Part shown: positions 1 to 64,000 of the stretch, piece after piece | Position numbering within the stretch: position 1 is the first letter of the stretch | Layout of the letters: every line of letters starts with the position of its first letter | Assembly: GCA_963822445.1 (NCBI GenBank) | Contig: CAWGHO010000002.1 | Location: 2,080,001-2,144,000, forward strand | DNA: 64,000 nt | Reading direction: 5' to 3' | Origin: an uncultured Acidobacteriota bacterium | Lineage (GTDB): Bacteria > Acidobacteriota > Thermoanaerobaculia > Gp7-AA8 | Translations under genes and position numbers: made by a program | The notes under the pieces: model-generated | What the model was told of the DNA's origin: nothing | The model's database searches: none | The model's input: the letters and a program-made list of their open reading frames with translations, nothing else

Positions 1-2
1 GT

Positions 3-554
3 TGCAGGCAGAAGATGGCCAACCAGCCCCGCTACGACTCATTGGAAGCCAGCGATTTCTTCCAGGACGGTATGTCTGCGCGTCCGCGAATCGCGGGCAC
101 TGTCGCGCGCGGCGAGCTTGCGAGCAACCCGCTGATCGAGACAGGGAAGGTCAACGGCGCGATCGTCGATGGCTTCCCGTTCCCCGTCACGATGGCCGTC
201 GTCAATCGCGGCGAGGAGCGCTTCAACATCTATTGCTCGCAGTGCCACGGCCGCGCCGGCGACGGCAACGGAATGATTCCGTCGCGCGGTTATCGCCGTC
301 CGCCGTCGTTCCACACCGAGACACTTCGCGCCGCGAAGACAGGACATTTCTTCGACGTCATGACCAATGGATTCGGCGCGATGCCGCCGTACAAGACCAT
401 GATTCCCGCGCGCGACCGCTGGGCCATCGTCGCCTACATCCGCGCGTTGCAACTCAGCCAGCACGCCACTGTGAATGACGTTCCCGTCGCCGATCGCGCC
501 AGGCTCGATCAGACGACGCAAGCCGCGCAACCGGAACACGGAGGAGGGCACTAG
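3..554 (+). CDS. actE: Alternative complex III monoheme cytochrome c subunit ActE (5' end outside window)
   Basis: CSQCH heme motif and GAMPPY Met ligand. Frame is open to the window edge, reading C-R-Q-K-M-A-N-Q-P (lipoprotein Cys typical of ActE). Precedes ActF and the cox genes. Confidence 0.8.
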   Translation, partial: CRQKMANQPRYDSLEASDFFQDGMSARPRIAGTVARGELASNPLIETGKVNGAIVDGFPFPVTMAVVNRGEERFNIYCSQCHGRAGDGNGMIPSRGYRRPPSFHTETLRAAKTGHFFDVMTNGFGAMPPYKTMIPARDRWAIVAYIRALQLSQHATVNDVPVADRARLDQTTQAAQPEHGGGH

Positions 555-1741
555 TGGCTGAAGCCCGCCCTCACTCCACCGGCGTCGCGCGCGCTCAGGT
601 TCCGGCGTTGATCGTCGGCGTCCTCGGCATCGTTCTGTCGATCGTCGGCTTCATGACCAGCGCCGATGCGTTCTACAAAGCCTGGCTGCCTGCGTTCCTG
701 TTCTGGTTCTTGATTGCCGCCGGCTCACTGGCCGTGTTGATGCTGCAGTACGTCACCGGCGGCGAGTGGGGCCTGATGATCCGCCGCCCGCTCGGCGCCG
801 CCGCACGCACGCTCCCGATCTTCATTCTCTTCGGCATCCCCATCGCCCTCGGCCTCCCCGAGATTTATGAATGGGCGCGTCCCGAGGCGGCGAAGGATCA
901 TCTGCTCGCGCAGAAAGCGCTGTGGCTCAATCCGCAGGGCTGGATCATCCGCGCGCTCATCTACTTCGCATTGTGGGCATTGTGGGCGTGGCGTCTGCGC
1001 GTGCTGTCGTTGAAGTTCTACGAAGACCGCTCGCCGTACACCGAGCTCTCCCGCCGTAAATGGGCCGCCTCCGGACTGCTGATGATCGTCATGACCCTCA
1101 CTTTGACTTCGGTCGACTGGGTCATGTCCCTCGAGCCGAAGTGGTACTCGTCGATGTTCGGCATCAGCTTCACCGTCGGCGCGGGCCTCTCCGCGTTCGC
1201 GTTCGTGACCTTCTTCCTGACGCTGATCGCCGGTACGGGCGCGATGGAAGGCATTCTCAAGTCCTCCCATTTCCGCGACCTCGGCAACCTGATGCTGGCC
1301 TTCACCATGCTGTGGGGCTACACGGCCTTCTCGCAGTTCCTGCTGATCTGGTACGGCAACATCAAGGAAGAAACGCCTTACTACCTCAAGCGCATGCACG
1401 GCGGGTGGGGAGTGATGGCCGCGGCGCTGATCATCTTCCACTTCTTCCTGCCGTTCTTCATGCTGCTGATGCGCGCCATCAAAGACCGGCCGAAGACCAT
1501 CGCCATCGTCACGATCATTCTGCTGTTCATGCGCTTCGTGGACATTTACTGGCTGGTCGCCCCCGCGCATCACGGCGATCATTTCTATTTCTCCTGGATC
1601 ACCCTCGTCGCATTCCTCGGCATCGGAGGTCTCTGGCTGGCCGCGTTCATCTGGCAGCTCAAGGGGCAGACCATCATTCCGATTCACGAGTCCTGGGTCG
1701 ACGAAGCAATTCGCGAGGGAGCGCTTACTCGCAATGCCTGA
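554..1741 (+). CDS. actF: Alternative complex III membrane subunit ActF
   Basis: About 10 TM helices with DWVMSLEPKWYSSMFG and YTAFSQFLLIWYGN motifs; position in the ACIII-cox operon. Confidence 0.85.
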   Translation: MAEARPHSTGVARAQVPALIVGVLGIVLSIVGFMTSADAFYKAWLPAFLFWFLIAAGSLAVLMLQYVTGGEWGLMIRRPLGAAARTLPIFILFGIPIALGLPEIYEWARPEAAKDHLLAQKALWLNPQGWIIRALIYFALWALWAWRLRVLSLKFYEDRSPYTELSRRKWAASGLLMIVMTLTLTSVDWVMSLEPKWYSSMFGISFTVGAGLSAFAFVTFFLTLIAGTGAMEGILKSSHFRDLGNLMLAFTMLWGYTAFSQFLLIWYGNIKEETPYYLKRMHGGWGVMAAALIIFHFFLPFFMLLMRAIKDRPKTIAIVTIILLFMRFVDIYWLVAPAHHGDHFYFSWITLVAFLGIGGLWLAAFIWQLKGQTIIPIHESWVDEAIREGALTRNA

Positions 1742-2174
1742 GCACATCCGCTACGAAGACGACGACCTGTTCAATCCCGAGACTCACCACGAGTCGACGG
1801 ACGTGCCGGTGCGTCCTCTGTTCTGGTTCATTGCGATCTTCATCGTCTTTTCCGTGCTCAGCCACTTCGCGCTCTGGTTCATGTACAAGGTGTTGGTAAA
1901 GGGTGAGCGGAAGCGGATGGATCCGCCGCAGACCGCCGTGACCCGCCCCGCCGACGCTTCGGTTCCCCAGAATCAGCCGCTGCTGCAACCGTTCCCGCGC
2001 GGCGAAGTTCCTCCGAATCGCAATACACCGGTCACGGACATGGCCGACATGCGCGCGGCCGAGGATCAGGTGCTCAACAACTACGCCTGGGTGGATAAAG
2101 AGCGCGGCGTCGTGCGCATCCCCATCAGGAATGCGAAAGAGCTGATCGTGCAACGGGCCGGGGGGACGCAGTGA
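1734..2174 (+). CDS. ACIII-associated single-TM protein (ActG-like)
   Basis: One TM and a C-terminal YAWVDKERGVVRIPI motif; lies between actF and sco with overlapping ends. Confidence 0.6.
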   Translation: MPEHIRYEDDDLFNPETHHESTDVPVRPLFWFIAIFIVFSVLSHFALWFMYKVLVKGERKRMDPPQTAVTRPADASVPQNQPLLQPFPRGEVPPNRNTPVTDMADMRAAEDQVLNNYAWVDKERGVVRIPIRNAKELIVQRAGGTQ

Positions 2175-2941
2175 AGCGCCTGGCTTTCCTCGTTTTGCTC
2201 GCGACGGTCGCGTTCGGCCAGCAGGACCCTCCCCAGATCAAAATCGCCCAGAAACTCAACAACCAGATCCCGCTCGACCTCATGTTCCGCGACTCGACTG
2301 GCAAGGTCGTCCGTCTGCGCGAATACTTCAACAACGGCCGGCCGGTCATCCTCAACTTCGTCTACTTCCGCTGCCCGATGCTCTGCCCGATGGTGCTCGA
2401 GGGCACGACCACGTCGCTCACGCACCTCAAGTTCGACATCGGCAAGCAATTCGACGTCATCACCGTCAGCATCGACCCGCGGGACAGTCCCAAACATGCC
2501 GCGGAATTGAAGGACAAGTACATTCGCCATTACGGGCGTCTCGACTCCGCCAGCGGCTGGCATTTCCTGACCGCGCATGAGACGGCCATCAAGAAGCTGA
2601 CGGAAGCGGTCGGATTTCAGTTCGAATACGACAGCAGAACCGACCAGTTCGCGCACGGCGCGGCCCTGTTCGTCCTGACGCCCGACGGTCGCATGTCGCG
2701 TTACTTCTACGGCTTCGAATTCAAGCCGCGCGATCTGCGCCTGGCCATCGTCGAGGCCTCGGCCGGCAAAGTCGGCAACGCCGTCGACGAGCTTCTGCTC
2801 CTCTGTTTTCACTATGACCCCGCGACCGGCAAATACAGCCGTAACGCGATGATGTTCGCCCGCGCCGGTGGCGTGACCACCGTGCTGGCGCTGGGCAGCT
2901 TCATCTTCGTGATGTTCCGCAAAGAGCGCACCGATCGATGA
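2171..2941 (+). CDS. SCO1/SenC copper chaperone
   Basis: CPMLC (CxxxC) plus FAHG His; signal peptide and C-terminal TM; directly before coxB. Confidence 0.9.
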   Translation: MKRLAFLVLLATVAFGQQDPPQIKIAQKLNNQIPLDLMFRDSTGKVVRLREYFNNGRPVILNFVYFRCPMLCPMVLEGTTTSLTHLKFDIGKQFDVITVSIDPRDSPKHAAELKDKYIRHYGRLDSASGWHFLTAHETAIKKLTEAVGFQFEYDSRTDQFAHGAALFVLTPDGRMSRYFYGFEFKPRDLRLAIVEASAGKVGNAVDELLLLCFHYDPATGKYSRNAMMFARAGGVTTVLALGSFIFVMFRKERTDR

Positions 2942-3927
2942 ACGACTTTCCTCTTTTTCCAGAGCAGGCCTCGACCGTCGCACCGCTCGTCGACGGGCTG
3001 TATCTCGGCCTCGTCGTCGTCTGCGGCGCGGTCTCGCTCCTGATCTGGTTCGCGATTTTTTATCTGGCCATCAAGTACCGGCGCCGTCCCGACAATGAGC
3101 TCGCTCAGGAGCAGGAGCCGCCTACTTCGCTCGAACTGACCTGGACGATCGTTCCGACGATCATCTTCATGCTCATCTTCGTTGCCGGGGCCTGGGTGTT
3201 CTTCCGCATCCAGCGCGTGCCCGCGAACGCCATCGAGGTTTACGCGACCGGCCGCCAGTGGATGTGGAAGTTCCAGCATCCGACCGGCCAGCGCGAGATC
3301 AATACCCTGCACGTCCCCGTCAACCGGCCAATCAAGATCACCATGGCCTCGGAAGACGTGATTCACAGCCTCTGGTTCCCCTATTTCCGCGTCAAAAACG
3401 ACGTTCTGCCGAACCGCTATCGCACGATGTGGTTCGAGGCGACGAAGACCGGCAAGTTCCATATCTTCTGCGCCGAATATTGTGGAACGCAGCACTCCGG
3501 AATGATCGGCTGGGTGATCGTGATGGAGCCGACCGAATACCAGCGCTGGCTGGCCGGTGGGGCCGAGGGGTCGCTTGCGTCGCAGGGGGAGAAACTGTTC
3601 GAGAAATACGCGTGCAATACCTGCCACATGAACACGGCCGGAGCGCGCGGACCTGTTCTGGCGGGCATTTACAACAAGACCCGGCCGCTGGCGGACGGGC
3701 GGTCGATCGTCGCGGACGACAATTACATCCGTGAGTCGATTCTCAATCCGACGGCGAAGATCGCCGCGGGCTTCCAACCGATCATGCCGGTCTTCCAGGG
3801 GCAGTTGAACGAGGAAGATCTGCTGCGCCTGCTCGCGTACGTGAAGTCCGTCGGTGCGGAGCAGCCCGCCGGTGTAGTGCAGGCCTCCGGCCTGCCTTCA
3901 GGTCCCACACAAGGTAATCAGCAATGA
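2938..3927 (+). CDS. coxB: Cytochrome c oxidase subunit II with fused cytochrome c (caa3 type)
   Basis: DVIHS and [12 protein letters not shown] CuA ligands; C-terminal CNTCH heme c motif. Confidence 0.95.
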
Positions 3928-5579
3928 CCACGACCACGATCGAGCAACCGTTCATCGACCCGACCGAGGGGCGGCGGAACTACATCAACGACGAGTACGG
4001 CGCGCTTTCGTGGCTCCTGACCAAGGACCACAAGCGCATCGCAATCCTTTACCTGTTCTCGGTGACGCTTTTCTTCGTCGTCGGCGGCATCTTCGCGTTT
4101 CTGATGCGCCTCGAGCTGCTCACGCCCGAAGGCGACATGTTCACCTCGGACACCTACAACAAGTTCTTCACGCTGCACGGCATCGTGATGATCTTCTTCT
4201 TCCTCATTCCGGCCATTCCTGCGGTGATAGGCAATTTCATCCTGCCGATCATGCTCGGCGCCAAAGACCTCGCCTTTCCCAAGCTCAACCTGCTGAGCTG
4301 GTACATCTACATGATCGGCGGGACGTTCGGCGTCATCGTCATCATCACCGGTGGCGTCGATACGGGTTGGACCTTCTACACGCCTTATTCGACGCAATAC
4401 TCGAATTCCAAAGTCTTCCTGACCACCCTCGGCGCGTTCATTACAGGCTTTTCGTCGATCCTCACGGGTCTGAACTTCCTCGTGACCATTCACCGGATGC
4501 GCGCGCCGGGATTGACCTGGTTCCGCCTGCCGCTGTTCGTCTGGTCGATGTACGGCACGAGCGTGATCATCATGCTGGCCACGCCCGTGCTGGCCATTAC
4601 GCTGGTGATGCTGATGGTCGAGCGGGTCCTGCAGGTGGGCATCTTCGATCCCGCATTGGGCGGTGATCCCGTCCTGTACCAGCACATGTTCTGGTTCTAC
4701 TCCCACCCGGCCGTGTACATCATGGTTCTGCCAGGCATGGCCGTGATCTCGGAGTGCGTGGCGGCGTTCACGCGCAAGCGGATCTTCGGCTACAAGTTCG
4801 TGGCCTTCTCATCGCTCGCGATCGCGTTCCTGAGTTTTCTCGTGTGGGCGCACCATCTGTTCGTGGCCGGTATTTCCATTTACTCGGCCATGATCTTTTC
4901 CTTCCTGTCGATGCTCGTGGCCGTGCCCTCGGCGATCAAAGTCTTCAACTGGACGGCCACGATGTACAAAGGCTCGGTGTCCTGGCAGACGCCGATGCTG
5001 TACGTCCTCGGATTCATCGGTCTGTTCACGATCGGCGGAGTGACGGGTCTGTTCCTCGCCGCATTGGGCGTCGACGTGCACGTTCACGACAGTTACTTCG
5101 TCGTCGCGCACTTCCATTACGTCATGGTCGGAGGCACGATCATGGCCTACCTCGCGGGCATTCATTACTGGTGGCCAAAGATCACCGGCCGCATGTATCC
5201 GGAGTGGTGGGCGCGCTTGTCGGCGCTTCTGGTCTTCGTCGGCTTCAATCTGACCTTTTTTCCGCAGTTTCTGGTCGGTTATGTCGGCATGCCCCGGCGC
5301 TATCACGCGTATGCGCCGGAGTTTCAGGTGCTCAACGTGCTCTCGACCGCGGGCGCTACTGTCCTGGCGGTCGGGTACATCCTTCCCATGCTTTACCTGA
5401 CCTGGTCGCTGAAGTTCGGCCGCAAGGCGGGAACGAATCCGTGGGGCGCTGTCGGTCTGGAATGGGCGACGTCATCGCCTCCGCCGAAGGAAAACTTCCA
5501 CGTCACACCCGTCGTGACCTGGGATGCCTACGACTATCCGGCGTTCCTCAGAGCGATGAAGGAGACGCAGGATGCCTAA
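3924..5579 (+). CDS. coxA: Cytochrome c oxidase subunit I, type A2
   Basis: [10 protein letters not shown] (YS motif of type A2), WAHH and VAHFHY heme/Cu ligands. Confidence 0.97.
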
Positions 5580-6282
5580 CAATCCGACGCTCTACGATCT
5601 GCGCCATCCCGGATCGCCCGAGGAGGAGCCGGAGCTCGGGCATCACCACCCGTTCCTGCAACACCATTTCGAAGACCTCGGCCAGCAGCACGAGGCTTCG
5701 ACGCTGGGCATGTGGTTCTTCGTCGCCCAGGAGATCCTCTTCTTCGGCGGCGTCTTTTGCGCGTATTTCATTTACCGGGCGATGTATCCCGACGCCTGGA
5801 AGGCCGGGTCGCTCCATCAGAACTGGCAGATCGGCGCGGCCAACACCATTGTGCTCATCGGCAGCTCACTGACCATGGCTCTCGCGGTCTGGGGTGCGCA
5901 GGGCGCGCGGCGGAAGTTCACCACGCTAATGCTCGTGCTGACACTGATCCTCGGCGGGATCTTCGTCGGCGTGAAGGGTTACGAGTACGCCGATCACATT
6001 CATCACGGCCTGTTCCCCGGCGCGAATTTCACGTATGTCGAGGCGGCCAATCCGGCGCTGACGCGCGGGGTCGAGCTGTTCATGACGTTCTACTTCACGA
6101 TGACCGGCCTGCACGCCCTGCATATGGTCATCGGCGCGGGACTGCTCTTGTACTTCATCCGCCGCGCGTGGCGTGGCGACTTCGGTCCCGAGTATTACGG
6201 ACCGGTGGAGATCATGGGCCTGTACTGGCACTTCGTCGACATCGTCTGGATCTTCCTCTTCCCGTTGCTTTATCTGGTCTGA
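5572..6282 (+). CDS. coxC: Cytochrome c oxidase subunit III
   Basis: TGLHALH and [20 protein letters not shown] motifs. Confidence 0.95.
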
Positions 6283-6289
6283 GGCGCGA

Positions 6290-6628
6290 ATGGCTGACAC
6301 TCACCATCCCGATCACGAAACGTACAGCGGCCACGCCGCGCCGCATCACCAGGCGCCGCTCTTCGCGTATTTCGCCGTCTTCATCGCCCTGATGGTCCTG
6401 ACCGTGCTCACGGTCTGGGTCTCCCGCATCGACCTCGGCGCCTGGAACACAGGCGTGGCCATGGCCATCGCCATCGTGAAGGCCACGGTGGTCATCCTCT
6501 GGTTCATGCACGTGATCCACTCGCCGCGCCTGACCTGGATCGTGGTGATTTCCTCGTTCCTGTGGCTGGGGGTCTTGTTCGTACTGACGTTCAGCGATTA
6601 CCTGACTAGGGCCTGGAACATTTACTGA
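6290..6628 (+). CDS. coxD: Cytochrome c oxidase subunit IV family protein
   Basis: Three TM helices with KATVVILWFMH motif; ATG at 6290 just after the coxC stop. Confidence 0.85.
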   Translation: MADTHHPDHETYSGHAAPHHQAPLFAYFAVFIALMVLTVLTVWVSRIDLGAWNTGVAMAIAIVKATVVILWFMHVIHSPRLTWIVVISSFLWLGVLFVLTFSDYLTRAWNIY

Positions 6629-6665
6629 GAGTTGAAGGCGCCCGCCATCCGGGTGCGTTACCGTC

Positions 6666-7574
6666 ATGCTCGTGCCGCGACTGGTCATTGCCCTCGCGTT
6701 CGCGTTTCTCGCCTGCAGTTCGACCGCCCGCTTCCCTGTAAAGCCCGAGGTTTTCATCAGCGAGTTTCGTGCGGCGGAAGGGCTGACGTTCAATGCCGCG
6801 GGGCAGCTCTTCATCGGTGCGAACAGCGGTGTGTGGATCGCCACCCCCGACGGCAAGGTCACGCGGATCGCCGACGTAACCACCCACCTCGGACAGGCCG
6901 GCACTGGCGCGCGGGACATCCTTGCCGCTGATTTCGGCCCGACGAACATCTTCCGCGACGGTCCCAACGACGACGGTATCGTCTGGCGGATTACGCCGGA
7001 AGGTACGAAAACCGTCGTTGCGACCGGGATCGCCGACCCGAATTTCATTCTCGTGCTGCCGGATGGGTCGTGGCTCGTCTCGGATGACGGCGTCGACAAG
7101 ATTTATCGAATTCGCGACGGGAAGACCGAGGTCTGGTCGAGCGCGGTCGCGTATCCGAACGGCCTCGCCCTTTCACCCGATGGCCGCACCTTGTATGTGG
7201 CTCAGATCTTCACGCAGTTGAAGCCGATCGTGTTCGACAACAGGACCTGGTCGATTCCGCTCACTGCGGACTTCGATCCTGCCGGACCGCCGGTGCTTCT
7301 CGCGCGGACCGGCAACGGCGGAGTGGACGGCCTGGCCGTCGACGAGTCGGGCTTCGTTTATGTCGCCGACAATCAGGGCGGCAAGATCTGGCGCGTCGAT
7401 CCGAAGAACGGCGCGGTCACCGTCGTCGCCGAGGGCATGCCGAATGTCGCCAGTCTGGTGTTCGGCGAAGGGAAATTCGATCGCAATGCGATTTACGCGA
7501 CGTCGACCGAAAAAGGCGGCGGCACGATCTGGAAAATCCGCTTAGGCGCGCGCGGCGCCCGACTCACTCGTTGA
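6666..7574 (+). CDS. SMP-30/gluconolactonase-family beta-propeller lipoprotein
   Basis: Lipobox FLAC; AEG, PNGLALSPDGRTLYVA and DGLAVD repeats. Confidence 0.85.
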   Translation: MLVPRLVIALAFAFLACSSTARFPVKPEVFISEFRAAEGLTFNAAGQLFIGANSGVWIATPDGKVTRIADVTTHLGQAGTGARDILAADFGPTNIFRDGPNDDGIVWRITPEGTKTVVATGIADPNFILVLPDGSWLVSDDGVDKIYRIRDGKTEVWSSAVAYPNGLALSPDGRTLYVAQIFTQLKPIVFDNRTWSIPLTADFDPAGPPVLLARTGNGGVDGLAVDESGFVYVADNQGGKIWRVDPKNGAVTVVAEGMPNVASLVFGEGKFDRNAIYATSTEKGGGTIWKIRLGARGARLTR

Positions 7575-9269
7575 CGCGCTCGGCCCTCATCTCCCGCCCG
7601 CCCTGGTGCAGCGTCACCGCCGTCGCCTTTCCATCCGCGCCCATGTGAAAGACCAGGCGCGCGCGCACGCCGACGGCGGCGAACTCGATCGCCGACTCTT
7701 GCGTCAGTGCCACTTTCGGTTGTCCAGTGGCCTGGCTCACGAGCTTCCCGTCTTCGAGGAAGAACGAGAGGATGAAGTTTGGCATCAGCTGATAGCGCCC
7801 GACGAACGCGTCCAGCGGGTACTTCATCTCGATAGGCGCCGCGGGCTTCTCCAGCCGCTCGATGACCTTGCGGGCATTCTCGTTCTTCGGGTCGAGCTCC
7901 AGTGACTTGCGGTAATTCAGGAGCGCGAGCTCCTTGTTGACGGCCGCCGCATACGCTTCGCCCAAGCTGTCGTAAGGATTGGAAGCCTCGGGGAACATCT
8001 CCACGTTCAGCTTGAAGACCTCAATTGCATCCGCGGTGCGTCCCTGTTGAAGCAGGGAGTAGCCGAGACTGTTCAGTTCTGACTCGCGGAAGTCGTATTC
8101 GTCGGGCTTCTGTTTTCGCAGTTCGCGATAGCGCGCCACGATCTCCGCGCCGCTCTTTGCCACAACGCTTTGCAGCTCGTCGACGAGCGACTTCCGCGGC
8201 TGCCGCGGCTCGATCCCACGAAGGATGCTGAAAATGCTCGCGGCAAGCTCCTGGAGCTTGTCGCCGCGCGAGGTGTTGTCGAGCAGCACCACCAGCTCTT
8301 TTCGCTCCGGCACGCGCACGAGCAAAGTGCTGAAGCCATGAATGCCGCCGCTGTGCGAGATCGTATCGAGCTCGATCTTCTGATCATCGAGTTTCTTCTT
8401 CGACATCACCCAGCCGAAGCCGTAATTCTCGAGCGTCGCCGTGAACATCTGTTTCTTCAGATCGTCAGTGAGCAGCTTGTCGGTGTAGAGGGCGCGATCC
8501 CACAGATACAGATCTTCAACGGTCGAATAAAGCGATCCCGCCGAGTAGGGAATGGTCATGTCGAGATACGGCGCATTGATGTACGTGCCGCCGACAGCGC
8601 GTAACCGCTGGCCCGCTTCGGAATGATGGGCGTCGACAGATCGTAGCCGGACGCCTTCATGCCCAATGGAGCGAAGATCCGCTCCTGCACGGCCTCCGCG
8701 TACGTTTTGCCGGTGATCTTCTCGATGATCGCGCCCAGGAGGAAATAGGCGGAGTTGTTGTAAGCCCACTTCGTTCCCGGCTCGAATTCGAGGTCGCCGC
8801 TTGCGAATTTCTTTACGAACGCGGCGACGGTGTAAGGATCGCGCGCTTCGTTCGCGAAGAAGCCGGGCATGCCCGTGTAGCTGGGAATCCCACTCGTGTG
8901 ATTGAGCAGTTGGGCGATGGTGATGCGGTCGCCGGTGTCTTTCCGGTAATCGGAAAGATGCGTGGTGATGCGATCGTCGAGCTCGAGCTTCCCCTCGGCC
9001 ACCAGTTGCAGGATGACCATCGACGTGAATTGCTTGGTGATCGACGCAAGCCGGAAACGTGTATCCGGCGTGTTCGGGATCTGCCACTCGAAGTTCGCGT
9101 AGCCGTAGCCCTTCTTATGGACCACGCCCGACGCGTCGGCGACGAGCGCGGAGCCGTTGAACTGGCGCAGCTCGTTGTACTTGCGGAGCAGCTTGTCGAT
9201 GCTCTCCGCTTTGGTTGCGGCGAAGAGTGGGGTAGTGAAAGCGAGGCAGAGAAGGATCGCGAGGCGCAT
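7564..9269 (-). pseudogene. Beta-lactamase-family serine hydrolase with TPR and C-terminal domain; one frameshift near 8596
   Basis: SxxK (ASITK), LLNHTSG and YNN in the 8556-9269 frame; AGSLYST, HSGG and TPR in the 7564 frame. Frames join with one missing base at ...TAC GCG CT GTC GGC... Confidence 0.8.
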
Positions 9270-9290
9270 GGCCGCGGAGCCTACCGCAAC

Positions 9291-10631
9291 TCACCGCCGT
9301 GCCAGCGGTTCGATCTCGTTTCGTGACAGCCGCTCGAATCGCAGATAGAGAATCACCGCCACGACGGTCAGCCCCGCGCAGAGGCCCCACCACAATCCGA
9401 CAATCCCCAGCTCCCGTTCGAACCCAAGATAAAGCGCGATCGGCAGCCCGATCGCCCAGTGGCCGAGGACGTTCGCGTAAAACGTGAATTTCGTGTCGCC
9501 TGCTCCGCGCAGCACGCCACCGCCGACTGCCTGAATTCCGTCCGAGAGTTGAAAGTACGCCGCGACGAGAAACAGGGGCAGGGCGGTGGTGATCACCGCC
9601 TCCTGGTTCGTGAACAGGCGCGCGAGCGGGCGCGGGATGGTCAGGAAGGCCAGTGCCGCCAGCGACATCACGCCGGCTCCGGCGACGAAGGCGACGTGCC
9701 CGGCGATGCGCGTTGCAGCCGCGTTGCGTGAACCGACGCCCAGGCCCACGCGGACGGATCCCGCGGCTGAGACGCCGAGCGCCGCGGTGTACGTGAATGA
9801 CGCGAGGCCGATCACGAGCTGGTGCGCGGCCAGATCGAGCGTCCCCAGTCGCGCCGCGAGCACGGCTACCAGCGCAAACACGCCGACCTCCGCGCCCATC
9901 TGCAATCCCACCGGCAGTCCGACCCGGAACGCATTGCGGATCTCCGCGCGATTGAACCGGTGATCGAACGGCTCGCCGATGTCGATCTTCCGCACGGCCA
10001 CGGCCACGATCCACAGCTCGACAATTGTGCAGATCACCGTCGCCATCGCCGCGCCGGCAACGCCGAACGCGGGGATCTTCCACCAGCCGAACACGAAAAT
10101 GATGTCGCCGATGAGGTTCAACACGTTCGCCACGACCATCGCCACGACCAGCGGCTTCGTCTTGCCGTACGCCTGCAGATACGCGCGCACGACGAAGAAC
10201 AGCAGGAACGGCGCGAGGCTGAGCGTGCGCACGAGGAGGTACGTGCGGCCGGGCTCGATCAGTTCCGGCTCGACGCCCATGGAAGGAATGGCGACCGCCG
10301 CCGCGACGAGAACGGCCGACAACGCGGCCGTCACGATCAATCCCAGCCAGACGCCCTGCCACATGATCTGCCGGGCCCGTACGCGGTCGCCGGCGCCGAT
10401 GGCCTGGGAGATCATCGGGTCGATTCCGAACATCATCCCCATGCCGATCACGGAGATGGAGAAGAAGACCGCATTGCCGAGACCGGACGCCGCGAGCTCG
10501 CGCGCGCCGAGGCGGCCCAGGACGGAGACGTCGACCAGGCCCATGAGCTGCGTGCCCGCCTGCGCCGCCGCCAGGGGCGCGGCCAGGCGGAACAGCTGCC
10601 CGATTTCCGTACGTACCGCCGAACCGCGCAT
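9291..10631 (-). CDS. MATE family efflux transporter (NorM-like)
   Basis: 12 TM pattern; RLGARELAASGLG, FQLSDGIQAV and GVLRGAGDT motifs. Confidence 0.93.
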   Translation of the reverse strand: MRGSAVRTEIGQLFRLAAPLAAAQAGTQLMGLVDVSVLGRLGARELAASGLGNAVFFSISVIGMGMMFGIDPMISQAIGAGDRVRARQIMWQGVWLGLIVTAALSAVLVAAAVAIPSMGVEPELIEPGRTYLLVRTLSLAPFLLFFVVRAYLQAYGKTKPLVVAMVVANVLNLIGDIIFVFGWWKIPAFGVAGAAMATVICTIVELWIVAVAVRKIDIGEPFDHRFNRAEIRNAFRVGLPVGLQMGAEVGVFALVAVLAARLGTLDLAAHQLVIGLASFTYTAALGVSAAGSVRVGLGVGSRNAAATRIAGHVAFVAGAGVMSLAALAFLTIPRPLARLFTNQEAVITTALPLFLVAAYFQLSDGIQAVGGGVLRGAGDTKFTFYANVLGHWAIGLPIALYLGFERELGIVGLWWGLCAGLTVVAVILYLRFERLSRNEIEPLARR

Positions 10632-10701
10632 GAGGGGCGGGATTCTAGTAGGATTACCCGCTTTTTAACGACACTCTCCGAATCACAAGGACGTTCCCAC
10701 C

Positions 10702-11730
10702 ATGCGATATCTCGTCACCGGCGGCGCCGGTTTCATCGGATCGAATTTCATCCGCTACCTCTTCAACAAATACGGCGACGACGCCCAGGTCGTGAACCTG
10801 GACAAACTCACGTACGCCGGCATCCGCGAGAACCTCGCCGAATACGAAGGCAAGCCGAACTACCGCTTTCTGCAGGGCGATATCGCCAAACCGGAGGATG
10901 TGGCCGAGGGGTACAAGGGCGTCGATGGAAGTGGCGTGGATGTGGTGGTGAACTTCGCCGCCGAAACGCACGTCGATCGCTCGCTGATGGAAGCGGGGAC
11001 GTTCATCGAGACGGACGTTCACGGCGTGCTGGTCCTGCTCGAGGAAGCGAAGAAACTCGCCCCGAATCTGAAGCGCTTCGTGCAGATCTCGACCGATGAA
11101 GTCTACGGCTCGATCGATTCGGGGTCGTTTACCGAGAGCGATCCGCTCAATCCGCGAAATCCGTACTCCGCGTCGAAAGCCGGCGGGGATCGCATGGCTT
11201 ACGCGTACGCGCAGACGTACGGCATGCCGGTGATCGTCACCCGCGCCTCGAACAACTTCGGGCCGTTCCAGTATCCGGAAAAGCTCATCCCCCTGTTTGT
11301 CACGAACGCGATCGACGACCTGCCGCTGCCGCTCTACGGCGACGGCCGCAATGTCCGCGACTGGTTGTTCGTCGAAGACCACTGCGCGGCCATCGACTTC
11401 CTGATCGAGCACGGCACGAACTCGGAGACCTACAACATCGGCGGCGGCAACGAGCGCGAGAATCGCGAGATCACTTCGCGGATCCTCGAGCTGACCGGGA
11501 AACCGGACTCGCTCATCAAGCGCGTCGCCGATCGCCAGGGTCACGACCGCCGCTACTCCATCGACACCACCAAACTCGAATCCCTCGGATTCAAGCTGAC
11601 CACGAACTTCGACCAGGCCCTGGAAAAGACCGTCGAGTGGTACGTGAAGAATGAGCCGTGGTGGCGGGCGATCAAGGAGCGGAGCGCCGAGTACCGCGCG
11701 TATTACGAGAAGCAGTACGCGAACCGGTAG
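10702..11730 (+). CDS. rfbB: dTDP-glucose 4,6-dehydratase
   Basis: GGAGFIG, LDKLTYAG, AAETHVDRS, STDEVYG, YSASK and GHDRRY motifs. Confidence 0.96.
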   Translation: MRYLVTGGAGFIGSNFIRYLFNKYGDDAQVVNLDKLTYAGIRENLAEYEGKPNYRFLQGDIAKPEDVAEGYKGVDGSGVDVVVNFAAETHVDRSLMEAGTFIETDVHGVLVLLEEAKKLAPNLKRFVQISTDEVYGSIDSGSFTESDPLNPRNPYSASKAGGDRMAYAYAQTYGMPVIVTRASNNFGPFQYPEKLIPLFVTNAIDDLPLPLYGDGRNVRDWLFVEDHCAAIDFLIEHGTNSETYNIGGGNERENREITSRILELTGKPDSLIKRVADRQGHDRRYSIDTTKLESLGFKLTTNFDQALEKTVEWYVKNEPWWRAIKERSAEYRAYYEKQYANR

Positions 11731-11735
11731 GCGGT

Positions 11736-12107
11736 TTACTTATTCGTGCACAGCCGGATATCCGCGATCAACTGCGCCATGTCGAACGGTTTGGCGTGGA
11801 TGCGGTAGACCGGGGCGTTGAAGCGCTTGAGGATCTCGCTCTCCGGGACGGCTGAGGCGATGATCGTGCAGTTCAGCTTTTCCGGATGGTGCTGCTGCAT
11901 GTGCTTGAGCACGCCGTAGCCGTCGACGCGGGGCATCATCAGGTCGAGCAGGATCACCGAGTAGCCGTCCTCGTCGATCCGCTCGATGGCCTCTTCGCCG
12001 TCGCGGGCCGTGTGCACCTCGAGGTCCTGGCGCTCCACTACTTTGGCCAGCATGGTCCGGATCGGATCGTCGTCGTCGACGATCAGGGCTCGTTTGCGCT
12101 CGGTCAC
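11736..12107 (-). CDS. Single-domain response regulator
   Basis: LIVDDD, LDLMMP phosphoacceptor and KPF. Confidence 0.9.
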   Translation of the reverse strand: MTERKRALIVDDDDPIRTMLAKVVERQDLEVHTARDGEEAIERIDEDGYSVILLDLMMPRVDGYGVLKHMQQHHPEKLNCTIIASAVPESEILKRFNAPVYRIHAKPFDMAQLIADIRLCTNK

Positions 12108-12117
12108 GAGCTGAACG

Positions 12118-12405
12118 TTATGTCAGAGCGGCAACCAGCGCAAACGGAATCGCGAGGACGACCGCGGCGATGGCCAGGGGGATGATCACCGCGATGATCG
12201 CGGCGAAAATCGCCGCCCCGACGGCGAAGAGCACGCCGACCTTCACCAGGACGATCACCGCCAGCACCGGCAACAGCAGGAACTTGAGCGGGATGAGCAC
12301 CAGGTCGACGGCGAACTTCACCGCCGAGAAGGCGAGCACCACTCCGGCGACGGCCACCACGACGCCGACGGCAACCACGGCGAGAAGTGCGAGCAGCTCG
12401 AACAT
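12118..12405 (-). CDS. Small hydrophobic membrane protein
   Basis: GGAGG RBS before ATG at 12405; almost entirely hydrophobic 95 aa. Confidence 0.7.
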   Translation of the reverse strand: MFELLALLAVVAVGVVVAVAGVVLAFSAVKFAVDLVLIPLKFLLLPVLAVIVLVKVGVLFAVGAAIFAAIIAVIIPLAIAAVVLAIPFALVAALT

Positions 12406-12427
12406 GAGCAACCTCCGTTTGCGGTGA

Positions 12428-12452
12428 TACGGAGGCACGCCGCCGGGGTTTC
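12428..12452 (-). promoter_or_regulatory. Putative ECF (SigW-like) promoter GAAAC-N16-CGTA
   Basis: Minus strand reads GAAAC-cccggcggcgtgcctc-CGTA just upstream of the small membrane protein gene. Confidence 0.5.
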
Positions 12453-13456
12453 TACGCCGGCATGGCTCCAACGTAAACGCTCTGCGGCCGGATGATCCGG
12501 CCCACGGCACGCTGCTCCGCGCAGTGCGCCAGCCAGCCCACCACCCGCCCGATGGCGAAGGTCGGGGTGAACAGCTGCACTTCCAGGCCGAGGCCGTGGA
12601 GGAGGAGGGCGGTGTAGAACTCGACGTTCGTCTGCAGCCTGCGGCCGGGTTTGTACTCCTCCAGCAGGCGGAGGGCCGTCGCTTCGACGGCGCGGGCCAG
12701 CTCGTACAGTTTCATGTCGCCGGCGCGGGTGAACAGCCGGTGCGCCGCGGCCGCGAACACGTCCGCGCGCGGATCGCGGACCTTGTACACGCGATGCCCG
12801 AAGCCCATCAGCCGCTCGCCGGACTCGATCTTCCGCCGCAGAGAGGCCTCCGCGCGCGAGGCCTCGCCGATCTCGAAGACCATGTCCAGAGCCGGTCCCG
12901 GCGCGCCGCCGTGCAGCGGCCCTTTCAGCGCGCCGATGGCGCCGGTGATCGCCGAAACGAGGTCGGAGCCGGTCGAGGCGATGACCCGCGCGGTGAACGT
13001 GGATGCGTTCAGCCCGTGATCGACGACCGTGTTCAGATACGTCTCCAGCCCGCGCAGCAGCTCCTCGTGCGGCTCGACGCCGTTGAGCATGTACAGATAG
13101 TTCGCCGCAAACCCGAGATCCTCACGCGGCGCGATCGGCTCCTGCCCGTTCCTTAACCGCCAGTACGCCGCGACGATCGTCGGAAACATCCCGGCGATGT
13201 TTTTCTCGTCAGTCAAGGCCGCGACACCCATCCTCAACGCATCCATCCCATCGGAAGCGCTGCCGAGCAGCGCTCTGGACTGCGGCGGCAAAGCCGCCGC
13301 TCTCACTTCGACGCCCAGCAGGGCCGCGACCCTCTCAAACGACCACGAGGAAAGCTCCTCCACCCGATACCCGCCAATCACCAGCACCCCGCGCTCCCCA
13401 TCCACCATGCTCAACTTCGTCTCCGCCGCGACCACGCCTTCCAGTCCGCTGTTCAT
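12452..13456 (-). CDS. Citrate synthase / 2-methylcitrate synthase family protein
   Basis: MNSGLEGVVAAET start; DHGLNASTF, GPLHGGA, GFGHRVYK and NVEFY motifs. Confidence 0.9.
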   Translation of the reverse strand: MNSGLEGVVAAETKLSMVDGERGVLVIGGYRVEELSSWSFERVAALLGVEVRAAALPPQSRALLGSASDGMDALRMGVAALTDEKNIAGMFPTIVAAYWRLRNGQEPIAPREDLGFAANYLYMLNGVEPHEELLRGLETYLNTVVDHGLNASTFTARVIASTGSDLVSAITGAIGALKGPLHGGAPGPALDMVFEIGEASRAEASLRRKIESGERLMGFGHRVYKVRDPRADVFAAAAHRLFTRAGDMKLYELARAVEATALRLLEEYKPGRRLQTNVEFYTALLLHGLGLEVQLFTPTFAIGRVVGWLAHCAEQRAVGRIIRPQSVYVGAMPA

Positions 13457-13475
13457 ACAGGGAAACATGAACTCG

Positions 13476-13511
13476 ATTGACAAAGACGTCAATGTTGATC
13501 GTAGAATCAAC
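13476..13511. promoter_or_regulatory. Two abutting 18-bp palindromic operators overlapping a TTGACA-N19-TAGAAT promoter
   Basis: ATTGAC-N6-GTCAAT (13476-13493) and GTTGAT-N6-ATCAAC (13494-13511); -35 at 13477-13482, -10 at 13502-13507. Confidence 0.75.
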
Positions 13512-14714
13512 ATGATGGCTCGCACGGAATGGATCTCCGCCGCCGAGGCAACGCGTCTCCTGAAGGTGAGCCGGGCCACGCTGTACGCGTACGTCAGCCG
13601 GCGCCTGGTGCGTTCGGAGGCGGTGCCGGGGCGCTCGCGGGAGCGGCGGTATGCGCGGGAAGACGTGGAGCGCCTGCGCAGCCGCGCCGAGGAGCGTCGC
13701 AATCCCGGGAAAGCGGCGGAGCATGCCTTGCGGTGGGGCGTGCCGGTGCTGGAGTCGGCGATCACCCTCATCGCCGGCGGAAAGCTGTTCTACCGCGGCC
13801 ATGACGCGGCGGAGCTCGCGCGCACGCGGTCGCTGGAAGAAGTCGCGGCCCTGCTCTGGGCGGGTGATTTTGCCGCGGATGTCTTCGATACGCCGCTCCA
13901 TGTGATCGCCGGCCGCGCCAGCACCGCCGACCTGCCGTTCGTGAATCGTGCACAGTCGGTTTTGCCGCTCGTCGCGGCGCGTGATGCCGTCGCGTTCGAC
14001 CTCCGCCCTCGCGCCGTCGCCCAGACCGGCTGGCGGATCATGAACCTGCTGACCAGCGTCGCCGCGTCGACGCAGGAGCTCGAGCCGACCATCGAGGAGA
14101 CGCTGGCCAGCCGCTGGGGAAGCAAAGACGCGAACGCGCCCACGTTGCTGCGCGCGGCGCTGATCCTCTGCGCCGATCACGAGCTCAACGTCTCCGCCTT
14201 CACCGCCCGCTGCGTAGCCTCGGCCGCCGCGAATCCGTACGCCGTCGTCATCGCCGGGCTGGCCGCGCTTGAAGGAACGAAGCATGGCGGCGCGACGCGA
14301 AGAATCGAGGCTTTGTACGACGAGGTCCGCCGCTCGCGCGACCTTCGCAAGGCGCTGGCCGAGCGACTCCGTCGCGGCGAGAGCATCGAAGGCTTCGGCC
14401 ATCCCCTCTATCCCGACGGCGATCCGCGCGCGACGCTGTTGCTGTCACTGCTCGCCGAGCATTACCCGAAGTCGAAGGAGATCGCCTTTGCCCGCGCGTT
14501 TCTCGAAGCCGCGGACTCGCTTCTCGGCGAGCAGCCGAACGTCGATTTCGCGCTGGTGGTCGTCGCGCGCGTGCTGGCGCTGCCGCCCGATGCGGCGCTG
14601 GCCATCTTCGCCATCGGCCGGACCATCGGCTGGATCGCGCACGCCATCGAGCAGTACGCGCAGAACGCGATGATCAGGCCGAGGGCAAAGTACGTGGGGC
14701 CGGCGCCGCGCTAG
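13512..14714 (+). CDS. HTH-citrate synthase fusion (probable metabolite-sensing regulator)
   Basis: N-terminal excisionase/MerR-like HTH (SAAEATRLLKVSRATLYAYVSR) followed by a citrate synthase fold (DHELNVS, KHGG, GFGHPLY, NVDF). Confidence 0.85.
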   Translation: MMARTEWISAAEATRLLKVSRATLYAYVSRRLVRSEAVPGRSRERRYAREDVERLRSRAEERRNPGKAAEHALRWGVPVLESAITLIAGGKLFYRGHDAAELARTRSLEEVAALLWAGDFAADVFDTPLHVIAGRASTADLPFVNRAQSVLPLVAARDAVAFDLRPRAVAQTGWRIMNLLTSVAASTQELEPTIEETLASRWGSKDANAPTLLRAALILCADHELNVSAFTARCVASAAANPYAVVIAGLAALEGTKHGGATRRIEALYDEVRRSRDLRKALAERLRRGESIEGFGHPLYPDGDPRATLLLSLLAEHYPKSKEIAFARAFLEAADSLLGEQPNVDFALVVVARVLALPPDAALAIFAIGRTIGWIAHAIEQYAQNAMIRPRAKYVGPAPR

Positions 14715-16078
14715 AGCTTCGCCACGTTCTCGAAATACCGGACGAACGCCGCGATCCCGCCGCTGGCCTGCTGCCAGTCGTAGTTCTCGTTCGGCGCGTG
14801 GTAGCCGTGCTCGGGCAAAGAGAGGCCGAGGAACATCACCGGCGATTCGAGGACCTGCTCCATCGAGATCACCGCGCCGATCGATCCGCCTTCGCGCACG
14901 AAGACCGGCTCGCGTCCGAACGCGAACTTCATCGCGTCCTTCACCGCATCCGCGAGAGGCCCTTCCGTCGGAGCTTTGTAGGGATACATCGAGTTCTCGA
15001 CCTCGACCTTCACGTCCGCGGAGCGCTCTTTGATGAACGCCTTGATGATCTTCTGCAGTTTCTTCGGATCCTGATTCGGCACGAGCCGGAAGGAGACTTT
15101 CACCTCCGCGCGCGGAGGGATGACGGTCTTGATGCCCGGACCGGTGTAGCCGCCGACCATGCCGTGGATCTCCATCGTGGGCATGGCCCAGATGCGCTTC
15201 ATCACGTCCATCGGGTTGTCGCTGCGAATCGATTTGAAGAGGTGGTCTTTCTTGAACTGCTTGATGGAGAAGCCGGACTCGCGGAAGTCCTTCAGCTCGG
15301 CTTTCGTGGGCGGCTCGACATCGTCATAGAAGCCTTTGATCTTCACCCTGCCGGTGCGGGCGTCGTGCATCGCGGAGACGAGTTGCATCAGCTCGCCGAG
15401 CGGGTTGCGCGCCGCGCCGCCGGTGACGCCGGAGTGCTGGTCGGTCGCGCCCGTTTCCAGCGACAGCGTGAATCCCTGCAATCCGCGCAGACCCGCCGGG
15501 CAGGCCGGCCGCGAGCGCGAGACCCAGATCGTGTCCGACACCAGGATGTGATCGGTGGCCAGAGCATTCACATGTTTCTTGATCCCGCTCTCGAAGTTCG
15601 GCGAGCCGATCTCCTCTTCGAGCTCCCAGAGCACGTTGAGATTCAGCGGCACTCCCGCTTCACGCGCGGCACGAATGCCCCAGAGCGCGCTAAGCGCCGG
15701 GCCTTTGTCGTCCGTCGTGCCGCGTCCGAAATAGCGATCGCCTTCTTTGGTGAAGGTGAAAGGCTCGGTGTTCCAGGGCTCGGTCTCCTTCGACGCCGGC
15801 TGCACGTCGAGGTGGTTGTAGACGGTGAGCGTCGGCAGTTTTTTGCCGGCCTTGAAGCGCCCATGCACGATGGGATAGCCGTCGGTCTGGAGGATCTTCG
15901 GCTCGCCGCCGAAATCGCGGATCTGTTGCGCGGCCGCGTCGGCGCAGCGGCGGATGTCGGCTTTGCGTTCCGGTTCGGCTGAGACCGACGGAATCTCGAC
16001 GAGTTGTTTGAGGGTGGCTTCGAATTGATCGCGCTCGGACCTGGCCCAGGCCAACAGCGACTTCTTATCGGTTTTCAT
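14711..16078 (-). CDS. M20 family metallo-dipeptidase
   Basis: YNHLDVQP, GRGTTDDKG, EEEIGS and HAPNE motifs. Confidence 0.92.
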   Translation of the reverse strand: MKTDKKSLLAWARSERDQFEATLKQLVEIPSVSAEPERKADIRRCADAAAQQIRDFGGEPKILQTDGYPIVHGRFKAGKKLPTLTVYNHLDVQPASKETEPWNTEPFTFTKEGDRYFGRGTTDDKGPALSALWGIRAAREAGVPLNLNVLWELEEEIGSPNFESGIKKHVNALATDHILVSDTIWVSRSRPACPAGLRGLQGFTLSLETGATDQHSGVTGGAARNPLGELMQLVSAMHDARTGRVKIKGFYDDVEPPTKAELKDFRESGFSIKQFKKDHLFKSIRSDNPMDVMKRIWAMPTMEIHGMVGGYTGPGIKTVIPPRAEVKVSFRLVPNQDPKKLQKIIKAFIKERSADVKVEVENSMYPYKAPTEGPLADAVKDAMKFAFGREPVFVREGGSIGAVISMEQVLESPVMFLGLSLPEHGYHAPNENYDWQQASGGIAAFVRYFENVAKL

Positions 16079-16091
16079 CGCGGCGGATCAT

Positions 16092-16154
16092 AGGCGCAAA
16101 GGCTCAGAGGCTCAAAGGCTCAAAGCTTCTTTGTGCCTTTGAGCCCTTGCGCCT
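16092..16154. repeat. Octamer-repeat hairpin between ggt and the M20 gene
   Basis: Four AGGC(T/G)CA(A/G) units followed by three inverted TTG(A/T/C)GCC(T/C) units. Confidence 0.65.
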
Positions 16155-16157
16155 TGC

Positions 16158-17848
16158 CTACCACCCGGCTGCCGCCCCATCCCGTCGCGAGTCCGCGCCG
16201 CCCAGCCGCATCCCCGTCTTCAGGTCGATCATCACCGCCGTCGCTTCGCCAATCCCGAGCGATTCCGGTTTCTCGCGGAACTTGTGGCCCATCGCTTCGA
16301 GTTTGGCGCGCGTGTCGGGATTGATGCCGAACGGCTCCCAGTAGATCTCGTCCGGCATCCACTGATGATGAACGCGCGCCGCTTCGATGGCCTGATCGGG
16401 GTTCATCCCGAAGTCGACCACGTTCAACACGAACTGCAGAACCGTGTTGATGATGCGCGGGCCGCCCGGGCTGCCGACGGCGAACCAGGGCTTGCCGTCC
16501 TTCACCGCGATGATCGGCGACATCGAGGACAGCGGCCGTTTGTACGGGGCAATCGCGTTCTGCGTTCCCTGAATGAGCTGGAACTCGTTCGGCACTCCAG
16601 GCTTCACCGTGAAGTCGTCCATGTCGTCGTTCATCAGGAAGCCGGCACCGGTGACGGTCACGCCGTTCCCGAACCAGTTGTTGATCGTGTACGTGTTCGA
16701 CACGATCGTTCCCTCGCTGTCGATCACGCCGAAATGCGCGGTCTCGGACGGCTCGCTCAGCGGTTCACCTGCGCGAATCTCTTTCGACGACGAGGCCTTG
16801 TTCGGATCGATGGTCGTCCGTCGCTTCGCCGCGTACTCCTTCGAGATCAGCCCGGCCACCGGCACGTTCGCGAAATCGGGATCGGCCACGAACTCCGCGC
16901 GATCAGCAAACGCCCGCCGCATGGCTTCGACGAGCGTGTGAATGTACGCCGCCGAATGCCAGCCCATGGCCTCGAGGTCGTAGGCCTCGAGGATGTTGAG
17001 CATTTCCAGCAAGGTGGTTCCGCCGGACGACGGCGGCGGCAGCGTCAGCAGCTCCACACCGCGATACGTTCCGCGGACCGGTTTGCGCACGATGGGCTGG
17101 TATTTTTTCAGATCCTCCATCGTCAGCAGGCCGCCGCCTTTCACCGCTTCGGCCACGATCTTCCGCGCCGTCGCTCCTTCGTAGAACTCGCGCGGGTCGG
17201 CTTTGATCCTCGCCAGCGTCGCTGCGAGCTCCGGTTGCACGAACTTCTCACCCGGCTCGTAGTACTTGCCGTCGCGCAGAAAGATGCGGCGCGTTTCAGG
17301 CGTGAGCTCGAGGCGTTTCAGCGAGGACTCGAATGTCATCGAGCGCGCGAGAAAGTCGCTGACCAGGAACCCTTCCGCGGCGAGCTTCCGCGCCGGCTCG
17401 ACGACCTCTTCCCATTTCAGTTTCCCGTGGCGCTGATGGGCCAGGCGGAAGCCGGCGATGGTTCCCGGAACGGCCGACGCTTTGTGACCGTAGGTCGAAA
17501 GGCCAGGAATCACGTTTCCCTGTTCGTCGAGGAACATGTCCCGCCGCGCGGCCCTGGGCGCGGTGCCGCGGTAATCGATCACTTCCGTGGTCCCGTCGGC
17601 TTTCCGGATGAGCATGAAACCGCCGCCGCCGATGTTTCCCGCCGCCGGCCAGGTCACGGCCAGAGCCAGCCCCGTCGCGATCGCCGCATCGACCGCGTTG
17701 CCCCCTTTTTCATCACTTCGATGCCCGCCCGGGAGGCCGCATCGCTGGTCGAGGAGACCATGGCCCGCTTGCCTCGAACGGGGTCGCGGGAGTCGGCCAG
17801 AAGGGGGACGGTGACGGCGAGGAGCAGGAAGGCACCGAGGCGTTTCAT
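16158..17848 (-). CDS. ggt: Gamma-glutamyltransferase; frameshift in a G homopolymer near 17703
   Basis: Signal peptide MKRLGAFLL in one frame; GGNAVDAA, SETAHF (catalytic Thr), RPLSSMSP and GSPGG in the other. One extra G in AAG GGG GGC would restore the frame. Confidence 0.88.
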
Positions 17849-17916
17849 CGCGGCGAAGTGTACCCGTTGCGTGCAGAGGCGGATCGTCGTAGATTGATGC
17901 CCGGTCCACACCGCTC

Positions 17917-18270
17917 ATGACTGAAAAAATCTCGATGAAAGCGATCAAGCGGAGCAGCCGCTATCGCGTCGTGCTCAATGTGCCGGTGAAGCTCGGCCTC
18001 AAGGACGGAACCCTCGTCGACGTGAGCGAAGTCGGCGCGCTGGTCACTCATGAAGGCGCCTTGAAGAACGGCACCGAGACGAACATGACCTTCACTTACG
18101 AGAACAAGAAGTTCTTCGGCAAAGTGAAGATCGGTTCCTGCGGCGTGGTCGGACTGGGCGCGGGGCAGAAGGGCACGACCCTGTTCGCGTCGCGCCTGTA
18201 CTACACGGAGAACCTGCCCGAGGAGTCGAAGCAGATCATCGAGTCGATCCTCAATCCGCCGGAAGATTGA
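17917..18270 (+). CDS. PilZ-domain protein
   Basis: RSSRYR (RxxxR-like) and DVSEVG (DxSxxG) motifs. Confidence 0.65.
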   Translation: MTEKISMKAIKRSSRYRVVLNVPVKLGLKDGTLVDVSEVGALVTHEGALKNGTETNMTFTYENKKFFGKVKIGSCGVVGLGAGQKGTTLFASRLYYTENLPEESKQIIESILNPPED

Positions 18271-18273
18271 GCG

Positions 18274-19446
18274 TCACGAACGGTAATCGGCGTTCAGGCT
18301 GACGTAGTCGTGGCCGAAGTCGCTCGACAGCACCACCGCCCGCCCGTTTCCACCGCCCAGGTCGACGTGTAGCGGCACCCGCTCGCGCGAGAACACCTTG
18401 GCCGCGTCTTTCTCGCGATAGGCCGCGGGCTCTCCGTTGACGACCAGCTTCACCTGACCCGCGGTCAGCGAGATTTTCTTCAGTGAGAAACGCGCGCCGC
18501 TGCGGCCGACCGCGGCCAGGATGCGGCCCCAGTTCGGATCTCCGCCGTGAAGCGCGGTCTTGACGAGCGGCGAAGTGGCGATCGCGTGCGCGGCGAGCTT
18601 CGCGTCCCGCTCCGTTTTCGCGCCGGTGACCTCGACTTCCATCACCCGGATCGCGCCTTCGCCGTCGCGGACGATCATCCACGCCAGCTCGCGGCAGATC
18701 TTGTCGAGCGCGCGCTGGAAGTCGGTCAGGTCGGCGCTGCTGGCGTTGTCGAGTTTCCCCGAGGCCAGGAGCAGGACCGTGTCGTTCGTCGAGGTGTCGC
18801 CGTCGACGGAGATCGAGTTGAAGCTTTGATCGACGGCGACCTTCAGCGCGCGCTGTAATGCGCCCGGTGCGACGTTCGCGTCGGTCATCACGAACGCGAG
18901 CATCGTGGCCATGTTCGGATGGATCATGCCCGCGCCTTTCGCGACTCCCACGAGACGCCCGCGCTTGCCGCCGAGGGTGAAGGTGGCCTGGGCGACTTTC
19001 GGGCCGACGTCGGTGGTGAGGATCGCGTGGGAGAGCGCGTCCACGCCGCCGCTGGACAGCCGGTTGACCGCGGCCGGCAGGAACTGGGTGACCTTTCTGT
19101 CCGGCAGCACGACGCCGATCACGCCCGTCGACGCGAGAAAGATCTCCTCCTCGGCGCACCGCAGAATCTCGGCGGCTTTCTCACGCACGCGCCTGGCCGC
19201 GTCGAGGCCGTCCTTGCCGGTCACCGCGTTCGCGCAGCCTGCGTTGACCACGACCGCTTTCACGCGTCCGCCGCTCTTCTTCAGGGCGGCCTTCGACAAC
19301 ACGACCGGCGCCGCCTGAAACCTGTTCTGGGTGAAGACGGCAGCCGCGTTCGCGCCGTTCTCCGCCACGATCAGGCCGAGGTCGGGGCGCTTCTTGCGAA
19401 TACCGGCGCGGACGCCGGAGGCGACAAAGCCGCGAGGCAGCTTCAC
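18274..19446 (-). CDS. argJ: Bifunctional ornithine acetyltransferase
   Basis: KGAGMIHPNMATML, DTSTND, RDGEGA and DPNWGRI motifs. Confidence 0.96.
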   Translation of the reverse strand: MKLPRGFVASGVRAGIRKKRPDLGLIVAENGANAAAVFTQNRFQAAPVVLSKAALKKSGGRVKAVVVNAGCANAVTGKDGLDAARRVREKAAEILRCAEEEIFLASTGVIGVVLPDRKVTQFLPAAVNRLSSGGVDALSHAILTTDVGPKVAQATFTLGGKRGRLVGVAKGAGMIHPNMATMLAFVMTDANVAPGALQRALKVAVDQSFNSISVDGDTSTNDTVLLLASGKLDNASSADLTDFQRALDKICRELAWMIVRDGEGAIRVMEVEVTGAKTERDAKLAAHAIATSPLVKTALHGGDPNWGRILAAVGRSGARFSLKKISLTAGQVKLVVNGEPAAYREKDAAKVFSRERVPLHVDLGGGNGRAVVLSSDFGHDYVSLNADYRS

Positions 19447-20708
19447 TTCAAGAGCTCCAGCGCCGCGGCCTTCACCCGATCGGGATTCGTCCCGCCGAGA
19501 ACGTTCTTCTTCGCCAGCACGGTGTCGACGCTGTTCTTCGACGAGCCGAAGTCACGGCTCACGATCTCGTGCGCCTCGCGGAACGGCACGCCCTTCGCCG
19601 CCAGTTCATCGGCGGCATCAGTGGCGAGCAACAACGGGCTTGCCGCTGCGGCGCGCATGCGGTCGTGATTCACCTTCAGTCCTGCGATCAGCGCGGTCAG
19701 CGCCGGCAACAGAATGGCCAGCATCGTCCGCGTGCGGAACAGCGGCTCCTTGTCGAGCTGCAGATCTTTGTTGTACGCGAGCGGCAATCCCTTGAGCAGC
19801 GCCAGGAATCCGGTCAGCTCGCCGATGGACCGCGCCGCATGGCCGCGCGCGAGCTCGAGCACGTCCGGATTCTTCTTCTGGGGCATGCGCGAGGAACCGG
19901 TGGCGAGCGAGTCCGGCAGCTCGGCGTAATTCGCCTCGTCGCTGGTGATGAAGATCAGATCCTCGGCGAACCGCGACAGGTGCGTGAGCAGCAGCGACGC
20001 CGCGAAGAGGTACTCCGCGGCGAAATCGCGATCGGAAACGCCGTCGAGCGAGTTGCGCGTCGCCCGGGCAAAGCCGAGGGACTTCGCCAGACGCTCGCGG
20101 TCGATGGGCAGGGGAGTGCCGGCCAGCGCGCCGGAGCCGAGCGGGCATTCATCGCCGCGCGATTTCGCATCGGCGATGCGCGAGGCATCGCGCGTGAGCA
20201 TCTCCGCGTACGCGAGACACCAGTGCCCGAACGTGACCGGCTCGGCCTGTTTGAGATGCGTGTAGCCGGGCATCGGCGTCGCCGCTTCGTCGAGCGCCTT
20301 CTGCGCGACGGCCTTGATCAGCGAGTTCACCAGGGAGCTGGCGTCGTCGCAGGCTTTCTTCAGCCAGAGCTTGAGATCGGTGGCGACCTGATCGTTGCGG
20401 GAGCGGCCGGTGTGCAGTTTCCCGGCGAGTGTGCCGAGGGTTTCGCGGAGCTGCTCCTCGACGAACGAGTGCACGTCCTCGTACTCGCCGTCGACGAAGG
20501 TGATCATCTGCAGGCCGGAAACGAGCGCGCTCACCTCATCCGAAGTGAGCACGCCCGAAGCCCCGAGCTCCTGCGCCCACGCGATCGAGCCCTCCACGTC
20601 TTCCGCGAGCAGCTCGCGGTCGAACGCAAAGGAGTCGTTCAGCGCGCGCAGCAGCGCCGAGGGACCCTCACTGAAACGCCCGCCCCACATCGTCATTTCT
20701 TCGACCAT
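19443..20708 (-). CDS. argH: Argininosuccinate lyase
   Basis: [27 protein letters not shown] and YNKDLQ motifs. Confidence 0.95.
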
Positions 20709-21928
20709 CCTCCATTCGCCTTCTGAACGCTCTCCACGTCCATCGGCGAGAGCCGCTTCCGGCCGCGCAACTGCAGGCCGAACAGCTTGATGAAGCCGGC
20801 CGAATCAGTGACGTCGTAGCCGGTCATGTCGAACGAGGCCAGGTTCTGCTGGTACAGCGAGTACTGCGACTCTCGTCCGATCACGGTCGCGTTGCCTTTG
20901 TAGAGCTTCAGCGTGACCGAGCCGGTGACCGTCTCGCACAACGAATTCACGAACGCGTCGTAGGCCTCGCGCAGCGGCGAGAACCACTGCCCGTTGTAAA
21001 CCAGCTCCGCGTAACGCGTGGCCATCCGCTCTTTCTCGTGCGCCGAGTCGCGATCGAGCACGATCGACTCCAGCGCTTTCAATGCGCTCACCAGAAGCGT
21101 TCCGCCCGGCGTTTCGTACACGCCGCGGGACTTGATGCCGATCAGGCGATTCTCGACGATGTCCGCCCGGCCGACGCCGTGCCTGCCGCCGATCTCGTTC
21201 AGCGTCTGCACCAGCTTCGCCGGCGAGAGCTTCACGCCGTTGACCGCGACCGGGTAGCCCTCTTCGAAGGTGATGGTCACCTTCTCCGGCTCGTTCGGCG
21301 CGTCCATCGGATCCGTGGTCAGCTTGAACATCGACGCTTCCGGCTCGAACATCGGGTCCTCGAGCGGCCCGCCTTCGTGCGACAGATGCCAGAGGTTGCG
21401 ATCGCGCGAGTACGGATCTTTCTTCGTGACCGGCACCGGAATGCCGCGCGCGGCCGCGTAGTCGATCGCGTCTTCACGCGAGACGATGTCCCACTCGCGC
21501 CACGGCGCGACGATCTCCAGCTCCGGCGCGAGCGCCTGATAGGCGAGCTCGAACCGCACCTGATCGTTGCCCTTGCCCGTGCAACCGTGCGCGAGCGCAT
21601 CGCAGCCGGTGGCCAGGGCGATCTCGACCTGCTTGCGCGCGATGAGCGGGCGGGCGGTGGAGGTGCCGAGGAGGTAGTCGTGCTCGTAAATCGCGCCGGC
21701 TTTGAGAACCGGGAAGAGGTACTCCGCGGCGAACTCCTCCTTCGCGTCGACGAGGTGGAAGTCACACGCGCCGGTCGAATACGCCTTCTGCGCGAGACCG
21801 GTGGTCTCCTCGGCCTGACCGACGTCGACGGCCACCGCCACCACGTCGCAGCCGTAGTTCTCCTTCAGCCAGGAAATGATGATGGAGGTATCGAGACCTC
21901 CCGAATACGCCAGGGCGACCTTTTTCAC
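20693..21928 (-). CDS. argG: Argininosuccinate synthase
   Basis: [24 protein letters not shown] and [10 protein letters not shown] motifs. Confidence 0.97.
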
Positions 21929-23104
21929 GCTGCTTTCTCCTTAGAACCACCCAGCACGAGGGCCAGGGTGTCGATGAATTCGATGAGTGCTTTCTTGGGG
22001 ACGATGTAGGGCGGCAGCAGCCGCAGGACCTTCTCGCGAGCCGTTCCGACCACGAACCCGTGATCGAGCAGCTCCCGCGCAACCGGTGAAGCGAGACGAT
22101 CGAGCTCGATGCCCCACATCAGGCCCGAGCCACGGACGTCGACGACGTTGCTCAACTTCTTCAGCTCACCGCCGAACCATTCGCCGAGGGCGTTGATCTG
22201 CGGCAGCAGCTTTTCGGTTTCTTCGAGGACGATCGCGCCGAGGCGGCAGGCGATCGGGTTTCCGCCGAACGTCGTGCCGTGATGGCCGGGCTTGACCACT
22301 CCTTCCAGCGCCGCGCCGGTGAGCACCGCGCCGAGGGGCAGTCCGCCGCCGAGTGGCTTCGCCAGCGTGACGATGTCCGGAACGATGCCGCTCTTCTGAA
22401 ACGCGAAGAGATAGCCGGTCCGGCCGATGCCGCACTGGATCTCGTCGAGCACGAGCATCGTGCCGTGCAGATCGGCGATCCGCCGCGCGGCGATGAGGTA
22501 CTCGTCGGTCAGCGGGATGATTCCCCCCTCGCCCATGACCGGCTCGAGGAAAATCGCCGCGGTCTCATCGTCGACAGCCCCTTCGAGCGCGGCGATGTCA
22601 TTCGGCGCCACAAACGACACGCCCGGCACCAGCGGCGCGAACGGCGTCCGGTACGCGTCGTGTCCCGTCAGCGAGAGCGAGCCCAGCGTGCGGCCGTGGA
22701 ACGACTCTTCGAGCGCGACCAGCTTCGTCTTCTTCGTCGCCAGCCGCGCGAACTTCAGAGCCGCTTCATTCGCCTCCGTGCCGCTGTTGCAGAAGAACGC
22801 CCGGCACAGGCCGGACGCGCGCACCAGCTTCTCCGCGAGGATGCCCTGCGCGGGGTGGTAGTAGAGATTCGAGACGTGCAGCAGCTCGTCGCTTTTGAGC
22901 GCCTTCATGAGCCGCGGATGCTTGTGGCCGAGGACGTTCACGGCGATGCCGCCGAGGAGGTCCCAGTACTGCGCGGCCTTCGGCGTCGAACAGACGGGCG
23001 CCCTTTCCATCGCGGGGATGGAACGGCGTGCGCGCATACGTCTTCACCAGGAACGCGTTCTCACGCGCTTCGACAGCGGCCGGCGTTTCGTCATGCAGCA
23101 ACAA
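21925..23104 (-). CDS. argD: Acetylornithine aminotransferase; frameshift near 22971
   Basis: [11 protein letters not shown] in one frame joins [11 protein letters not shown] in another with one extra base. [23 protein letters not shown] and HGTTFGGN motifs; GGAGG RBS before TTG 23104. Confidence 0.88.
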
Positions 23105-23825
23105 GGTGAGTTCCTCCGTTCTCTCCGATTTCGATCGCGCCCACTCCGGCGCGCAAGGCAGACAGCGCCGCCTGCAGCTTCGGCTTCATACCGCCGCTGA
23201 CGACTTCGATGTACGTCTCCGCTTCATTCGCTCCCAGCGTCGGCACGACCTCGCCGTTCGCGTCGAGCAGTCCCGCTACGTCGGTGATGAACCGCAGCGA
23301 CTTCGCCTGCAGAGCCACGGCGAGTGCCGCCGCGGCGCTGTCCGCGTTCACGTTCAGCAGGTCGCCGTCGGTGGTCTGCGCGATCGACGAAACGACCGGC
23401 AGGATTCCGTACGTCAGCATCGCCTTCACCAGCGTGCAGTTCGCACCGGTGACCCGGCCGACATGACCCAGCTCCACGCCGTCGATCGGCGGATGCTGGG
23501 TCGCTACGAGCGTCGCGTCGCTGCCGGAGATCCCGGCCGCCCGCACGCCCAGCTTCGTCAGCTCGCTGACCAGCATCTTGTTGACCGTGCCGCCGAGGAC
23601 CGACACGACCACTTCCAGCGTCGCGTCGTCGGTGATCCGCAGACCGGCGTGAGTCTTCTTGGCGATGCCGAGCTTCGCCAGCTTCGCGTCGATGTGCTTC
23701 CCGCCGCCATGGACGAGCACCACGTTCTCGCCGGCGTTCCAGCGCGCGACGATCGTCTTCAGAGCGGCATCGCGGCGCGAAACGTCGTCGAGCAGTGAAC
23801 CGCCAAGCTTGATTACTGTCGTCAC
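23091..23825 (-). CDS. argB: Acetylglutamate kinase
   Basis: VIKLGGS, VHGGG, NVNAD and GGMKPKL motifs; GTG start overlaps the argC stop (GTGA). Confidence 0.93.
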   Translation of the reverse strand: MTTVIKLGGSLLDDVSRRDAALKTIVARWNAGENVVLVHGGGKHIDAKLAKLGIAKKTHAGLRITDDATLEVVVSVLGGTVNKMLVSELTKLGVRAAGISGSDATLVATQHPPIDGVELGHVGRVTGANCTLVKAMLTYGILPVVSSIAQTTDGDLLNVNADSAAAALAVALQAKSLRFITDVAGLLDANGEVVPTLGANEAETYIEVVSGGMKPKLQAALSALRAGVGAIEIGENGGTHLVAA

Positions 23826-24790
23826 TGGAGCCCCTCCGTCTCCGCATATCCATGCATGCGGTTGAAGTTCTGCACGGCCTGCGAGGCCGCACCTTTGAGC
23901 AGGTTGTCGATCACGCTGACGATCACGGCCCGCTTGCCGCCCTGCAGCAGGTGGAAACCGATCTCCGCGTACGGCGTGTTGACCACGTTCTTGAGCTCCG
24001 GCATCTGGCCGGCCGGCAGGACCCGAACGAACGGTGCGTTCGCATACGCGTCGTCGTACGTCGCCTTCAGCTCCTCGGCCGTCACCGGATGGGTGAAGCC
24101 GACGTGCATCGTCGAGAGAATCCCGCGTACGGTCGGCAGCAGGTGCGGCACGAACACGAGCGTGGTGCGCTCGCCGAGCTTGAGGCCCTGGCGGATCTCC
24201 GGCTCGTGCCGGTGCTTGCCGATGCCGTACGTCTTGAAGTTGCCGAATAGCTCGGAGAACGAAAACGCCACGTCCGCCTTCTTGCCCGCGCCCGAGACGC
24301 CGCTCTTCGAATCGCAGATGACCGGCTGGTCGCGATCGAGGATGAACGTCAGCGGCCGTAGCGCGAGGAGGATAGAAGTCGGGTAGCAACCCGGATTCGC
24401 AACCAGCCGCGCCTTCTTCAACTCGCCATTGCAGAGTTCCGGCAGTCCATAAACCGCCTCGGCCAGAAGCTCCGGACGCGGATGCTCGAAGCCGTACCAC
24501 GACGGATAAAGCGCCGGCTCGCCGAGGCGGAACGCGCCCGACAGGTCGATGACCTTGATGCCCGCGTCGAGGATGGCCGGCGCGATCTCGGCCGAGGTCT
24601 CGTTCGGCGTCGCCAGGAACGCAACTTCGGTCTTGGCGGCGATCATCGCCTCGAGCGAATAGGTCGTGCTCGAAAACGACGCGACAACCTCGGCATGCGG
24701 ATGCCGGCCGAGGATGCGCACCAGCTCTTCGCCGGCATATCCGGTTGCGCCTGCGATGGCGACACACGTTCTCTGTTGTTCGTTAATCAT
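23822..24790 (-). CDS. argC: N-acetyl-gamma-glutamyl-phosphate reductase
   Basis: GATGYAG, ANPGCYPT, SGVSGAG and DNLLKGAA motifs. Confidence 0.95.
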   Translation of the reverse strand: MINEQQRTCVAIAGATGYAGEELVRILGRHPHAEVVASFSSTTYSLEAMIAAKTEVAFLATPNETSAEIAPAILDAGIKVIDLSGAFRLGEPALYPSWYGFEHPRPELLAEAVYGLPELCNGELKKARLVANPGCYPTSILLALRPLTFILDRDQPVICDSKSGVSGAGKKADVAFSFSELFGNFKTYGIGKHRHEPEIRQGLKLGERTTLVFVPHLLPTVRGILSTMHVGFTHPVTAEELKATYDDAYANAPFVRVLPAGQMPELKNVVNTPYAEIGFHLLQGGKRAVIVSVIDNLLKGAASQAVQNFNRMHGYAETEGLQ

Positions 24791-24818
24791 GGTCGTGGCT
24801 CCGAATCCGTAGCCGCGC

Positions 24819-25328
24819 CTATGCGCGCGTACGGCGTCGCGAGGTGTGAATCCCTGCGACTTCGTGTACTCGCCGCACGAATGCATCGGCGGCGGCGGGA
24901 GTGCGAAAAGCGATGAAGATCGTGTCGTCGCCGCCGATGGTGCCGAGGATGTCCTCGATCGGCGCCGCGTCGATTGCACTGGCCAGCGGCTGAGCCTCGG
25001 CCACCGGCGTTTTGATGACCACCATGTTCACCGCGGCCTCGGCGAAGAGGACGCGATCCCGGAGGAGCTGCTCGAGCCGGTGCTCGCGCGACTCCCGCGG
25101 GGTGAAGGTCGCGACGGGCGCGAGCGCTTCAGGCGTGACGTAGCCGGCCGGAGTCTTGATCAGGCCGAGATCGCGGAGGTCCCGCGAGAGCGTCGGCTGA
25201 GTGACCTGGAACCCGAGCTTGCGCAGCGCGGCCATCAGCTCGTCCTGGGAGTGGACGGCAGTCTGGCGGACGGTCCGGAGGATTTCCTCCCGTCTGCGCA
25301 ATGCTTCGCTGGCTGCATGATTATTCAT
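24819..25328 (-). CDS. argR: Arginine repressor
   Basis: SQDEL, TQPTLSRD and GTIGGDDT motifs; heads the arg operon. Confidence 0.93.
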   Translation of the reverse strand: MNNHAASEALRRREEILRTVRQTAVHSQDELMAALRKLGFQVTQPTLSRDLRDLGLIKTPAGYVTPEALAPVATFTPRESREHRLEQLLRDRVLFAEAAVNMVVIKTPVAEAQPLASAIDAAPIEDILGTIGGDDTIFIAFRTPAAADAFVRRVHEVAGIHTSRRRTRA

Positions 25329-25365
25329 CTTCACGAATCTTTATGCATGAACCGGGTCGTGTCAA
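25312..25365 (-). promoter_or_regulatory. Tandem ARG boxes and -35 TTGACA of the arg operon
   Basis: Cores TGCAT-GATT-ATTCA (25314-25327) and CGAAT-CTTT-ATGCA (25334-25347) match TGAAT-N4-ATTCA; TTGACA on the minus strand at 25360-25365. Confidence 0.8.
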
Positions 25366-25424
25366 GGGTTATTTCGCCCGGCTCTCCCTTTGCATTTCCC
25401 GTAATTCAGGAGGCCAGGTTTCCC

Positions 25425-25595
25425 ATGTCCCGAGTCGAGCGCACTGACGACCAGCAGAAGCACCAGCCCAGGCAGGCTCTTCGGGGCCGCCGTCCCTCAG
25501 CGCCGCAGCGCGAGTCCAGCCCCGGCCGCACGCCCAGCAAGGCGGAAGGGGAAGTGTCCGACGTCGAGGAAGCCCTCGAGCGGCAGCGCGAGTAG
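25425..25595 (+). CDS. Small hydrophilic hypothetical protein (56 aa)
   Basis: AGGAGG at 25408-25413 upstream of ATG; fills the gap between argR and the MutS-like gene. Confidence 0.5.
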   Translation: MSRVERTDDQQKHQPRQALRGRRPSAPQRESSPGRTPSKAEGEVSDVEEALERQRE

Positions 25596-27419
25596 CTAAA
25601 CCTCGATCCCCACGCTCCTCATCAGCTCCAGTGCATTGCTCTTGGTGACGACCCCCGGGCGCATCCGGTAGTCGAACACCACCCGCCCTTCCTCGATGTG
25701 GTCCTCGAAGTGGACGTTGGCCGCGCGTGGCGCCAGCTCCTCCGCGATCTGCGCCAGCGCCAGATCGTGCGTCGAGACCAACCCGACCGCCCCGTGGTCC
25801 ACGAGACTCCGCACGATGGCCTCGGCACCGATCCGCCGGTCATGGGAGTTCGTCCCGGCCAGCACTTCGTCAAGGAGAAACAGCAGCGGTCCCGAGCGCG
25901 ACAGATCGAGGACCTGCCGGATCCGCAAAATCTCCGCGTAAAACCGCGAGGCGTTTTCCTGCAGCGAGTCGTGCAGGCGGATCGAGGCGCCGACGGCCAT
26001 CGGCGCGATCCGCAGCGACTTCGCACATACCGGCCCGCCGGCCATGGCCAGCACGGCGGCGATCCCGACGCTGCGCATCATCGTGCTCTTGCCGGACATG
26101 TTCGAGCCGCTCACCACCAGCAGGCGCAGGGTTTCGTCGAGGCGGAGGTCGTTGGTGATCCGCCGTTCGGCCGGAATGAGGGGATGGCCCAGCTCGCGGG
26201 CGTCGAACAGCGGACCTTCGGTGACGACCTCGGGGACTGCGAAGGCAGGCTGCTCGAACGCGAAGGAAGCCAGGGATGACAGCGCCTCGATCTCGCCGAC
26301 CACTTCGATCCAGTCGGCGATGTGCGATCCCGAGCGCAGCCGCCAGCGCTCGATGGACATGGCCACGTTCGGCGTCCAGAGCAGAAGGAGCGCGAACGGT
26401 GCGAAGAACTGATTGCGTCGCGCGTCGAGCAGCGACACCAGCCGGCGCAGCCGCTCGATCTCCTTCGACGCCGCGTTCTCCGCGCCACGCAACCGCGCCG
26501 ACAACGCCGACAGCCGGGCGCCCTCGAACGATTCGCGCTCGATCCGTGTGACGAGACCGGCGAGCAGGGCCAGCGCGGGCTCGGCGCGTTCCACGGCGAT
26601 CACGATCGGCTCGACCCGCGGGTGAATGTGTCGCGCGAAAAACGCCGCCGCCAGCACGGCGGCGCCGAGCGGCCACAATGGAAAGTCGGCAAGGCGGCCG
26701 AACGAGTCGATCGCTTCCGGATGGGTGAGGCCCACGACCCACGCCAAGATCGCCGGCAGCGAGACCAATAGAAGAAGGATGCAGACCGCCGGCAGCACCA
26801 GCACCGCGACCCGTTCCCAGCCCGCGATCGGCACCGGCGCCATCGCCGACCACTGCTCGAGCTTCGCGCTCTCCACATCCTTCGCAACCTCGCGCGCGGC
26901 CACCGCGAGGTCCTCACGGAGGTCGACGTTCTCGCGCAGCTCCTGCACCGCCTCCTGCCGCGAGTGGATCTCCGTCACGTCCTGCGCCGGCGTCTTCAGC
27001 CAGGATCCGAGGCGCTCGCGTCCGGCGCGCGTCGTCGCCAGCGAGAGCAGCTCGAAGATCGATCCTTTTCCGAAGAGATCGAAATCGGCGGAGTAGGGAT
27101 GATGCTCTTCCTCGAGATCGTCCCCGGCATCGCCGACGCCCGCCCACGTTCCGTCGATGCGCGCCAGCCCGCGCGCGTAGAACGCCGCGCGGTTCTCGGC
27201 GCGCTTGCGCTCCCGCACGACCTTCTCGTGCACGATGACCAGGACGATGAAGACGATCACCGGAAGCAGCGCCGCGGCCACGCTCCAGAAGGTGATGAGA
27301 ATCGCGAGGCCGATCGACACCAGCCGGGCGATCGACAGGGTCCGCTCCCGCCGCGTCAGCGCGTCGGCGACGGACTGCCGGGCAGAGCGCCGTTCAGCGT
27401 AGAGTTCGCGCGGCAGCAT
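25596..27419 (-). CDS. Membrane-anchored MutS-related ATPase (MutS domain V only)
   Basis: GSNMSGKST Walker A, SRFYAE, LLDEVLAGTNS and STHD motifs; N-terminal TM segments. Confidence 0.9.
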   Translation of the reverse strand: MLPRELYAERRSARQSVADALTRRERTLSIARLVSIGLAILITFWSVAAALLPVIVFIVLVIVHEKVVRERKRAENRAAFYARGLARIDGTWAGVGDAGDDLEEEHHPYSADFDLFGKGSIFELLSLATTRAGRERLGSWLKTPAQDVTEIHSRQEAVQELRENVDLREDLAVAAREVAKDVESAKLEQWSAMAPVPIAGWERVAVLVLPAVCILLLLVSLPAILAWVVGLTHPEAIDSFGRLADFPLWPLGAAVLAAAFFARHIHPRVEPIVIAVERAEPALALLAGLVTRIERESFEGARLSALSARLRGAENAASKEIERLRRLVSLLDARRNQFFAPFALLLLWTPNVAMSIERWRLRSGSHIADWIEVVGEIEALSSLASFAFEQPAFAVPEVVTEGPLFDARELGHPLIPAERRITNDLRLDETLRLLVVSGSNMSGKSTMMRSVGIAAVLAMAGGPVCAKSLRIAPMAVGASIRLHDSLQENASRFYAEILRIRQVLDLSRSGPLLFLLDEVLAGTNSHDRRIGAEAIVRSLVDHGAVGLVSTHDLALAQIAEELAPRAANVHFEDHIEEGRVVFDYRMRPGVVTKSNALELMRSVGIEV

Positions 27420-27435
27420 GGCGCCCCATTCAACC

Positions 27436-28767
27436 ATGAACTTTCCGCCTGGCCCGCGCACCTGGATTCCCGGCGCGTACCTCCGCGCCATGCAGCATCG
27501 AACGCTCTCCTTCCTCACCGGCCTCGGCAATGAATACGGCGACGCCGCCCGCTTCCGCATCGCCCGCACGCCGGTCTACTTCTTCCGCCATCCCGAGCAG
27601 ATCCGCGAGACGCTGATCACGAAGAGCTCCTCCTTCATCAAAGGGCTGGCTTTGCAGCGGACGAAAGTCGTCCTCGGCGAAGGACTGCTGACCAGCGAAG
27701 GCGAGCTGCACAAGCGCCAGCGCCGCCTCGCCCAGCCGGCCTTTCACCGCGAGCGCATTCAGCGTTACGGGGAGGTGATGGTCGAGCGCGCGCTGATCAC
27801 GCGCGATGAATGGCAGGACGGACAGGTCCTCGACGTCCATCACGAGATGATGCTGCTCACGCTGGCCGTCGTGGCCAAAACGCTCTTCGATGCGAACGTC
27901 GACGACGAGGCCGATGAGATCGGCGGCGCGCTCACGGAGCTCATCGAGATGTTCCCGCTGCTGATGAACCCGTACTCGCTGTTTCTGCTGAAGCTTCCTC
28001 TGCCGCGCGTCAGGAAGTTCGAGCGCGCCCTGGCGCGGCTGGATCACACCATCTACTCCATCATCGAAGACCGCCGGCGAAGCGGCGCCGATCGCGGCGA
28101 TCTCCTCTCCATGCTCCTTCTGGCCACGGACACCGAGGGCGATGGGGGAGGGATGAGTAACAAACAGCTCCGCGACGAAACGCTCACGCTCTTTCTCGCC
28201 GGACACGAGACCACCGCGAACGCGCTGGCCTGGACCTGGTACTTGCTAGCGCGGAATCCGGAGGTCGAGCGTGAGATGCACCGCGAGGTCGACGAAGTAC
28301 TCGCCGGCCGCACGCCCACTCCCGCCGACTACCCGCGGTTGCCGTACACGGAGATGGTCCTCGCCGAATCGATGCGCCTCTTTCCGCCGGCGTGGGGTCT
28401 CGGACGCTACGCGATCGAGGACGTGAAGATCGGCGAATGGGATGTTCCGAAGAACAGCCTGGTCATCCTCTCGCAATGGGTCACCCACCGCGACGCCCGC
28501 TTCTGGCCCGATCCGGAACGTTTCGATCCGCACCGCTTCACCGCCGAAGCCAAAGCCACGCGGCCGAAAATGTCCTACTTCCCCTTCGGCGGCGGTCCCC
28601 GCGTCTGCATCGGCGAAAGCTTCGCCTGGATGGAAGGCGTCCTCCTGCTGGCGACGCTCGCGCAGAAGTGGCGGTTCGAGTCGGTGGGGAAGGATGTCGA
28701 GCCTCAGGCCTTGATCACGCTCAGGCCCAAGGGCGGAATGCCGATGAAAGCGGTTCATCGGCGTTAG
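27436..28767 (+). CDS. Cytochrome P450
   Basis: AGHETT, ESMR (ExxR), PERF and FGGGPRVCIG motifs. Confidence 0.96.
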   Translation: MNFPPGPRTWIPGAYLRAMQHRTLSFLTGLGNEYGDAARFRIARTPVYFFRHPEQIRETLITKSSSFIKGLALQRTKVVLGEGLLTSEGELHKRQRRLAQPAFHRERIQRYGEVMVERALITRDEWQDGQVLDVHHEMMLLTLAVVAKTLFDANVDDEADEIGGALTELIEMFPLLMNPYSLFLLKLPLPRVRKFERALARLDHTIYSIIEDRRRSGADRGDLLSMLLLATDTEGDGGGMSNKQLRDETLTLFLAGHETTANALAWTWYLLARNPEVEREMHREVDEVLAGRTPTPADYPRLPYTEMVLAESMRLFPPAWGLGRYAIEDVKIGEWDVPKNSLVILSQWVTHRDARFWPDPERFDPHRFTAEAKATRPKMSYFPFGGGPRVCIGESFAWMEGVLLLATLAQKWRFESVGKDVEPQALITLRPKGGMPMKAVHRR

Positions 28768-28776
28768 ACTCTCCCC

Positions 28777-29244
28777 ATGGCCGACGTCAACACCCTCTTC
28801 GCCGACTACGCCTCCTACCACCGCACGCCCGGCAACAAGCTCTTCCACCGAATGGGCATCCCCATGATCATGCTGTCCCTCATCGGCATGCTCACGTACG
28901 TGACGCTCTTCGATGCCGGAACGGTTCGCTACGACGCCGCCATGCTCCTCATTGCCGCGTCGACGGCGTATTACTTCGTCATCGAGTGGCGCTTGGCCGT
29001 AGGCATGCTCATTGTCTCGATCATTTTTTACTTCGTCGGCGCGGCCATCCCCCTCGCCATCAACGTCGTCCTCTTCGTGCTCGGCTGGATCTTCCAGGGC
29101 ATCGGCCACAAGGTTTACGAAAAAAAGAACCCCGCCTTCTTCCGCAATTTCGTCCACCTCCTGATCGGCCCCTTGTGGATCCTCAACGACGTTGTGCGGG
29201 TCGTACGCCCAGCAACCGAGCAACCCAGCAACTCAGCAACCTGA
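28777..29244 (+). CDS. DUF962/Mpo1-like membrane protein
   Basis: YASYH..N..H.MGIP and QGIGHKVYEKKNPA motifs. Confidence 0.85.
   Translation: MADVNTLFADYASYHRTPGNKLFHRMGIPMIMLSLIGMLTYVTLFDAGTVRYDAAMLLIAASTAYYFVIEWRLAVGMLIVSIIFYFVGAAIPLAINVVLFVLGWIFQGIGHKVYEKKNPAFFRNFVHLLIGPLWILNDVVRVVRPATEQPSNSAT
29210..29241 (+). repeat. Four tandem 8-bp units (C/G)AGCAAC(C/T)
   Basis: cagcaacc-gagcaacc-cagcaact-cagcaacc at the 3' end of the DUF962 gene. Confidence 0.7.
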
Positions 29245-29285
29245 TCGAAGCACGCTTCTTGCTGCACGCTCGCCCGGGTACGAGC

Positions 29286-29669
29286 GTGGTTGACAATCAA
29301 GAACATGGCGTCCTCGTCGTCGAGGATGACCCCGCGATTCGCCGGTTGGTTTCGATGGTCCTCAAGCGCCAGGGCTATCGCGTCGACACCGCCTCGGACG
29401 GTCTCGAAGCCGTGCTCAAGCTTGGCGTCTCCGAATACGACGTCATCGTGCTCGACCTGATGATGCCCAACCTCGACGGCTTCACCTTCCTCAGCACGTT
29501 TGCCGAACATGACCCCGGGCGTCTCTGCAAGATCATCGTGACCAGCGCCGCCTCTCCGGCCGTGATCCGCGAGCGCATGCAGGGCGCGCCGTTCAACGTT
29601 CTGCCGAAACCGTTCGACATCACCGACCTCATCGATCGCGTCCGTACCTGCATCTCCGCTCAGCAATAA
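29286..29669 (+). CDS. Single-domain response regulator
   Basis: LVVEDD, LDLMMP and KPF motifs; paralogue of 11736-12107. Confidence 0.88.
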   Translation: MVDNQEHGVLVVEDDPAIRRLVSMVLKRQGYRVDTASDGLEAVLKLGVSEYDVIVLDLMMPNLDGFTFLSTFAEHDPGRLCKIIVTSAASPAVIRERMQGAPFNVLPKPFDITDLIDRVRTCISAQQ

Positions 29670-29678
29670 AATGGCGGG

Positions 29679-30731
29679 ATGCAACCGTATGGCGGCGATC
29701 GGCTCCGCAGCGCCGGAGGGAAAATCATCCTCCAGGCCGCCATTTCCAAAGGCTGGGTCGCGCGCAAGCCGAAGGGCATCCACGCCGAATATCCAGGCAC
29801 AGCCGTTCTGTGGGACGGCGAATACTTCGAGGTAATCCGCGCCGAACGAGCCTCGGAAACCGCGATCCGTTACGTGCTCGAGCCCTGGCGCGACGAGCAC
29901 GTCATCCGCGACTTCCAGCATTACGACGAGGCCACCGAGGAGCGGCGGCTTGCCGATCACCGCGCGGCCGAAGCACAACGCAAGAAAAGTGTTTTCGCCC
30001 GCCTCTCCGGCATCGTCCTCGGCCACGCTCCCCAGCACGTACAGGAGCACCTGCAGAACGAGCTCGGCGTCACGCCGTCGCTGATGACCATGGCCTCCTG
30101 CATCCCGAGCGTTCTTCTGCTCGGCACGTGCGTCTGGCTTTACAGCGGTTCGAAACTGGAGAAAGGGCCGTCACCCGTCCCGCTCTGGCTCTGGGCCGTT
30201 GCCTTCATCCTCCTGTTCGAGTCGGCGATACGTTTCCTCGTGGCGATGTCGCAAAACCGCGGGATGGGATCGGTGCTGGGCTATGTGGGTTACATCCTGT
30301 TCTGGTACGCGACGCCGAACAGGAAGAAGTGGCCGTCGCCGTTCGATCCCGGCCGCGGCCGCGGAACCTTCACTCTGCCGCCGCCGGATGATGTCGCGCT
30401 TCAGGATTCGCTCCAGATGCGCGGCCCCTGGTTCACACTGCTCACCGTGGCCGAGCAGCAGCGCCTCGCCGAACGTTTCGGCTTCGACTATCGCAAGCAC
30501 GCCTACGGCCTGGCCTGGATCATCCTCGTCTGCTCGACGTTCGGTGTCGTCAGCTCCGTGGTCAAGGTCGCCGACAGCAGCTCCTTCTCCGCGCTCACGT
30601 CATTGATTCTCGCCGGCGCGATGGCCATCGAGCAGATCCGCCGTCTCAGTGCATTCAAGCGAGGACCGGCGGGCAGCTTCCTCGGCTTCTTCGTCCGTCC
30701 CTTCATGCGCCGCTTTCTGGAGCAGGGATGA
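29679..30731 (+). CDS. Hypothetical membrane protein
   Basis: Long ORF with host codon usage and several TM segments; TAAAAT lies 6 nt before the ATG. Confidence 0.7.
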   Translation: MQPYGGDRLRSAGGKIILQAAISKGWVARKPKGIHAEYPGTAVLWDGEYFEVIRAERASETAIRYVLEPWRDEHVIRDFQHYDEATEERRLADHRAAEAQRKKSVFARLSGIVLGHAPQHVQEHLQNELGVTPSLMTMASCIPSVLLLGTCVWLYSGSKLEKGPSPVPLWLWAVAFILLFESAIRFLVAMSQNRGMGSVLGYVGYILFWYATPNRKKWPSPFDPGRGRGTFTLPPPDDVALQDSLQMRGPWFTLLTVAEQQRLAERFGFDYRKHAYGLAWIILVCSTFGVVSSVVKVADSSSFSALTSLILAGAMAIEQIRRLSAFKRGPAGSFLGFFVRPFMRRFLEQG

Positions 30732-32650
30732 CCGAAGGCCGCCTCCCGCGCCGACGCATCCTCATCTGGCTCGCCGTTCTCCTCGCCCTCGCGCTCGTGA
30801 CCTGGGCGCGCATCTGGGTCATCGATCACCTGCGCGATCAGGGCTATTTCGCCAAGTACGTGACCTTCGCCGATCAGGTCCTGGCCGGCGAGATTCCCCG
30901 GAATCGCATCGGCGACGTCAGCCCGGCCTATCTCTGGTTCATGGTCGCCCTCCGCGCGCTCGGACTCGGATTCGAAGCCGTTCGTAATCTGCAGATCGCG
31001 ATGCTCAGCGTGGCCGCGCTGTTCTGCGCGCTCGCCGCGCGGAGGCTCGGAGGTTGGGTCGCGGCGATTGCCTGCGCGATTCTGATTTTCGGCAATCGCT
31101 CCGGGCTGATCGTCGGCGCGGAGATCGAGCCCGAGGCGTTGATCTTTATTCTCAATGCTGCGGCGATCCTTGCCGTCGTGCGGCGGAACTGGGTCATGGC
31201 CGGATTGCTGATCGGTCTTTCCGCGACGGCCAGACCCGTGGCGCTGTTGACGGTGATTCTGATCGCCGGCTGGGCGCTGCTCGAATCGCGACGCGCGGCG
31301 ATGGTCGTGCTCGCAACCGCCGCGGCGCCGATCGCGCTGGTGATGATCGTCAACGGCTCCCTGACCGGCCACGTCTTCATCATGCAGCCCGGCTCGCAGT
31401 TGTACGAGGCGAACAATCCGCTCGCTACCGGTTGCGCCGGCGTGTTTCCGCAGATCGTGGCCGACATTCAGCGCACGTCGCCGGAGCCTGATTACCTTCA
31501 CGTCGCGTATCGCGTCATCGCCGCGCGCGCGACAGGACAGGCCGTCGACGCGAAATTCTCCAATCGTTACTGGCGCGACAAAGCCATCGCCTTCATGACT
31601 CACTATCCGATGGCGGCGCTCGAGCTCTTCAGCTGGAAAACGCTGCTCACGGTTCACCACTACGATATCTACGATCTGGTGACGACGAAGCGGAAGAGCA
31701 TGGAGTTGTCGCGTTATCCGGCGATTCCGTTCGGTGTCGCATTCATTCTGTCGATCGTCGCCTTCGCATTGCGGCCGAATCGTCGCGAGCTGTTGCCCGT
31801 CGCGATCTTCGCGTTCGCCACGTTCGTCGCGCTGATCGTCTTCAACGTCAGCACGCGCCAGCGCCTCGCCCTTCTCCCAACGCTCGCCATCCTCGGCGGA
31901 GTCGGCGTCGCCGAGCTCGTGCGACTGGCCCGGGCTCGCAGTGAAAAAGCGCTCTTCGCCTTCGCCGGCGTCATGATCACCGTCCCTCTCCTCGGCATCG
32001 AAGGCACGCCCATGCGCGAGGACTCGTACAACTGGTGGTCTGCGCTGCGGGCGATGGACGTCCGCGCGGAGGCGTTTCGGGCTCGTGAAAAGGGGGACCG
32101 TGTGCGCGCGATCGAGCTTGCGTCGGCAGCCTCGATTCTCGAGCCCGCGCAGCCGCCGCTCGTTACGAACGCGACGCTTGGCCGCGCCGCCCTTGCCTCC
32201 GCCTCGCAGGTCGATTCCCCGCAACGGCTCTTCGACATTGCCATCGCCCTGGAGAAGGCCCGCGCCTGGCGGGAGGCCGAGGCGATTCTGGCGAGCATCG
32301 AGGATTACCGTCCTCGCCGCGAAAATCGCGTCGTTTCATCAGTTGCGTATTACCGCGCGCGCGCCGCTCTTCACCTTCGCGCGCCGCGGATGACCTTCGT
32401 GAATCACATCGATCGCGCGATCGCCGAGGCGCCGGGCGATCCGCATGTGCTCGCGCTGCGGTCGGTGACCGTGGATCCCGAGGCGCGGAAGGTTCTCGAC
32501 GACCTCCACGACCCCTTCACCCGCGACCTGGCCCTGGCCATCGCCCACGCTGACCTCGGCGACAAGCAGAAAGCGACGGCGTTGCTGAACGACCTCGCCA
32601 GGCGACTCCCGGAATGGCCCCGCCCAAAAGACGCGCTCGCCGAGCTCTGA
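30728..32650 (+). CDS. GT-C/PMT-like polytopic membrane protein with helical-repeat C-terminus
   Basis: SPAYLWF, EPEAL and GLSATARP patterns typical of ArnT/GT39-like proteins. Confidence 0.6.
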   Translation: MTEGRLPRRRILIWLAVLLALALVTWARIWVIDHLRDQGYFAKYVTFADQVLAGEIPRNRIGDVSPAYLWFMVALRALGLGFEAVRNLQIAMLSVAALFCALAARRLGGWVAAIACAILIFGNRSGLIVGAEIEPEALIFILNAAAILAVVRRNWVMAGLLIGLSATARPVALLTVILIAGWALLESRRAAMVVLATAAAPIALVMIVNGSLTGHVFIMQPGSQLYEANNPLATGCAGVFPQIVADIQRTSPEPDYLHVAYRVIAARATGQAVDAKFSNRYWRDKAIAFMTHYPMAALELFSWKTLLTVHHYDIYDLVTTKRKSMELSRYPAIPFGVAFILSIVAFALRPNRRELLPVAIFAFATFVALIVFNVSTRQRLALLPTLAILGGVGVAELVRLARARSEKALFAFAGVMITVPLLGIEGTPMREDSYNWWSALRAMDVRAEAFRAREKGDRVRAIELASAASILEPAQPPLVTNATLGRAALASASQVDSPQRLFDIAIALEKARAWREAEAILASIEDYRPRRENRVVSSVAYYRARAALHLRAPRMTFVNHIDRAIAEAPGDPHVLALRSVTVDPEARKVLDDLHDPFTRDLALAIAHADLGDKQKATALLNDLARRLPEWPRPKDALAEL

Positions 32651-32652
32651 GA

Positions 32653-32682
32653 CTCATCACTCATTCCTCATCCCTCATCACT
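32653..32682 (+). repeat. Four tandem heptamers CTCAT(C/T)(A/C)
   Basis: ctcatca-ctcattc-ctcatcc-ctcatca in the intergenic gap before glgE. Confidence 0.7.
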
Positions 32683-32719
32683 GAGAAAGGGCATGCCCCC
32701 TGCACCGTGAACCCGCGAA

Positions 32720-34714
32720 GTGGTTGAGTCGAGAGACGGTAGAAGTCGGGTCATCATCGAAGCCGCGTCACCTGAGGTCGACAGCGGCGCCTTTCCAGCG
32801 AAGCGCGTGGCCGGCGACGTAGTCATCGTCGAAGCCGACATCTTTGCCGACGGCCACGACCTGATTTCCGCGATCGTCCTCGAGAAACATGACAGCGAGA
32901 AGAAGTGGCGCGAAGTACGGATGCGGCCGCTCGTCAACGATCGCTGGCGCGCCGAGTTCACGGTCAACGCGCTGGGCTTCCATCGCTTCACCATCGAGGC
33001 CTGGATCGACCACTTCCTGACCTGGCATCGCGACCTGAAGAAGCGCGTCGATGGCGGCGCGACCGAAGACGAGCTTCGCGTGCAGCTGCTCATCGGCCTG
33101 CGCTCCATCAAAGCAGCCGCGGAGCGGGCGGGCGCGCGCGATCGTCGCAAGCTCGAGCCGTTCATCGCCACGATCGAAGGGGACGATCCGGTCCTCGAGA
33201 AGATCGAAGACCTCTGGAGTGAAGACCTCCTCGAACTGATGTGGCGCAATGCCGAGCGCAATTTCGCCACGCGATACCACAACGAGCTGTCCATCGAAGT
33301 CGATCGTCCCCGCGCCGCGTATAGCACGTGGTACGAACTCTTTCCCCGATCCACTGCGGCGGAAGAGGGAAGGCACGGCACCTTTCGCGATGTCGAGGCG
33401 CAGTTGCCTCGCATCGCGAAGATGGGCTTCGACATTCTTTATCTGCCGCCCATTCATCCCATTGGCGAGACCTTCCGCAAGGGCAAGAACAACAAGGTGA
33501 GCGCCGAGGCGAAGGATGTCGGCAGCCCCTGGGCGATCGGTGGCTCCCAGGGTGGGCACAAATCCATTCATCCCGACCTCGGAACGATCGAGGATTTCGA
33601 GCACCTCGTTGCCAAGGCCAAAGACCACGGGATGGAAATGGCGATGGACATCGCCTTCCAGGTCTCGCCCGATCATCCATACGTGAAAGAGCACCCCGAG
33701 TGGTTTCTGGCGCGTCCCGACGGCACGATTCAATACGCCGAGAATCCGCCCAAGAAATACCAGGACATCTATCCCTTTCACTTCGAGACCGAGGGCTGGC
33801 GCGCGTTGTGGGACGAGCTCCGCGACGTCTTCGCATTCTGGGTCGGCAAGGGCGTGAAGGTCTTTCGCGTCGACAATCCGCACACCAAGCCGCTGCCGTT
33901 CTGGGAGTGGTGCATCCGCGAGCTCAAGCGGGAATGGCCGGACCTGATTTTTCTGGCCGAGGCTTTTACTCGGCCGAAGATCATGTACAGGCTGGCCAAA
34001 GGCGGGTACACCCAGTCCTACACCTATTTCGCCTGGCGCAATACGAAGTGGGAACTGGCCGAGTATTTCGAAGAGATCACCAAGCCGCCGGTCAGCGACT
34101 TCTTCCGGCCCAATGCCTGGCCGAACACGCCGGACATCCTCACCGAATTCCTACAGTACGGTGGACGCGCGGCCTTCACTCAGCGGTTGATCCTCGCCGC
34201 GACGCTCTCCGCGAATTACGGCATTTACGGGCCGGCGTATGAGCGCTTCGTGCACGTCGCGCGCGAGCACGGCAGCGAGGAATACCTCGATTCCGAGAAA
34301 TACGAGGTCAAACACTGGCCGCAGACCGATGACGATCTGTCGGAGATGATCGGCGTGATCAACCGGATCCGCCGCGAGAATGTCGCACTGCAACAGAACG
34401 ACACGTTGAAGTTCCACACCACGGACAACGAGCAGATCATCTGCTACAGCAAGGCCGCGGCGGAGAACGCGATCATCGTCATCGTCAATCTCGACCCTCA
34501 CAATCCGCACTCCGGCAACATCGATCTGGATCTCGACGCCCTCCGCCTCGACGCGTCGCGGCCATTCCAGGTTCATGATCTCCTCAGCGGCGCGCGCTTC
34601 ACCTGGCACTCAGGCCGTAACTTCATTCAACTGAATCCGCACATCGTCCCGGCGCACATCTTCAGAATCCGGCGGCGCGTCCGCACGGAGCGTGATTTCG
34701 AGTACTTCCTGTGA
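32720..34714 (+). CDS. glgE: Alpha-1,4-glucan:maltose-1-phosphate maltosyltransferase
   Basis: WYELFPRS, YAENPPKKYQDIYP, FRVDNPHTKP and NTPDIL motifs. Confidence 0.95.
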   Translation: MVESRDGRSRVIIEAASPEVDSGAFPAKRVAGDVVIVEADIFADGHDLISAIVLEKHDSEKKWREVRMRPLVNDRWRAEFTVNALGFHRFTIEAWIDHFLTWHRDLKKRVDGGATEDELRVQLLIGLRSIKAAAERAGARDRRKLEPFIATIEGDDPVLEKIEDLWSEDLLELMWRNAERNFATRYHNELSIEVDRPRAAYSTWYELFPRSTAAEEGRHGTFRDVEAQLPRIAKMGFDILYLPPIHPIGETFRKGKNNKVSAEAKDVGSPWAIGGSQGGHKSIHPDLGTIEDFEHLVAKAKDHGMEMAMDIAFQVSPDHPYVKEHPEWFLARPDGTIQYAENPPKKYQDIYPFHFETEGWRALWDELRDVFAFWVGKGVKVFRVDNPHTKPLPFWEWCIRELKREWPDLIFLAEAFTRPKIMYRLAKGGYTQSYTYFAWRNTKWELAEYFEEITKPPVSDFFRPNAWPNTPDILTEFLQYGGRAAFTQRLILAATLSANYGIYGPAYERFVHVAREHGSEEYLDSEKYEVKHWPQTDDDLSEMIGVINRIRRENVALQQNDTLKFHTTDNEQIICYSKAAAENAIIVIVNLDPHNPHSGNIDLDLDALRLDASRPFQVHDLLSGARFTWHSGRNFIQLNPHIVPAHIFRIRRRVRTERDFEYFL

Positions 34715-37700
34715 CAAACGAAGACTATTGGTACAAAGACGGGATCATTTACCAGACGCACGTTCGAGCCTTTTTCGACTCGAACGATGACGGCATCGGC
34801 GACTTCCAGGGCCTGACCAGGAAGCTCGATTACCTGCAGGACCTGGGGATCAACATCCTCTGGCTCCTGCCGTTCTACCCGTCGCCGCTGCGCGACGACG
34901 GGTATGACATCGCTGATTACACCGCCGTCAATCCCGCTTACGGCACGCTCGCCGACTTCAAGGCCTTTCTGAAAGAGGCCCATCGCCGCGGGATCAAAGT
35001 CGTTACGGAACTGGTCATCAATCACACCAGCGATCAGCATCCCTGGTTCCAGAAATCGCGGCGCGCCAAGCCGGGCAGCCCCTGGCGTGACTTCTACGTC
35101 TGGAGCGACACGCCCGACAAATACACCGACGCCCGGATCATCTTCAAAGACTTCGAGACTTCGAATTGGGCCTGGGATCCGGTAGCCAAGGCTTACTACT
35201 GGCACCGCTTCTTTTCCCATCAGCCGGACCTCAATTTCGAGAATCCCGCCGTGCACGATGCCCTGATCAAGGCCCTCGATTTCTGGATGGACATGGGTGT
35301 CGACGCCTTCCGGCTCGATGCCATTCCGTATCTGTTCGAGAGAGAAGGGACCACGTCCGAGAATCTGCCCGAGACGCACGCTTACCTGAAGACCATTCGC
35401 GCACACATGGATAAAAAGTATCCGGGGCGGATGCTTCTGGCTGAGGCCAACCAGTGGCCGGAAGACTCCCTGCCGTATTTCGGCGACGGCGACGAGTGCC
35501 ACATGGCCTTCCACTTCCCGGTCATGCCGCGCATGTACATGTCCCTGGCCATGGAAGATCGCTTCCCGATCATCGACATCATGAGCCAGACCCCGCCCAT
35601 CCCCGAGAACTGCCAGTGGGCGATGTTCCTGCGCAATCACGACGAGCTCACGCTGGAGATGGTCACCGACGAAGATCGCGACTACATGTGGCGCACCTAC
35701 GCCAAGGACAAGGAAGCGCGCATCAATCTGGGCATTCGCCGCCGCCTGGCGCCGCTGATGGACAACCATCGCGGCCGCATCCATCTGATGAACGGCCTGC
35801 TCTTCTCGTTTCCGGGGACGCCCATCGTCTATTACGGCGATGAGATCGGGATGGGCGACAACATTTATCTCGGCGACCGCAATGGCGTGCGTACGCCCAT
35901 GCAGTGGAGCGCGGATCGCAATGCCGGGTTCTCCCGCGCCAATCCGCAGCGGCTTTTCTTCCCGGTCATTATCGATCCGCAGTATCACTACGAACAGGTC
36001 AATGTCGAGGCCCAGCAGTCCAATCAGTACTCGCTGCTCTGGTGGATGAAACGTCTGATCGCGTTGCGGAAGCGCTACAAGGCGCTTGGTCGCGGCTCCA
36101 TGGAATTTCTGCACAGCGAGAACCGGAAAATTCTCGCGTACGTGCGACGGTATGAAGACGAGACCATCCTCGTGGTGGCGAATCTCTCCAGGCTCGTGCA
36201 GTGCTTCGAGCTCGATCTGACCCAATATCGCGGGATGGTTCCCGTCGAGCTGTCCGGTGGTACGAAGTTCCCGGTGATCGGCGAGCGGCCGTACTTCCTC
36301 AATCTCGGGCCCTTCGCCTTCTACTGGTTCACCTTGCAGCGCGAAGTGGCGCCGGAGGTTACGACCGAGGATGCGCCGCTGGTTTCGGCTCGGACGTGGG
36401 ATGAGGTGTTTGCGGCGCGCAGTCGTGATGCGATTGAGCGCGCGTTGCGCGGGTATCTGCCGACGCGGCGGTGGTTCGGCGGCAAGGCCAGGGTCATCAA
36501 CAGTGTTTCCGTTCGCGACGCCATTGAGCTTCCCAATGACATGCGTTTGTTGCTGCTTGACGTCGAGTTCACCGACGGTGAGCCTCAGATGTATCTGTTG
36601 CCGGCTGCGATTGCGAATGTGCGGCGCGAGCAGGATCAGGGCCGCAATCTGCCGGTCATCGCCCGGCTTCGTGAAGGAGCCATTCTCTACGAGCCTGTGC
36701 AGGAAGAAGCCTTTGCCGGCGCGCTGCTGGACACCATCGCCCGCAAACGCCAGCTCAAAGGGAAGCATGGCAGTGTCGTGGGGTTGAGCACCCGCGCGTT
36801 CAAAGACCTTCGCGGGCCCGACAAACAGCTCGAGAGCCACGTCCTGTCCGCCGAGCAGAGCAATACCGCGATCCTGTACGGCCAACGGCTGTTCCTCAAG
36901 CTCTTCCGGCGGTTGGAGAGCGGGATCAACACCGACTTCGAGATCACCCGTTTCCTGAATGAAGAGACCACTTTCGCGAATACGCCGCGCGTTGGCGGCA
37001 CGCTCGAGTATCGTCTCGACAAAGGAGGCGAGCCGACGACGGTCGCCATCCTGCAGGGCTTTACTGCCAACAGTGGCGACGCCTGGGCGTACACCCTCGA
37101 TGCCATTGGCCGCTATTTCGATCATCTGCTGAGCGATCCCGCGGCCGCCGACCGCATCGCCAAGGTCACCCCGCACGATGATGTCTTCGCCCTTTCCGAA
37201 AAGCCCGCCCCCGACATTGCTCGCGAGACCATTGGCGGCTATCTCGCCGACGCGGAATTGCTCGGCGTGCGCACCGCGCAATTGCATCTCGCTCTTGCCT
37301 CGCGTGACGACGACCGCGCCTTTGCGCCAGAACCGTTCACGCCGCACTACCAGCGTTCCATTTACCAGTCCATGCGCACGCAGATCGTGCAGACCATGCA
37401 GCTGCTGCGGAAGAACCTCAAAGATCACCCCGAATACGCTGAGCTGCTCGACAAGGAGACTGAGCTGCACGATCGCATCCGGGACATCCTCAACGGAAAA
37501 ATCGACGCCCGCCGCATCCGCATTCACGGCGACTATCACCTTGGCCAGGTCCTCTACACCGGCAACGACTTCGTCATCATCGACTTTGAAGGCGAGCCCG
37601 CCCGCCCCTTGAGCGAGCGTCGCATCAAGCGCAGTGCCCTCCGCGACGTCGCCGGCATGCTGCGCTCGTTCCATTACGCCCCTTACGCCGTCCTCTTTGG

Positions 37701-37974
37701 CACCGCCCCCGGCTCTTACGTCCGCACCGAAGACCTGTCCCGCCTGGAAACCGGCGCCCGCTTCTGGCACCACCACGTCGGCGCCGCCTTCCTCCGCTCC
37801 TACCTCGCCGAGAGCGCGAAAGGCTCGCACCTGCCGGCCGACCGCGCCCACACCCGCATCCTCCTCAACGCCTACCTGCTGGAGAAGGCGCTCTACGAGA
37901 TCGTGTACGAGATGAACAACCGGCCGGACTGGGTGAAGATCCCGATGCGGGGGGCGCTGGAACTGCTCCGGTAG
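34711..37974 (+). CDS. treS: Trehalose synthase fused to maltokinase (TreS-Pep2)
   Basis: RLDAIPYL, AEANQW and LRNHDELTLE in the N-terminal part; AEQSNT, IHGDYHLGQVL and IDFEGEP in the kinase part. Confidence 0.95.
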   Translation: MTNEDYWYKDGIIYQTHVRAFFDSNDDGIGDFQGLTRKLDYLQDLGINILWLLPFYPSPLRDDGYDIADYTAVNPAYGTLADFKAFLKEAHRRGIKVVTELVINHTSDQHPWFQKSRRAKPGSPWRDFYVWSDTPDKYTDARIIFKDFETSNWAWDPVAKAYYWHRFFSHQPDLNFENPAVHDALIKALDFWMDMGVDAFRLDAIPYLFEREGTTSENLPETHAYLKTIRAHMDKKYPGRMLLAEANQWPEDSLPYFGDGDECHMAFHFPVMPRMYMSLAMEDRFPIIDIMSQTPPIPENCQWAMFLRNHDELTLEMVTDEDRDYMWRTYAKDKEARINLGIRRRLAPLMDNHRGRIHLMNGLLFSFPGTPIVYYGDEIGMGDNIYLGDRNGVRTPMQWSADRNAGFSRANPQRLFFPVIIDPQYHYEQVNVEAQQSNQYSLLWWMKRLIALRKRYKALGRGSMEFLHSENRKILAYVRRYEDETILVVANLSRLVQCFELDLTQYRGMVPVELSGGTKFPVIGERPYFLNLGPFAFYWFTLQREVAPEVTTEDAPLVSARTWDEVFAARSRDAIERALRGYLPTRRWFGGKARVINSVSVRDAIELPNDMRLLLLDVEFTDGEPQMYLLPAAIANVRREQDQGRNLPVIARLREGAILYEPVQEEAFAGALLDTIARKRQLKGKHGSVVGLSTRAFKDLRGPDKQLESHVLSAEQSNTAILYGQRLFLKLFRRLESGINTDFEITRFLNEETTFANTPRVGGTLEYRLDKGGEPTTVAILQGFTANSGDAWAYTLDAIGRYFDHLLSDPAAADRIAKVTPHDDVFALSEKPAPDIARETIGGYLADAELLGVRTAQLHLALASRDDDRAFAPEPFTPHYQRSIYQSMRTQIVQTMQLLRKNLKDHPEYAELLDKETELHDRIRDILNGKIDARRIRIHGDYHLGQVLYTGNDFVIIDFEGEPARPLSERRIKRSALRDVAGMLRSFHYAPYAVLFGTAPGSYVRTEDLSRLETGARFWHHHVGAAFLRSYLAESAKGSHLPADRAHTRILLNAYLLEKALYEIVYEMNNRPDWVKIPMRGALELLR

Positions 37975-38091
37975 CCGTATCAGGATCTAGCCGGCGTAGA
38001 AGCTGAGTCGTATAACCCGCCGTCGCGGGGATTTTTCGCTACGCCGCGTAGAATCCGTCGCACCGCTCGAAAGCCGAGGGATCCTCGGTGA

Positions 38092-39057
38092 ATGACCGAC
38101 AAACCGAGGCTCATGGATCGGGTGAGCGGGGAGTTGAGAGCGCGCCACTACAGCCGCAGGACAGAAGAAGCGTACGTAGGCTGGATCAAGCGATTCATTT
38201 TCTTTCACAACAAGCGACACCCTGCGTCGATGGGTGGTGACGAGGTCAATGCGTTCCTCACGCATCTCGCGACGAACGAGAACGTTAGTGCGCCGACGCA
38301 GAATCAGGCGCTCTGCGCGTTGCTGTTCCTCTACAGATTCGTGCTGCAGGATCCCTTGCCGTGGCTGAACGATGTTGTCCGCGCGAGACGGATTCAGAGA
38401 CTTCCGGTTGTCGTGACGCCGGACGAAGTGCGATTGGTGCTGGCGCAGATGAGAGGTACGTCGCTGCTTGTCGCACAACTCCTTTACGGTGGCGGCCTGA
38501 GGCTTCTCGAGTGCCTTCAGTTGCGCGTCAAGGACCTCGATTTCTCGCGCCGCCAGATCTACGTCCGCGACACGAAAGGGAGTCGTGATCGCGTCACGCT
38601 GCTGCCCCAGGCGGTCATCCCGTTGCTGAAGGAGCACATCGAGCGTGTCCGGGCGCTCCATGATGCCGACCTGAAACTGAATTTCGGGTCCGTGTGGCTC
38701 CCCACAGCGCTTGCGCGGAAGTTTCCCAATGCGGACCGTGAGTTCAAGTGGCAATGGCTTTTTCCCGCGACCACCCGGTACGTCGACCGTGAGAGCGGCC
38801 TTGAGCGCCGCCATCACCTTCACGAGACCGCGATCCAACGCGCCGTTCGCACCGCGGCGCTGGCTGCGGTCCCGGACAAACGCGTGACCTGTCATACCTT
38901 CCGTCATTCCTTCGCGACCCATCTCCTCGAGCGCGGGAACGACATCCGCACGGTCCAGGAGCTTCTCGGCCATCGCGACGTATCCACGACGATGATCTAC
39001 ACCCACGTCCTGCGCCTCGGTCCCCTCGGCGTCCGCAGCCCGCTCGACCCGTTTTGA
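38092..39057 (+). CDS. intI: Integron integrase
   Basis: [10 protein letters not shown]; catalytic R (GLRLLE), [14 protein letters not shown] and TMIYTHV; IntI-specific insertion [23 protein letters not shown]. Confidence 0.97.
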
Positions 39058-39307
39058 GGACGAACGTTATGGGACCTTCTACCCGTACGCATAGCGCGTC
39101 TCGCTCGGATGTCTCTCGTGCACACGAACCAGCAGAGCGCGAATGCTGGGTTAGACAGCTTCGAGGGTCGTCTCTCCGTCGCATAAGTCTCCGCAATCGA
39201 CGGTCGCGTACCATTCTCATTCTCACAAAATGCGCTAGTGTCTCCTCACGAGGCCGTGTTATGCAGCGCGAATGCAGTCCGCTACCAGCCTCTCGCGAGG
39301 GGCGGAA

Positions 39308-39411
39308 GTAAGGGTCAAAGGGGGCTCCGGAGCAGCACGTTATGGAGTGATCAGCTTCGCGTGCTCTTGCCGTTAAGCCTTGAGGGGTAAGGGTCGAAAT
39401 AGAAGTTAGGC
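39308..39411 (+). other. Putative attI site (crossover G/TTAGGC at 39405)
   Basis: GTTAGGCCG is the exact complement of CGGCCTAAC ending cassette 1 and has no upstream attC arm. GTT heptamers at 39339, 39372 and 39405; direct repeat GTAAGGGTCRAA at 39308 and 39387. Confidence 0.75.
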
Positions 39412-39541
39412 CGACGGAAGAACGCTCGGCGTCCTTGTGTGCCCTTCGTCGAAGGCCGAACGCTACTATGTGCACGTTTCGCCCTCGCAGCGCCGCAAGG
39501 TGCGATGCGGCCGCCACCCCTCGCGCGTCGCCTAAGGCGCC

Positions 39542-39985
39542 TCAGGCCTTGGTGGCGGCGGCCTCTTCTTCCTGCCGTGAGAGTCTGGAGTCCACAGACT
39601 CTCCAGGCATCGCGTCGAAGTCCGGATCCCAATCGCCCACATAGATCGCATTGCCATCTTGATCGACGAAGTTGACGTAGTTGCCGGCTTCGGACTCAAT
39701 GATCCCGCTAACCTCGACGCCATGGCTGCGCAAACGGTCGGCGTACGCGTCGATCGATAGGTCCGGCGATAGGACGAGCCCTATTTGCACGGAGCCGTTC
39801 GTGCCTGGCTTCGGAACGTTCTGCTTCCAGGGATGCAGGCCGATCAGCAGGCTCTTGCCCGCCAACACGGTGGCCCAGTGATCGCCGTACCGGTTAGTGA
39901 GTCTCAGCCCCAGCACGTCCGTGTAGAACCGAATGGCGTTGTCCATGTTCGAGACATAGATCGTCGCGTTGCCTCCGTAAATCAT
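39542..39985 (-). CDS. Cassette 1: VOC/glyoxalase family protein
   Basis: IYVSNMDNAIRFYTDVLGL and FVDQDGN motifs; AAGGAG RBS. Confidence 0.88.
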   Translation of the reverse strand: MIYGGNATIYVSNMDNAIRFYTDVLGLRLTNRYGDHWATVLAGKSLLIGLHPWKQNVPKPGTNGSVQIGLVLSPDLSIDAYADRLRSHGVEVSGIIESEAGNYVNFVDQDGNAIYVGDWDPDFDAMPGESVDSRLSRQEEEAAATKA

Positions 39986-40027
39986 GGCTGACAGCTCCTT
40001 TCTGTTTGGAGGATACTCTGGCATCCC

Positions 40028-40402
40028 ATGCGCGCCGCAAGGATCCACTTCAAGGGCCAGTTCGCTGTCGACCGCGCGCGCGACGAGCCACTCTCGCTGC
40101 AGATCGTCCGTAAGCTGCAGCGCGCGATCGAATGCGGAGGCGTGCCTCGCGGCGCGACACTCCCGTCATCGCGGGCGCTGGCGCGCGCGCTCGGGGTCTC
40201 CCGCAACACGGTGCTCAGCGCCTACGACGAGCTGAAAGCTCGTGGGTTGATCGCCGGGCGCCGCGGCTCAGGGATGCAGATCGTCGTACCTGGGGCTGTG
40301 AGAAGCTTCGATCTGCGACGGCTCCTGCGCGAGGCACAGTTTCCGGCGCGCAGGATCACAGTCGAGGATCCCGACGGTCATGCCATTTCAGTAGGCTACT
40401 GA
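40028..40402 (+). CDS. Cassette 1: GntR-family winged-helix regulator
   Basis: LPSSRALARALGVSRNTVLSAYDEL..RGLI..RRGSG. Confidence 0.88.
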   Translation: MRAARIHFKGQFAVDRARDEPLSLQIVRKLQRAIECGGVPRGATLPSSRALARALGVSRNTVLSAYDELKARGLIAGRRGSGMQIVVPGAVRSFDLRRLLREAQFPARRITVEDPDGHAISVGY

Positions 40403-40563
40403 TTCTGACACACATGCTCCGTGTCTTCGCAGGGATCGTGGGGGTGCGACCCGCAATCGAGCTTGAGCCGACCGATCATCCCCTTGCCATCCACAACGTG
40501 AAGCATCGAGCTGGCGGAGCTTCAGCGTATCGTTCAACAACTGCTGCACGCCAGCTGATCGCG

Positions 40564-40753
40564 GCCTAACTTTGGTGTGAAGCCGACAGCGGGCCGTTTG
40601 CCGCGCCCGGCGGCCGAGCCGCCTCGCTCGTCCAAAAGCGCACGGCGTCACGCCGCTTGCATTCGCGCTGGTCATTAATCGGCGACAAGCGGCGTGCCGC
40701 TCTGCCCGCTCGCATGTGGGGCCTCGCTGCGGCTTACACCAAGCACGTTAGCC
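40564..40753 (+). repeat. attC 1 (190 bp; TTTGGTGTGAAGC/GCTTACACCAAG arm type)
   Basis: GCCTAAC ... GTTAGCC with paired L boxes and an extrahelical G. Confidence 0.9.
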
Positions 40754-40923
40754 GGACGGAACGGCCACGCGTCGCATTTGGCGCGGGCGAAGGAACGAAG
40801 GCGAAACGCGACGGCCGCAATCGTGACCGGAGCCGACCATGCTGCCCAGTTTATCGCCTGCGTCGCCACTCGACTATGACGAACCGGTCCGCCTGCTTGC
40901 AGCCGTCTGACGGAGGTGAACGA

Positions 40924-41307
40924 TCACAGCTTGGCCTTCTTGGGAAAAATTGTCACGTCGGGTAGGCCACTGAATCCGGAGTCGGTGGTTACGAGCGTAG
41001 CGTCGCTTTCGCGGGCGAATGCCAGCATCATCGAGTCAGCCATCGCCAAGCCGTGCTCAAGGCTCAGATCTGCCGCCGTCAGCGCAACTTCCTCGGTCAA
41101 ATTGACGACGACGGTCTTCTTCATGGTGGCCACGGCGTCGAGTGCCTCGTCCTCTGACCGTTCGCGCTTGATCCACTTGTAAACTTCGTAGATTGCGACG
41201 GTCGGAGTGATGACGTCCGCTGGGCGGCGCAACCTCGTCGCGAACTCCTCGGCGTGCGGACCATCCGCGAAAAACTCGATCCAACCCGAAGAGTCAATGA
41301 CTATCAA
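40924..41307 (-). CDS. vapC: Cassette 2: VapC PIN-domain toxin
   Basis: VIDSSGWIE, YEV, LAMADS and LVTTD acidic PIN residues. Confidence 0.92.
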   Translation of the reverse strand: MIVIDSSGWIEFFADGPHAEEFATRLRRPADVITPTVAIYEVYKWIKRERSEDEALDAVATMKKTVVVNLTEEVALTAADLSLEHGLAMADSMMLAFARESDATLVTTDSGFSGLPDVTIFPKKAKL

Positions 41308-41513
41308 AACCGATCCTTCTTTTCGCGGAAGCCGGTTGTGCGAATACCGCGAACGAACCCGCGCATTGACGAGATCGGTCTGTCGGGAACAAGCGTGACG
41401 CTGCCACCCTTAGCGATTACTTGAAACTCTTGCCCGACGCGAATCTTGGCGCGCTCCCGTACATCCTTCGGTATAACGACCTGATACTTTGACGATACTC
41501 TCGTTCGGGTCAT
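41304..41513 (-). CDS. vapB: Cassette 2: AbrB/MazE-type antitoxin
   Basis: VSSKYQVVIPKDVRE; 4-bp overlap with vapC; AAGGAG RBS. Confidence 0.9.
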   Translation of the reverse strand: MTRTRVSSKYQVVIPKDVRERAKIRVGQEFQVIAKGGSVTLVPDRPISSMRGFVRGIRTTGFREKKDRF

Positions 41514-41545
41514 TGCGGAACTCCTTCGCTGGATCGATCATCAGT

Positions 41546-41574
41546 ATCGTAAGACGCGGCGACAGCACTGTCAA
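41546..41574 (-). promoter_or_regulatory. Sigma70 promoter of vapBC with overlapping palindrome
   Basis: TTGACA-N17-TACGAT on the minus strand; GACAG-CA-CTGTC (41561-41572) overlaps the -35. Confidence 0.8.
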
Positions 41575-41605
41575 CGCCCGATTCACGTGTCTCATTTCGG
41601 CCGCC

Positions 41606-41804
41606 GGCTAACTACTGCCAGGAGCTGTCGGCGGGCCGTTTGCCGCGCCCGGCGCTGAAGCGCCTCGGTAAGCGTCGATTGGCCGGCGGCACGCCGGCCG
41701 ACATGCTCTCGCGCCGCTAGCCGCGGCGCGACCACTGCAGCCGTCGCGCCGCGCAACCGCTCGCACGCGGGGCCTCGCCGCAGCTCAGGCGATAGACGTT
41801 GGGC
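41606..41804 (+). repeat. attC 2 (199 bp)
   Basis: GGCTAAC-TACTGCCAGGAGCTG ... CAGCTCAGGCGATAGAC-GTTGGGC. Confidence 0.92.
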
Positions 41805-41889
41805 GGACCTGAAGCAACGAGTCGCCCCCTACAACGATACGGGGAGTGTTACGAAGAGAGTCCGTCGATTCGCGGTATGGTGCAGCGTC

Positions 41890-42357
41890 ATGAAGATGCT
41901 GATCGTAGGTGCTCTCGGAGTTCTGCTTCTTGCCGGCTGCTCTGCAGAGAAAACTCACGAAGTTACTCCCGGCACCGTGACGACCGCTACAACGGACACC
42001 GTTCAGCCCACAGACGCCATCGCTTCAATAGGGAACGAATCGGTCACGACCGGTTCGGTGGCATCGACCGCAACCAATGAGAATCACGAATCAGGAACCT
42101 GGACCGGACAGCTCAAGATTGCGCAGACCGTTTCGATGTTCAACTACGTCGGGGTGGAAAGCGGTGATTTTGCACCCATCCGTTTTCGCAACGACTCGGA
42201 CGTTGGAAGAAAGCTTCTCGGGGCCTGCTCAAACGACGACATGTGCGAGTTCACTGGGGTAGTGGAATGGCTCGACGAAACGCCTCCACCAGGCGCGTCG
42301 GCCATCGGACAAATCGTGAGAGTAGACAGCGCCAAGCGTTTACCAGCAACGCCGTAG
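41890..42357 (+). CDS. Cassette 3: hypothetical lipoprotein
   Basis: Signal peptide with LAGC lipobox, Thr-rich linker and a small C-terminal domain. Confidence 0.75.
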   Translation: MKMLIVGALGVLLLAGCSAEKTHEVTPGTVTTATTDTVQPTDAIASIGNESVTTGSVASTATNENHESGTWTGQLKIAQTVSMFNYVGVESGDFAPIRFRNDSDVGRKLLGACSNDDMCEFTGVVEWLDETPPPGASAIGQIVRVDSAKRLPATP

Positions 42358-42406
42358 CCGCGGTCGTGGCTGACGCAACCGCGCGTTACAGTAAGCTCCG
42401 CATCGC

Positions 42407-42772
42407 ATGCTCGAGCTGGCCATGGAACTTATTCTTGAACTCTTCGGTGAGGGCTTGCTTGACCTTGCTCTGCACGCCGTTGGCGAGTCAGAGCGTGCAA
42501 GGAGAAGAGCGCGTCGCATAGTTATCTTCGCATTCGTTGGCGCAGGCATAGGCGCTCTGTCCCTCCTAGTGTTCCCGGAGCTTGTCATCACCGACCCGAC
42601 TTTGCGGGTTGCGCGTTTGGTCTTCAGCCCACTGTTAGCAGGCTTGACCCTGGCAATCGTAGGCCGTCGGCGGCGACGAAATGCACGATCGGTCACGTCA
42701 CTTGAGTCGTTCTGGCCAGCTTTTGCATTCGCACTGGCAATAGCGCTGGTGCGTTACTTCGGCGCCGCCTGA
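42407..42772 (+). CDS. Cassette 3: small membrane protein
   Basis: About three TM helices; stop lies 10 bp before attC 3. Confidence 0.65.
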   Translation: MLELAMELILELFGEGLLDLALHAVGESERARRRARRIVIFAFVGAGIGALSLLVFPELVITDPTLRVARLVFSPLLAGLTLAIVGRRRRRNARSVTSLESFWPAFAFALAIALVRYFGAA

Positions 42773-42782
42773 GAGTCGAGCC

Positions 42783-42983
42783 GCCCAACTACTGCCAGGA
42801 GCTGTCGGCGGGCCGTTCGCCGCGCCCGGCGCTGAAGCGCCTCGTTCAAGCTGGACTTGCCGGCGGCACGCCGGCCGACATGCTCTCGCGCCGCTGATCG
42901 CGGCGCGACTTGCTGCAGCCGTCGCGCCGCGCGAACCGCTCGCACGCGGGGCCTCGCCGCAGCTCAGGCGATAGACGTTAGGC
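42783..42983 (+). repeat. attC 3 (201 bp)
   Basis: GCCCAAC ... GTTAGGC; close copy of attC 2 and 7. Confidence 0.92.
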
Positions 42984-43703
42984 CGACTCAATCCGGCGCG
43001 AGGGAAGTGTCGAAACTTCAGGCGAGGTTAGATCGCCGCATCGCAACATGACCGCCATGCTCATCGACCCTAGTATCACGTGATGCGTCGTGTGTTCAGT
43101 CGAAGCGTGTGCGACGAAGAGTGCTCCGAGCGCAATCGTAATAATAATGCGAAGCAGAACAAGATCCGGCCCGAAACGCCAAGTGAGGACCGCGAGCAAT
43201 GTGAAGAACCCAAACGCCAACGCCTTCCGAAACTGCAGATTATCGTTAGCGACCAGCAATATGCCGATTGATTTGCTATCGGTTTCCAACAAAAAGATTC
43301 GCATGAAACTGTGTGACGAACAAGCCGAACGGGGGAGGCGAGTTCGTGCTTCAAGCTCGTCGGCAGCCAATTTATCAATCGCTTCAAAGGGGGACGGAGT
43401 CGTGCGGTGTTGATATCGGTGGAGCCATTGGCGTAGAAACTCTGTGACCGCGCTAGTCACCGGCCGAAACAACTGGCCGACCGCGTAGGGCACCAAGATA
43501 CCCAGCGTTATCACGAACGCCGAGACGGCTGCATTCGGAACCGCGATGGCATCAAGCTCCTCATTCACATACGCACAAGCGTCAGCGATGCGCTCTAGCG
43601 CACTTGGTATAGCAATGAGTATATTCAACGACCAGACAAGGCCGAGACAATAATCTAAGACATATCCACGTATTGCGGCGATGCGTGCGTCTTCGTTCGG
43701 CAT
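42978..43703 (-). CDS. Cassette 4: antisense-oriented hypothetical membrane protein
   Basis: ORF fills the cassette with about four TM segments. Its stop is the TTA of the R' core; TACTGT 6 nt upstream favours ATG 43703 over GTG 43718. Confidence 0.65.
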   Translation of the reverse strand: MPNEDARIAAIRGYVLDYCLGLVWSLNILIAIPSALERIADACAYVNEELDAIAVPNAAVSAFVITLGILVPYAVGQLFRPVTSAVTEFLRQWLHRYQHRTTPSPFEAIDKLAADELEARTRLPRSACSSHSFMRIFLLETDSKSIGILLVANDNLQFRKALAFGFFTLLAVLTWRFGPDLVLLRIIITIALGALFVAHASTEHTTHHVILGSMSMAVMLRCGDLTSPEVSTLPSRRIESA

Positions 43704-43830
43704 GATCTCACAGTACACGGACGAGTGCGAGTTCGCAATGGTGCACCGTGAGGTACTCTTCGGTATTTGATTGCCGCAGCGCGATCTCCCATCTGCGCAT
43801 GCGGCACGCCCTTGATTCGAAGCGAGCGCG

Positions 43831-44019
43831 GCCTAACTACTGCCAGGAGCTGACAGCGGGCCGTTTACCGCGCCCGCCGGCCGAGCCGGCTCGGTCGATC
43901 CAAGACGCACGGCGTCACGCCGCGTGCAACCGCGTCAAACGGCAATCGGCGGCACGCGGCGTGCCGCATCGCCGCTCGTACGTGTGGCCTCGCTGCAGCT
44001 CAGGCGATAGACGTTAGCC
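43831..44019 (+). repeat. attC 4 (189 bp)
   Basis: GCCTAAC ... GTTAGCC with the same arms. Confidence 0.92.
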
Positions 44020-44067
44020 CGACGAACACGTGGAGAAAAAGGTGCGCGATCAGATAGACTTACTCCT

Positions 44068-45105
44068 GTGGGTGACCTTTCCTCGTTCCGTGCGATCAAT
44101 ACGGCGGGTCTCGTCATTCCTAATCCTGCGGACGTTACGGCGCTCGCACTCCTCTTTGAAAAGACCTATCTGCCGCGGAATCTAGAAATCGTAAAGGAGG
44201 TAGCTCGGCGTTATCGCGTCGAGGTAGGACCTGATTGGCGGCCCGGCACGCTTAGAGCCGCCGACGGCGAGTCGATCGACCCCTTCGCGGATCTCAGCGA
44301 AGCCGAACGGCAAAACGCAAATGCATTTCTAATGGCAGGGTATAGATTTGCTCATCGGAATCACGAGTTGATCGGGCAGGTGTTTGAGACGGACGCCTTC
44401 GAAGGAGATGGCCCACTCGAAGTAACTCTCGTCGAGGAGGGCAAGAATGGTGCGTTAAACCTTTATCAGGTACGGGAACGCGCAATGTCGTTAACGTTGG
44501 ATGAGGATACCTTCGGCAGTCTTGTAGGTAAAGGCTATATCCCGATCGTTACGCATAGTCTTGGTGTAATGCCGCCAGTTGGTGATGCGAGCACCGCTCT
44601 TTCTGTAGCCGCGCTCCTGGCGATGCAAGCTGTGCGAATCGTTCTGCCGAGGACTAAGGCCGCGGCTCCAGGAGAGATCTTAGCGGCGCGCCATCGACTG
44701 CGCGATCATTTGCCACCTTTTTGGTCAGCAATGCTCAAGCTGTCTATTGAGTTGCGTGCCCGGATAAGAGACGTCAATAGCGAAACCAAGATGGCCGCTG
44801 AGGTGCGAGATTTAGTGGATACAACAGTTCGACCGGCGCTCATCGATTTGCAAACAAAGCTCGAGCGCGAGCGTAGACAATGGGCTTATCGAATTCTCGC
44901 GCCATTGCAAAAAGGTTTGCGTCTGATAATCGGTAATCCACCGATAAGCCAACAGCAGCTGATCACGACCGCGCTCGTTCTCGGCTCAGATGTTGCCATG
45001 AGCGCCGCAGAGCACATGCGCACGGTCGAGGCACTTAAGCAAGAGGCTGGTCTTACGTTTTTGTTAGAAACGCAGAAGGCGTTAGCCGAGTCCGACGCGG
45101 GCTAA
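44068..45105 (+). CDS. Cassette 5: hypothetical protein (weak DUF6236-like pattern)
   Basis: 345-aa ORF filling the cassette with its stop inside R''. ALLFEKTYLP and EILAARHRLRDHLPPF recall DUF6236-type proteins (by eye only). Confidence 0.7.
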   Translation: MGDLSSFRAINTAGLVIPNPADVTALALLFEKTYLPRNLEIVKEVARRYRVEVGPDWRPGTLRAADGESIDPFADLSEAERQNANAFLMAGYRFAHRNHELIGQVFETDAFEGDGPLEVTLVEEGKNGALNLYQVRERAMSLTLDEDTFGSLVGKGYIPIVTHSLGVMPPVGDASTALSVAALLAMQAVRIVLPRTKAAAPGEILAARHRLRDHLPPFWSAMLKLSIELRARIRDVNSETKMAAEVRDLVDTTVRPALIDLQTKLERERRQWAYRILAPLQKGLRLIIGNPPISQQQLITTALVLGSDVAMSAAEHMRTVEALKQEAGLTFLLETQKALAESDAG

Positions 45106-45295
45106 CTACTGCCAGCAGCGGACGGCGGGCCGTTCGTTGGCCCGGCGGCCGAGCCGCCTACAGCGCTCCGAGATGCACGGCGTCACGCCGCTTGCAGATC
45201 GCGCCCGCCGACATCTCGTTAGTTGCGGCAAGCGGCGCGCCGCTTCCCGGCTCGCGGCCGGGGCCTCGCCGCCGCTGAGGCGATAGACGTTAGGC
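45100..45295 (+). repeat. attC 5 (196 bp)
   Basis: GGCTAAC-TACTGCCAGCAGCGG ... CCGCTGAGGCGATAGAC-GTTAGGC (compensatory L boxes). Confidence 0.92.
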
Positions 45296-45490
45296 GCACC
45301 GTCTCGTGTTCGCATACTTCACTCGCCCCAAGCCGCTCTGCTGCCGCGTTCCCCGTTAAAAGTGTATTCTTAGCCAGCGAGCTCCGACCAGAGCGTCAGG
45401 TGACAGCTCAGTGTCCGGCAAACCGCGAACGTAACGCAGGCGTCGCGCTGCACGACGTGGCACTTCACGTATACTGGCCAATCGCAGGGC

Positions 45491-46105
45491 ATGGCACAAA
45501 AACGCCGCTCCCACCTAGTACGCCGAGGGCACGGAGTTGCTCCCGTGACGCAGCAGAACTGGGTCCCGCTTGATCCTCGTGAGTTACGCCGTCGGCGGTG
45601 GACGTGGATGATCAGCGATTTGCTCGTTGCGCTACTGGTGATGGCTGCGTCGCATTTAATGCGCAGCGACGTCGCTTTGGCGCAGAGAATACACGCGCAG
45701 ACGCCGCCAGCCGTACGTGAGGCGCTGGGGTATGTAATTCTATTCGCGACCGTCTCGCGCGTCTGCGAGGTTATGTTCAGCTTCAAGCGCGTCGTTCAGG
45801 ACGACGCGTATGCACTGCGGGTCTTCAAGCTCCTCGCATTTTGGGAAGCGGTACGCGCGACGGCGTTCCTTCTTCTCCTCATGTATGGAGCTGGCGTGAT
45901 TGGTGAGGTGGCTTCGCTATTACATCAATCCGCTACATTCTTGTCCGCGCGCGCGAGTTACTACGTGTCGGCGGTGGTTGGCTGGCTAATCTCCGGTGTT
46001 GTTGGTAATTTTGCATACGACTTTCTGAAGAGATTATTTCTTAGTCGACGTTCGCGATCAGACCGCGTGGCGCGGCTGAGGGCCTTGACGCTAAAGCGGC
46101 GGTGA
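45491..46105 (+). CDS. Cassette 6: hypothetical membrane protein
   Basis: About four TM helices; TATACT at 45470-45475 upstream. Confidence 0.65.
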   Translation: MAQKRRSHLVRRGHGVAPVTQQNWVPLDPRELRRRRWTWMISDLLVALLVMAASHLMRSDVALAQRIHAQTPPAVREALGYVILFATVSRVCEVMFSFKRVVQDDAYALRVFKLLAFWEAVRATAFLLLLMYGAGVIGEVASLLHQSATFLSARASYYVSAVVGWLISGVVGNFAYDFLKRLFLSRRSRSDRVARLRALTLKRR

Positions 46106-46170
46106 CGGAATCGTTATTTGGGAGCCGATCGCTACTATGCCGTTTGGACGAGTGCGAAAAGTCTTGAGGC

Positions 46171-46368
46171 GCCTAACTACTGCCAGGAGCTGTCGCGGCC
46201 CGGCTTCGGTCCGCCGGCCGAGCCGGCTGCTCTTTCGCCAGCGTGACGGCGTCACGGCGGTTGCAGTTCGCCACTCGCTGCATGGCAGTTCATTGGCGGC
46301 AACCGCCGCGCGCTCCGGCTTCGGCACGTGGGCCCTTGGCCGCGCAGCTCAGGCGATAGACGTTAGGT
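46171..46368 (+). repeat. attC 6 (198 bp)
   Basis: GCCTAAC ... GTTAGGT. Confidence 0.92.
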
Positions 46369-46391
46369 GGACCAGGGTAGAATCCCCATCG

Positions 46392-47186
46392 ATGGCAAGA
46401 ACTCCGCGGTGGGAAGCCAGACCGGCCAAAGACGGTGTCGGCGTTGTTCATTTATCGAAGTGGGGATATTTCGCAGATTTTATTCGCCAAGAGATGCTTA
46501 GTGCGCGGTCTTATATCTGGAGAGGGCAGGCGGCTGCGAAGTGGAAGCTCGAGTCTACCTTGGATCGGCTGCTCCGCCGACGAGGAAAACTGAAAGACCC
46601 AACGATCCGCGACCAGCATCTCAGGCGATTCAAGCTGTCGAGCCGGGGCCGTCGGGGTGCGAATCCAGCACAGCTCATCTCCGACAACGACTGGTGGGCT
46701 CTAGGACAGCACTTTGGCCTCGCAACTCCGTTACTGGACTGGACCACGTCTCCGTATGTTGCGGCGTATTTTGCATATGCCGCCGAGGACAACGATGGAG
46801 ACTCGCGCCGCGCTGTCTTTGCCTTAGGGCGTAAGTCGGTCACACAGAAGACTCTCGAGATTACGCGAACTGCCGATCCTGAAGCCGGCAGGCCGGACAT
46901 CGTGGAGTTTCTTGAACCACTGTCGGACGAGAACTCACGCCTCGTGAGTCAAGGAGGGCTGTTCACTAGAGCTCCTGACGCTTCTACGATCGAAGAGTGG
47001 GTAAGCGACAACTTTGTGGGTGATGTCGGCGTATGGCGCCTACTCAAGATAACGCTGCCTAGTGCGGACCGAAGCGTGGCGCTGCAAACTCTTAACCGGA
47101 TGAACATCAACCATCTCTCGCTGTTTCCTGATCTGTACGGTGCGTCCAAGTTTACAAATCTTGACCTCCTGATCGATAATTATTGA
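46392..47186 (+). CDS. Cassette 7: FRG-domain protein
   Basis: IWRGQ, GQHFGLATPLLDWTTSPYVAAYFA, SQGGLF and SLFPDLYG motifs; true start ATG 46392. Confidence 0.9.
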   Translation: MARTPRWEARPAKDGVGVVHLSKWGYFADFIRQEMLSARSYIWRGQAAAKWKLESTLDRLLRRRGKLKDPTIRDQHLRRFKLSSRGRRGANPAQLISDNDWWALGQHFGLATPLLDWTTSPYVAAYFAYAAEDNDGDSRRAVFALGRKSVTQKTLEITRTADPEAGRPDIVEFLEPLSDENSRLVSQGGLFTRAPDASTIEEWVSDNFVGDVGVWRLLKITLPSADRSVALQTLNRMNINHLSLFPDLYGASKFTNLDLLIDNY

Positions 47187-47203
47187 GCGCGATTTCGCGA
47201 GCC

Positions 47204-47402
47204 ACCTAACTACTGCCAGGAGCTGTCGGCGGGCCGTTTGCCGCGCCCGGCGCTGAAGCGCCTCGTGATGCCCCGATGGGCCGGCGGCACGCCGGCCGAC
47301 ATGCTCTCGCGCCGCTGGTCGCGGCGCGAACACTGCAGCCGTCGCGCCGCGCACCCGCTCGCACGGGGGGCCGCGCCGCAGCTCAGGCGATAGACGTTAG
47401 CC
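47204..47402 (+). repeat. attC 7 (199 bp)
   Basis: ACCTAAC ... GTTAGCC. Confidence 0.92.
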
Positions 47403-47707
47403 GCACGCCAATACCAGCGTCGTTGATGCTCCGTTCCAGGAACGGCCGCTATTTGGGGATGGTCTCCGTAAAAACCAAGTCTACGCATGTACAGCGCACT
47501 GGTAGGCGCAGCTGTCACCGCGCGTAATGCGGGTAGGGCGTAGGGGAACGCCGTATCAAAAGGTCGAAGCAGGATTCCGGAGAAGCAGGATGCACGGGCT
47601 GTCGGTCTAGACCGATCGTGCAACACTGGTCGCGCGTGACCGACGCACCGGTTCAGAGAGGCAAGCGGGAAAGCGCGAGTGCTAGCCTTCTGTCGTAAGC
47701 TGCCGGG

Positions 47708-47986
47708 GTGCAGTTCACCTGGGACCCGAGAAAGGCACGTGAGAACCTTCGGAAGCACGGCGTTTCCTTCGAGGAGGCATCCAGCGTCTTCGGAGATCCG
47801 CTCGCGCGAATTCATGATGACCCCGCTCATTCCGTCGCGGAGAGTCGTGAGATCATCGTTGGGCATTCGGGCGCTGGCCGCCTTCTCTTGGTATCCTTCA
47901 CGGAGCGAGGCGACTTCGTCCGACTCATCAGCGCCCGACACGTAGACGGTAAAGAACGACGAGACTATGAAGAAGGCATCGACTAA
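47708..47986 (+). CDS. brnT: Cassette 8: BrnT family toxin
   Basis: FTWDPRKARENLRKHGVSFEEA, HS..E.R and RLISAR motifs. Confidence 0.92.
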   Translation: MQFTWDPRKARENLRKHGVSFEEASSVFGDPLARIHDDPAHSVAESREIIVGHSGAGRLLLVSFTERGDFVRLISARHVDGKERRDYEEGID

Positions 47987-48263
47987 ATCATCCGATGTTT
48001 CCGCGAAACGCGTAACGGCCAGTCGGGTCCCGCGCGGCATCAAAGCCAAACGCGATCAGTTGAGGCCGCACTACGACTTTGATTACTCCAAATCGCGTCC
48101 GAATCGCTTTGCCGACCGTGTCGCTGAGGGGGCCGTAGCCGTAGTTCTGGATGCCGACGTAGCGACCGTCTTTCAATCATCAGAAGCAGTCAATGCTTTC
48201 CTCCGCTCAGCAATCAGCGCAATGCCTCCGGCTGAACCACGCCGGCGAAAGCGCACCTCTTAG
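47967..48263 (+). CDS. Cassette 8: cognate antitoxin (BrnA-like)
   Basis: LRPHYDFDYSKSRPNRFA and VLDADVATVF.SSEAVN..LR; overlaps brnT. Confidence 0.8.
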   Translation: MKKASTKSSDVSAKRVTASRVPRGIKAKRDQLRPHYDFDYSKSRPNRFADRVAEGAVAVVLDADVATVFQSSEAVNAFLRSAISAMPPAEPRRRKRTS

Positions 48264-48271
48264 CCAGCGGC

Positions 48272-48469
48272 GGCTAACTACTGCCAGGAGCTGTCGCGGC
48301 CCGGCTTCGGTCCGCCGGCCGAGCCGGCTGCATCATCACCAGCGTGACGGCGTCACGGCGGTTGCAGTTCGCGGCGCGGTGCTTCGCACGTTGCTCGCGG
48401 CAACCGCCGCGCCGCTCCGGCTTCGGCACGCGGGCCCTGGCCGCGCAGCTCAGGCGATAGACGTTAGGC
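48272..48469 (+). repeat. attC 8 (198 bp)
   Basis: GGCTAAC ... GTTAGGC; similar to attC 6. Confidence 0.92.
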
Positions 48470-48614
48470 CGACGAATCACGTTTGCCCTGACGGCGCGCT
48501 TTCCATGAAACTCCGCTTACCTGCACGCCTGCAGCGCAAGACGATCGGATCACAGCCGACGCTCTCAGTCTGCAACTCGTTACGCCGACGACAGGCTGTC
48601 GAATCCCGTATCAT

Positions 48615-49655
48615 GTGACTCCTTTGCGAAACACGCTTCTCCTACTATCTGGCGGCGCGGCTGGGAACGTGGTTCGCAAAACCGTTCTTTCGTACTTGGC
48701 TCAGCATGGCTTTGCGGTCGCGAACACATACCTCGCGTCGCGGAGGCGGTTCAAAGAGGCAGGGCTCGTCTTCCTACCGGAGCACGAACTTCGCGAGCTT
48801 TGTTCCATCACGGGGCGGGGCGCACCTGATAATTATCTTTATGGATTTAACATCGCCGAGCTCGCAGAGCAACTTCGCAAATCAAATGTGGTACTCGGCA
48901 GCATTGCATGGCCAGCAGACATTAGACGTTTACGTAAAGCCTTCCCTGATCTCTGCGCGGTTCAGGTGCGTTGGGATATCGCGCAGTTTGAGGAACTCGC
49001 CAGCCGGCGAGGCGAGTCGGCAGACGTCTTGCGGATCAAGTTAGAATACCTGCAGCGCGACGCACAACGATACAATCAGCAGTCTGGGCTGTTTGATCGA
49101 GTTTTGTGGCGCGGCAGCAATCCAGACTTTCTCACTAACCAGCTTCACGCACTGATAACGAGCATCGCCCCCGATGCTACGACGGAAGATCTTCTCCCGT
49201 CGCCGCTGGCCCCGGCCAGCTACGATCACATCGTTCTAGCGACGACCCTTGAGCGATCGGTGTTGGCAAAACGGCCTGAAGAACTGTTTCGCCTCACGCC
49301 CCGTCAGTTCGAAGAACTCATCGCTGATCTCCTTGCAGCAGACGGTTTCGACGTTGAGTTGACACCGCTGTCACGCGACGGTGGCGTGGACATTATCGCC
49401 ATTAAGAACAGTTTAGTAATGCCGCACCTATGTCTCGTACAGTGTAAACGGTATAGCCCGGCAAATCCGGTTGGCGTCGAGCCTGTGCAGAGACTATATG
49501 GCGTGCTGGCGGCGCAACGCGCGAATGCTGCGCTTATCGCTACAACGTCTCGATTTACAAGGGGCGCGCGTCAATTCAAAGAGTCCGTAGGCTTTCAGCT
49601 CTCACTTCAAGACTACCAACAAATTGTCGAATGGCTGAAGCGTGTGTTTAGCTGA
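48615..49655 (+). CDS. Cassette 9: guanylate-kinase-like domain fused to an Mrr-type restriction endonuclease domain
   Basis: C-terminus has RQFEELIADLL, RDGGVDII, VQCKRY and TTSRFT. N-terminus follows the GK layout (LLLSG..., NYLYG, RRGES, FDRVL) with a degenerate P-loop. Confidence 0.8.
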   Translation: MTPLRNTLLLLSGGAAGNVVRKTVLSYLAQHGFAVANTYLASRRRFKEAGLVFLPEHELRELCSITGRGAPDNYLYGFNIAELAEQLRKSNVVLGSIAWPADIRRLRKAFPDLCAVQVRWDIAQFEELASRRGESADVLRIKLEYLQRDAQRYNQQSGLFDRVLWRGSNPDFLTNQLHALITSIAPDATTEDLLPSPLAPASYDHIVLATTLERSVLAKRPEELFRLTPRQFEELIADLLAADGFDVELTPLSRDGGVDIIAIKNSLVMPHLCLVQCKRYSPANPVGVEPVQRLYGVLAAQRANAALIATTSRFTRGARQFKESVGFQLSLQDYQQIVEWLKRVFS

Positions 49656-49663
49656 ACAACGCG

Positions 49664-49860
49664 GCCTAACTTTGGTGTGAAGCTGATGCGGCCCGGCTTC
49701 GGCCCGGCAGCCGAGCTGCCTGCTTCACCGCCAGCGTGACGGCGTCACGGCGGTTGCAGGTCGCCACTCGGTTCTTCGAACGTCATTGGCGGCAACCGCC
49801 GAGCCGCTCAGGCTTCGGCACGCGGGACCGGCCGCACAGCTTACACCAAGGAAGTTAGAC
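49664..49860 (+). repeat. attC 9 (197 bp; TTTGGTGTGAAGC arm type)
   Basis: GCCTAAC ... GTTAGAC; arms as in attC 1, interior as in attC 6/8. Confidence 0.92.
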
Positions 49861-49918
49861 GCACTGACGGGAAGGAAGTCGTTGCTGACGGCCACGTCTC
49901 GCGCGAAAATGCCTGAAT

Positions 49919-51706
49919 ATGGCCTTGCCTATTCGGATCACAGGCGTCGACTTCCACAACTTCAAGGCGTTTCAGCAGTACTCGGTCACTCTTCATAATC
50001 TGAACATCATGGTTGGCCCGAACAACAGCGGGAAATCGACGATTCTGGGCAGCTTTCGTGTACTTGCGGAAGGTCTACGACGGGGTCGGAGCAAGACACC
50101 CGAATGGATAACTGCTCATGGGAAGCGTCAGCTTGGCTACACGATCCCAACGGACGCGATATCGATATCACTCGAAAACGTCCACACCAACTATTCCGAC
50201 GAGGACAGTTGGGTTAGGTTCCATCTCTCCAATGAGAACTCGCTCGATCTGTATTTCCCCCATGACGGAGGTTGCTATCTACTAACGAACAGCACAAATA
50301 AGTACGTTCGGACCAAGGCCGACTTCAAGAATGAGTTTCCCGTGACGGTCGTGCCCGTGCCGGTGCTTGGACCCGTCGAGCACGAAGAACAGGTCGTGGA
50401 ACGGGAAACCGTCCGAACTGGCCTGAACACCCATCGCGCCTCGCGCCACTTCCGCAACTATTGGTATCTCAATGACGACGGCTTCGATGACTTCGCGGCT
50501 CTAGTAGCGAGGACGTGGCCCGGAATGGAGATCGAAAGGCCGGAGCGGCCCGGCGCGATGGCACAATATCTCGTAATGTTCGCGCTGGAGAATCGCATTT
50601 CGCGCGAACTGTATTGGTCCGGGTTTGGCTTCCAGATCTGGTGTCAGCTGCTAACGCACATCTCGCGGGCGTCGGCCGACACCCTACTTGTCATTGACGA
50701 GCCTGAGATCTACCTTCACCCGGACGTTCAGCGGCAGCTCGTGTCCGTGCTGCGTGACGCCGGGCCGGACATTCTGGTTGCCACGCATTCGACAGAGATT
50801 ATGGGTGAAGCGGATCCATCCGAGATTCTTGTCGTTGACAAAACGAAGCGGTCGGCTCAACGACTTCGCAATGTAGAAGGCGTGCAAGCGGCGATGCGCA
50901 CGCTAGGCTCGCTTCAGAATTTTACGTTGGCACAACTAGCGAGGACGCGTCGAGTGGTTTTTGTCGAAGGGCTTTACGATCTCAAGATCGTTCGACGGTT
51001 TGCGCAGCGTCTTGGTCACGCTGATGTTGCGTCGGGGACACCTTTCACTCCGGTTGAGTCCGGGGGTCTCGGATCGTGGGAGCGCATTCGGGGAACCGCC
51101 TGGGGGATCGAGAAGGCGCTGGGTAGTACTCTGGCTGTAGCTGCCATATTCGATCGCGACTACATGTGTGAGGAAGAGGTCGCCGCGATGGAGGCTGACT
51201 TGGGTCAGCATCTTCGATTTGCGCACATACACGCTCGCAAGGAAATAGAGAACTACCTGCTTGTGTCGGCCGTTCTTCAACGAGCTTTGGTCCGAGCCGT
51301 CAAAGATCGCGCCGGCGACGGTGGTGCCAACGCAGTACCGCCCACGGCAATTCAGACTTTGCTTGACGAAATCACGGAGGCTGTGAAGACGGAAGTGCAG
51401 GCCCAGTACGTCGCCAGGCGATCGTCGTATCTGGCGCGCGACCGACGCGGTGCGGCAGCAATCGCTACGGAGACACTAAGGTGGTTTGAGGATCGCTGGC
51501 GCGACCTCGATCGTCGGCTCGGAATCGTACCCGGCAAGGACGTCTTGGGCACCTTGCGCGCAAAGGTGCAGGAGAAATGGGGTGTCAATCTTACTGATGT
51601 TCGGATCATTGGTGAGTTCAGACGCGATGAAGTTGCCCACGATATGGTTGCGTTGATTACCGCGTTGGAGTCTTACAAAGGTGGCAAGAAAGCGCACGGC
51701 GTCTAA
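49919..51706 (+). CDS. Cassette 10: ABC-type ATPase-TOPRIM protein (OLD/PARIS-like nuclease)
   Basis: GPNNSGKST, SGFG, IDEPEIYLHP and ATHS; TOPRIM motifs FVEGLYD, FDRD and KEIENYL; stop in R''. Confidence 0.88.
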   Translation: MALPIRITGVDFHNFKAFQQYSVTLHNLNIMVGPNNSGKSTILGSFRVLAEGLRRGRSKTPEWITAHGKRQLGYTIPTDAISISLENVHTNYSDEDSWVRFHLSNENSLDLYFPHDGGCYLLTNSTNKYVRTKADFKNEFPVTVVPVPVLGPVEHEEQVVERETVRTGLNTHRASRHFRNYWYLNDDGFDDFAALVARTWPGMEIERPERPGAMAQYLVMFALENRISRELYWSGFGFQIWCQLLTHISRASADTLLVIDEPEIYLHPDVQRQLVSVLRDAGPDILVATHSTEIMGEADPSEILVVDKTKRSAQRLRNVEGVQAAMRTLGSLQNFTLAQLARTRRVVFVEGLYDLKIVRRFAQRLGHADVASGTPFTPVESGGLGSWERIRGTAWGIEKALGSTLAVAAIFDRDYMCEEEVAAMEADLGQHLRFAHIHARKEIENYLLVSAVLQRALVRAVKDRAGDGGANAVPPTAIQTLLDEITEAVKTEVQAQYVARRSSYLARDRRGAAAIATETLRWFEDRWRDLDRRLGIVPGKDVLGTLRAKVQEKWGVNLTDVRIIGEFRRDEVAHDMVALITALESYKGGKKAHGV

Positions 51707-51897
51707 CTACTGCCAGAAGCTGGCACGGCCCGGCTTCGGTCCGGCGGCCGAGCCGCCTACATTCTTGCCAGCGTGACGGCGTCACGGCGGTTGCAGTTCG
51801 GCAGGCGTTACATGCAACTTCTCGCCGGCAACCGCCGCGCCGCTCGGGCTTCGGCACGTGGGCCCTGGCCGTGCAGCTTAGGCGATAGACGTTAGCC
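51701..51897 (+). repeat. attC 10 (197 bp)
   Basis: GTCTAAC ... GTTAGCC. Confidence 0.92.
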
Positions 51898-52032
51898 GGA
51901 CGAATCGCGATCTGCGCGCTAGCACGCTTTCTCACGAAGCTTCGCCTCCTTGCACGCTCACCGTTAGCAGAGTTTGGTCGACGGCGCGGCGCTGGTTAGC
52001 TGAGAACACGCTAGTCGAACCATAATATCTAT

Positions 52033-53112
52033 ATGTCAGTTGACCATGAGACATATCGGCTGGTGCACTATACCAATTCACCACAGGTTATCGGCTCGAT
52101 TCTGCGCTACGGCTTCTTACTTGTCCCGAACAAACGCTACCTCATAAATGCGCTGCTCGGGGAGGATCTGTTTGCAGAACGCGAACCTCAGGAGTTCGGC
52201 ATGGTTTCATTTACCCAACTGCCGGTCGCCGAGGCTACGGCGCACCGTGAGCGTTTCGGCCGTTTCGGCATCGTCGTTTCATGGGATTGGGCACTGTCGC
52301 ATGACGCGCAGCGAGTCGTCTACGTCGACGAAGGTGGTCCGATCGCGGCGACACTCGCCTGGCTCTTCCGCCTCGCGAAGCAGGAGTTGGAGCGTGCTAC
52401 CGACGGCGCTCCAAGCTCGGAGACGCTGACAAACAAAGCGTTGGCCTTCACGAAGGGTTCAACACTGTATGCGCGCCTACTCACGCTGTACGAATACATG
52501 GAACCGGAGCGGAGCTCTGGCCAGGTCGAATGGCGAATAGTCAACAAGATCCCTCAGCACCACGATACGGGAAAAGAACGCGGTGAACTGGTCCGCGAAC
52601 TACTTGAGATTGTGAAAATGTGGAAGAACTTTGGCTCTATCCGGCTGACGCCGAACGACGTTCACGCTTTCATCGGTCCTCGCGGCGCGAAGGCCGAGCT
52701 CGAAAGTGAGCTCCCCGAAGAATTCAAATCGATACCAGTTCTCACGTATCGGTCCGGAGATCGCCTCTCGCGTCTGGGGAGAGCGCGCGAACGGGCGTTG
52801 TTCGCCCATCGCGGTCGTGAGCGCGTCGTCGAGGTCGAACGGGAGCCACCGCCAGATGTTATCTGGATCACAAAGAATTCGAATGCAGCTTACTACTTGC
52901 CAGAGGTCGGCCGGATGTGGGGCGGACGGCTGTTCATCGACGAACTTGACGCGGCCATCCGAATGATCTTTCAGTATCAAAGCACTACCGGGTTTCTTTG
53001 CGAACTCGCAATACCTGTACGCGATGCGCTATACCTGTTGAACATTCTCAAGGCGATGCAACATGACAACGGTCTCGATCGTCTCAATCCGTCGAATAAC
53101 GCCGGTCGGTAG
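52033..53112 (+). CDS. Cassette 11: AbiGi-like (abortive infection) protein with C-terminal extension
   Basis: LVHYT...SILRYGF, MVSFTQLP...H...FGRFGI...WA...VVYV and EWRIV match the AbiGi pattern. Confidence 0.7.
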   Translation: MSVDHETYRLVHYTNSPQVIGSILRYGFLLVPNKRYLINALLGEDLFAEREPQEFGMVSFTQLPVAEATAHRERFGRFGIVVSWDWALSHDAQRVVYVDEGGPIAATLAWLFRLAKQELERATDGAPSSETLTNKALAFTKGSTLYARLLTLYEYMEPERSSGQVEWRIVNKIPQHHDTGKERGELVRELLEIVKMWKNFGSIRLTPNDVHAFIGPRGAKAELESELPEEFKSIPVLTYRSGDRLSRLGRARERALFAHRGRERVVEVEREPPPDVIWITKNSNAAYYLPEVGRMWGGRLFIDELDAAIRMIFQYQSTTGFLCELAIPVRDALYLLNILKAMQHDNGLDRLNPSNNAGR

Positions 53113-53120
53113 CGCCGGCC

Positions 53121-53317
53121 GGCTAACTACTGCCAGAAGCTGGCACGGCCCGGCTTCGGTCCGGCGGCCGAGCCACCTGCATAATCGCCAGCGGGACGGC
53201 GTCACGGCGGTTGCAGATCGGCAGGCGTTGCATGCAACTTCTCGCCGGCAACCGCCGCGCCGCTTCGGCTTCGGCACGTGGGCCCTGGCCGTGCAGCTTA
53301 GGCGATAGACGTTAGCC
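53121..53317 (+). repeat. attC 11 (197 bp)
   Basis: GGCTAAC ... GTTAGCC; near-identical to attC 10. Confidence 0.92.
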
Positions 53318-55066
53318 CGACGAATCGCGCTCCACGACGGGCTTCGATCCACGCGCAACTTCCACGATGGCGTCGAGAACCTCGCGCACCTCCGGTGCAA
53401 TTTCGTCGTGTGAGACGAACTGAGCGAGTGTGTGATAGTCGCTCTTCCGCATCAAGTTAGGTAGGCCGATCCGCGCGAAGAACTTCGCAAAGACGGGATC
53501 CAGAAAATCGTCACTCGCTTTAATGTCCGCAGAGAATGGCAGCGGCCGACCAAGCGTGGCTAAAGCCGACGAAACCTCATTGATCGATTCAGTCATGGCC
53601 CGCCGGAGGCGATCGCGCTCGGCAACTTCGAATAACGGTCCTGCCATCATTCCACTGGCGTTCGATTCGGCGAATGCTAGTAATGCTCGCTGGGTGGTGA
53701 TGTAGTTCTCGAGTTCGCGTTGCTTCCACATTATCTCGCGAAGCGGCTTTCCCGTTTGCAAGGGTAAATCGACCCGATCAAACAATGCCACGCCGACGAG
53801 ATCTGGTTTTGCTTCCCGAATACCATAGAAGTGATCCCGCGCTTTGGGTGGCTGGTTCGCGACGTAGTGCACGAGTGGGCGATCGAGGATCGTCGCGGCA
53901 GGATGGTCCAAAGCGCGAGCCAGCGCCCGCAATATCGCGAGATCCGTGGAGCCCTCAAGGTAGAGCACCCAGCCGGTAACTTCTGCCTGATAATATTGCT
54001 CGAATCCGATCTCCTTTAACGCCTTCTTTAGTTGGGCGCCGCGATCGTCGATGCGGTGGGGTTTGCCAACAAATGCAACAACCACGTCGCGATCGGCAGC
54101 CTCATTGAGAATGACTTCCGAATGACTAGCCGCGACTATTTGACACCCTTGCTTAGCAGCGATGTCAGTGAGTAACTGGTACATCTCGCGTTGCCGCAGA
54201 ATCTCGAGATGGGCGTCTGGCTCGTCAAGAAGCAAGACGGTCTTCGGGTTTCGATAAATCTGTGCGAGAAGCAGAAGTATTTGCTGAAGGCCGCGGCCGG
54301 CGGATGACAGATCTAATTGGGTTCCTGACCGCTCGCGGTACGTCATGCGAATTTCGCCGCGTTCTGGTATGTATTCCGGCGGATCTAGTTGAATTCCGAA
54401 GAAACGGCGCATGTGGTTCAGCAAACTTGGCCATTGGTGACCGCCATTCTCTTTAAAAACCTCAAAGCATAAGTTCCGCAGAACTTCAGCCGTACGCCCT
54501 TCCCCGATCCTGACATTGATTGCACCGGTGTCAAGGCGGGTTTCTTGTGCAGCAAGACCTGACATCGCAGGAAGGAACACGACGTTCGTGTCGCCTGCCG
54601 CCTCAGGCACTGGCATGCGCTGCGGTGAGCGATCGTTAGTGAGACGTAACGGTCGGCAGTAAAGCGACTCCTCGTTAGCGTAATCGAACTCTAAGCCACA
54701 CTCCCATTCGCCATCGAGCGAGACACCGGAAACGATGATGTCGATACGTACGTTTTGCGTTTGCGTCTTGCCTTCAACCTTCTGGACGTCACGTACGTGA
54801 AGGTCTTTCCAAAGATGGTTCGAGGTCGGCACAGGAAGCGCGACAAGATCTCGACGGTTGATCGTGACACCAGGTCGCTTCTCGGGCGTATCGCGACCAG
54901 AACGCTTTTCGTTCCAGCGCTTTAAGCCGACGTTCCAGAGGGCGAGTGCTTGAAGGGCGGTGGTCTTCCCCGAGTTATTGGGCCCAATAAATACGACTGT
55001 CTGGCCCATCTCGACCTGTACCTCAGCGAGACGTTTGAAGTTGCGTACGGTTAAGCCGGTCAACAT
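53312..55066 (-). CDS. Cassette 12: antisense-oriented ABC-type ATPase-TOPRIM protein (OLD-like)
   Basis: GPNNSGKTT, SAGRG, LDEPDAHL and ASHS; YLEGSTD, FDR and RELENY; stop is the TTA of the R' core. Confidence 0.88.
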   Translation of the reverse strand: MLTGLTVRNFKRLAEVQVEMGQTVVFIGPNNSGKTTALQALALWNVGLKRWNEKRSGRDTPEKRPGVTINRRDLVALPVPTSNHLWKDLHVRDVQKVEGKTQTQNVRIDIIVSGVSLDGEWECGLEFDYANEESLYCRPLRLTNDRSPQRMPVPEAAGDTNVVFLPAMSGLAAQETRLDTGAINVRIGEGRTAEVLRNLCFEVFKENGGHQWPSLLNHMRRFFGIQLDPPEYIPERGEIRMTYRERSGTQLDLSSAGRGLQQILLLLAQIYRNPKTVLLLDEPDAHLEILRQREMYQLLTDIAAKQGCQIVAASHSEVILNEAADRDVVVAFVGKPHRIDDRGAQLKKALKEIGFEQYYQAEVTGWVLYLEGSTDLAILRALARALDHPAATILDRPLVHYVANQPPKARDHFYGIREAKPDLVGVALFDRVDLPLQTGKPLREIMWKQRELENYITTQRALLAFAESNASGMMAGPLFEVAERDRLRRAMTESINEVSSALATLGRPLPFSADIKASDDFLDPVFAKFFARIGLPNLMRKSDYHTLAQFVSHDEIAPEVREVLDAIVEVARGSKPVVERDSSG

Positions 55067-55127
55067 CTTCTGGTTACCTTACCGCAAAGGCTCGAGCAGA
55101 GTGAAGCTGCCGAGGCGGAGTGACGCG

Positions 55128-55316
55128 GGCTAACTACTGCCAGAAGCTGGCAGCGGGCCGTTCACCGCACCCGGCGGCCGAGCCGCCTACCTCGTCCCGA
55201 GACGCACGGCGTCACGCCGCTTGCAACCGCGCTAAAGTCAAATGCGGCAAGCGGCGTGCCGCGACTGCCCGCCGGCACGCGGGGCCTCGCTGCAGCTTAG
55301 GCGATAGACGTTGGGC
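55128..55316 (+). repeat. attC 12 (189 bp)
   Basis: GGCTAAC ... GTTGGGC. Confidence 0.92.
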
Positions 55317-55510
55317 CGACCTAAGTTCCGCGAACCTGGCGACTCGCCAGGAGGTGAAGCACACCAGCACGGCTCGGTGGGCGAGCGATCGAGCGCCGAC
55401 GGGACTAGCATCCTGTCGGCCGCAGGCCGATAACTCACGCCATCTGAGTCAGTTAGAAACAAACCTCGACCTCACACCAAAAATCGGCACCAGTACAAAC
55501 TCGCATCTGC

Positions 55511-55543
55511 TTGACACTGGTGTCGGGATGTCGTACAACATCT
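55511..55543 (+). promoter_or_regulatory. Putative promoter and operator of the DGQHR gene
   Basis: TTGACA-N17-TACAAC; near-palindrome GATGTCGTACAACATC covers the -10. Confidence 0.55.
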
Positions 55544-55635
55544 CCGCCTCACGTCCGGCTGATGAACCATCACACCTGTGATCCGCGGTCAACAGGCTCG
55601 AAGGTCAGGTCGGCAACCGGCAGAAAGGTCTCACT

Positions 55636-56796
55636 ATGAACGAAGTACTCGATCGTGCTGTCCCGTCTCGAACCATCGTCGAGATTGTTCCTGACAAGGT
55701 GTACTCCACTTGCATCACGCCGTCAGCTGTGGAAGTCGTTCTTTTCATCTCTACTTACGATACCCAGGACCCGAAGTCGCCCGCTATTAATCAGCATGGA
55801 TACCAGCGGCCTCCCACGGCCACGCGGTTCCCTGAGATTGCTCAGTATTACCGCACTGCAAACAATAGCGATCGGATCCCGCCGCTGCTCATTTCAGTGC
55901 GTCTCAGTGAGCCTGACGAAATCGCGGAGTTTCTCGAACTTTTAGAAGCTGGCTCGTTCGAACGCATCCACGAGCAATTCGGTTCGGATGTCATGAGCGT
56001 CATTGACGGTCAGCACAGAATGCGTGGGCTCACCTACGCCTGGCGACAGGATCCTGCGTTTTCTCCCCCCATTCCGTTGATACTCTATTTCGGTCTTTCA
56101 TTTTCGGAAGAAGCGGAATTGTTCAACACGATCAATGCGACTCAGCGCAAGCTGCCGAAGGCATTGATTGAAACAACTCGTGGCGACATCACCGAAGTGT
56201 CTGACCTAGGGTACTCGCAGTTGATCAGGCGGGTTGCGTTCAGTCTGTGCCGTGATCCGGACTCACCATGGGGTCCGATTGACGGGCAAGAACAAATCAA
56301 CATGACCGGAGTCCGCGACCCGAACCGATCGGTGACCTACGAAGGTCTTCGGCGGTCAACGTCACACATGTTCCCGAGCACGCTACTCGAGCGACTCCGG
56401 AATATCGATCCGAATCTTCCGACGAGTCTTGCAAAGCGCTACTGGAAGGCAGTAAGCGAGGCCTGCACAGAAGCGTGGTCTGGTGAACCATCCGAGATGG
56501 AAGTCATCGATCCGGAGACTGGCGATGCTGTAGTAGTCCCCATCAAGTATCGCCTTAAGGATCTTGTTGGCGTTGCGGCTCTCTCCAAACTCGGTGCGAA
56601 CATCATCCAATCGCAGATCGACGGTAACCAGGCGAACCGACTGGAACAGCTCGCAGCGAAGCTGGCCGACGTCAACTGGGCCAAGGACGCCGCAAACCCG
56701 TGGATGCGTAGCCAGGCCGGTTTTGCGGGCCAGAAGGACTTGTATGAGATGTTATACAGGCTCGTTTATATGGATGAGCGCCCCGACGATAGGTAA
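55636..56796 (+). CDS. Cassette 13: DGQHR-domain (DndB/DpdB, ParB-like) protein
   Basis: GYQR, VIDGQHR and EAELFNTINATQRKL motifs; GAAAGG RBS. Confidence 0.9.
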   Translation: MNEVLDRAVPSRTIVEIVPDKVYSTCITPSAVEVVLFISTYDTQDPKSPAINQHGYQRPPTATRFPEIAQYYRTANNSDRIPPLLISVRLSEPDEIAEFLELLEAGSFERIHEQFGSDVMSVIDGQHRMRGLTYAWRQDPAFSPPIPLILYFGLSFSEEAELFNTINATQRKLPKALIETTRGDITEVSDLGYSQLIRRVAFSLCRDPDSPWGPIDGQEQINMTGVRDPNRSVTYEGLRRSTSHMFPSTLLERLRNIDPNLPTSLAKRYWKAVSEACTEAWSGEPSEMEVIDPETGDAVVVPIKYRLKDLVGVAALSKLGANIIQSQIDGNQANRLEQLAAKLADVNWAKDAANPWMRSQAGFAGQKDLYEMLYRLVYMDERPDDR

Positions 56797-56863
56797 TTAA
56801 ACACAGCCGCGGCTGCACAAGGGGCCGCGGCGTCTCGTCGCAAGAGGATATGTGCCCTCGGCG

Positions 56864-57062
56864 GCCCAACTACTGCCAGCACCTGTCGGCGGGCCGTTCG
56901 CCGCGCCCGGCGGCCGAGCCGCCTGCACCACTCCGAGACGCACGGCGTCACGCCGCTTGCAGATCGCGCCCGCCGACTGAATCGTTAGTTGCGGCAAGCG
57001 CCGCGCCGCTTCCGTCGCTCGCACTCGGGGCCTCGCCGCAGGTGAGGCGATAGACGTTAGCC
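56864..57062 (+). repeat. attC 13 (199 bp)
   Basis: GCCCAAC-TACTGCCAGCACCTG ... CAGGTGAGGCGATAGAC-GTTAGCC. Confidence 0.92.
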
Positions 57063-57097
57063 AGACGAAGGCGAATCATGAGAGTTACAATAACGCC

Positions 57098-58423
57098 GTG
57101 GACTTCGCGCGGCAACTCATCGAATTGCTTATCGGGTACGCCGTGCGCTGGCGTACGCGCGGCGGCTTTTTACGAATTGCGGTTGTACTCATTGCAGGAA
57201 CGGCGGTAGTTGCACGCAGCGTCCCGGTCTCTATCATCGTTACTGTGTACGCGTGCGCGGTAGTCGTTGTGTTGTGGGTGGTGATATGGGCCATTGGGTC
57301 GGGCCGGATCCCGATCCCGCGAACCGGCACTACCGTCGTCTTTGCCGTCGATGTGGACGTTGAGGCGGAAAGGAACTTTAGACGCATCTTCGCGATGCTG
57401 AAGACTGAGATCGATTCGCTAGAGCTCACCCAGCCGATCAGGCTACGCCGAATCGCGTCCGACCTAGTGGATAGTAAGCGCGCCGCGGCGGAATACTCAA
57501 AGAACTTCGTGGTGGACCAGGTTGTCTGGGGGACGGCCTTGGCTGGCAAGATTCACAACGAGAAGATTCAGAGCTTTGATATTCGCTATCATCACCGCGT
57601 GTCGGAAGAGCTCGGCCTCGACATTAAGCGTGTAATGGCAGACGTGAAAACGCTTGCATATGGTCGCACATGGAACATAAGAGAAGTAGAGGAGTTGATC
57701 GATGTCCGCGTAGTAGCCGAGGACTTCCTCGAGTTGTCGCTCGGCATTATCGGAATTATGCTCTTTGTCACGGATCAATTGGAGGACGCTGCTGTTGTGT
57801 TCGCCAGGGTGGTCGTCGGACTTGAGCGTCATGCCGGCTTGAACCCTACTGCTGAGCGTCATAGGCAAATCGATCGATTTCGAGAACTCCTGTCCGACGT
57901 GCGCATAACGCTGGCCGTTCAGGCACACGACCGTGATAACCACGAGCAGGCGATCGCGCTTCTCCGCGCTGTCCTTGCGAAAGCTCCTAACGATTTGAAC
58001 GCGCTTACGCTCATGGCGCGCTGCTATTATTATCTGGACAACCGCGCGCGGGCGATTGCCTATACCGAACAGATCCGCAATATTGATCCCCAAAACCCCG
58101 TCGCGCTGTCGAATCTCGCCTTCTTCGCTCTTCTGCAAAAGGACTACGAACGCGCAGGCCAGTGGTATGACGAGTTCATGGCGTCTGACGACGAGAACGC
58201 AGATTATGTCGCATCATCGGCGTCCGAATTTCTGGAGGAGAGGTTCGACGAGAACCCAACCGAGTATGGGTATCTTTACGCGCTCGCAATTCTCAACGAC
58301 CGAACAGATAGTTCACTGATGTGCAGCGATCTCGCGGGTTTCGTCCGAGCGACGGAGGGTGATGCAGCTTACGAACCGTTAAGAACGCGTGCAAAAGCGT
58401 TGCTGGCCAAGAACGCTGGCTAA
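57098..58423 (+). CDS. Cassette 14: two-TM protein with C-terminal TPR repeats
   Basis: Two N-terminal hydrophobic helices; TPR patterns (AIALLRAVLAKAPND, ALSNLAFFALLQKDYERA); stop in R''. Confidence 0.8.
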   Translation: MDFARQLIELLIGYAVRWRTRGGFLRIAVVLIAGTAVVARSVPVSIIVTVYACAVVVVLWVVIWAIGSGRIPIPRTGTTVVFAVDVDVEAERNFRRIFAMLKTEIDSLELTQPIRLRRIASDLVDSKRAAAEYSKNFVVDQVVWGTALAGKIHNEKIQSFDIRYHHRVSEELGLDIKRVMADVKTLAYGRTWNIREVEELIDVRVVAEDFLELSLGIIGIMLFVTDQLEDAAVVFARVVVGLERHAGLNPTAERHRQIDRFRELLSDVRITLAVQAHDRDNHEQAIALLRAVLAKAPNDLNALTLMARCYYYLDNRARAIAYTEQIRNIDPQNPVALSNLAFFALLQKDYERAGQWYDEFMASDDENADYVASSASEFLEERFDENPTEYGYLYALAILNDRTDSSLMCSDLAGFVRATEGDAAYEPLRTRAKALLAKNAG

Positions 58424-58616
58424 CTACTGCCAGCACCTGTCGGCGGGCCGTTCGCCGCGCCCAGCGGCCGAGCCGCCTAGACCGCTCCGAGACGCACGGC
58501 GTCACACCGCTTGCAGATCGCGCCCGCCGACTGAGTCGTTAGTTGCGGCAAGCGGCGCGCCGCTTGTGCCGCTCGCACTCGGGGCCTCGCCGCAGGTGAG
58601 GCGATAGACGTTAGGC
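58418..58616 (+). repeat. attC 14 (199 bp)
   Basis: GGCTAAC ... GTTAGGC; near-identical to attC 13 and 17. Confidence 0.92.
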
Positions 58617-58659
58617 GCACGAAAAACAGGGTAGACGTACAATAGCGGCCCTCGGCACC

Positions 58660-59715
58660 ATGGGAAAGAGAATTCTGTTTCAGGGCAGCTACGCTCCTCA
58701 CCGAGGGAAGCGGAGCGAGACGCCCGCGCATCTGCGCATAGCGGAAGAGATCTCTGCGCCGCTCGGCGAAGCTTTGATCGCGGCGGGTTTCGACCTGATT
58801 TTTACAGGGACGAACGTTCTTGAAAAGGTCATCGGAAATGCCGCGCTCGCCGCGTGTAAGCGATTCGGCGAGAACCCTCGCGAACGCGTTCGCACCTACT
58901 TGAGTGATCCCTCGGCCGGTGGCTTCGGTATGGTGTTGGAAGCGATAGGGGATTCGCGCCAAGACGTTCGAACATTCATCGTTCGCGAAGCAGACGCTTT
59001 GATCGCGCTAATCGGCGGAAAAGGAACGCGTGACTGCATTCAGAAGGCCGAGTTGGCTGGGAAACCGCTTTTCCCCATCGCTGTCGCTGGAGGAGGCGCA
59101 CTGGCGGAGTGGCTGCGGCTGAAACGAGAGGGATACCGGCACCGAAACGCGGGGGATATCGACTTTCTGGCTGATCACGGCGCGGCGCCTGGCGATCTTG
59201 CCTCGGCGATAGTTCATCGCTGCAAAGATCTCTTCGCGCCGGCAAGGCCGCGCGTGTCAAACCGCGTCTTTGTTGTTCATGGCCATGATGCAGAACTCAG
59301 GCTCGAGCTGACACGCATGCTGGATAAGCTCGGGCTAGTGCCCGTGATTCTCGGCGAACAGCCAGACCGAGGTCGGACGGTGTTAGGCAAGCTGGTCGAC
59401 GAACTCGCTGACGTCGGCTACGGCATTGTGTTATTGACGCCCGACGACGCAGGACGGAGGAAGGATGCCCGTCGAACGCAACCGCGCGCGCGCCAGAATG
59501 TAATCTTTGAGCACGGCTGGTTGATAGGTGCGCTCGGTACACAACGCGTCTGCGCGATAGTCAAGGGCGGCGTTGAAATTCCGTCTGACCTCGCCGGCGT
59601 CGTTTACAAGAACATTCCTGAGGGTAAAGGCGTCGACGCCATTGCGATCCACATCGTGCAAGAGCTCAAGTCAGCCGGCTACGCAGTCGATGCGAACAAG
59701 CTCCTCGGCGCCTAA
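58660..59715 (+). CDS. Cassette 15: SLOG domain fused to a Cap12/PycTIR-type TIR domain
   Basis: SLOG: R..IVREADALIALIGGKGT..C...A...GKPLFPI. TIR: VFVVHGHD, LLTPDD, RARQNVIFEHG and EIPSDLAGVVY. Stop in R''. Confidence 0.85.
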   Translation: MGKRILFQGSYAPHRGKRSETPAHLRIAEEISAPLGEALIAAGFDLIFTGTNVLEKVIGNAALAACKRFGENPRERVRTYLSDPSAGGFGMVLEAIGDSRQDVRTFIVREADALIALIGGKGTRDCIQKAELAGKPLFPIAVAGGGALAEWLRLKREGYRHRNAGDIDFLADHGAAPGDLASAIVHRCKDLFAPARPRVSNRVFVVHGHDAELRLELTRMLDKLGLVPVILGEQPDRGRTVLGKLVDELADVGYGIVLLTPDDAGRRKDARRTQPRARQNVIFEHGWLIGALGTQRVCAIVKGGVEIPSDLAGVVYKNIPEGKGVDAIAIHIVQELKSAGYAVDANKLLGA

Positions 59716-59896
59716 CTACTGCCCGCAGCTGTCAGCGGCCCGTTTGCCGCGCTCGGGGCTGAAGCCCCTCGATCCATCCGAGATCCACGGCGGCACGCCG
59801 CTCGCAGATCGGTCGACGTCAATCGCGGCGAGCGGCGCGCCGCTCTGCCCGCACGCGCGTGGGGGCTCGCTGCAGCTGAGGCGACAGACGTTAGGC
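59710..59896 (+). repeat. attC 15 (187 bp)
   Basis: GCCTAAC ... GTTAGGC; divergent interior but same fold. Confidence 0.9.
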
Positions 59897-59914
59897 GGAT
59901 TACAATATCCGGCC

Positions 59915-60973
59915 ATGGCAACGAAAAGGCACTCGCGACCACCGATGGCTGGCGAATCCGCTCCCACTCCGCCAAGCACTTCGAAGCCAGCCGCACCCTC
60001 AAGCGAGTCAGTTCCTTCTGAGGGCGCTGCCGGATCCCCCGCGCCAGACGTCGCCGCAGGCGAGCCCGACCCCGTAGCTGCGGAACCATCACCGACACCG
60101 GAAGTGTCGTGGCCAACCCTGATCAACGAGGGTACCGAATCGGAAATACGTGGCCGCTTCATCAACGAGGTCAACGACATCATAGCGAAAAGCGACGACC
60201 TGGCCGAGTCAGCGATTCTCGCAATCTTGCGTCCGGACGACAGCATCAACGCGTTCGATCTCGATCAAATCTACGAAGCGTTCATGGACCTTGATCCAGA
60301 TAAATACAAGAACGTCGTCTTGATCCTAATCAGTCGCGGCGGCGAAATCGAGCCAGCGTACCAAATCAGCAAACTATGCAAGACGTTTGCGCGTCAACAC
60401 AAGTTTCTCGTCGTCGTTCCACGTCAGGCCAAATCGGCAGCCACGCTGATTGCACTCGGGGCCGATGAAATTCACATGGGTCCCTTGGGTCAACTCGGAC
60501 CAATCGACCCTCAGATCGGTGGTCTTCCAGCACTTGGCGTATCACAAGCATTGCAAACGATAGCATCACTCGTGCAGCAATACCCGAAGAGTGCAGACAT
60601 GTTTGCCCAGTACCTCAGATTGGCCGTAAAGGTGGAGCACATCGGATATAGCGACCGCGTCACGGCGTCTGCCGTACAGTATGCAGAACGGTTACTATCA
60701 TCGAAGGCGCATCTAACGGCACGAATCCCTGAAATTGCAAAACACCTCGTTTACGCATACAAGGATCATAGCTTCGTCATTGACGCGGAAGAATCACAAC
60801 GGTTACTTGGCACTGAATTGATCAAAATGTGGTCGGCGCTTGAAGGCGCAGCTGAGCAAATCTATTCCGTATTCGATTGGGTCAATCTCTGGTTGCCGTC
60901 GTCTCCGAAAAAGAAGCGTCTTGTTGTTACGGGCGCGTTCAATTGGAATGGTGTGCTGCTGTTCCGCGCGTAA
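59915..60973 (+). CDS. Cassette 16: ClpP/SDH-fold serine protease with a Pro/Ser-rich disordered N-terminus
   Basis: LISRGG, AKSAATLIALGADEIHMG, LGPIDPQ and YKDHSFVID motifs; true start ATG 59915. Confidence 0.85.
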   Translation: MATKRHSRPPMAGESAPTPPSTSKPAAPSSESVPSEGAAGSPAPDVAAGEPDPVAAEPSPTPEVSWPTLINEGTESEIRGRFINEVNDIIAKSDDLAESAILAILRPDDSINAFDLDQIYEAFMDLDPDKYKNVVLILISRGGEIEPAYQISKLCKTFARQHKFLVVVPRQAKSAATLIALGADEIHMGPLGQLGPIDPQIGGLPALGVSQALQTIASLVQQYPKSADMFAQYLRLAVKVEHIGYSDRVTASAVQYAERLLSSKAHLTARIPEIAKHLVYAYKDHSFVIDAEESQRLLGTELIKMWSALEGAAEQIYSVFDWVNLWLPSSPKKKRLVVTGAFNWNGVLLFRA

Positions 60974-60975
60974 CC

Positions 60976-61162
60976 GCCTAACTACTGCCAGAAGCTGGCG
61001 GCGGGCCGTTCGCCGCGCCCGGCGGCCGAGCCGCCTACTCGGTCCCGAGATGCGCGGCGTCACGCCGCTTGCAACCGCGTAAACGTCAAATGCGGCAAGC
61101 GGCGTGCCGCTCTGCCCGCCTGCGCGCGGGGCCTCGCCGCAGCTTAGGCGATAACGTTAGGC
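60976..61162 (+). repeat. attC 16 (187 bp)
   Basis: GCCTAAC ... GTTAGGC; right spacer is 1 nt shorter (GATAAC). Confidence 0.9.
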
Positions 61163-61244
61163 GCACGCAAGAAGCAGTTCCGGGCTTCCGACCGATCTTG
61201 ACGACGTCGTGCCGCAGCAACAGAGCGCATGCTAACGTGGACGC

Positions 61245-62054
61245 ATGATTCTTCTCTACGCTCAAGGCGGTTCGCGAGAGTTCGAGGTGTGTTCTGAGAG
61301 TGCGATCGCACACGACTGGGAAATCATGCGAGAGGCTGCGTGCGAATTCCTCGACAACTCGTCTCAGCGCAATGTCGCCGAGATTCTTCGTCGACTGCCG
61401 TTCTACCCGTACAACGCCAGAAACCCTTTCGGCGATGAGTTTCAGCTCATCCTTGCGAAAGTTGGTGCCGCAGAGTACGCACAGCTATCGTCGCGCATGT
61501 CTGACGACGCATGGAGGACGGACTTCACCTCTGCCGGTAAAGCTCTCCAAACAGTGGGCTTTCCGGTCCGGTTGATTGCCGTCGAGCTCAAGGTTCAACC
61601 AGACGTTTCGGTAGTTAATCGCCCTAAACCAATCGTCACGAGTAGTACCGTGGAACGGGCTCTTCACGACGCGGAGTTGTTGCTCCGAAGTGCGGGTGCA
61701 ACAAGCGCGGTCGATCGTGCTCATACCGCTCTTCACGGGTACCTGAAGGAGCTTTGCGATCGCTCTCAACTGGCTTACACCAAAGATCCTGGCGTAGCCG
61801 AACTCTTCAAACTGCTCCGCGAGAAGCACCCGGCGTTCTCGGAGCCGATCACGCACGATGAAGAAGTGACGCGAATACTTCGCGCGCTTGCGACAGTTCT
61901 CGACTCGGCTAACACACTTCGGAACCGAGCAAGTGTCGCGCACGCAAACGCGGCATTACTCGAAGAGGCTGAAGCCATGTTGGTAATCAACGCGGCGCGA
62001 ACATTTCTCCACTACATTGATGCGAAGGCCGCGTCGCCTGGTGCCGGCGCCTAA
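61245..62054 (+). CDS. Cassette 17: abortive infection family protein (Abi_C / AbiJ-like HEPN-type C-terminus)
   Basis: SAVDRAHTALHGYL, LRNRASVAH (Rx4-6H) and EAMLVINA motifs; stop in R''. Confidence 0.85.
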   Translation: MILLYAQGGSREFEVCSESAIAHDWEIMREAACEFLDNSSQRNVAEILRRLPFYPYNARNPFGDEFQLILAKVGAAEYAQLSSRMSDDAWRTDFTSAGKALQTVGFPVRLIAVELKVQPDVSVVNRPKPIVTSSTVERALHDAELLLRSAGATSAVDRAHTALHGYLKELCDRSQLAYTKDPGVAELFKLLREKHPAFSEPITHDEEVTRILRALATVLDSANTLRNRASVAHANAALLEEAEAMLVINAARTFLHYIDAKAASPGAGA

Positions 62055-62247
62055 CTACTGCCAGCACCTGTCGGCGGGCCGTTCGCCGCGCCCGGCGGCC
62101 GAGCCGCCTAGACCGCTCCGAGACGCACGGCGTCACGCCGCTTGCAGATCGCGCCCGCCGACTGAATCGTTAGTTGCGGCAAGCGGCGCGCCGCTTGCGC
62201 CGCTCGCACTCGGGGCCTCGCCGCAGGTGAGGCGATAGACGTTAGCC
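62049..62247 (+). repeat. attC 17 (199 bp)
   Basis: GCCTAAC ... GTTAGCC. Confidence 0.92.
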
Positions 62248-62558
62248 AGACCGACGGCTTCGCGCCAAGCGCAAATCAGCAAAGGCACCATAAGACATCG
62301 CATTTTGGGCCGAGGCTTACGGCGCGGCAGCGAGGTCAGCATCCCTCGCGACAGGAATCCGTGCAGGATGGGGCGCTCTCGTCGCTCGATGGTTTGAGAT
62401 TGGATTTAAGCACTCTCCTGCAACCGAGGTTCACGAAGCGCACGCAGCAGAATCCGGTCTGATTGTTGATACGGCAGAGCCGTCCGAGACGCGTGCTCGT
62501 CGGGTCGGTTGGATTCGTCCAAATAACGGGGCGTTCAAGTTTCAATGGCATCGTGGCC

Positions 62559-63677
62559 TCACTGGTTGAGACGCGCTTTGTGAGCATCGAGCGCGTTTTT
62601 GATGTTCTTGATCGCGGCACTACGTTGCGCCGCAGATCCGCTCTTGATGACTTCCTGCTCCGCGAGAACTGTGTTAGCTAATGCCAAGAAGGCGTCACGA
62701 CGATCGCCCGTTATGGCGTCGCGTTGCGCCTGCTGACTCGCAGCGGCTTCCAGCTCGCCCGATGACGTCGCCGCCGAAGTCGTCGTCTCTGAGGCCGCGA
62801 ACGTTTTCGTCTTGAGAGGTACACCCGCGAGCTGAGCCGAGAAGACGAGTGCTTGCGTGGTCACCTTCGAGGCGACACGCGCAACTTCGGACGGATCGAA
62901 CGTGACGCCCTTGATAGTAAAGATCCCTGGCGTTTCCATCTTGATGGCAAGATTCATGTCGCCCAAACGCGACCGGCCGAAAGATCGGTCAAAGTCCTCA
63001 TGCCATGACGTATCGTCGGCAGTGACGACGCGGTATGCCTCGGACGACTCGACCAGACCTAAGACCCCAATCAACGCCCGCTGTTCGGCGCGCGCCTTTA
63101 GAAGCAGCTTGCTGCGGAGATCTTCAGCGCGATCGCGAATGTCGGCTCCGAGTCTCTCAACCGTCAGGCTAACCGCACCTTCGGTGTCGCGAGCAATCAT
63201 GTTAATGAAGTTGTCAAGATACCGATCGCGCTCACGCAGACGCGCGACCATCTGCGCCTCTTTCTCCGGGAACGCTTCTTTCGCGTCGATCGCGCGAATC
63301 TCCGCATTTAGCCTTTTTAGGCGTGCGCGCGCTTCGTCGTACGGTGGCTGCAGTGCGATAGCGAAGTCGCCAACGAGACTGTCTGCCATCGCTAGAAGAT
63401 CGGCCTTTTCCTCAGCAACTGTTTTGGTCGCTGCTTCGGTGCGGTATTCCGCGGCGAGACTCTTGTAGAAGTTACGATGGTCATCAAACGCCGCGTCGAG
63501 CACGCCGTCAACAGTGAGATCATTTTGGGCACGAACGAACGGCAAGGCGTCGCGAAGGAGGACTTGGTCGACGTGCGCCTCGACCACTGACGGGTTCACG
63601 ATATCAACGCGCACCGAGAGAGAACTACAGCCGATGAAGGCTGTCGCAATCAGGAAGGAGGCGGCGAGTCTTATCAT
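62559..63677 (-). CDS. Cassette 18: hypothetical helical lipoprotein
   Basis: Signal peptide with FIGC lipobox and coiled-coil-like body; antisense to the array. Confidence 0.75.
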   Translation of the reverse strand: MIRLAASFLIATAFIGCSSLSVRVDIVNPSVVEAHVDQVLLRDALPFVRAQNDLTVDGVLDAAFDDHRNFYKSLAAEYRTEAATKTVAEEKADLLAMADSLVGDFAIALQPPYDEARARLKRLNAEIRAIDAKEAFPEKEAQMVARLRERDRYLDNFINMIARDTEGAVSLTVERLGADIRDRAEDLRSKLLLKARAEQRALIGVLGLVESSEAYRVVTADDTSWHEDFDRSFGRSRLGDMNLAIKMETPGIFTIKGVTFDPSEVARVASKVTTQALVFSAQLAGVPLKTKTFAASETTTSAATSSGELEAAASQQAQRDAITGDRRDAFLALANTVLAEQEVIKSGSAAQRSAAIKNIKNALDAHKARLNQ

Positions 63678-64000
63678 GGCGCACCGCCGTTCCCGGCGTC
63701 GCGCCGCGCCTTAAACCACGCCGCCGCGTCGTCGACATCCTCGAACTGCCCGTCACCGCCGAGTGCGCCAGCGATCGCGCGCAGGGCCCGCAGCGAATCG
63801 TCCTTGGCCACCTCCGCGCTTGCGTTGTCCGCGAGCCCCGTGATGATCTTTTCGATCTGCACCGCGAAAGCCTTTCCTTCCGTGGTCGCGGCCGCACTCT
63901 CGGCCGCACCTTTACGAGCCTCGCGAATCTCGTCCCGGCTGAGGAGGTTCGTGACTGCGTCGGCCACGACTTGACTTTCCGCGAATTGACCAAGCGTGTC
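63674..64000 (-). CDS. Cassette 18: C-terminal part of a hypothetical protein (5' end outside window)
   Basis: Frame is open to the window edge; its stop overlaps the lipoprotein start (ATGA). Confidence 0.6.
   Translation of the reverse strand, partial: DTLGQFAESQVVADAVTNLLSRDEIREARKGAAESAAATTEGKAFAVQIEKIITGLADNASAEVAKDDSLRALRAIAGALGGDGQFEDVDDAAAWFKARRDAGNGGAP

What the first reader, a model, noticed from the sequence alone, without database searches (positions are those of the whole stretch)
40564..62247. Integron built entirely on giant (187-201 bp) attC sites with a conserved, covarying branched interior
Seen: all 17 attC sites measure 187-201 bp, although they fall into several divergent sequence subfamilies. 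Inside the L boxes they share a short hairpin whose stem covaries (GGCGGC-CGA-GCCGCC, GCCGGC-CGA-GCCGGC, GGCAGC-CGA-GCTGCC, GGCGC-TGAA-GCGCC, GGGGC-TGAA-GCCCC). Most also share a bulged long hairpin (CGGCGTCACGCCGCTTGC...GCAAGCGGCG versus CGGCGTCACGGCGGTTGC...GCAACCGCCG). Known: attC sites are usually given as 57-141 bp, and the variable terminal structure is regarded as poorly constrained, with long ones lowering cruciform-driven recombination. Inference: narrow length plus compensatory pairing implies selection on the interior, for example a host-factor platform, an RNA processing/termination element, or an excision brake. This may be an under-detected attC class.
Basis: partly seen in the sequence, partly recalled or inferred. 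Interest (0 to 1): 0.85.

Follow-up and report, generated by a model that had tools for sequence, protein, structure and literature searches.

The report
Giant structured attC sites, chromosomal integron
A soil bacterium's chromosomal integron uses recombination sites about 197 bases long, far longer than usual, whose extra interior folds into two conserved hairpins that seem to be kept for a reason still unknown.

Summary
All 17 repeats are attC sites of 187-201 nt at the stated coordinates. They lie downstream of an intact integron integrase. The array runs beyond the window: 87 sites over about 107 kb. In 80 of 84 adjacent pairs the R'' box complements the previous site's R' box, the footprint of integrase crossover. 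Each site is a canonical attC core plus a 120-130 nt interior: a short hairpin A and a long hairpin B. On 150 sites from 18 genomes, 92.1% of cells pair and 24 of 39 pairs carry double changes. Wobble usage favours the bottom DNA strand over the sense RNA. T-tract terminators are absent. Shuffling the interior does not change the predicted R/L pairing. Hairpin B has conserved unpaired bases and also occurs outside attC sites. The class was found only in one bacterial family among those searched. I read it as a new length and structure variant of attC. The role of the interior is inferred, not shown.

The parts
38092..39057 (+). intI, integron integrase (321 aa), on the same strand as the cassettes
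   Evidence: TIGR02249 scores 456.8 bits against a cut-off of 265. Pfam finds Phage_integrase and SAM_4. The protein aligns to residues 13-318 of VchIntIA (PDB 2A3V) with E 2e-93, including the integron-specific insertion. It is the only match over the cut-off in the genome.
39405..39411 (+). Probable attI crossover point and start of the first cassette
   Evidence: A GTTRRRY match lies here (sequence). It is the exact reverse complement of the R'' box of the first attC. This is the same rule that holds in 80 of 84 later junctions. Inferred, not shown.
40564..40753 (+). attC 1, 190 nt; hairpin B at 40643-40700
   Evidence: (179.7 bits)
41606..41804 (+). attC 2, 199 nt; subfamily with two short hairpins in place of hairpin B
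   Evidence: 152.3 bits
42783..42983 (+). attC 3, 201 nt; same subfamily as attC 2; weak hairpin-B match at 42861-42930
   Evidence: 158.6 bits; 34 bits
43831..44019 (+). attC 4, 189 nt; hairpin B at 43910-43967
45100..45295 (+). attC 5, 196 nt; hairpin B at 45178-45243
46171..46368 (+). attC 6, 198 nt; hairpin B at 46247-46313
47204..47402 (+). attC 7, 199 nt; same subfamily as attC 2
   Evidence: 148.1 bits
48272..48469 (+). attC 8, 198 nt; hairpin B at 48348-48415
49664..49860 (+). attC 9, 197 nt, with a different L-box and spacer sequence; hairpin B at 49740-49807
51701..51897 (+). attC 10, 197 nt; hairpin B at 51777-51843
53121..53317 (+). attC 11, 197 nt; hairpin B at 53197-53263
55128..55316 (+). 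attC 12, 189 nt; hairpin B at 55207-55262
56864..57062 (+). attC 13, 199 nt; hairpin B at 56943-57009
58418..58616 (+). attC 14, 199 nt; hairpin B at 58497-58563
59710..59896 (+). attC 15, 187 nt; hairpin B at 59788-59843
60976..61162 (+). attC 16, 187 nt; hairpin B at 61055-61110
62049..62247 (+). attC 17, 199 nt; hairpin B at 62128-62194; last site in the window, the array goes on
   Evidence: (205.7 bits); continuation

Best explanation
What is shown.
- These are the attC recombination sites of a large sedentary chromosomal integron: one intI, a probable attI, and 87 cassettes over about 107 kb.
- The sites form a family-specific class. Each has a canonical core: the R''/R' boxes, an unpaired spacer, L boxes with extra bases on one arm, and a G+C-rich stem extension.
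- The core encloses a 120-130 nt interior. The interior is not a loose loop. It folds into branches of its own: a 4-6 bp hairpin A with a 3- or 4-nt loop, and a hairpin B of about 17 bp.
- Hairpin B has a conserved 3 x 3 internal loop (TCA opposite CGC) and a variable tip.
- The integrase has cut and joined these sites at the canonical position.
- The interior pairs best in the bottom DNA strand, which is the strand that integron integrases recombine.

What is inferred.
- The interior is kept as a structured single-stranded DNA module, not for the equilibrium pairing of the R and L boxes.
- Hairpin B is most likely a docking site for a lineage-specific protein. In addition, or instead, it may be a self-folding scaffold.
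- Such a scaffold would confine recombination to moments when the DNA is single-stranded. That would keep a very long array stable.
For: Identity as attC sites.
- intI scores 456.8 bits on TIGR02249 and aligns with VchIntIA over its full length.
- There are 17 of 17 sites in the window and 87 in the array, all with R''/R' boxes and all 187-201 nt.
- R'' complements the previous site's R' in 80 of 84 adjacent pairs. Among the 55 informative pairs, 52 match the previous site and 2 match the site's own R'.

Structure.
- Mean pair probabilities in the bottom strand are 0.7-0.98 for the R and L stems and about 0.8 for the upper stem of hairpin B.
- On 150 sites from 18 genomes, 92.1% of cells pair, against 81.2% in shuffles and 25-55% when the partner is slid. 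24 of 39 pairs have changes on both sides.
- On a MAFFT alignment that was not fitted to any structure, the main helix of hairpin B is 95.5% paired. 12 of its 16 pairs have double changes.
- There are 14 distinct perfectly complementary upper stems in hairpin B, and at least 8 in hairpin A.
- The four core pairs of hairpin A are all Watson-Crick in 84 of 86 sites of this array and in 61 of 64 sites of other genomes. Hairpin B has at least 13 of 14 pairs in 66 of 86 and in 62 of 64.

Strand.
- In hairpin B, A.C cells in the top strand (G.T in the bottom strand) number 50. G.T cells in the top strand number 10.
- One internal-loop position is A.C in 111 of 150 sites and A-T in 35.
- The bottom strand folds 2.3 kcal/mol better on average.

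Recognition rather than mere foldability.
- The unpaired bases of the hairpin-B loop are at least 90% conserved among 82 sites that are less than 90% identical to each other.
- Hairpin B also occurs 16 times outside attC sites in this genome, with different, still complementary lower stems.
- It occurs in tandem arrays in five other genomes that I looked at.
- Native and interior-shuffled sites have the same predicted R/L pairing. 261 of 540 shuffles reach the native value.

Literature.
- Passages state that a long terminal structure lowers recombination by up to 4 logs in replicating DNA, but not when the DNA is delivered single-stranded.
Against: - No experiment, no RNA data and no candidate protein is in hand.
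- Compensatory-looking changes in DNA palindromes can arise by template switching without selection (my own knowledge, from no call).
- The 150-site alignment was fitted to a model that already held most of these pairs, which inflates the pairing figures. The shuffle control ignores relatedness.
- The interior is only moderately more stable than shuffles: median z is -2.30, and 25 of 40 sites fall below -2.
- One subfamily (3 of 17 sites in the window; 19 of 86 array sites with 12 of 14 pairs) replaces hairpin B with two other hairpins. So no single fold is obligatory.
- The equilibrium folding test says nothing about folding kinetics or cruciform extrusion.
- Short derivatives of 75-142 nt exist elsewhere in the genome. 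This shows that the core alone has attC form. It could mean that the interior is dispensable.
Confidence: 0.55

Rival explanations
1. Inherited baggage. An ancestral short attC gained about 120 nt, by insertion or duplication, and every later cassette copied it. The hairpins persist, and seem to covary, because imperfect palindromes are corrected by template switching. There is no function of its own.
For: - Sites of one chromosomal array are normally alike, and here mean column identity is 76%.
- A 75-nt site and sites of 106-142 nt elsewhere in the genome have the same core without the interior.
- One subfamily has a 9-nt direct repeat on both sides of the interior, which resembles an insertion scar.
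- The interior does not alter the predicted R/L pairing.
Against: - The length is held at 175-201 nt in 150 sites from at least five genera.
- The mismatches of the hairpin-B internal loop are conserved rather than corrected (118 and 111 of 150 sites).
- Unpaired bases are at least 90% conserved.
- The module recurs in other contexts.
- The direct repeat is not general. Within-site matches average 6.75 of 9, against 6.27 between sites.
Confidence: 0.2
2. Kinetic folding aid or brake only. The local hairpins nucleate or delay folding and resist single-strand binding protein. They tune the excision rate without any dedicated partner.
For: - The folds are very stable: mean -64 kcal/mol in the bottom strand.
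- The 3- and 4-nt loops suit nucleation.
- Literature passages describe the effects of terminal-structure length and of SSB (listing, 64).
- The array is long and apparently stable, with 87 cassettes.
Against: - This does not explain why specific unpaired bases are conserved.
- It does not explain why hairpin B is reused outside attC sites.
- Shuffled interiors fold nearly as well: median z is only -2.30.
Confidence: 0.3
3. An RNA element on cassette transcripts, acting in processing, termination or translation control.
For: - The sense strand would carry stable hairpins with tetraloop-like loops.
- Cassettes are co-oriented with the sites.
Against: - Wobble pairs favour the bottom strand 50 to 10 in hairpin B.
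- Terminator-like sites are not enriched (20 found, 19.4 +/- 4.9 expected). Only one of them is a hairpin A.
- There is no Rfam match at gathering score, and one chance-level match at E 0.15.
Confidence: 0.08
4. Not attC sites at all, but a REP- or MITE-type dispersed repeat that happens to lie next to an integrase gene.
For: Copies exist at other loci on all three contigs.
Against: - 87 of the 99 full-length copies form one co-oriented array that starts 350 nt after intI.
- The boxes follow the cassette rule in 80 of 84 junctions.
- The same model finds ordinary attC sites of 58-145 nt downstream of related integrases in 15 of 80 loci.
Confidence: 0.02

Closest known systems
Vibrio cholerae repeats (VCR) and other attC families of sedentary chromosomal integrons
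   Same: - One lineage-specific, fairly uniform attC family fills a very large chromosomal array.
- The terminal structure is long and branched (passage).
- The cassette junction rule holds.
   Different: - VCR-type sites measure 120-129 bp (passage). These measure 187-201.
- The interior here consists of two separate hairpins with conserved loops.
- One of those hairpins also occurs outside attC sites.
- intI is co-oriented with the cassettes.
attC sites of mobile integrons (for example attCaadA7)
   Same: The R''/R' boxes, L boxes with extra bases, an unpaired spacer, and a bottom strand that folds better by about 2 kcal/mol (2.3 here; 2.12 in the passage).
   Different: Length is 56-141 bp, mostly under 100 bp, with a terminal loop as short as 3 nt. 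Here the core alone is about 65-75 nt and the interior adds 120-130 nt.
Integrons with the integrase gene in the same orientation as the cassettes (Treponema and others)
   Same: intI and the cassettes share a strand. In most of the 15 related loci with matches, the attC sites also lie downstream on the integrase strand. Long Treponema sites of 115-132 bp are reported (passage).
   Different: No site above 145 nt was seen among the integrase relatives or in that paper's passage.
Clusters of attC sites lacking an integrase (CALIN)
   Same: Small groups of the same giant sites lie at C2:480-494 kb, C3:1334-1357 kb, C1:1228-1232 kb and elsewhere, with no integron integrase nearby.
   Different: These are side products. 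The finding itself is a complete integron.

Membership tests
Integron attC site | Lies in a co-oriented array next to an integron integrase that carries the integron-specific insertion | tested here: met
   the array starts 350 nt after the intI stop codon
Integron attC site | Inverted core sites R'' (RYYYAAC) and R' (GTTRRRY) at the two ends (consensus recalled from the literature) | tested here: met
   17 of 17 sites in the window. 99 of 100 full-length copies in the genome have both boxes by regular expression. R pairs are 95.7% paired.
Integron attC site | L''/L' boxes with extrahelical bases and an unpaired central spacer, which give strand asymmetry | tested here: met
   The L and extension helix is 99.3% paired, with 9 of 11 pairs showing double changes. 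The arms are unequal beside the L box, and the spacers are unpaired in the folds. The bottom strand is favoured by 2.3 kcal/mol. All of this is in silico only.
Integron attC site | Cassette rule: each R'' pairs with the R' end left by the previous site, showing crossover at G|TT | tested here: met
   80 of 84 adjacent pairs. Among 55 informative pairs, 52 match the previous site and 2 match the site's own R'.
Integron attC site | Length within the described range (56/57-141 bp) | tested here: not met
   187-201 nt in 87 of 87 array sites. The range comes from the passages.
Integron attC site | Recombined by IntI as folded bottom strand in vivo | not testable with these tools
   Only the historical footprint is available.
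REP / MITE dispersed repeat | Scattered through the genome, independent of an integrase, with terminal inverted repeats and target duplications | tested here: not met
   87 of 99 full-length copies lie in one array. A flanking direct repeat occurs in only some subfamilies.
Intrinsic transcription terminator | G+C-rich hairpin followed by a T tract | tested here: not met
   20 terminator-like sites against 19.4 +/- 4.9 expected. One of them is a hairpin A.
Any curated RNA family (Rfam 15) | Match at the family's gathering score | tested here: not met
   0 matches in the window. One match at E 0.15 in positions 55000-62400.

The most novel reading that the evidence does not exclude
Hairpin B is a portable recognition module for single-stranded DNA. 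It has covarying stems and a fixed internal loop. A factor specific to this bacterial family reads it. The same module marks attC interiors, attC-like hairpins inside cassettes, and tandem arrays upstream of variable genes. It could link attC folding, cassette excision or even cassette formation to that factor. Alternatively, it could be a small mobile hairpin that settled in the tips of attC sites more than once.
Probability: 0.2. Interest if true: 0.8.

Novelty: new variant of a known kind. Interest (0 to 1): 0.6.

Why it matters
The terminal structure of attC sites is treated as variable and loosely constrained. Long ones are seen as a handicap for recombination.

Here a whole bacterial family keeps a 120-130 nt interior of fixed size and fold across at least five genera. 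It does so in an array of 87 cassettes, many of which resemble anti-phage defence genes.

If the interior has a partner or sets the folding pathway, it is a natural handle on an open question: how large chromosomal arrays stay stable yet usable.

There is also a practical side. These sites sit at or above the size limit of common attC finders (a limit of 200 nt, recalled from memory). Integrons of this lineage may therefore be missed or truncated in surveys.

Tried and rejected
- **Equilibrium folding.** For 45 of 82 representative sites I shuffled the interior 12 times each. 261 of 540 shuffles reached the native probability of R/L pairing, and the native value exceeded the shuffled median in 22 of 45. 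Two values above 1 are numerical artefacts of the constraint. So 'the interior protects R/L pairing' is rejected at equilibrium.
- **Replication orientation.** GC skew per 50 kb is weak and noisy on all three contigs. No conclusion.
- **Expression.** No RNA holder was listed. The one DNA run held a 0.07 share of the words. I did not lay any reads.
- **Plasmids.** No match for one giant site.
- **Rfam.** Nothing.
- **Insertion scar.** The flanking direct repeat is clear in one subfamily. Over 36 representatives, within-site matches (6.75 of 9) barely exceed between-site matches (6.27).
- **Small cassettes.** The 12 short cassettes share no nucleotide similarity with the 8 cassettes that hold an internal hairpin-B element.
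- **Loose pattern search.** A loose regular expression for hairpin B gave mostly noise: 180 hits outside attC sites. The covariance model replaced it.
- **Genes next to the tandem hairpin-B arrays.** 10 proteins were scanned. Two had matches with clear E-values (HATPase_c and DUF5677), and a third had only a marginal hit below Pfam's cut-off (E 5e-4). No common partner emerged.
- **Literature.** Five searches surfaced no report of attC sites of this size or fold. This is no proof of absence.
- **What I saw of each paper.**
  - Loot 2017 (PMC5371416): passages.
  - Richard 2022 (PMC8946536): passages.
  - Wu 2013 (PMC3607928): passages.
  - Ghaly 2021 (PMC8352920): passages and section 12.
  - Cury 2016 and Neron 2022: the searched terms gave nothing on attC size.
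  - The defence-biobank preprint (10.1101/2024.07.02.601686) and Bouvier 2009: search listing only.
- **Supplements.** Ghaly 2021 built an Acidobacteria attC model, and its supplementary tables might already list such lengths.
- **Not attempted.** Structure prediction, complex prediction, the search for homologous proteins and the atlas search. No step needed them.
- **Unpublished genomes.** The tallies include G002 and G025. Without them the genus count is 30 of 32. I used none of their sequence. Locus L020 was fetched automatically and never read.

Full report
**What is there.**
- The window holds an integron integrase gene at 38092-39057 on the + strand.
  - It scores 456.8 bits on TIGR02249, against a cut-off of 265.
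  - It aligns with residues 13-318 of the Vibrio cholerae integrase structure 2A3V (E 2e-93), including the integron-specific insertion and the catalytic motifs.
  - It is the only such gene in the 6.0-Mb genome.
- About 350 nt downstream lies a GTTRRRY match at 39405-39411. It is the exact complement of the R'' box of the first repeat, so I take it as the attI crossover point.
- From 40564 to 62247 there are 17 repeats of 187-201 nt. Each starts with an R''-type box and ends with an R'-type box.
- A covariance model of the 17 repeats scores them at 148-206 bits. The next best match in the window scores 20.8 bits.

**The array is much larger than the window.**
- The window is G000:C2:2080001-2144000.
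- A profile search of the genome gave 100 full-length copies. 99 of them have both boxes. One was bounded 8 nt too early and was corrected later.
- 87 copies form one array from C2:2120564 to 2226593. 86 are on the + strand and one is inverted. All are 187-201 nt.
- Twelve further full-length copies (174-199 nt) and several shorter derivatives (75-142 nt) lie in small groups elsewhere.
- Genes of the alpha-amylase family flank the array on both sides. Transposase genes lie within it and just beyond its end.

**They are real, used recombination sites.**
- In 80 of 84 adjacent same-strand pairs, the R'' box of a site is the perfect reverse complement of the R' box of the previous site.
- Where the previous R' and the site's own R' differ (55 pairs), 52 match the previous one and 2 match the site's own.
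- This is what integrase crossover at the canonical position leaves behind.

**Anatomy.**
- The outer part is a normal attC core:
  - R boxes, 95.7% paired;
  - an unpaired spacer;
  - L boxes and a stem extension, 99.3% paired, with 9 of 11 pairs showing double changes;
  - arms of unequal length beside the L box.
- A solitary 75-nt copy at C3:373393-373467 consists of this core closed by a small loop.
- The interior of 119-132 nt holds hairpin A and hairpin B.
  - Hairpin A has 4-6 G+C pairs and a loop of CGA or TGAA.
  - Hairpin B has three lower pairs, a 3 x 3 internal loop whose middle pair forms, ten upper pairs, and a variable tip.
- The folds of three representative bottom strands are branched.
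- One subfamily (3 of 17 sites in the window) has two short perfect hairpins in place of hairpin B.

**Covariation.**
- Alignment A4 keeps the best 150 of 156 matches: 86 array sites, and 64 sites from 20 loci of 17 other genomes.
  - 92.1% of cells pair. Shuffles give 81.2%, and sliding the partner gives 25-55%.
  - 24 of 39 pairs have changes on both sides. Two pairs that I had added to hairpin A proved false.
  - A4 was fitted to a model, which favours pairing.
- The MAFFT alignment A5 of 52 hairpin-B modules was not fitted to any structure.
  - Its main helix is 95.5% paired, and 12 of 16 pairs have double changes.
  - Its covariation score is 0.265, against at most 0.122 when the partner is slid.
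- There are 14 distinct perfectly complementary upper stems of hairpin B, and at least 8 of hairpin A.

**Which strand, and which constraint.**
- Non-Watson-Crick cells in hairpin B are mostly A.C in the top strand, which is G.T in the bottom strand: 50 such cells, against 10 G.T cells in the top strand.
- One internal-loop position is A.C in 111 of 150 sites and A-T in 35.
- The bottom strand folds better by 2.3 kcal/mol on average. Loot 2017 reports nearly the same figure for mobile attC sites (passage).
- Terminator-like sites are not enriched.
- These results argue for bottom-strand DNA and against the sense RNA.
- Shuffling the interior leaves the predicted R/L pairing unchanged. So the interior is not needed for equilibrium folding of the core.
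- The interior is only moderately more stable than shuffles: median z is -2.30.
- The unpaired bases of the hairpin-B loop and the ends of its stem are at least 90% conserved among 82 sites that are less than 90% identical to each other.

**Hairpin B outside attC sites.**
- A model of hairpin B finds 106 matches in the genome, 16 of them outside attC sites.
- Eight of the 16 lie inside cassettes of the array.
  - There they form the upper part of palindromes of about 110 nt.
  - The outer arms of these palindromes resemble R boxes but have A where the crossover G should be.
- The other eight lie at C1:504.4-508.7 kb, in tandem at about 130-nt spacing, next to a decayed attC-like sequence.
- Similar tandem arrays stand upstream of unrelated, mostly unannotated genes in five other genomes that I looked at.
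- In these copies the lower stem differs but still pairs.

**Distribution.**
- The giant class was found in 32 of 34 genomes of the same genus. This is 30 of 32 without the two unpublished genomes.
- It was found in 1 of 2 other genera of the family, and in 0 of 24 genomes of other families of the class.
- In a phylum sample it was found in 3 of 4 further genera of the family. Among the other 146 genomes, 4 gave single weak matches of 77-124 nt.
- The hairpin-B model matched 13 of 18 family genomes. It matched 2 of 62 genomes of other families, both weakly.
- The integrases closest to this one come from Thermoanaerobaculia and Acidobacteria assemblies, at 71% identity at best.
- In 15 of those 80 loci the model finds attC sites of 58-145 nt, and none longer.
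- These are samples. 'Not found in those searched' is all that can be said.

**Cassette content.** I scanned 23 frames of this stretch of the window against Pfam, four of them around intI before the first attC. Matches include:
- an Mrr-type restriction endonuclease;
- two AAA_21/AAA_15 ATPases;
- DndB;
- a CAP12/Pycsar-type TIR protein;
- Abi_C;
- an SDH-type protease;
- an FRG domain;
- a PIN toxin;
- a glyoxalase on the opposite strand;
- a GntR regulator.

This fits the reported role of chromosomal integrons as stores of defence genes. I saw that preprint only as a search listing.

**Reading.**
- The sites are a new length and structure variant of attC, not a new kind of element.
- The interior is constrained on the recombined strand. 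It is not explained by core folding, termination or any curated RNA family.
- Conserved loops with covarying stems, and reuse of the module elsewhere, make a protein partner the best-supported idea. A purely kinetic role and neutral inheritance with palindrome correction remain open.
- Nothing here shows function directly.

Noticed in passing
G000:C2:2119405-2226593 (window 39405 onward): The integron is about 107 kb long with 87 attC sites. It sits between alpha-amylase-family genes on both sides: a trehalose synthase/maltokinase-like gene at window 34711-37974, and two amylase-family genes after the array.
   Followed up: partly
window 44068-62054: Many cassettes encode proteins that resemble anti-phage defence: Mrr_cat, AAA_21/AAA_15 (twice), DndB, a CAP12/Pycsar TIR, Abi_C, an SDH protease, and an FRG domain. 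A PIN toxin lies at 40924-41307 on the - strand. Cassettes are 1.0-2.0 kb, longer than the medians quoted for chromosomal integrons.
   Followed up: partly
G000:C2:2155131-2223280 (outside the window): Twelve copies of a cassette of about 480-490 bp with no convincing open frame. Each has its own attC subfamily of 189-191 nt with different L-box and spacer letters. Up to three copies stand in a row.
   Followed up: partly
G000:C2:2150402, 2158118, 2164141, 2169098, 2188894, 2199483, 2202033, 2218308: Eight cassette-internal palindromes of about 110 nt are built around hairpin B. Their outer arms look like R boxes, but the R'-like arm starts with A instead of the crossover G. They may be dead or variant attC sites.
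   Followed up: partly
L126 (G000:C1:504435-508661, - strand); also L136, L137, L138, L139, L140: Tandem arrays of two to five hairpin-B modules, spaced about 125-136 nt (340 nt in one genome). They lie upstream of variable, mostly unannotated genes in at least six genomes of the family. In this genome a 30-nt motif repeated three times precedes them.
   Followed up: partly
window 46171-46368, 48272-48469, 49664-49860, 51701-51897, 53121-53317; G000:C3:373393-373467: In one attC subfamily the interior is flanked by the same 9-nt word on both sides. The solitary 75-nt site holds that word once. This could be an insertion scar, or a deletion between the repeats.
   Followed up: partly
window 39406-40753: The first cassette carries a glyoxalase-family gene on the opposite strand (39542-40048) and a GntR-type regulator on the + strand (40028-40402).
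   Followed up: no
G000:C2:2205449-2205647 and L123:19354-19956, L125:3877-4839: One attC site of the array is inverted. Transposase genes (rve domain) lie within the array and just after it. Two TIR-domain genes lie near them.
   Followed up: no
G000:C2:480934-493881, C3:1333651-1357416, C1:1228037-1231767, C1:99350-100825, C3:159384-160316, C2:54293-54976: Small clusters of the same attC type lie far from intI. Some copies are truncated to 106-142 nt.
   Followed up: partly
window 40001-64000: The array has lower G+C (0.57-0.62) than the genome (0.64).
   Followed up: no

Follow-up and report, generated by a model that had tools for sequence, protein, structure and literature searches.

An Mrr-type nuclease joined to a guanylate kinase-like domain with a broken P-loop in a single-gene integron cassette of an uncultured Acidobacteriota bacterium

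The open reading frame at positions 48615-49655 of the window, i.e. the 64,000-nucleotide stretch of an uncultured Acidobacteriota genome analysed here, encodes a protein in which a guanylate kinase (GK)-like domain with a broken P-loop is joined to an intact Mrr nuclease. This anatomy is well supported, and the pairing of the two domains is very rare. On balance, we read the protein as a stand-alone defence nuclease with Mrr as its effector, in which the non-catalytic GK-like domain would be a putative regulatory or sensor module; a defence role, the identity of the cue and allosteric control of the nuclease are what we infer in this reading. An earlier note, made from the sequence alone, had singled out the same frame, and all motif strings that it quoted (LLLLSG, SGGAAGNVVRKT, RRRFKE..LVF, NYLYG, RRGES..LRIKL, FDRVL and QCK) are present. 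The features of the region are as follows.

38092..39057, + strand: integron integrase gene intI (TIGR02249, E 4e-137, 456.8 bits, cut-off 265)
40924-41304: PIN cassette gene
47708-47986: BrnT cassette gene
48271..48469, + strand: attC closing the preceding BrnT/BrnA-like cassette (repeat families D3/D9)
48470..48614, + strand: non-coding 5' leader of the cassette, with no in-frame start codon before 48615
48615..49655, + strand: coding sequence of 346 aa with GTG start, GK/PhnN-like pseudo-kinase domain plus Mrr nuclease
48615..49169, + strand: degenerate GK/PhnN-like P-loop kinase-fold domain, residues 1-185 (homology via the sister protein P0003)
48648..48683, + strand: Walker A remnant, residues 12-23 (alignment with P0003 and 16 GKs)
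49170..49277, + strand: poorly conserved linker, residues 186-221 (19% identity, 7/36, to P0003)
49290..49637, + strand: Mrr_cat PD-(D/E)xK nuclease domain, residues 226-341 (PF04471)
49377..49391, + strand: D255-G-G-V-D259, metal-binding acidic motif (invariance across Mrr domains)
49440..49448, + strand: Q276-C-K278, (E/Q)xK catalytic motif (alignment)
49665..49860, + strand: attC of the GK-like/Mrr cassette (repeat families D3/D4/D10)

The 346-codon frame is open throughout. The gene caller's 328-aa form (P0001) begins at V19, from an alternative GTG at 48669. From this start, the protein would lack strand 1 and half of the P-loop region, and the N-terminal domain may then be unable to fold as a P-loop kinase. 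Since a housekeeping gmk is encoded elsewhere in the genome (C3:1648619-1649179; TIGR03263, 202.9 bits, cut-off 160.45), the N-terminal domain is not the cell's GK.

The C-terminal part had been described as an intact Mrr-type D...QxK nuclease, and this holds. A Pfam scan of the frame returned Mrr_cat, NA-iREase1 and Mrr_cat_2 only; the PF04471 match (E 2.3e-29, 102.3 bits, gathering cut-off 21) covers model positions 3-115 of 115, with the catalytic residues in place. D255, G256, G257, D259, K278 and T310 are invariant in 25/25 aligned Mrr domains, and Q276 occupies the E/Q position. A profile built from these 25 domains matches two solved structures entered as 'restriction endonuclease', AspBHI (4oc8, E 6e-7) and 4f0p (E 0.008), in which the catalytic domain is C-terminal. 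The same motifs are covered, and the QCK of the window protein lies opposite EAK in AspBHI and QAK in 4f0p. The C-terminal Mrr/MspJI-type PD-(D/E)xK domain is thus best read as a predicted catalytically competent effector. Among the N-termini of 32 scanned ORFs with the closest Mrr domains, 22 were unrecognised, and the others were AAA_16-type ATPases (6), a second REase-like domain (3) and a TIR domain (1).

The GK likeness of the N-terminus, which the earlier note had asserted from topology, is supported indirectly but not by direct comparison. The N-terminal ~190 residues have no Pfam or NCBIfam match, TIGR03263 and TIGR02322 included (E<=10), and a phmmer search of the PDB gave nothing meaningful. 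Likewise, an HMM from 16 GKs gave no match in the window protein (E<=10), and the window domain by itself stayed below significance in hhalign against these GKs (E 0.03, probability 1.6%). The connection is made by a metagenomic homologue of the same architecture, P0003, a sister protein that the earlier note had missed. It matches the window N-terminus with a phmmer E of 3.5e-7 in 1.84e9 proteins (residues 14-198 versus 4-186). P0003 in turn matches the PhnN model TIGR02322 (E 2.7e-14, 53.3 bits, positions 6-174 of 179; below the cut-off of 156 bits), the GK model TIGR03263 (E 1e-8, 35 bits, positions 5-175 of 180; below the cut-off of 160.45) and solved GKs (best E 8e-5). When the window protein and P0003 were combined into a two-sequence profile, hhalign against the 16 GKs gave E 2.1e-5 and a probability of 77% over 151 colinear columns. 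This alignment spans the whole ~180-residue kinase core, from strand 1 and the glycine-rich loop through T..R..E, YG and the lid RG to the C-terminal helix. At the sequence level, the window N-terminus is thereby tied to GKs transitively, only through P0003, and in this form the link is supported. 'PhnN' is the JGI label of P0003. As ordinary GKs cross-match the PhnN model at the level of P0003 (the genome's own gmk reaches 50.6 bits, P0003 53 bits), the label is not specific; none of 201 genomes of the phylum has a TIGR02322 match above cut-off.

As to the fold, an AF2 model from a GK-containing alignment, in which the GK fold is partly built in, reached a pLDDT of 76 and TM scores of 0.64-0.69 to GKs. 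The full-length AF2 model from the two-sequence alignment was unusable (pLDDT 34.6). The nearest ESM-Atlas clusters of the N-terminus belong to the GK family (score 0.84), a lead only. When the window protein, P0003, GKs and Mrr domains were aligned together with MAFFT, the GKs were placed onto the Mrr domain, and this alignment was discarded.

As the earlier note had stated, the Walker A motif is disrupted. The window protein reads GGAAGNVVRKT where P0003 has GASGSGKTT; there is a one-residue insertion, and the G preceding K is replaced by R, so that G-x-x-G-x-G-K-[ST] is broken in the former and intact in the latter. A soil metagenome contig, X1 (48483-49041), repeats the broken stretch with R21H as the sole change, and because it was read independently there, the lesion is not an assembly error. 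P0003 keeps KYTTRSLRRGD (TTR..R) and the lid arginine. In the window protein, L40 stands in place of the TTR arginine and S/A replace the conserved DID aspartates, while K22-T23, R43, E48, Y76-G77 and R131 persist. Of the 50 columns conserved in >=15/16 GKs, 12 are retained in the window protein and 15 in P0003. P0003 has an intact P-loop yet is as far from GKs at the substrate residues as the window protein is, which places much of the divergence before the P-loop was lost. Judged from the replacements in the window protein, phosphate transfer by its N-terminal domain has most likely ceased. Neither protein has an equivalent of GK Y53, E72, T83 or D101 (own-gmk numbering), an absence that the earlier note had overlooked; in GKs, the residues that bind GMP lie in the invariant S..TTR..R..E, Y, E-W, YGT and D-I-D columns. 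With the guanine-specific residues missing from both proteins, GMP or dGMP is not an obvious ligand.

Of ~15 billion proteins, only the window protein and P0003 emerged as full-length members. Word-indexed searches with the window N-terminus, the P0003 N-terminus or their alignment returned only these two proteins. Three further candidates from an exhaustive search (P0002, P0004 and P0005) proved to be long repeat proteins matching over short stretches and were dismissed as spurious on inspection of their sequences. An HMM of the N-terminal pair had a single match, the window's own ORF, among 4078 ORFs of 168 loci, a set that comprised 80 loci from 185,579 species genomes, 80 from metagenome contigs, 7 from relatives and the window's own (L081); the contig of P0003 was absent from the metagenome-contig scan. 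In phage genomes nothing resembled the window N-terminus at E<=1, and P0003 matched phage 'restriction endonuclease' genes through the Mrr domain only. The two proteins are 72% identical after residue 222 and 28% identical in the N-terminus.

The gene sits in an integron cassette, a setting within a defence-rich array that the earlier note had not noticed. The intI gene, which also carries Pfam Phage_integrase and Phage_int_SAM_4, lies ~9.4 kb upstream of the cassette and shares its strand with the cassette genes. The cassette of ~1.39 kb (48464-49854) contains a single gene flanked by two ~200-nt attC sites, and an inverse core (RYYYAAC) and a core (GTTRRRY) are found on both sides of the ORF. 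The preceding attC has CTAAC at 48274-48278 and GTTAGGC at 48463-48469, the cassette of interest starting after G48463; its own attC has CTAAC at 49666-49670 and GTTAGAC at 49854-49860. The attC motif GCGATAGACGTTRRRY occurs 14 times in the window versus 0.53 expected, and the bottom strand of the attC at 49665..49860 folds into a long imperfect hairpin (-63 kcal/mol, z -5.7) that none of 200 shuffles equalled. The array holds at least 63 attC-motif matches over 105 kb and is at least 105 kb long. Other cassettes encode FRG/PDC-S15, BrnT, OLD/GajA-like ATPases, AbiGi-like, DndB-like, Abi_C/AbiJ and PIN proteins, and another a CAP12/Pycsar-type TIR protein (PDC-S35). No sigma-70-like promoter was found in 48200-49950. 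Together with the distance of ~9 kb from intI, this means that the cassette may be silent at its present position. No RNA data set was listed as containing the cassette.

Soil metagenome contigs ~98% identical to the gene were found in four runs from four studies. The listed differences in the N-terminal 641 nt comprise 5 synonymous and 4 non-synonymous changes, which corresponds to a pN/pS of ~0.27 with non-synonymous sites taken as ~3x the synonymous ones; this list is small and incomplete, 8 further differences across the whole stretch lying outside it. By this measure, the N-terminus is under purifying selection. Contig X1 (depth 4.8) also has a 1-nt deletion at 48812 within a G-run, which contig X4 lacks and which, if real, would be a frameshifted allele. 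Relative to P0003, the indels of the window protein are in frame.

From these data the following course of events can be proposed. As the sole gene of a promoter-poor cassette, the protein would act as a stand-alone, defence-type DNA endonuclease. Its N-terminal domain would have descended from a P-loop kinase of the GK/PhnN family and then lost the Walker A motif and the arginine for the NMP phosphate. The GK-like domain would probably keep the Mrr nuclease off until an infection-linked cue arrives. What remains of the pocket could receive a nucleotide or a phosphoribosyl ligand as such a cue; alternatively, by analogy with the catalytically dead MAGUK GK domains that bind peptides, the cue could be a phage protein. 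In a family of two, conservation cannot show which surface matters. The earlier note had likewise suggested a pseudo-kinase that senses a nucleotide and triggers cleavage, and this mechanism may apply. A bolder version, which we regard as possible but doubtful, is that the GK/PhnN-like domain represents a new type of sensor by which PD-(D/E)xK nucleases detect infection, a kinase turned receptor that releases the Mrr nuclease. It would then be triggered by a phage protein bound in MAGUK-like fashion, or by a nucleotide or phosphoribosyl compound that the phage makes or modifies.

The same domain order would also suit a type IV modification-dependent restriction enzyme, in which the GK-like domain takes the position that a DNA reader normally has (SRA in MspJI/AspBHI, a winged helix in Mrr) and reads a modified or flipped-out nucleotide in phage DNA via the remnant NMP pocket. 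What is sensed would then be DNA rather than a free ligand or a protein. AspBHI (E 6e-7) and 4f0p (E 0.008) are indeed the nearest solved relatives of the nuclease domain, PADLOC mREase_IV models match (E 4.5e-17 and 2.8e-12), and an N-terminal reader of ~200 aa followed by Mrr_cat is the layout typical of the class. Moreover, 9 of the 23 related Mrr ORFs listed carry a conserved ~190-aa N-terminal domain ('IWGIHM...'), which we presume may resemble EVE/PUA-type readers. All of these matches to AspBHI, 4f0p and mREase_IV are, however, confined to the nuclease domain, the N-terminus matches no DNA-binding family in Pfam or NCBIfam, and the base-specifying residues of GKs are missing in both family members. 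Nor is any NMP-kinase fold known to read bases within duplex DNA. We consider a type IV enzyme rather unlikely. An enzyme of another kind would result if the N-terminal domain, its phosphate loop being non-canonical, still worked as a kinase or NTPase whose activity on a nucleotide, a phosphoribosyl compound or a DNA 5' end is coupled to cleavage; P0003 is probably an enzyme too. K22-T23 remain beside a glycine-rich stretch, R43, E48, Y76-G77 and R131 are retained, and the full Walker A, TTR..R and lid arginine of P0003 show that the family began as a nucleotide-binding enzyme. Yet the loop of the window protein has an extra residue and a bulky V-V-R at the G of GK[ST], and with L40 at the TTR arginine and S/A at the DID aspartates such activity is very improbable.

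It is conceivable, too, that the cassette gene is decaying or non-functional, with a drifting kinase domain, a silent gene and a nuclease that is a leftover. The broken Walker A, the loss of 38/50 conserved GK columns, the sharp drop in identity to P0003 from the nuclease (72%) to the N-terminus (28%), the lack of a promoter-like site, the possible frameshift allele in one metagenome contig and the family size of only two would all fit. Against decay speak the fully open 346-codon frame, the in-frame indels relative to P0003, the bias of the listed N-terminal polymorphisms to synonymous changes (pN/pS ~0.27) and the near-identical copies in soil metagenomes of four studies. Furthermore, P0003 keeps just 15/50 GK columns despite its intact P-loop, so much of the divergence is older; taken together, we judge decay to be distinctly unlikely. 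Toxin-antitoxin cassettes are numerous in large chromosomal integrons, and the array holds BrnT (47708-47986) and PIN (40924-41304) cassettes. The gene could be of the addiction type, toxin-like and serving to stabilise the array of cassettes, with no role in phage defence. But the cassette has no second ORF able to be an antitoxin, and a self-contained nuclease that carries a regulatory domain is more in keeping with defence proteins, which leaves addiction as the least probable of all these readings.

The stand-alone defence nuclease that we favour has relatives in design: Shedu, bacterial Schlafens, Avs and type IV enzymes belong to a growing theme of immune nucleases in which one protein combines the nuclease with an exchangeable N-terminal sensor. 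The type 'sensor plus PD-(D/E)xK nuclease' is already known, and the window protein would be a variant of it with a GK-like domain. Like MspJI/AspBHI- and Mrr-type (type IV) enzymes, it is a single polypeptide with a C-terminal Mrr_cat bearing D...D...(E/Q)xK, preceded by an N-terminal domain that in type IV enzymes confers specificity. Unlike theirs, its N-terminus is a derivative of the GK/PhnN fold, with no SRA, winged helix or recognised DNA reader. The earlier note had not recognised the architecture from named systems, and the PADLOC search agrees: no named defence system among its models covers the whole GK-like plus Mrr architecture, all 8 matches (PDC-S02 and mREase_IV models) being confined to residues ~219-344 with no full-length match. 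PDC-S02 proteins (324-390 aa) also have a C-terminal Mrr-like domain, and the best of these models, PDLC04819 (E 1.2e-17), aligns residues 226-341 with positions 195-306 of 334, but the window protein does not match the N-terminal ~195 positions of any PDC-S02 model. PDC-S02 itself is only a candidate single-gene system. Judged by titles, a weak basis for novelty, none of the defence papers retrieved dealt with a guanylate kinase-Mrr fusion.

In comparison with GK (TIGR03263, PF00625) and the ribose-1,5-bisphosphokinase PhnN (TIGR02322), the core of the window domain is colinear, whereas a direct model match is lacking, the P-loop is broken and the TTR arginine is lost. MAGUK GK domains are catalytically dead, protein-binding modules of eukaryotic scaffolds. 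They would share with the window protein the reuse of a GK fold without catalysis as a non-enzymatic module, an analogy limited by their being eukaryotic and free of a nuclease. A Foldseek search with the GK-alignment-based model listed 4f4j and 7f7g among the matches (TM 0.57). The former is entitled 'Conversion of the enzyme guanylate kinase into a mitotic spindle orienting protein by a single mutation', and the latter is a GK domain with a bound peptide. If the dead kinase half is a sensor, the nucleotide-kinase fold would join the sensor repertoire of immune nucleases, a prokaryotic parallel to the conversion of the GK enzyme into a binding module in MAGUK proteins. Should the receptor reading be true, P0003 with its live P-loop and the window protein with its dead one would capture an enzyme-to-receptor transition within one defence family. 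The significance is limited by the extreme rarity of the family, with 2 members in ~15 billion proteins, and by an activity that is predicted; the gene, of ~1 kb and self-contained, is easily tested.

Shedu is likewise encoded by a single gene with a conserved PD-(D/E)xK core and a variable N-terminus, which is regulatory there; in the passages seen of the Shedu paper, the core is under the control of 79 N-terminal domain families (10.1101/2023.08.10.552793). A similar contrast between core and N-terminus separates the window protein from P0003, at 72% and 28% identity. The nuclease of Shedu differs, being DUF4263, which the Pfam scan did not find in the Mrr_cat-containing window protein. Those passages of the Shedu paper mention no P-loop NMP-kinase-like N-terminal class, and 'kinase' refers in them to adjacent histidine kinases (10.1101/2023.08.10.552793). 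Integron cassettes are reported as phage-defence gene stores in the portions consulted of two studies (10.1101/2024.07.02.601719; PMC12614218). The cassette described here resembles those in having one promoter-poor ORF plus attC near intI among defence-like neighbours, and differs in that its protein family was not encountered in the literature found. It shows in a concrete case how a large chromosomal integron of the soil type stores candidate defence systems of one gene each. The attC sites of this array are long, at ~200 nt.

The open reading frame at 48615..49655 (+ strand) starts with GTG and encodes 346 aa, and all strings quoted for it in the earlier note were found. The C-terminus had been described as an intact Mrr-type D...QxK nuclease, which was borne out. 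Mrr_cat (PF04471) matches residues 226–341 with E 2.3e-29 and 102.3 bits (Pfam gathering score, 21 bits), overlapped by weaker Pfam matches to NA-iREase1 and Mrr_cat_2, and the matches of the PADLOC models PDC-S02, mREase_IV and ZorD are confined to residues ~219–344. When 25 related Mrr domains were aligned, D255, G256, G257, D259, K278 and T310 proved to be invariant columns, while Q276 occupies a column with E in most relatives. The profile of these domains aligns with the solved AspBHI (4oc8, E 6e-7) and with 4f0p (annotated 'restriction endonuclease', E 0.008), which we take to be MspJI, in both cases with RDGG.D and (E/Q)AK in register. Since D255, D259 and K278 are invariant, Q276 stands at the E position and the motifs align with both structures, the catalytic apparatus looks intact.

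Residues 1–215 have no Pfam or NCBIfam match. An exhaustive phmmer search with residues 1–212 against 1.84e9 representatives gave five matches at E≤1e-3. One is the protein itself in the gene caller's 328-aa form (P0001); three are long repeat proteins aligned over short stretches, which were dropped once the sequences had been inspected. The sole true homologue is P0003, a metagenomic protein of 334 aa (E 3.5e-7, 30% identity, residues 14–198 versus 4–186), and word-indexed homologue searches returned nothing beyond these two. P0003, whose N-terminal end is cut off on its 1061-bp JGI contig, shares the two-domain layout (BLASTP E 3e-80); in contrast to the window protein, it has both a Walker A in intact form (GASGSGKTT) and the stretch KYTTRSLRRGD. 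Its N-terminus matches TIGR02322 PhnN (E 2.7e-14, positions 6–174 of 179), TIGR03263 guanylate kinase (GK; E 1e-8, positions 5–175 of 180) and solved guanylate kinases (best 6wct, E 8e-5), with scores on both TIGR models far below the equivalog cut-offs. The JGI label 'PhnN' is not specific, because 53 bits on TIGR02322 is an ordinary GK score; gmk, the genome's own guanylate kinase gene, reaches 50.6 bits. None of 201 genomes of the phylum exceeds the PhnN cut-off.

With hhalign, a profile of the two N-termini aligned colinearly with 16 GKs of related genomes, columns 12–168 versus 6–170, at E 2.1e-5 and a probability of 77%; the window domain by itself gave the same register at an E of just 0.03. 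The interpretation in the earlier note is thus supported in part: its overall anatomy holds, the GK likeness being supported by way of P0003 and the pair profile. Judged by these alignments, the N-terminal domain belongs to the GK/PhnN group, yet is neither enzyme. An ESM-Atlas feature search, as a lead only, placed clusters of the GK family and other P-loop kinases nearest (score 0.84). In the proposed AlphaFold and Foldseek check, an alignment including the 16 GKs gave a model of the N-terminal 200 residues with pLDDT 76.1 and pTM 0.71 that matched GK structures at TM 0.64–0.69, the fold being partly built in by the alignment; AF2 with the two-sequence alignment gave pLDDT 34.6. The predicted fold is therefore consistent with homology and no proof of it.

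When comparing the 50 GK columns conserved in at least 15 of the 16 GKs, the window protein retains 12 and P0003 15.

State of the kinase motifs
S-G-x-G-K-T loop: lost in the window protein (loop one residue longer, V-V-R ahead of K22-T23); kept in P0003
TTR..R: TTR arginine replaced by L40, R43 kept in the window protein; kept in P0003
E48: kept in the window protein
YG: kept in the window protein (Y76-G77) and in P0003
Lid arginine: R131 at one lid column and K142 at the second in the window protein; S119 and R130, respectively, in P0003

The Walker A is hence disrupted as previously described. The odd loop does not stem from misassembly, since an unrelated soil metagenome run supplied a contig (X1, covering 48483–49041) that reads it alike except for R21H. 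Counterparts of GK Y53, E72, T83 and D101 (numbering of the genome's own gmk) are missing from both proteins; these include the guanine- and phosphate-contacting residues of GK–GMP structures. As they are missing, neither of the two is a guanylate kinase, and the window protein is very probably not a kinase of any sort; the true gmk of the cell sits on a different contig. The gene caller begins the protein at V19 (48669 instead of 48615; 328 aa), but alignment of the in-frame strand-1-like LLLLSG and glycine-rich loop with VLAG-ASGSGK of P0003 favours the longer form.

The GK-like plus Mrr architecture is extremely rare. Among 40 related genomes no full-length relative was found, and matches in 13 of them all align to query residues 182 onwards only; none of 24 same-genus genomes has a match across the N-terminus (both tallies take in G002, a genome flagged unpublished). 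One genome for each of 185,579 species yielded no full-length relative (of 277 confirmed stretches, the best 80 are all Mrr-only at ≤49% identity), nor did a metagenome contig collection, where the best 80 of 108 begin at query residue 154 or later. When 4078 ORFs from 168 loci were scanned with an HMM of the N-terminal pair, the sole match was the ORF of the window protein itself, and phage genomes gave no relative of the N-terminus. In the 32 ORFs with the nearest Mrr domains, the N-termini hold an AAA_16-type ATPase (6), a second REase-like domain (3), TIR (1) or nothing recognised (22).

As the best-supported reading, the window protein would be a stand-alone defence-type nuclease, in which the Mrr effector is governed by a putative non-catalytic GK/PhnN-fold domain. 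Candidate cues are a small ligand (nucleotide or phosphoribosyl), a phage protein and modified DNA; GMP and dGMP are not favoured, as the guanine-specific residues are gone. A rival explanation leaves some enzymatic activity in the N-terminal domain, in which K22-T23, R43, E48, Y76-G77 and R131 persist. MAGUK GK domains (PDB titles 4f4j, 7f7g) provide a eukaryotic analogy for a dead GK domain. A type IV reader function is another rival: type IV enzymes likewise join a reader to an Mrr-type nuclease, although the window protein is no member of them. Shedu has a conserved PD-(D/E)xK core under allosteric control by 79 N-terminal domain families (10.1101/2023.08.10.552793); the working logic is the same, but the window protein is no member.

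The cassette might also be decaying and silent. Identity to P0003 is 28% (residues 12–214), 19% (linker, 186–221) and 72% (222–346), with a sharp step at about residue 222 that would be compatible with rapid sensor evolution or with a swap between divergent homologues. Despite the low N-terminal identity the reading frame is uninterrupted throughout. Contigs of four soil metagenome runs (four studies) match parts of the gene at about 98% identity. Among the differences listed, 7 of 11 in the CDS are synonymous and 4 non-synonymous (R21H, L83I, N154K, Y203F); the N-terminal part has 5 synonymous per 163 sites and 4 non-synonymous per 479 sites, a pN/pS of about 0.27 from small counts. A search of the cassette turned up neither a sigma-70-like promoter nor an intrinsic terminator. 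In one X1 contig (depth 4.8), a G-run inside the N-terminal domain carries a 1-nt deletion at 48812, absent from the X4 contig of another run; it may be a sequence or assembly error or a broken (frameshift) allele. An addiction toxin is the remaining rival. The gene is the sole ORF of its integron cassette (about 1.39 kb). Under the preferred reading of a defence nuclease, the protein would add a further, extremely rare pairing of a putative sensor with an Mrr-type nuclease within a defence-rich chromosomal integron. Integron cassettes are described as stores of phage-defence genes (10.1101/2024.07.02.601719, PMC12614218).

Against an expectation of 0.53, the window has 14 occurrences of the attC-end motif.

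Integron features and neighbouring cassettes
34711–37974, TreS-maltokinase-type fusion ORF (Alpha-amylase, Malt_amylase_C, Mak_N_cap, APH), directly upstream of intI
38092–39057, integron integrase intI, same strand as cassette genes (TIGR02249 at 38092–39054, 456.8 bits, cut-off 265)
39542–40048 (−), Glyoxalase-family ORF between intI and the first attC
40924–41304 (−), PIN-domain toxin
46137–47186, FRG-domain/PDC-S15 ORF (PADLOC PDLC04937, E 2.6e-88, from residue 86)
48274 (CTAAC) to 48463–48469 (GTTAGGC), upstream attC of the window-protein cassette
49666 (CTAAC) to 49854–49860 (GTTAGAC), its downstream attC
49919–51706, OLD/GajA/AriA-like AAA_15/AAA_21 ATPase
52033–53112, between both ATPases, weakly AbiGi-like ORF (Pfam 17.2 bits, below the 22.4 cut-off; PADLOC E 2.6e-5)
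53312–55066 (−), second, different OLD/GajA/AriA-like AAA_15/AAA_21 ATPase, opposite to most cassette genes
55636–56793, DndB-like (PF14072, E 6e-14)
58660–59712, CAP12/Pycsar-type TIR effector domain (PF10137, E 2.5e-36; PDC-S35, E 7e-62)
59573–60970, ClpP-like SDH-type protease domain
61245–62051, Abi_C/AbiJ-like
also in the window, a BrnT-like toxin cassette with a small downstream ORF (presumed antitoxin) and a TPR protein cassette

By its TIGR02249 score the integrase is a bona fide integron integrase. Its 3' end faces the array (from ~40.5 kb), whereas the classical layout is divergent, and the TreS-maltokinase-type ORF forms the chromosomal edge. On the window's genome contig (G000:C2) at least 63 motif matches span about 105 kb (2,121,789–2,226,578); the array, from 40500 to 64000 in the window and onward, is a very large sedentary chromosomal integron with a median motif spacing of about 1.5 kb. 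The attC sites are unusually long (~200 nt) and comprise two or more subfamilies by sequence (repeat families D1/D2/D7 versus D3/D4); for the attC downstream of the gene, the bottom strand folds into a long imperfect hairpin (z −5.7). The listed start of the FRG/PDC-S15 ORF falls within the preceding attC repeat (46161–46382), and since the PADLOC match starts at residue 86 the true start is probably an internal Met near there. Adjacent cassettes carry the two ATPase genes. The TIR protein, with a ~195-aa N-terminus without assignment, is a further candidate for single-gene defence. Outside the window, about 30 kb farther down the array, there is a second, distant Mrr-domain ORF (G000:C2:2173829–2174212; 29% identity to residues 214–343, E 4.6e-4, open frame of 304 aa).
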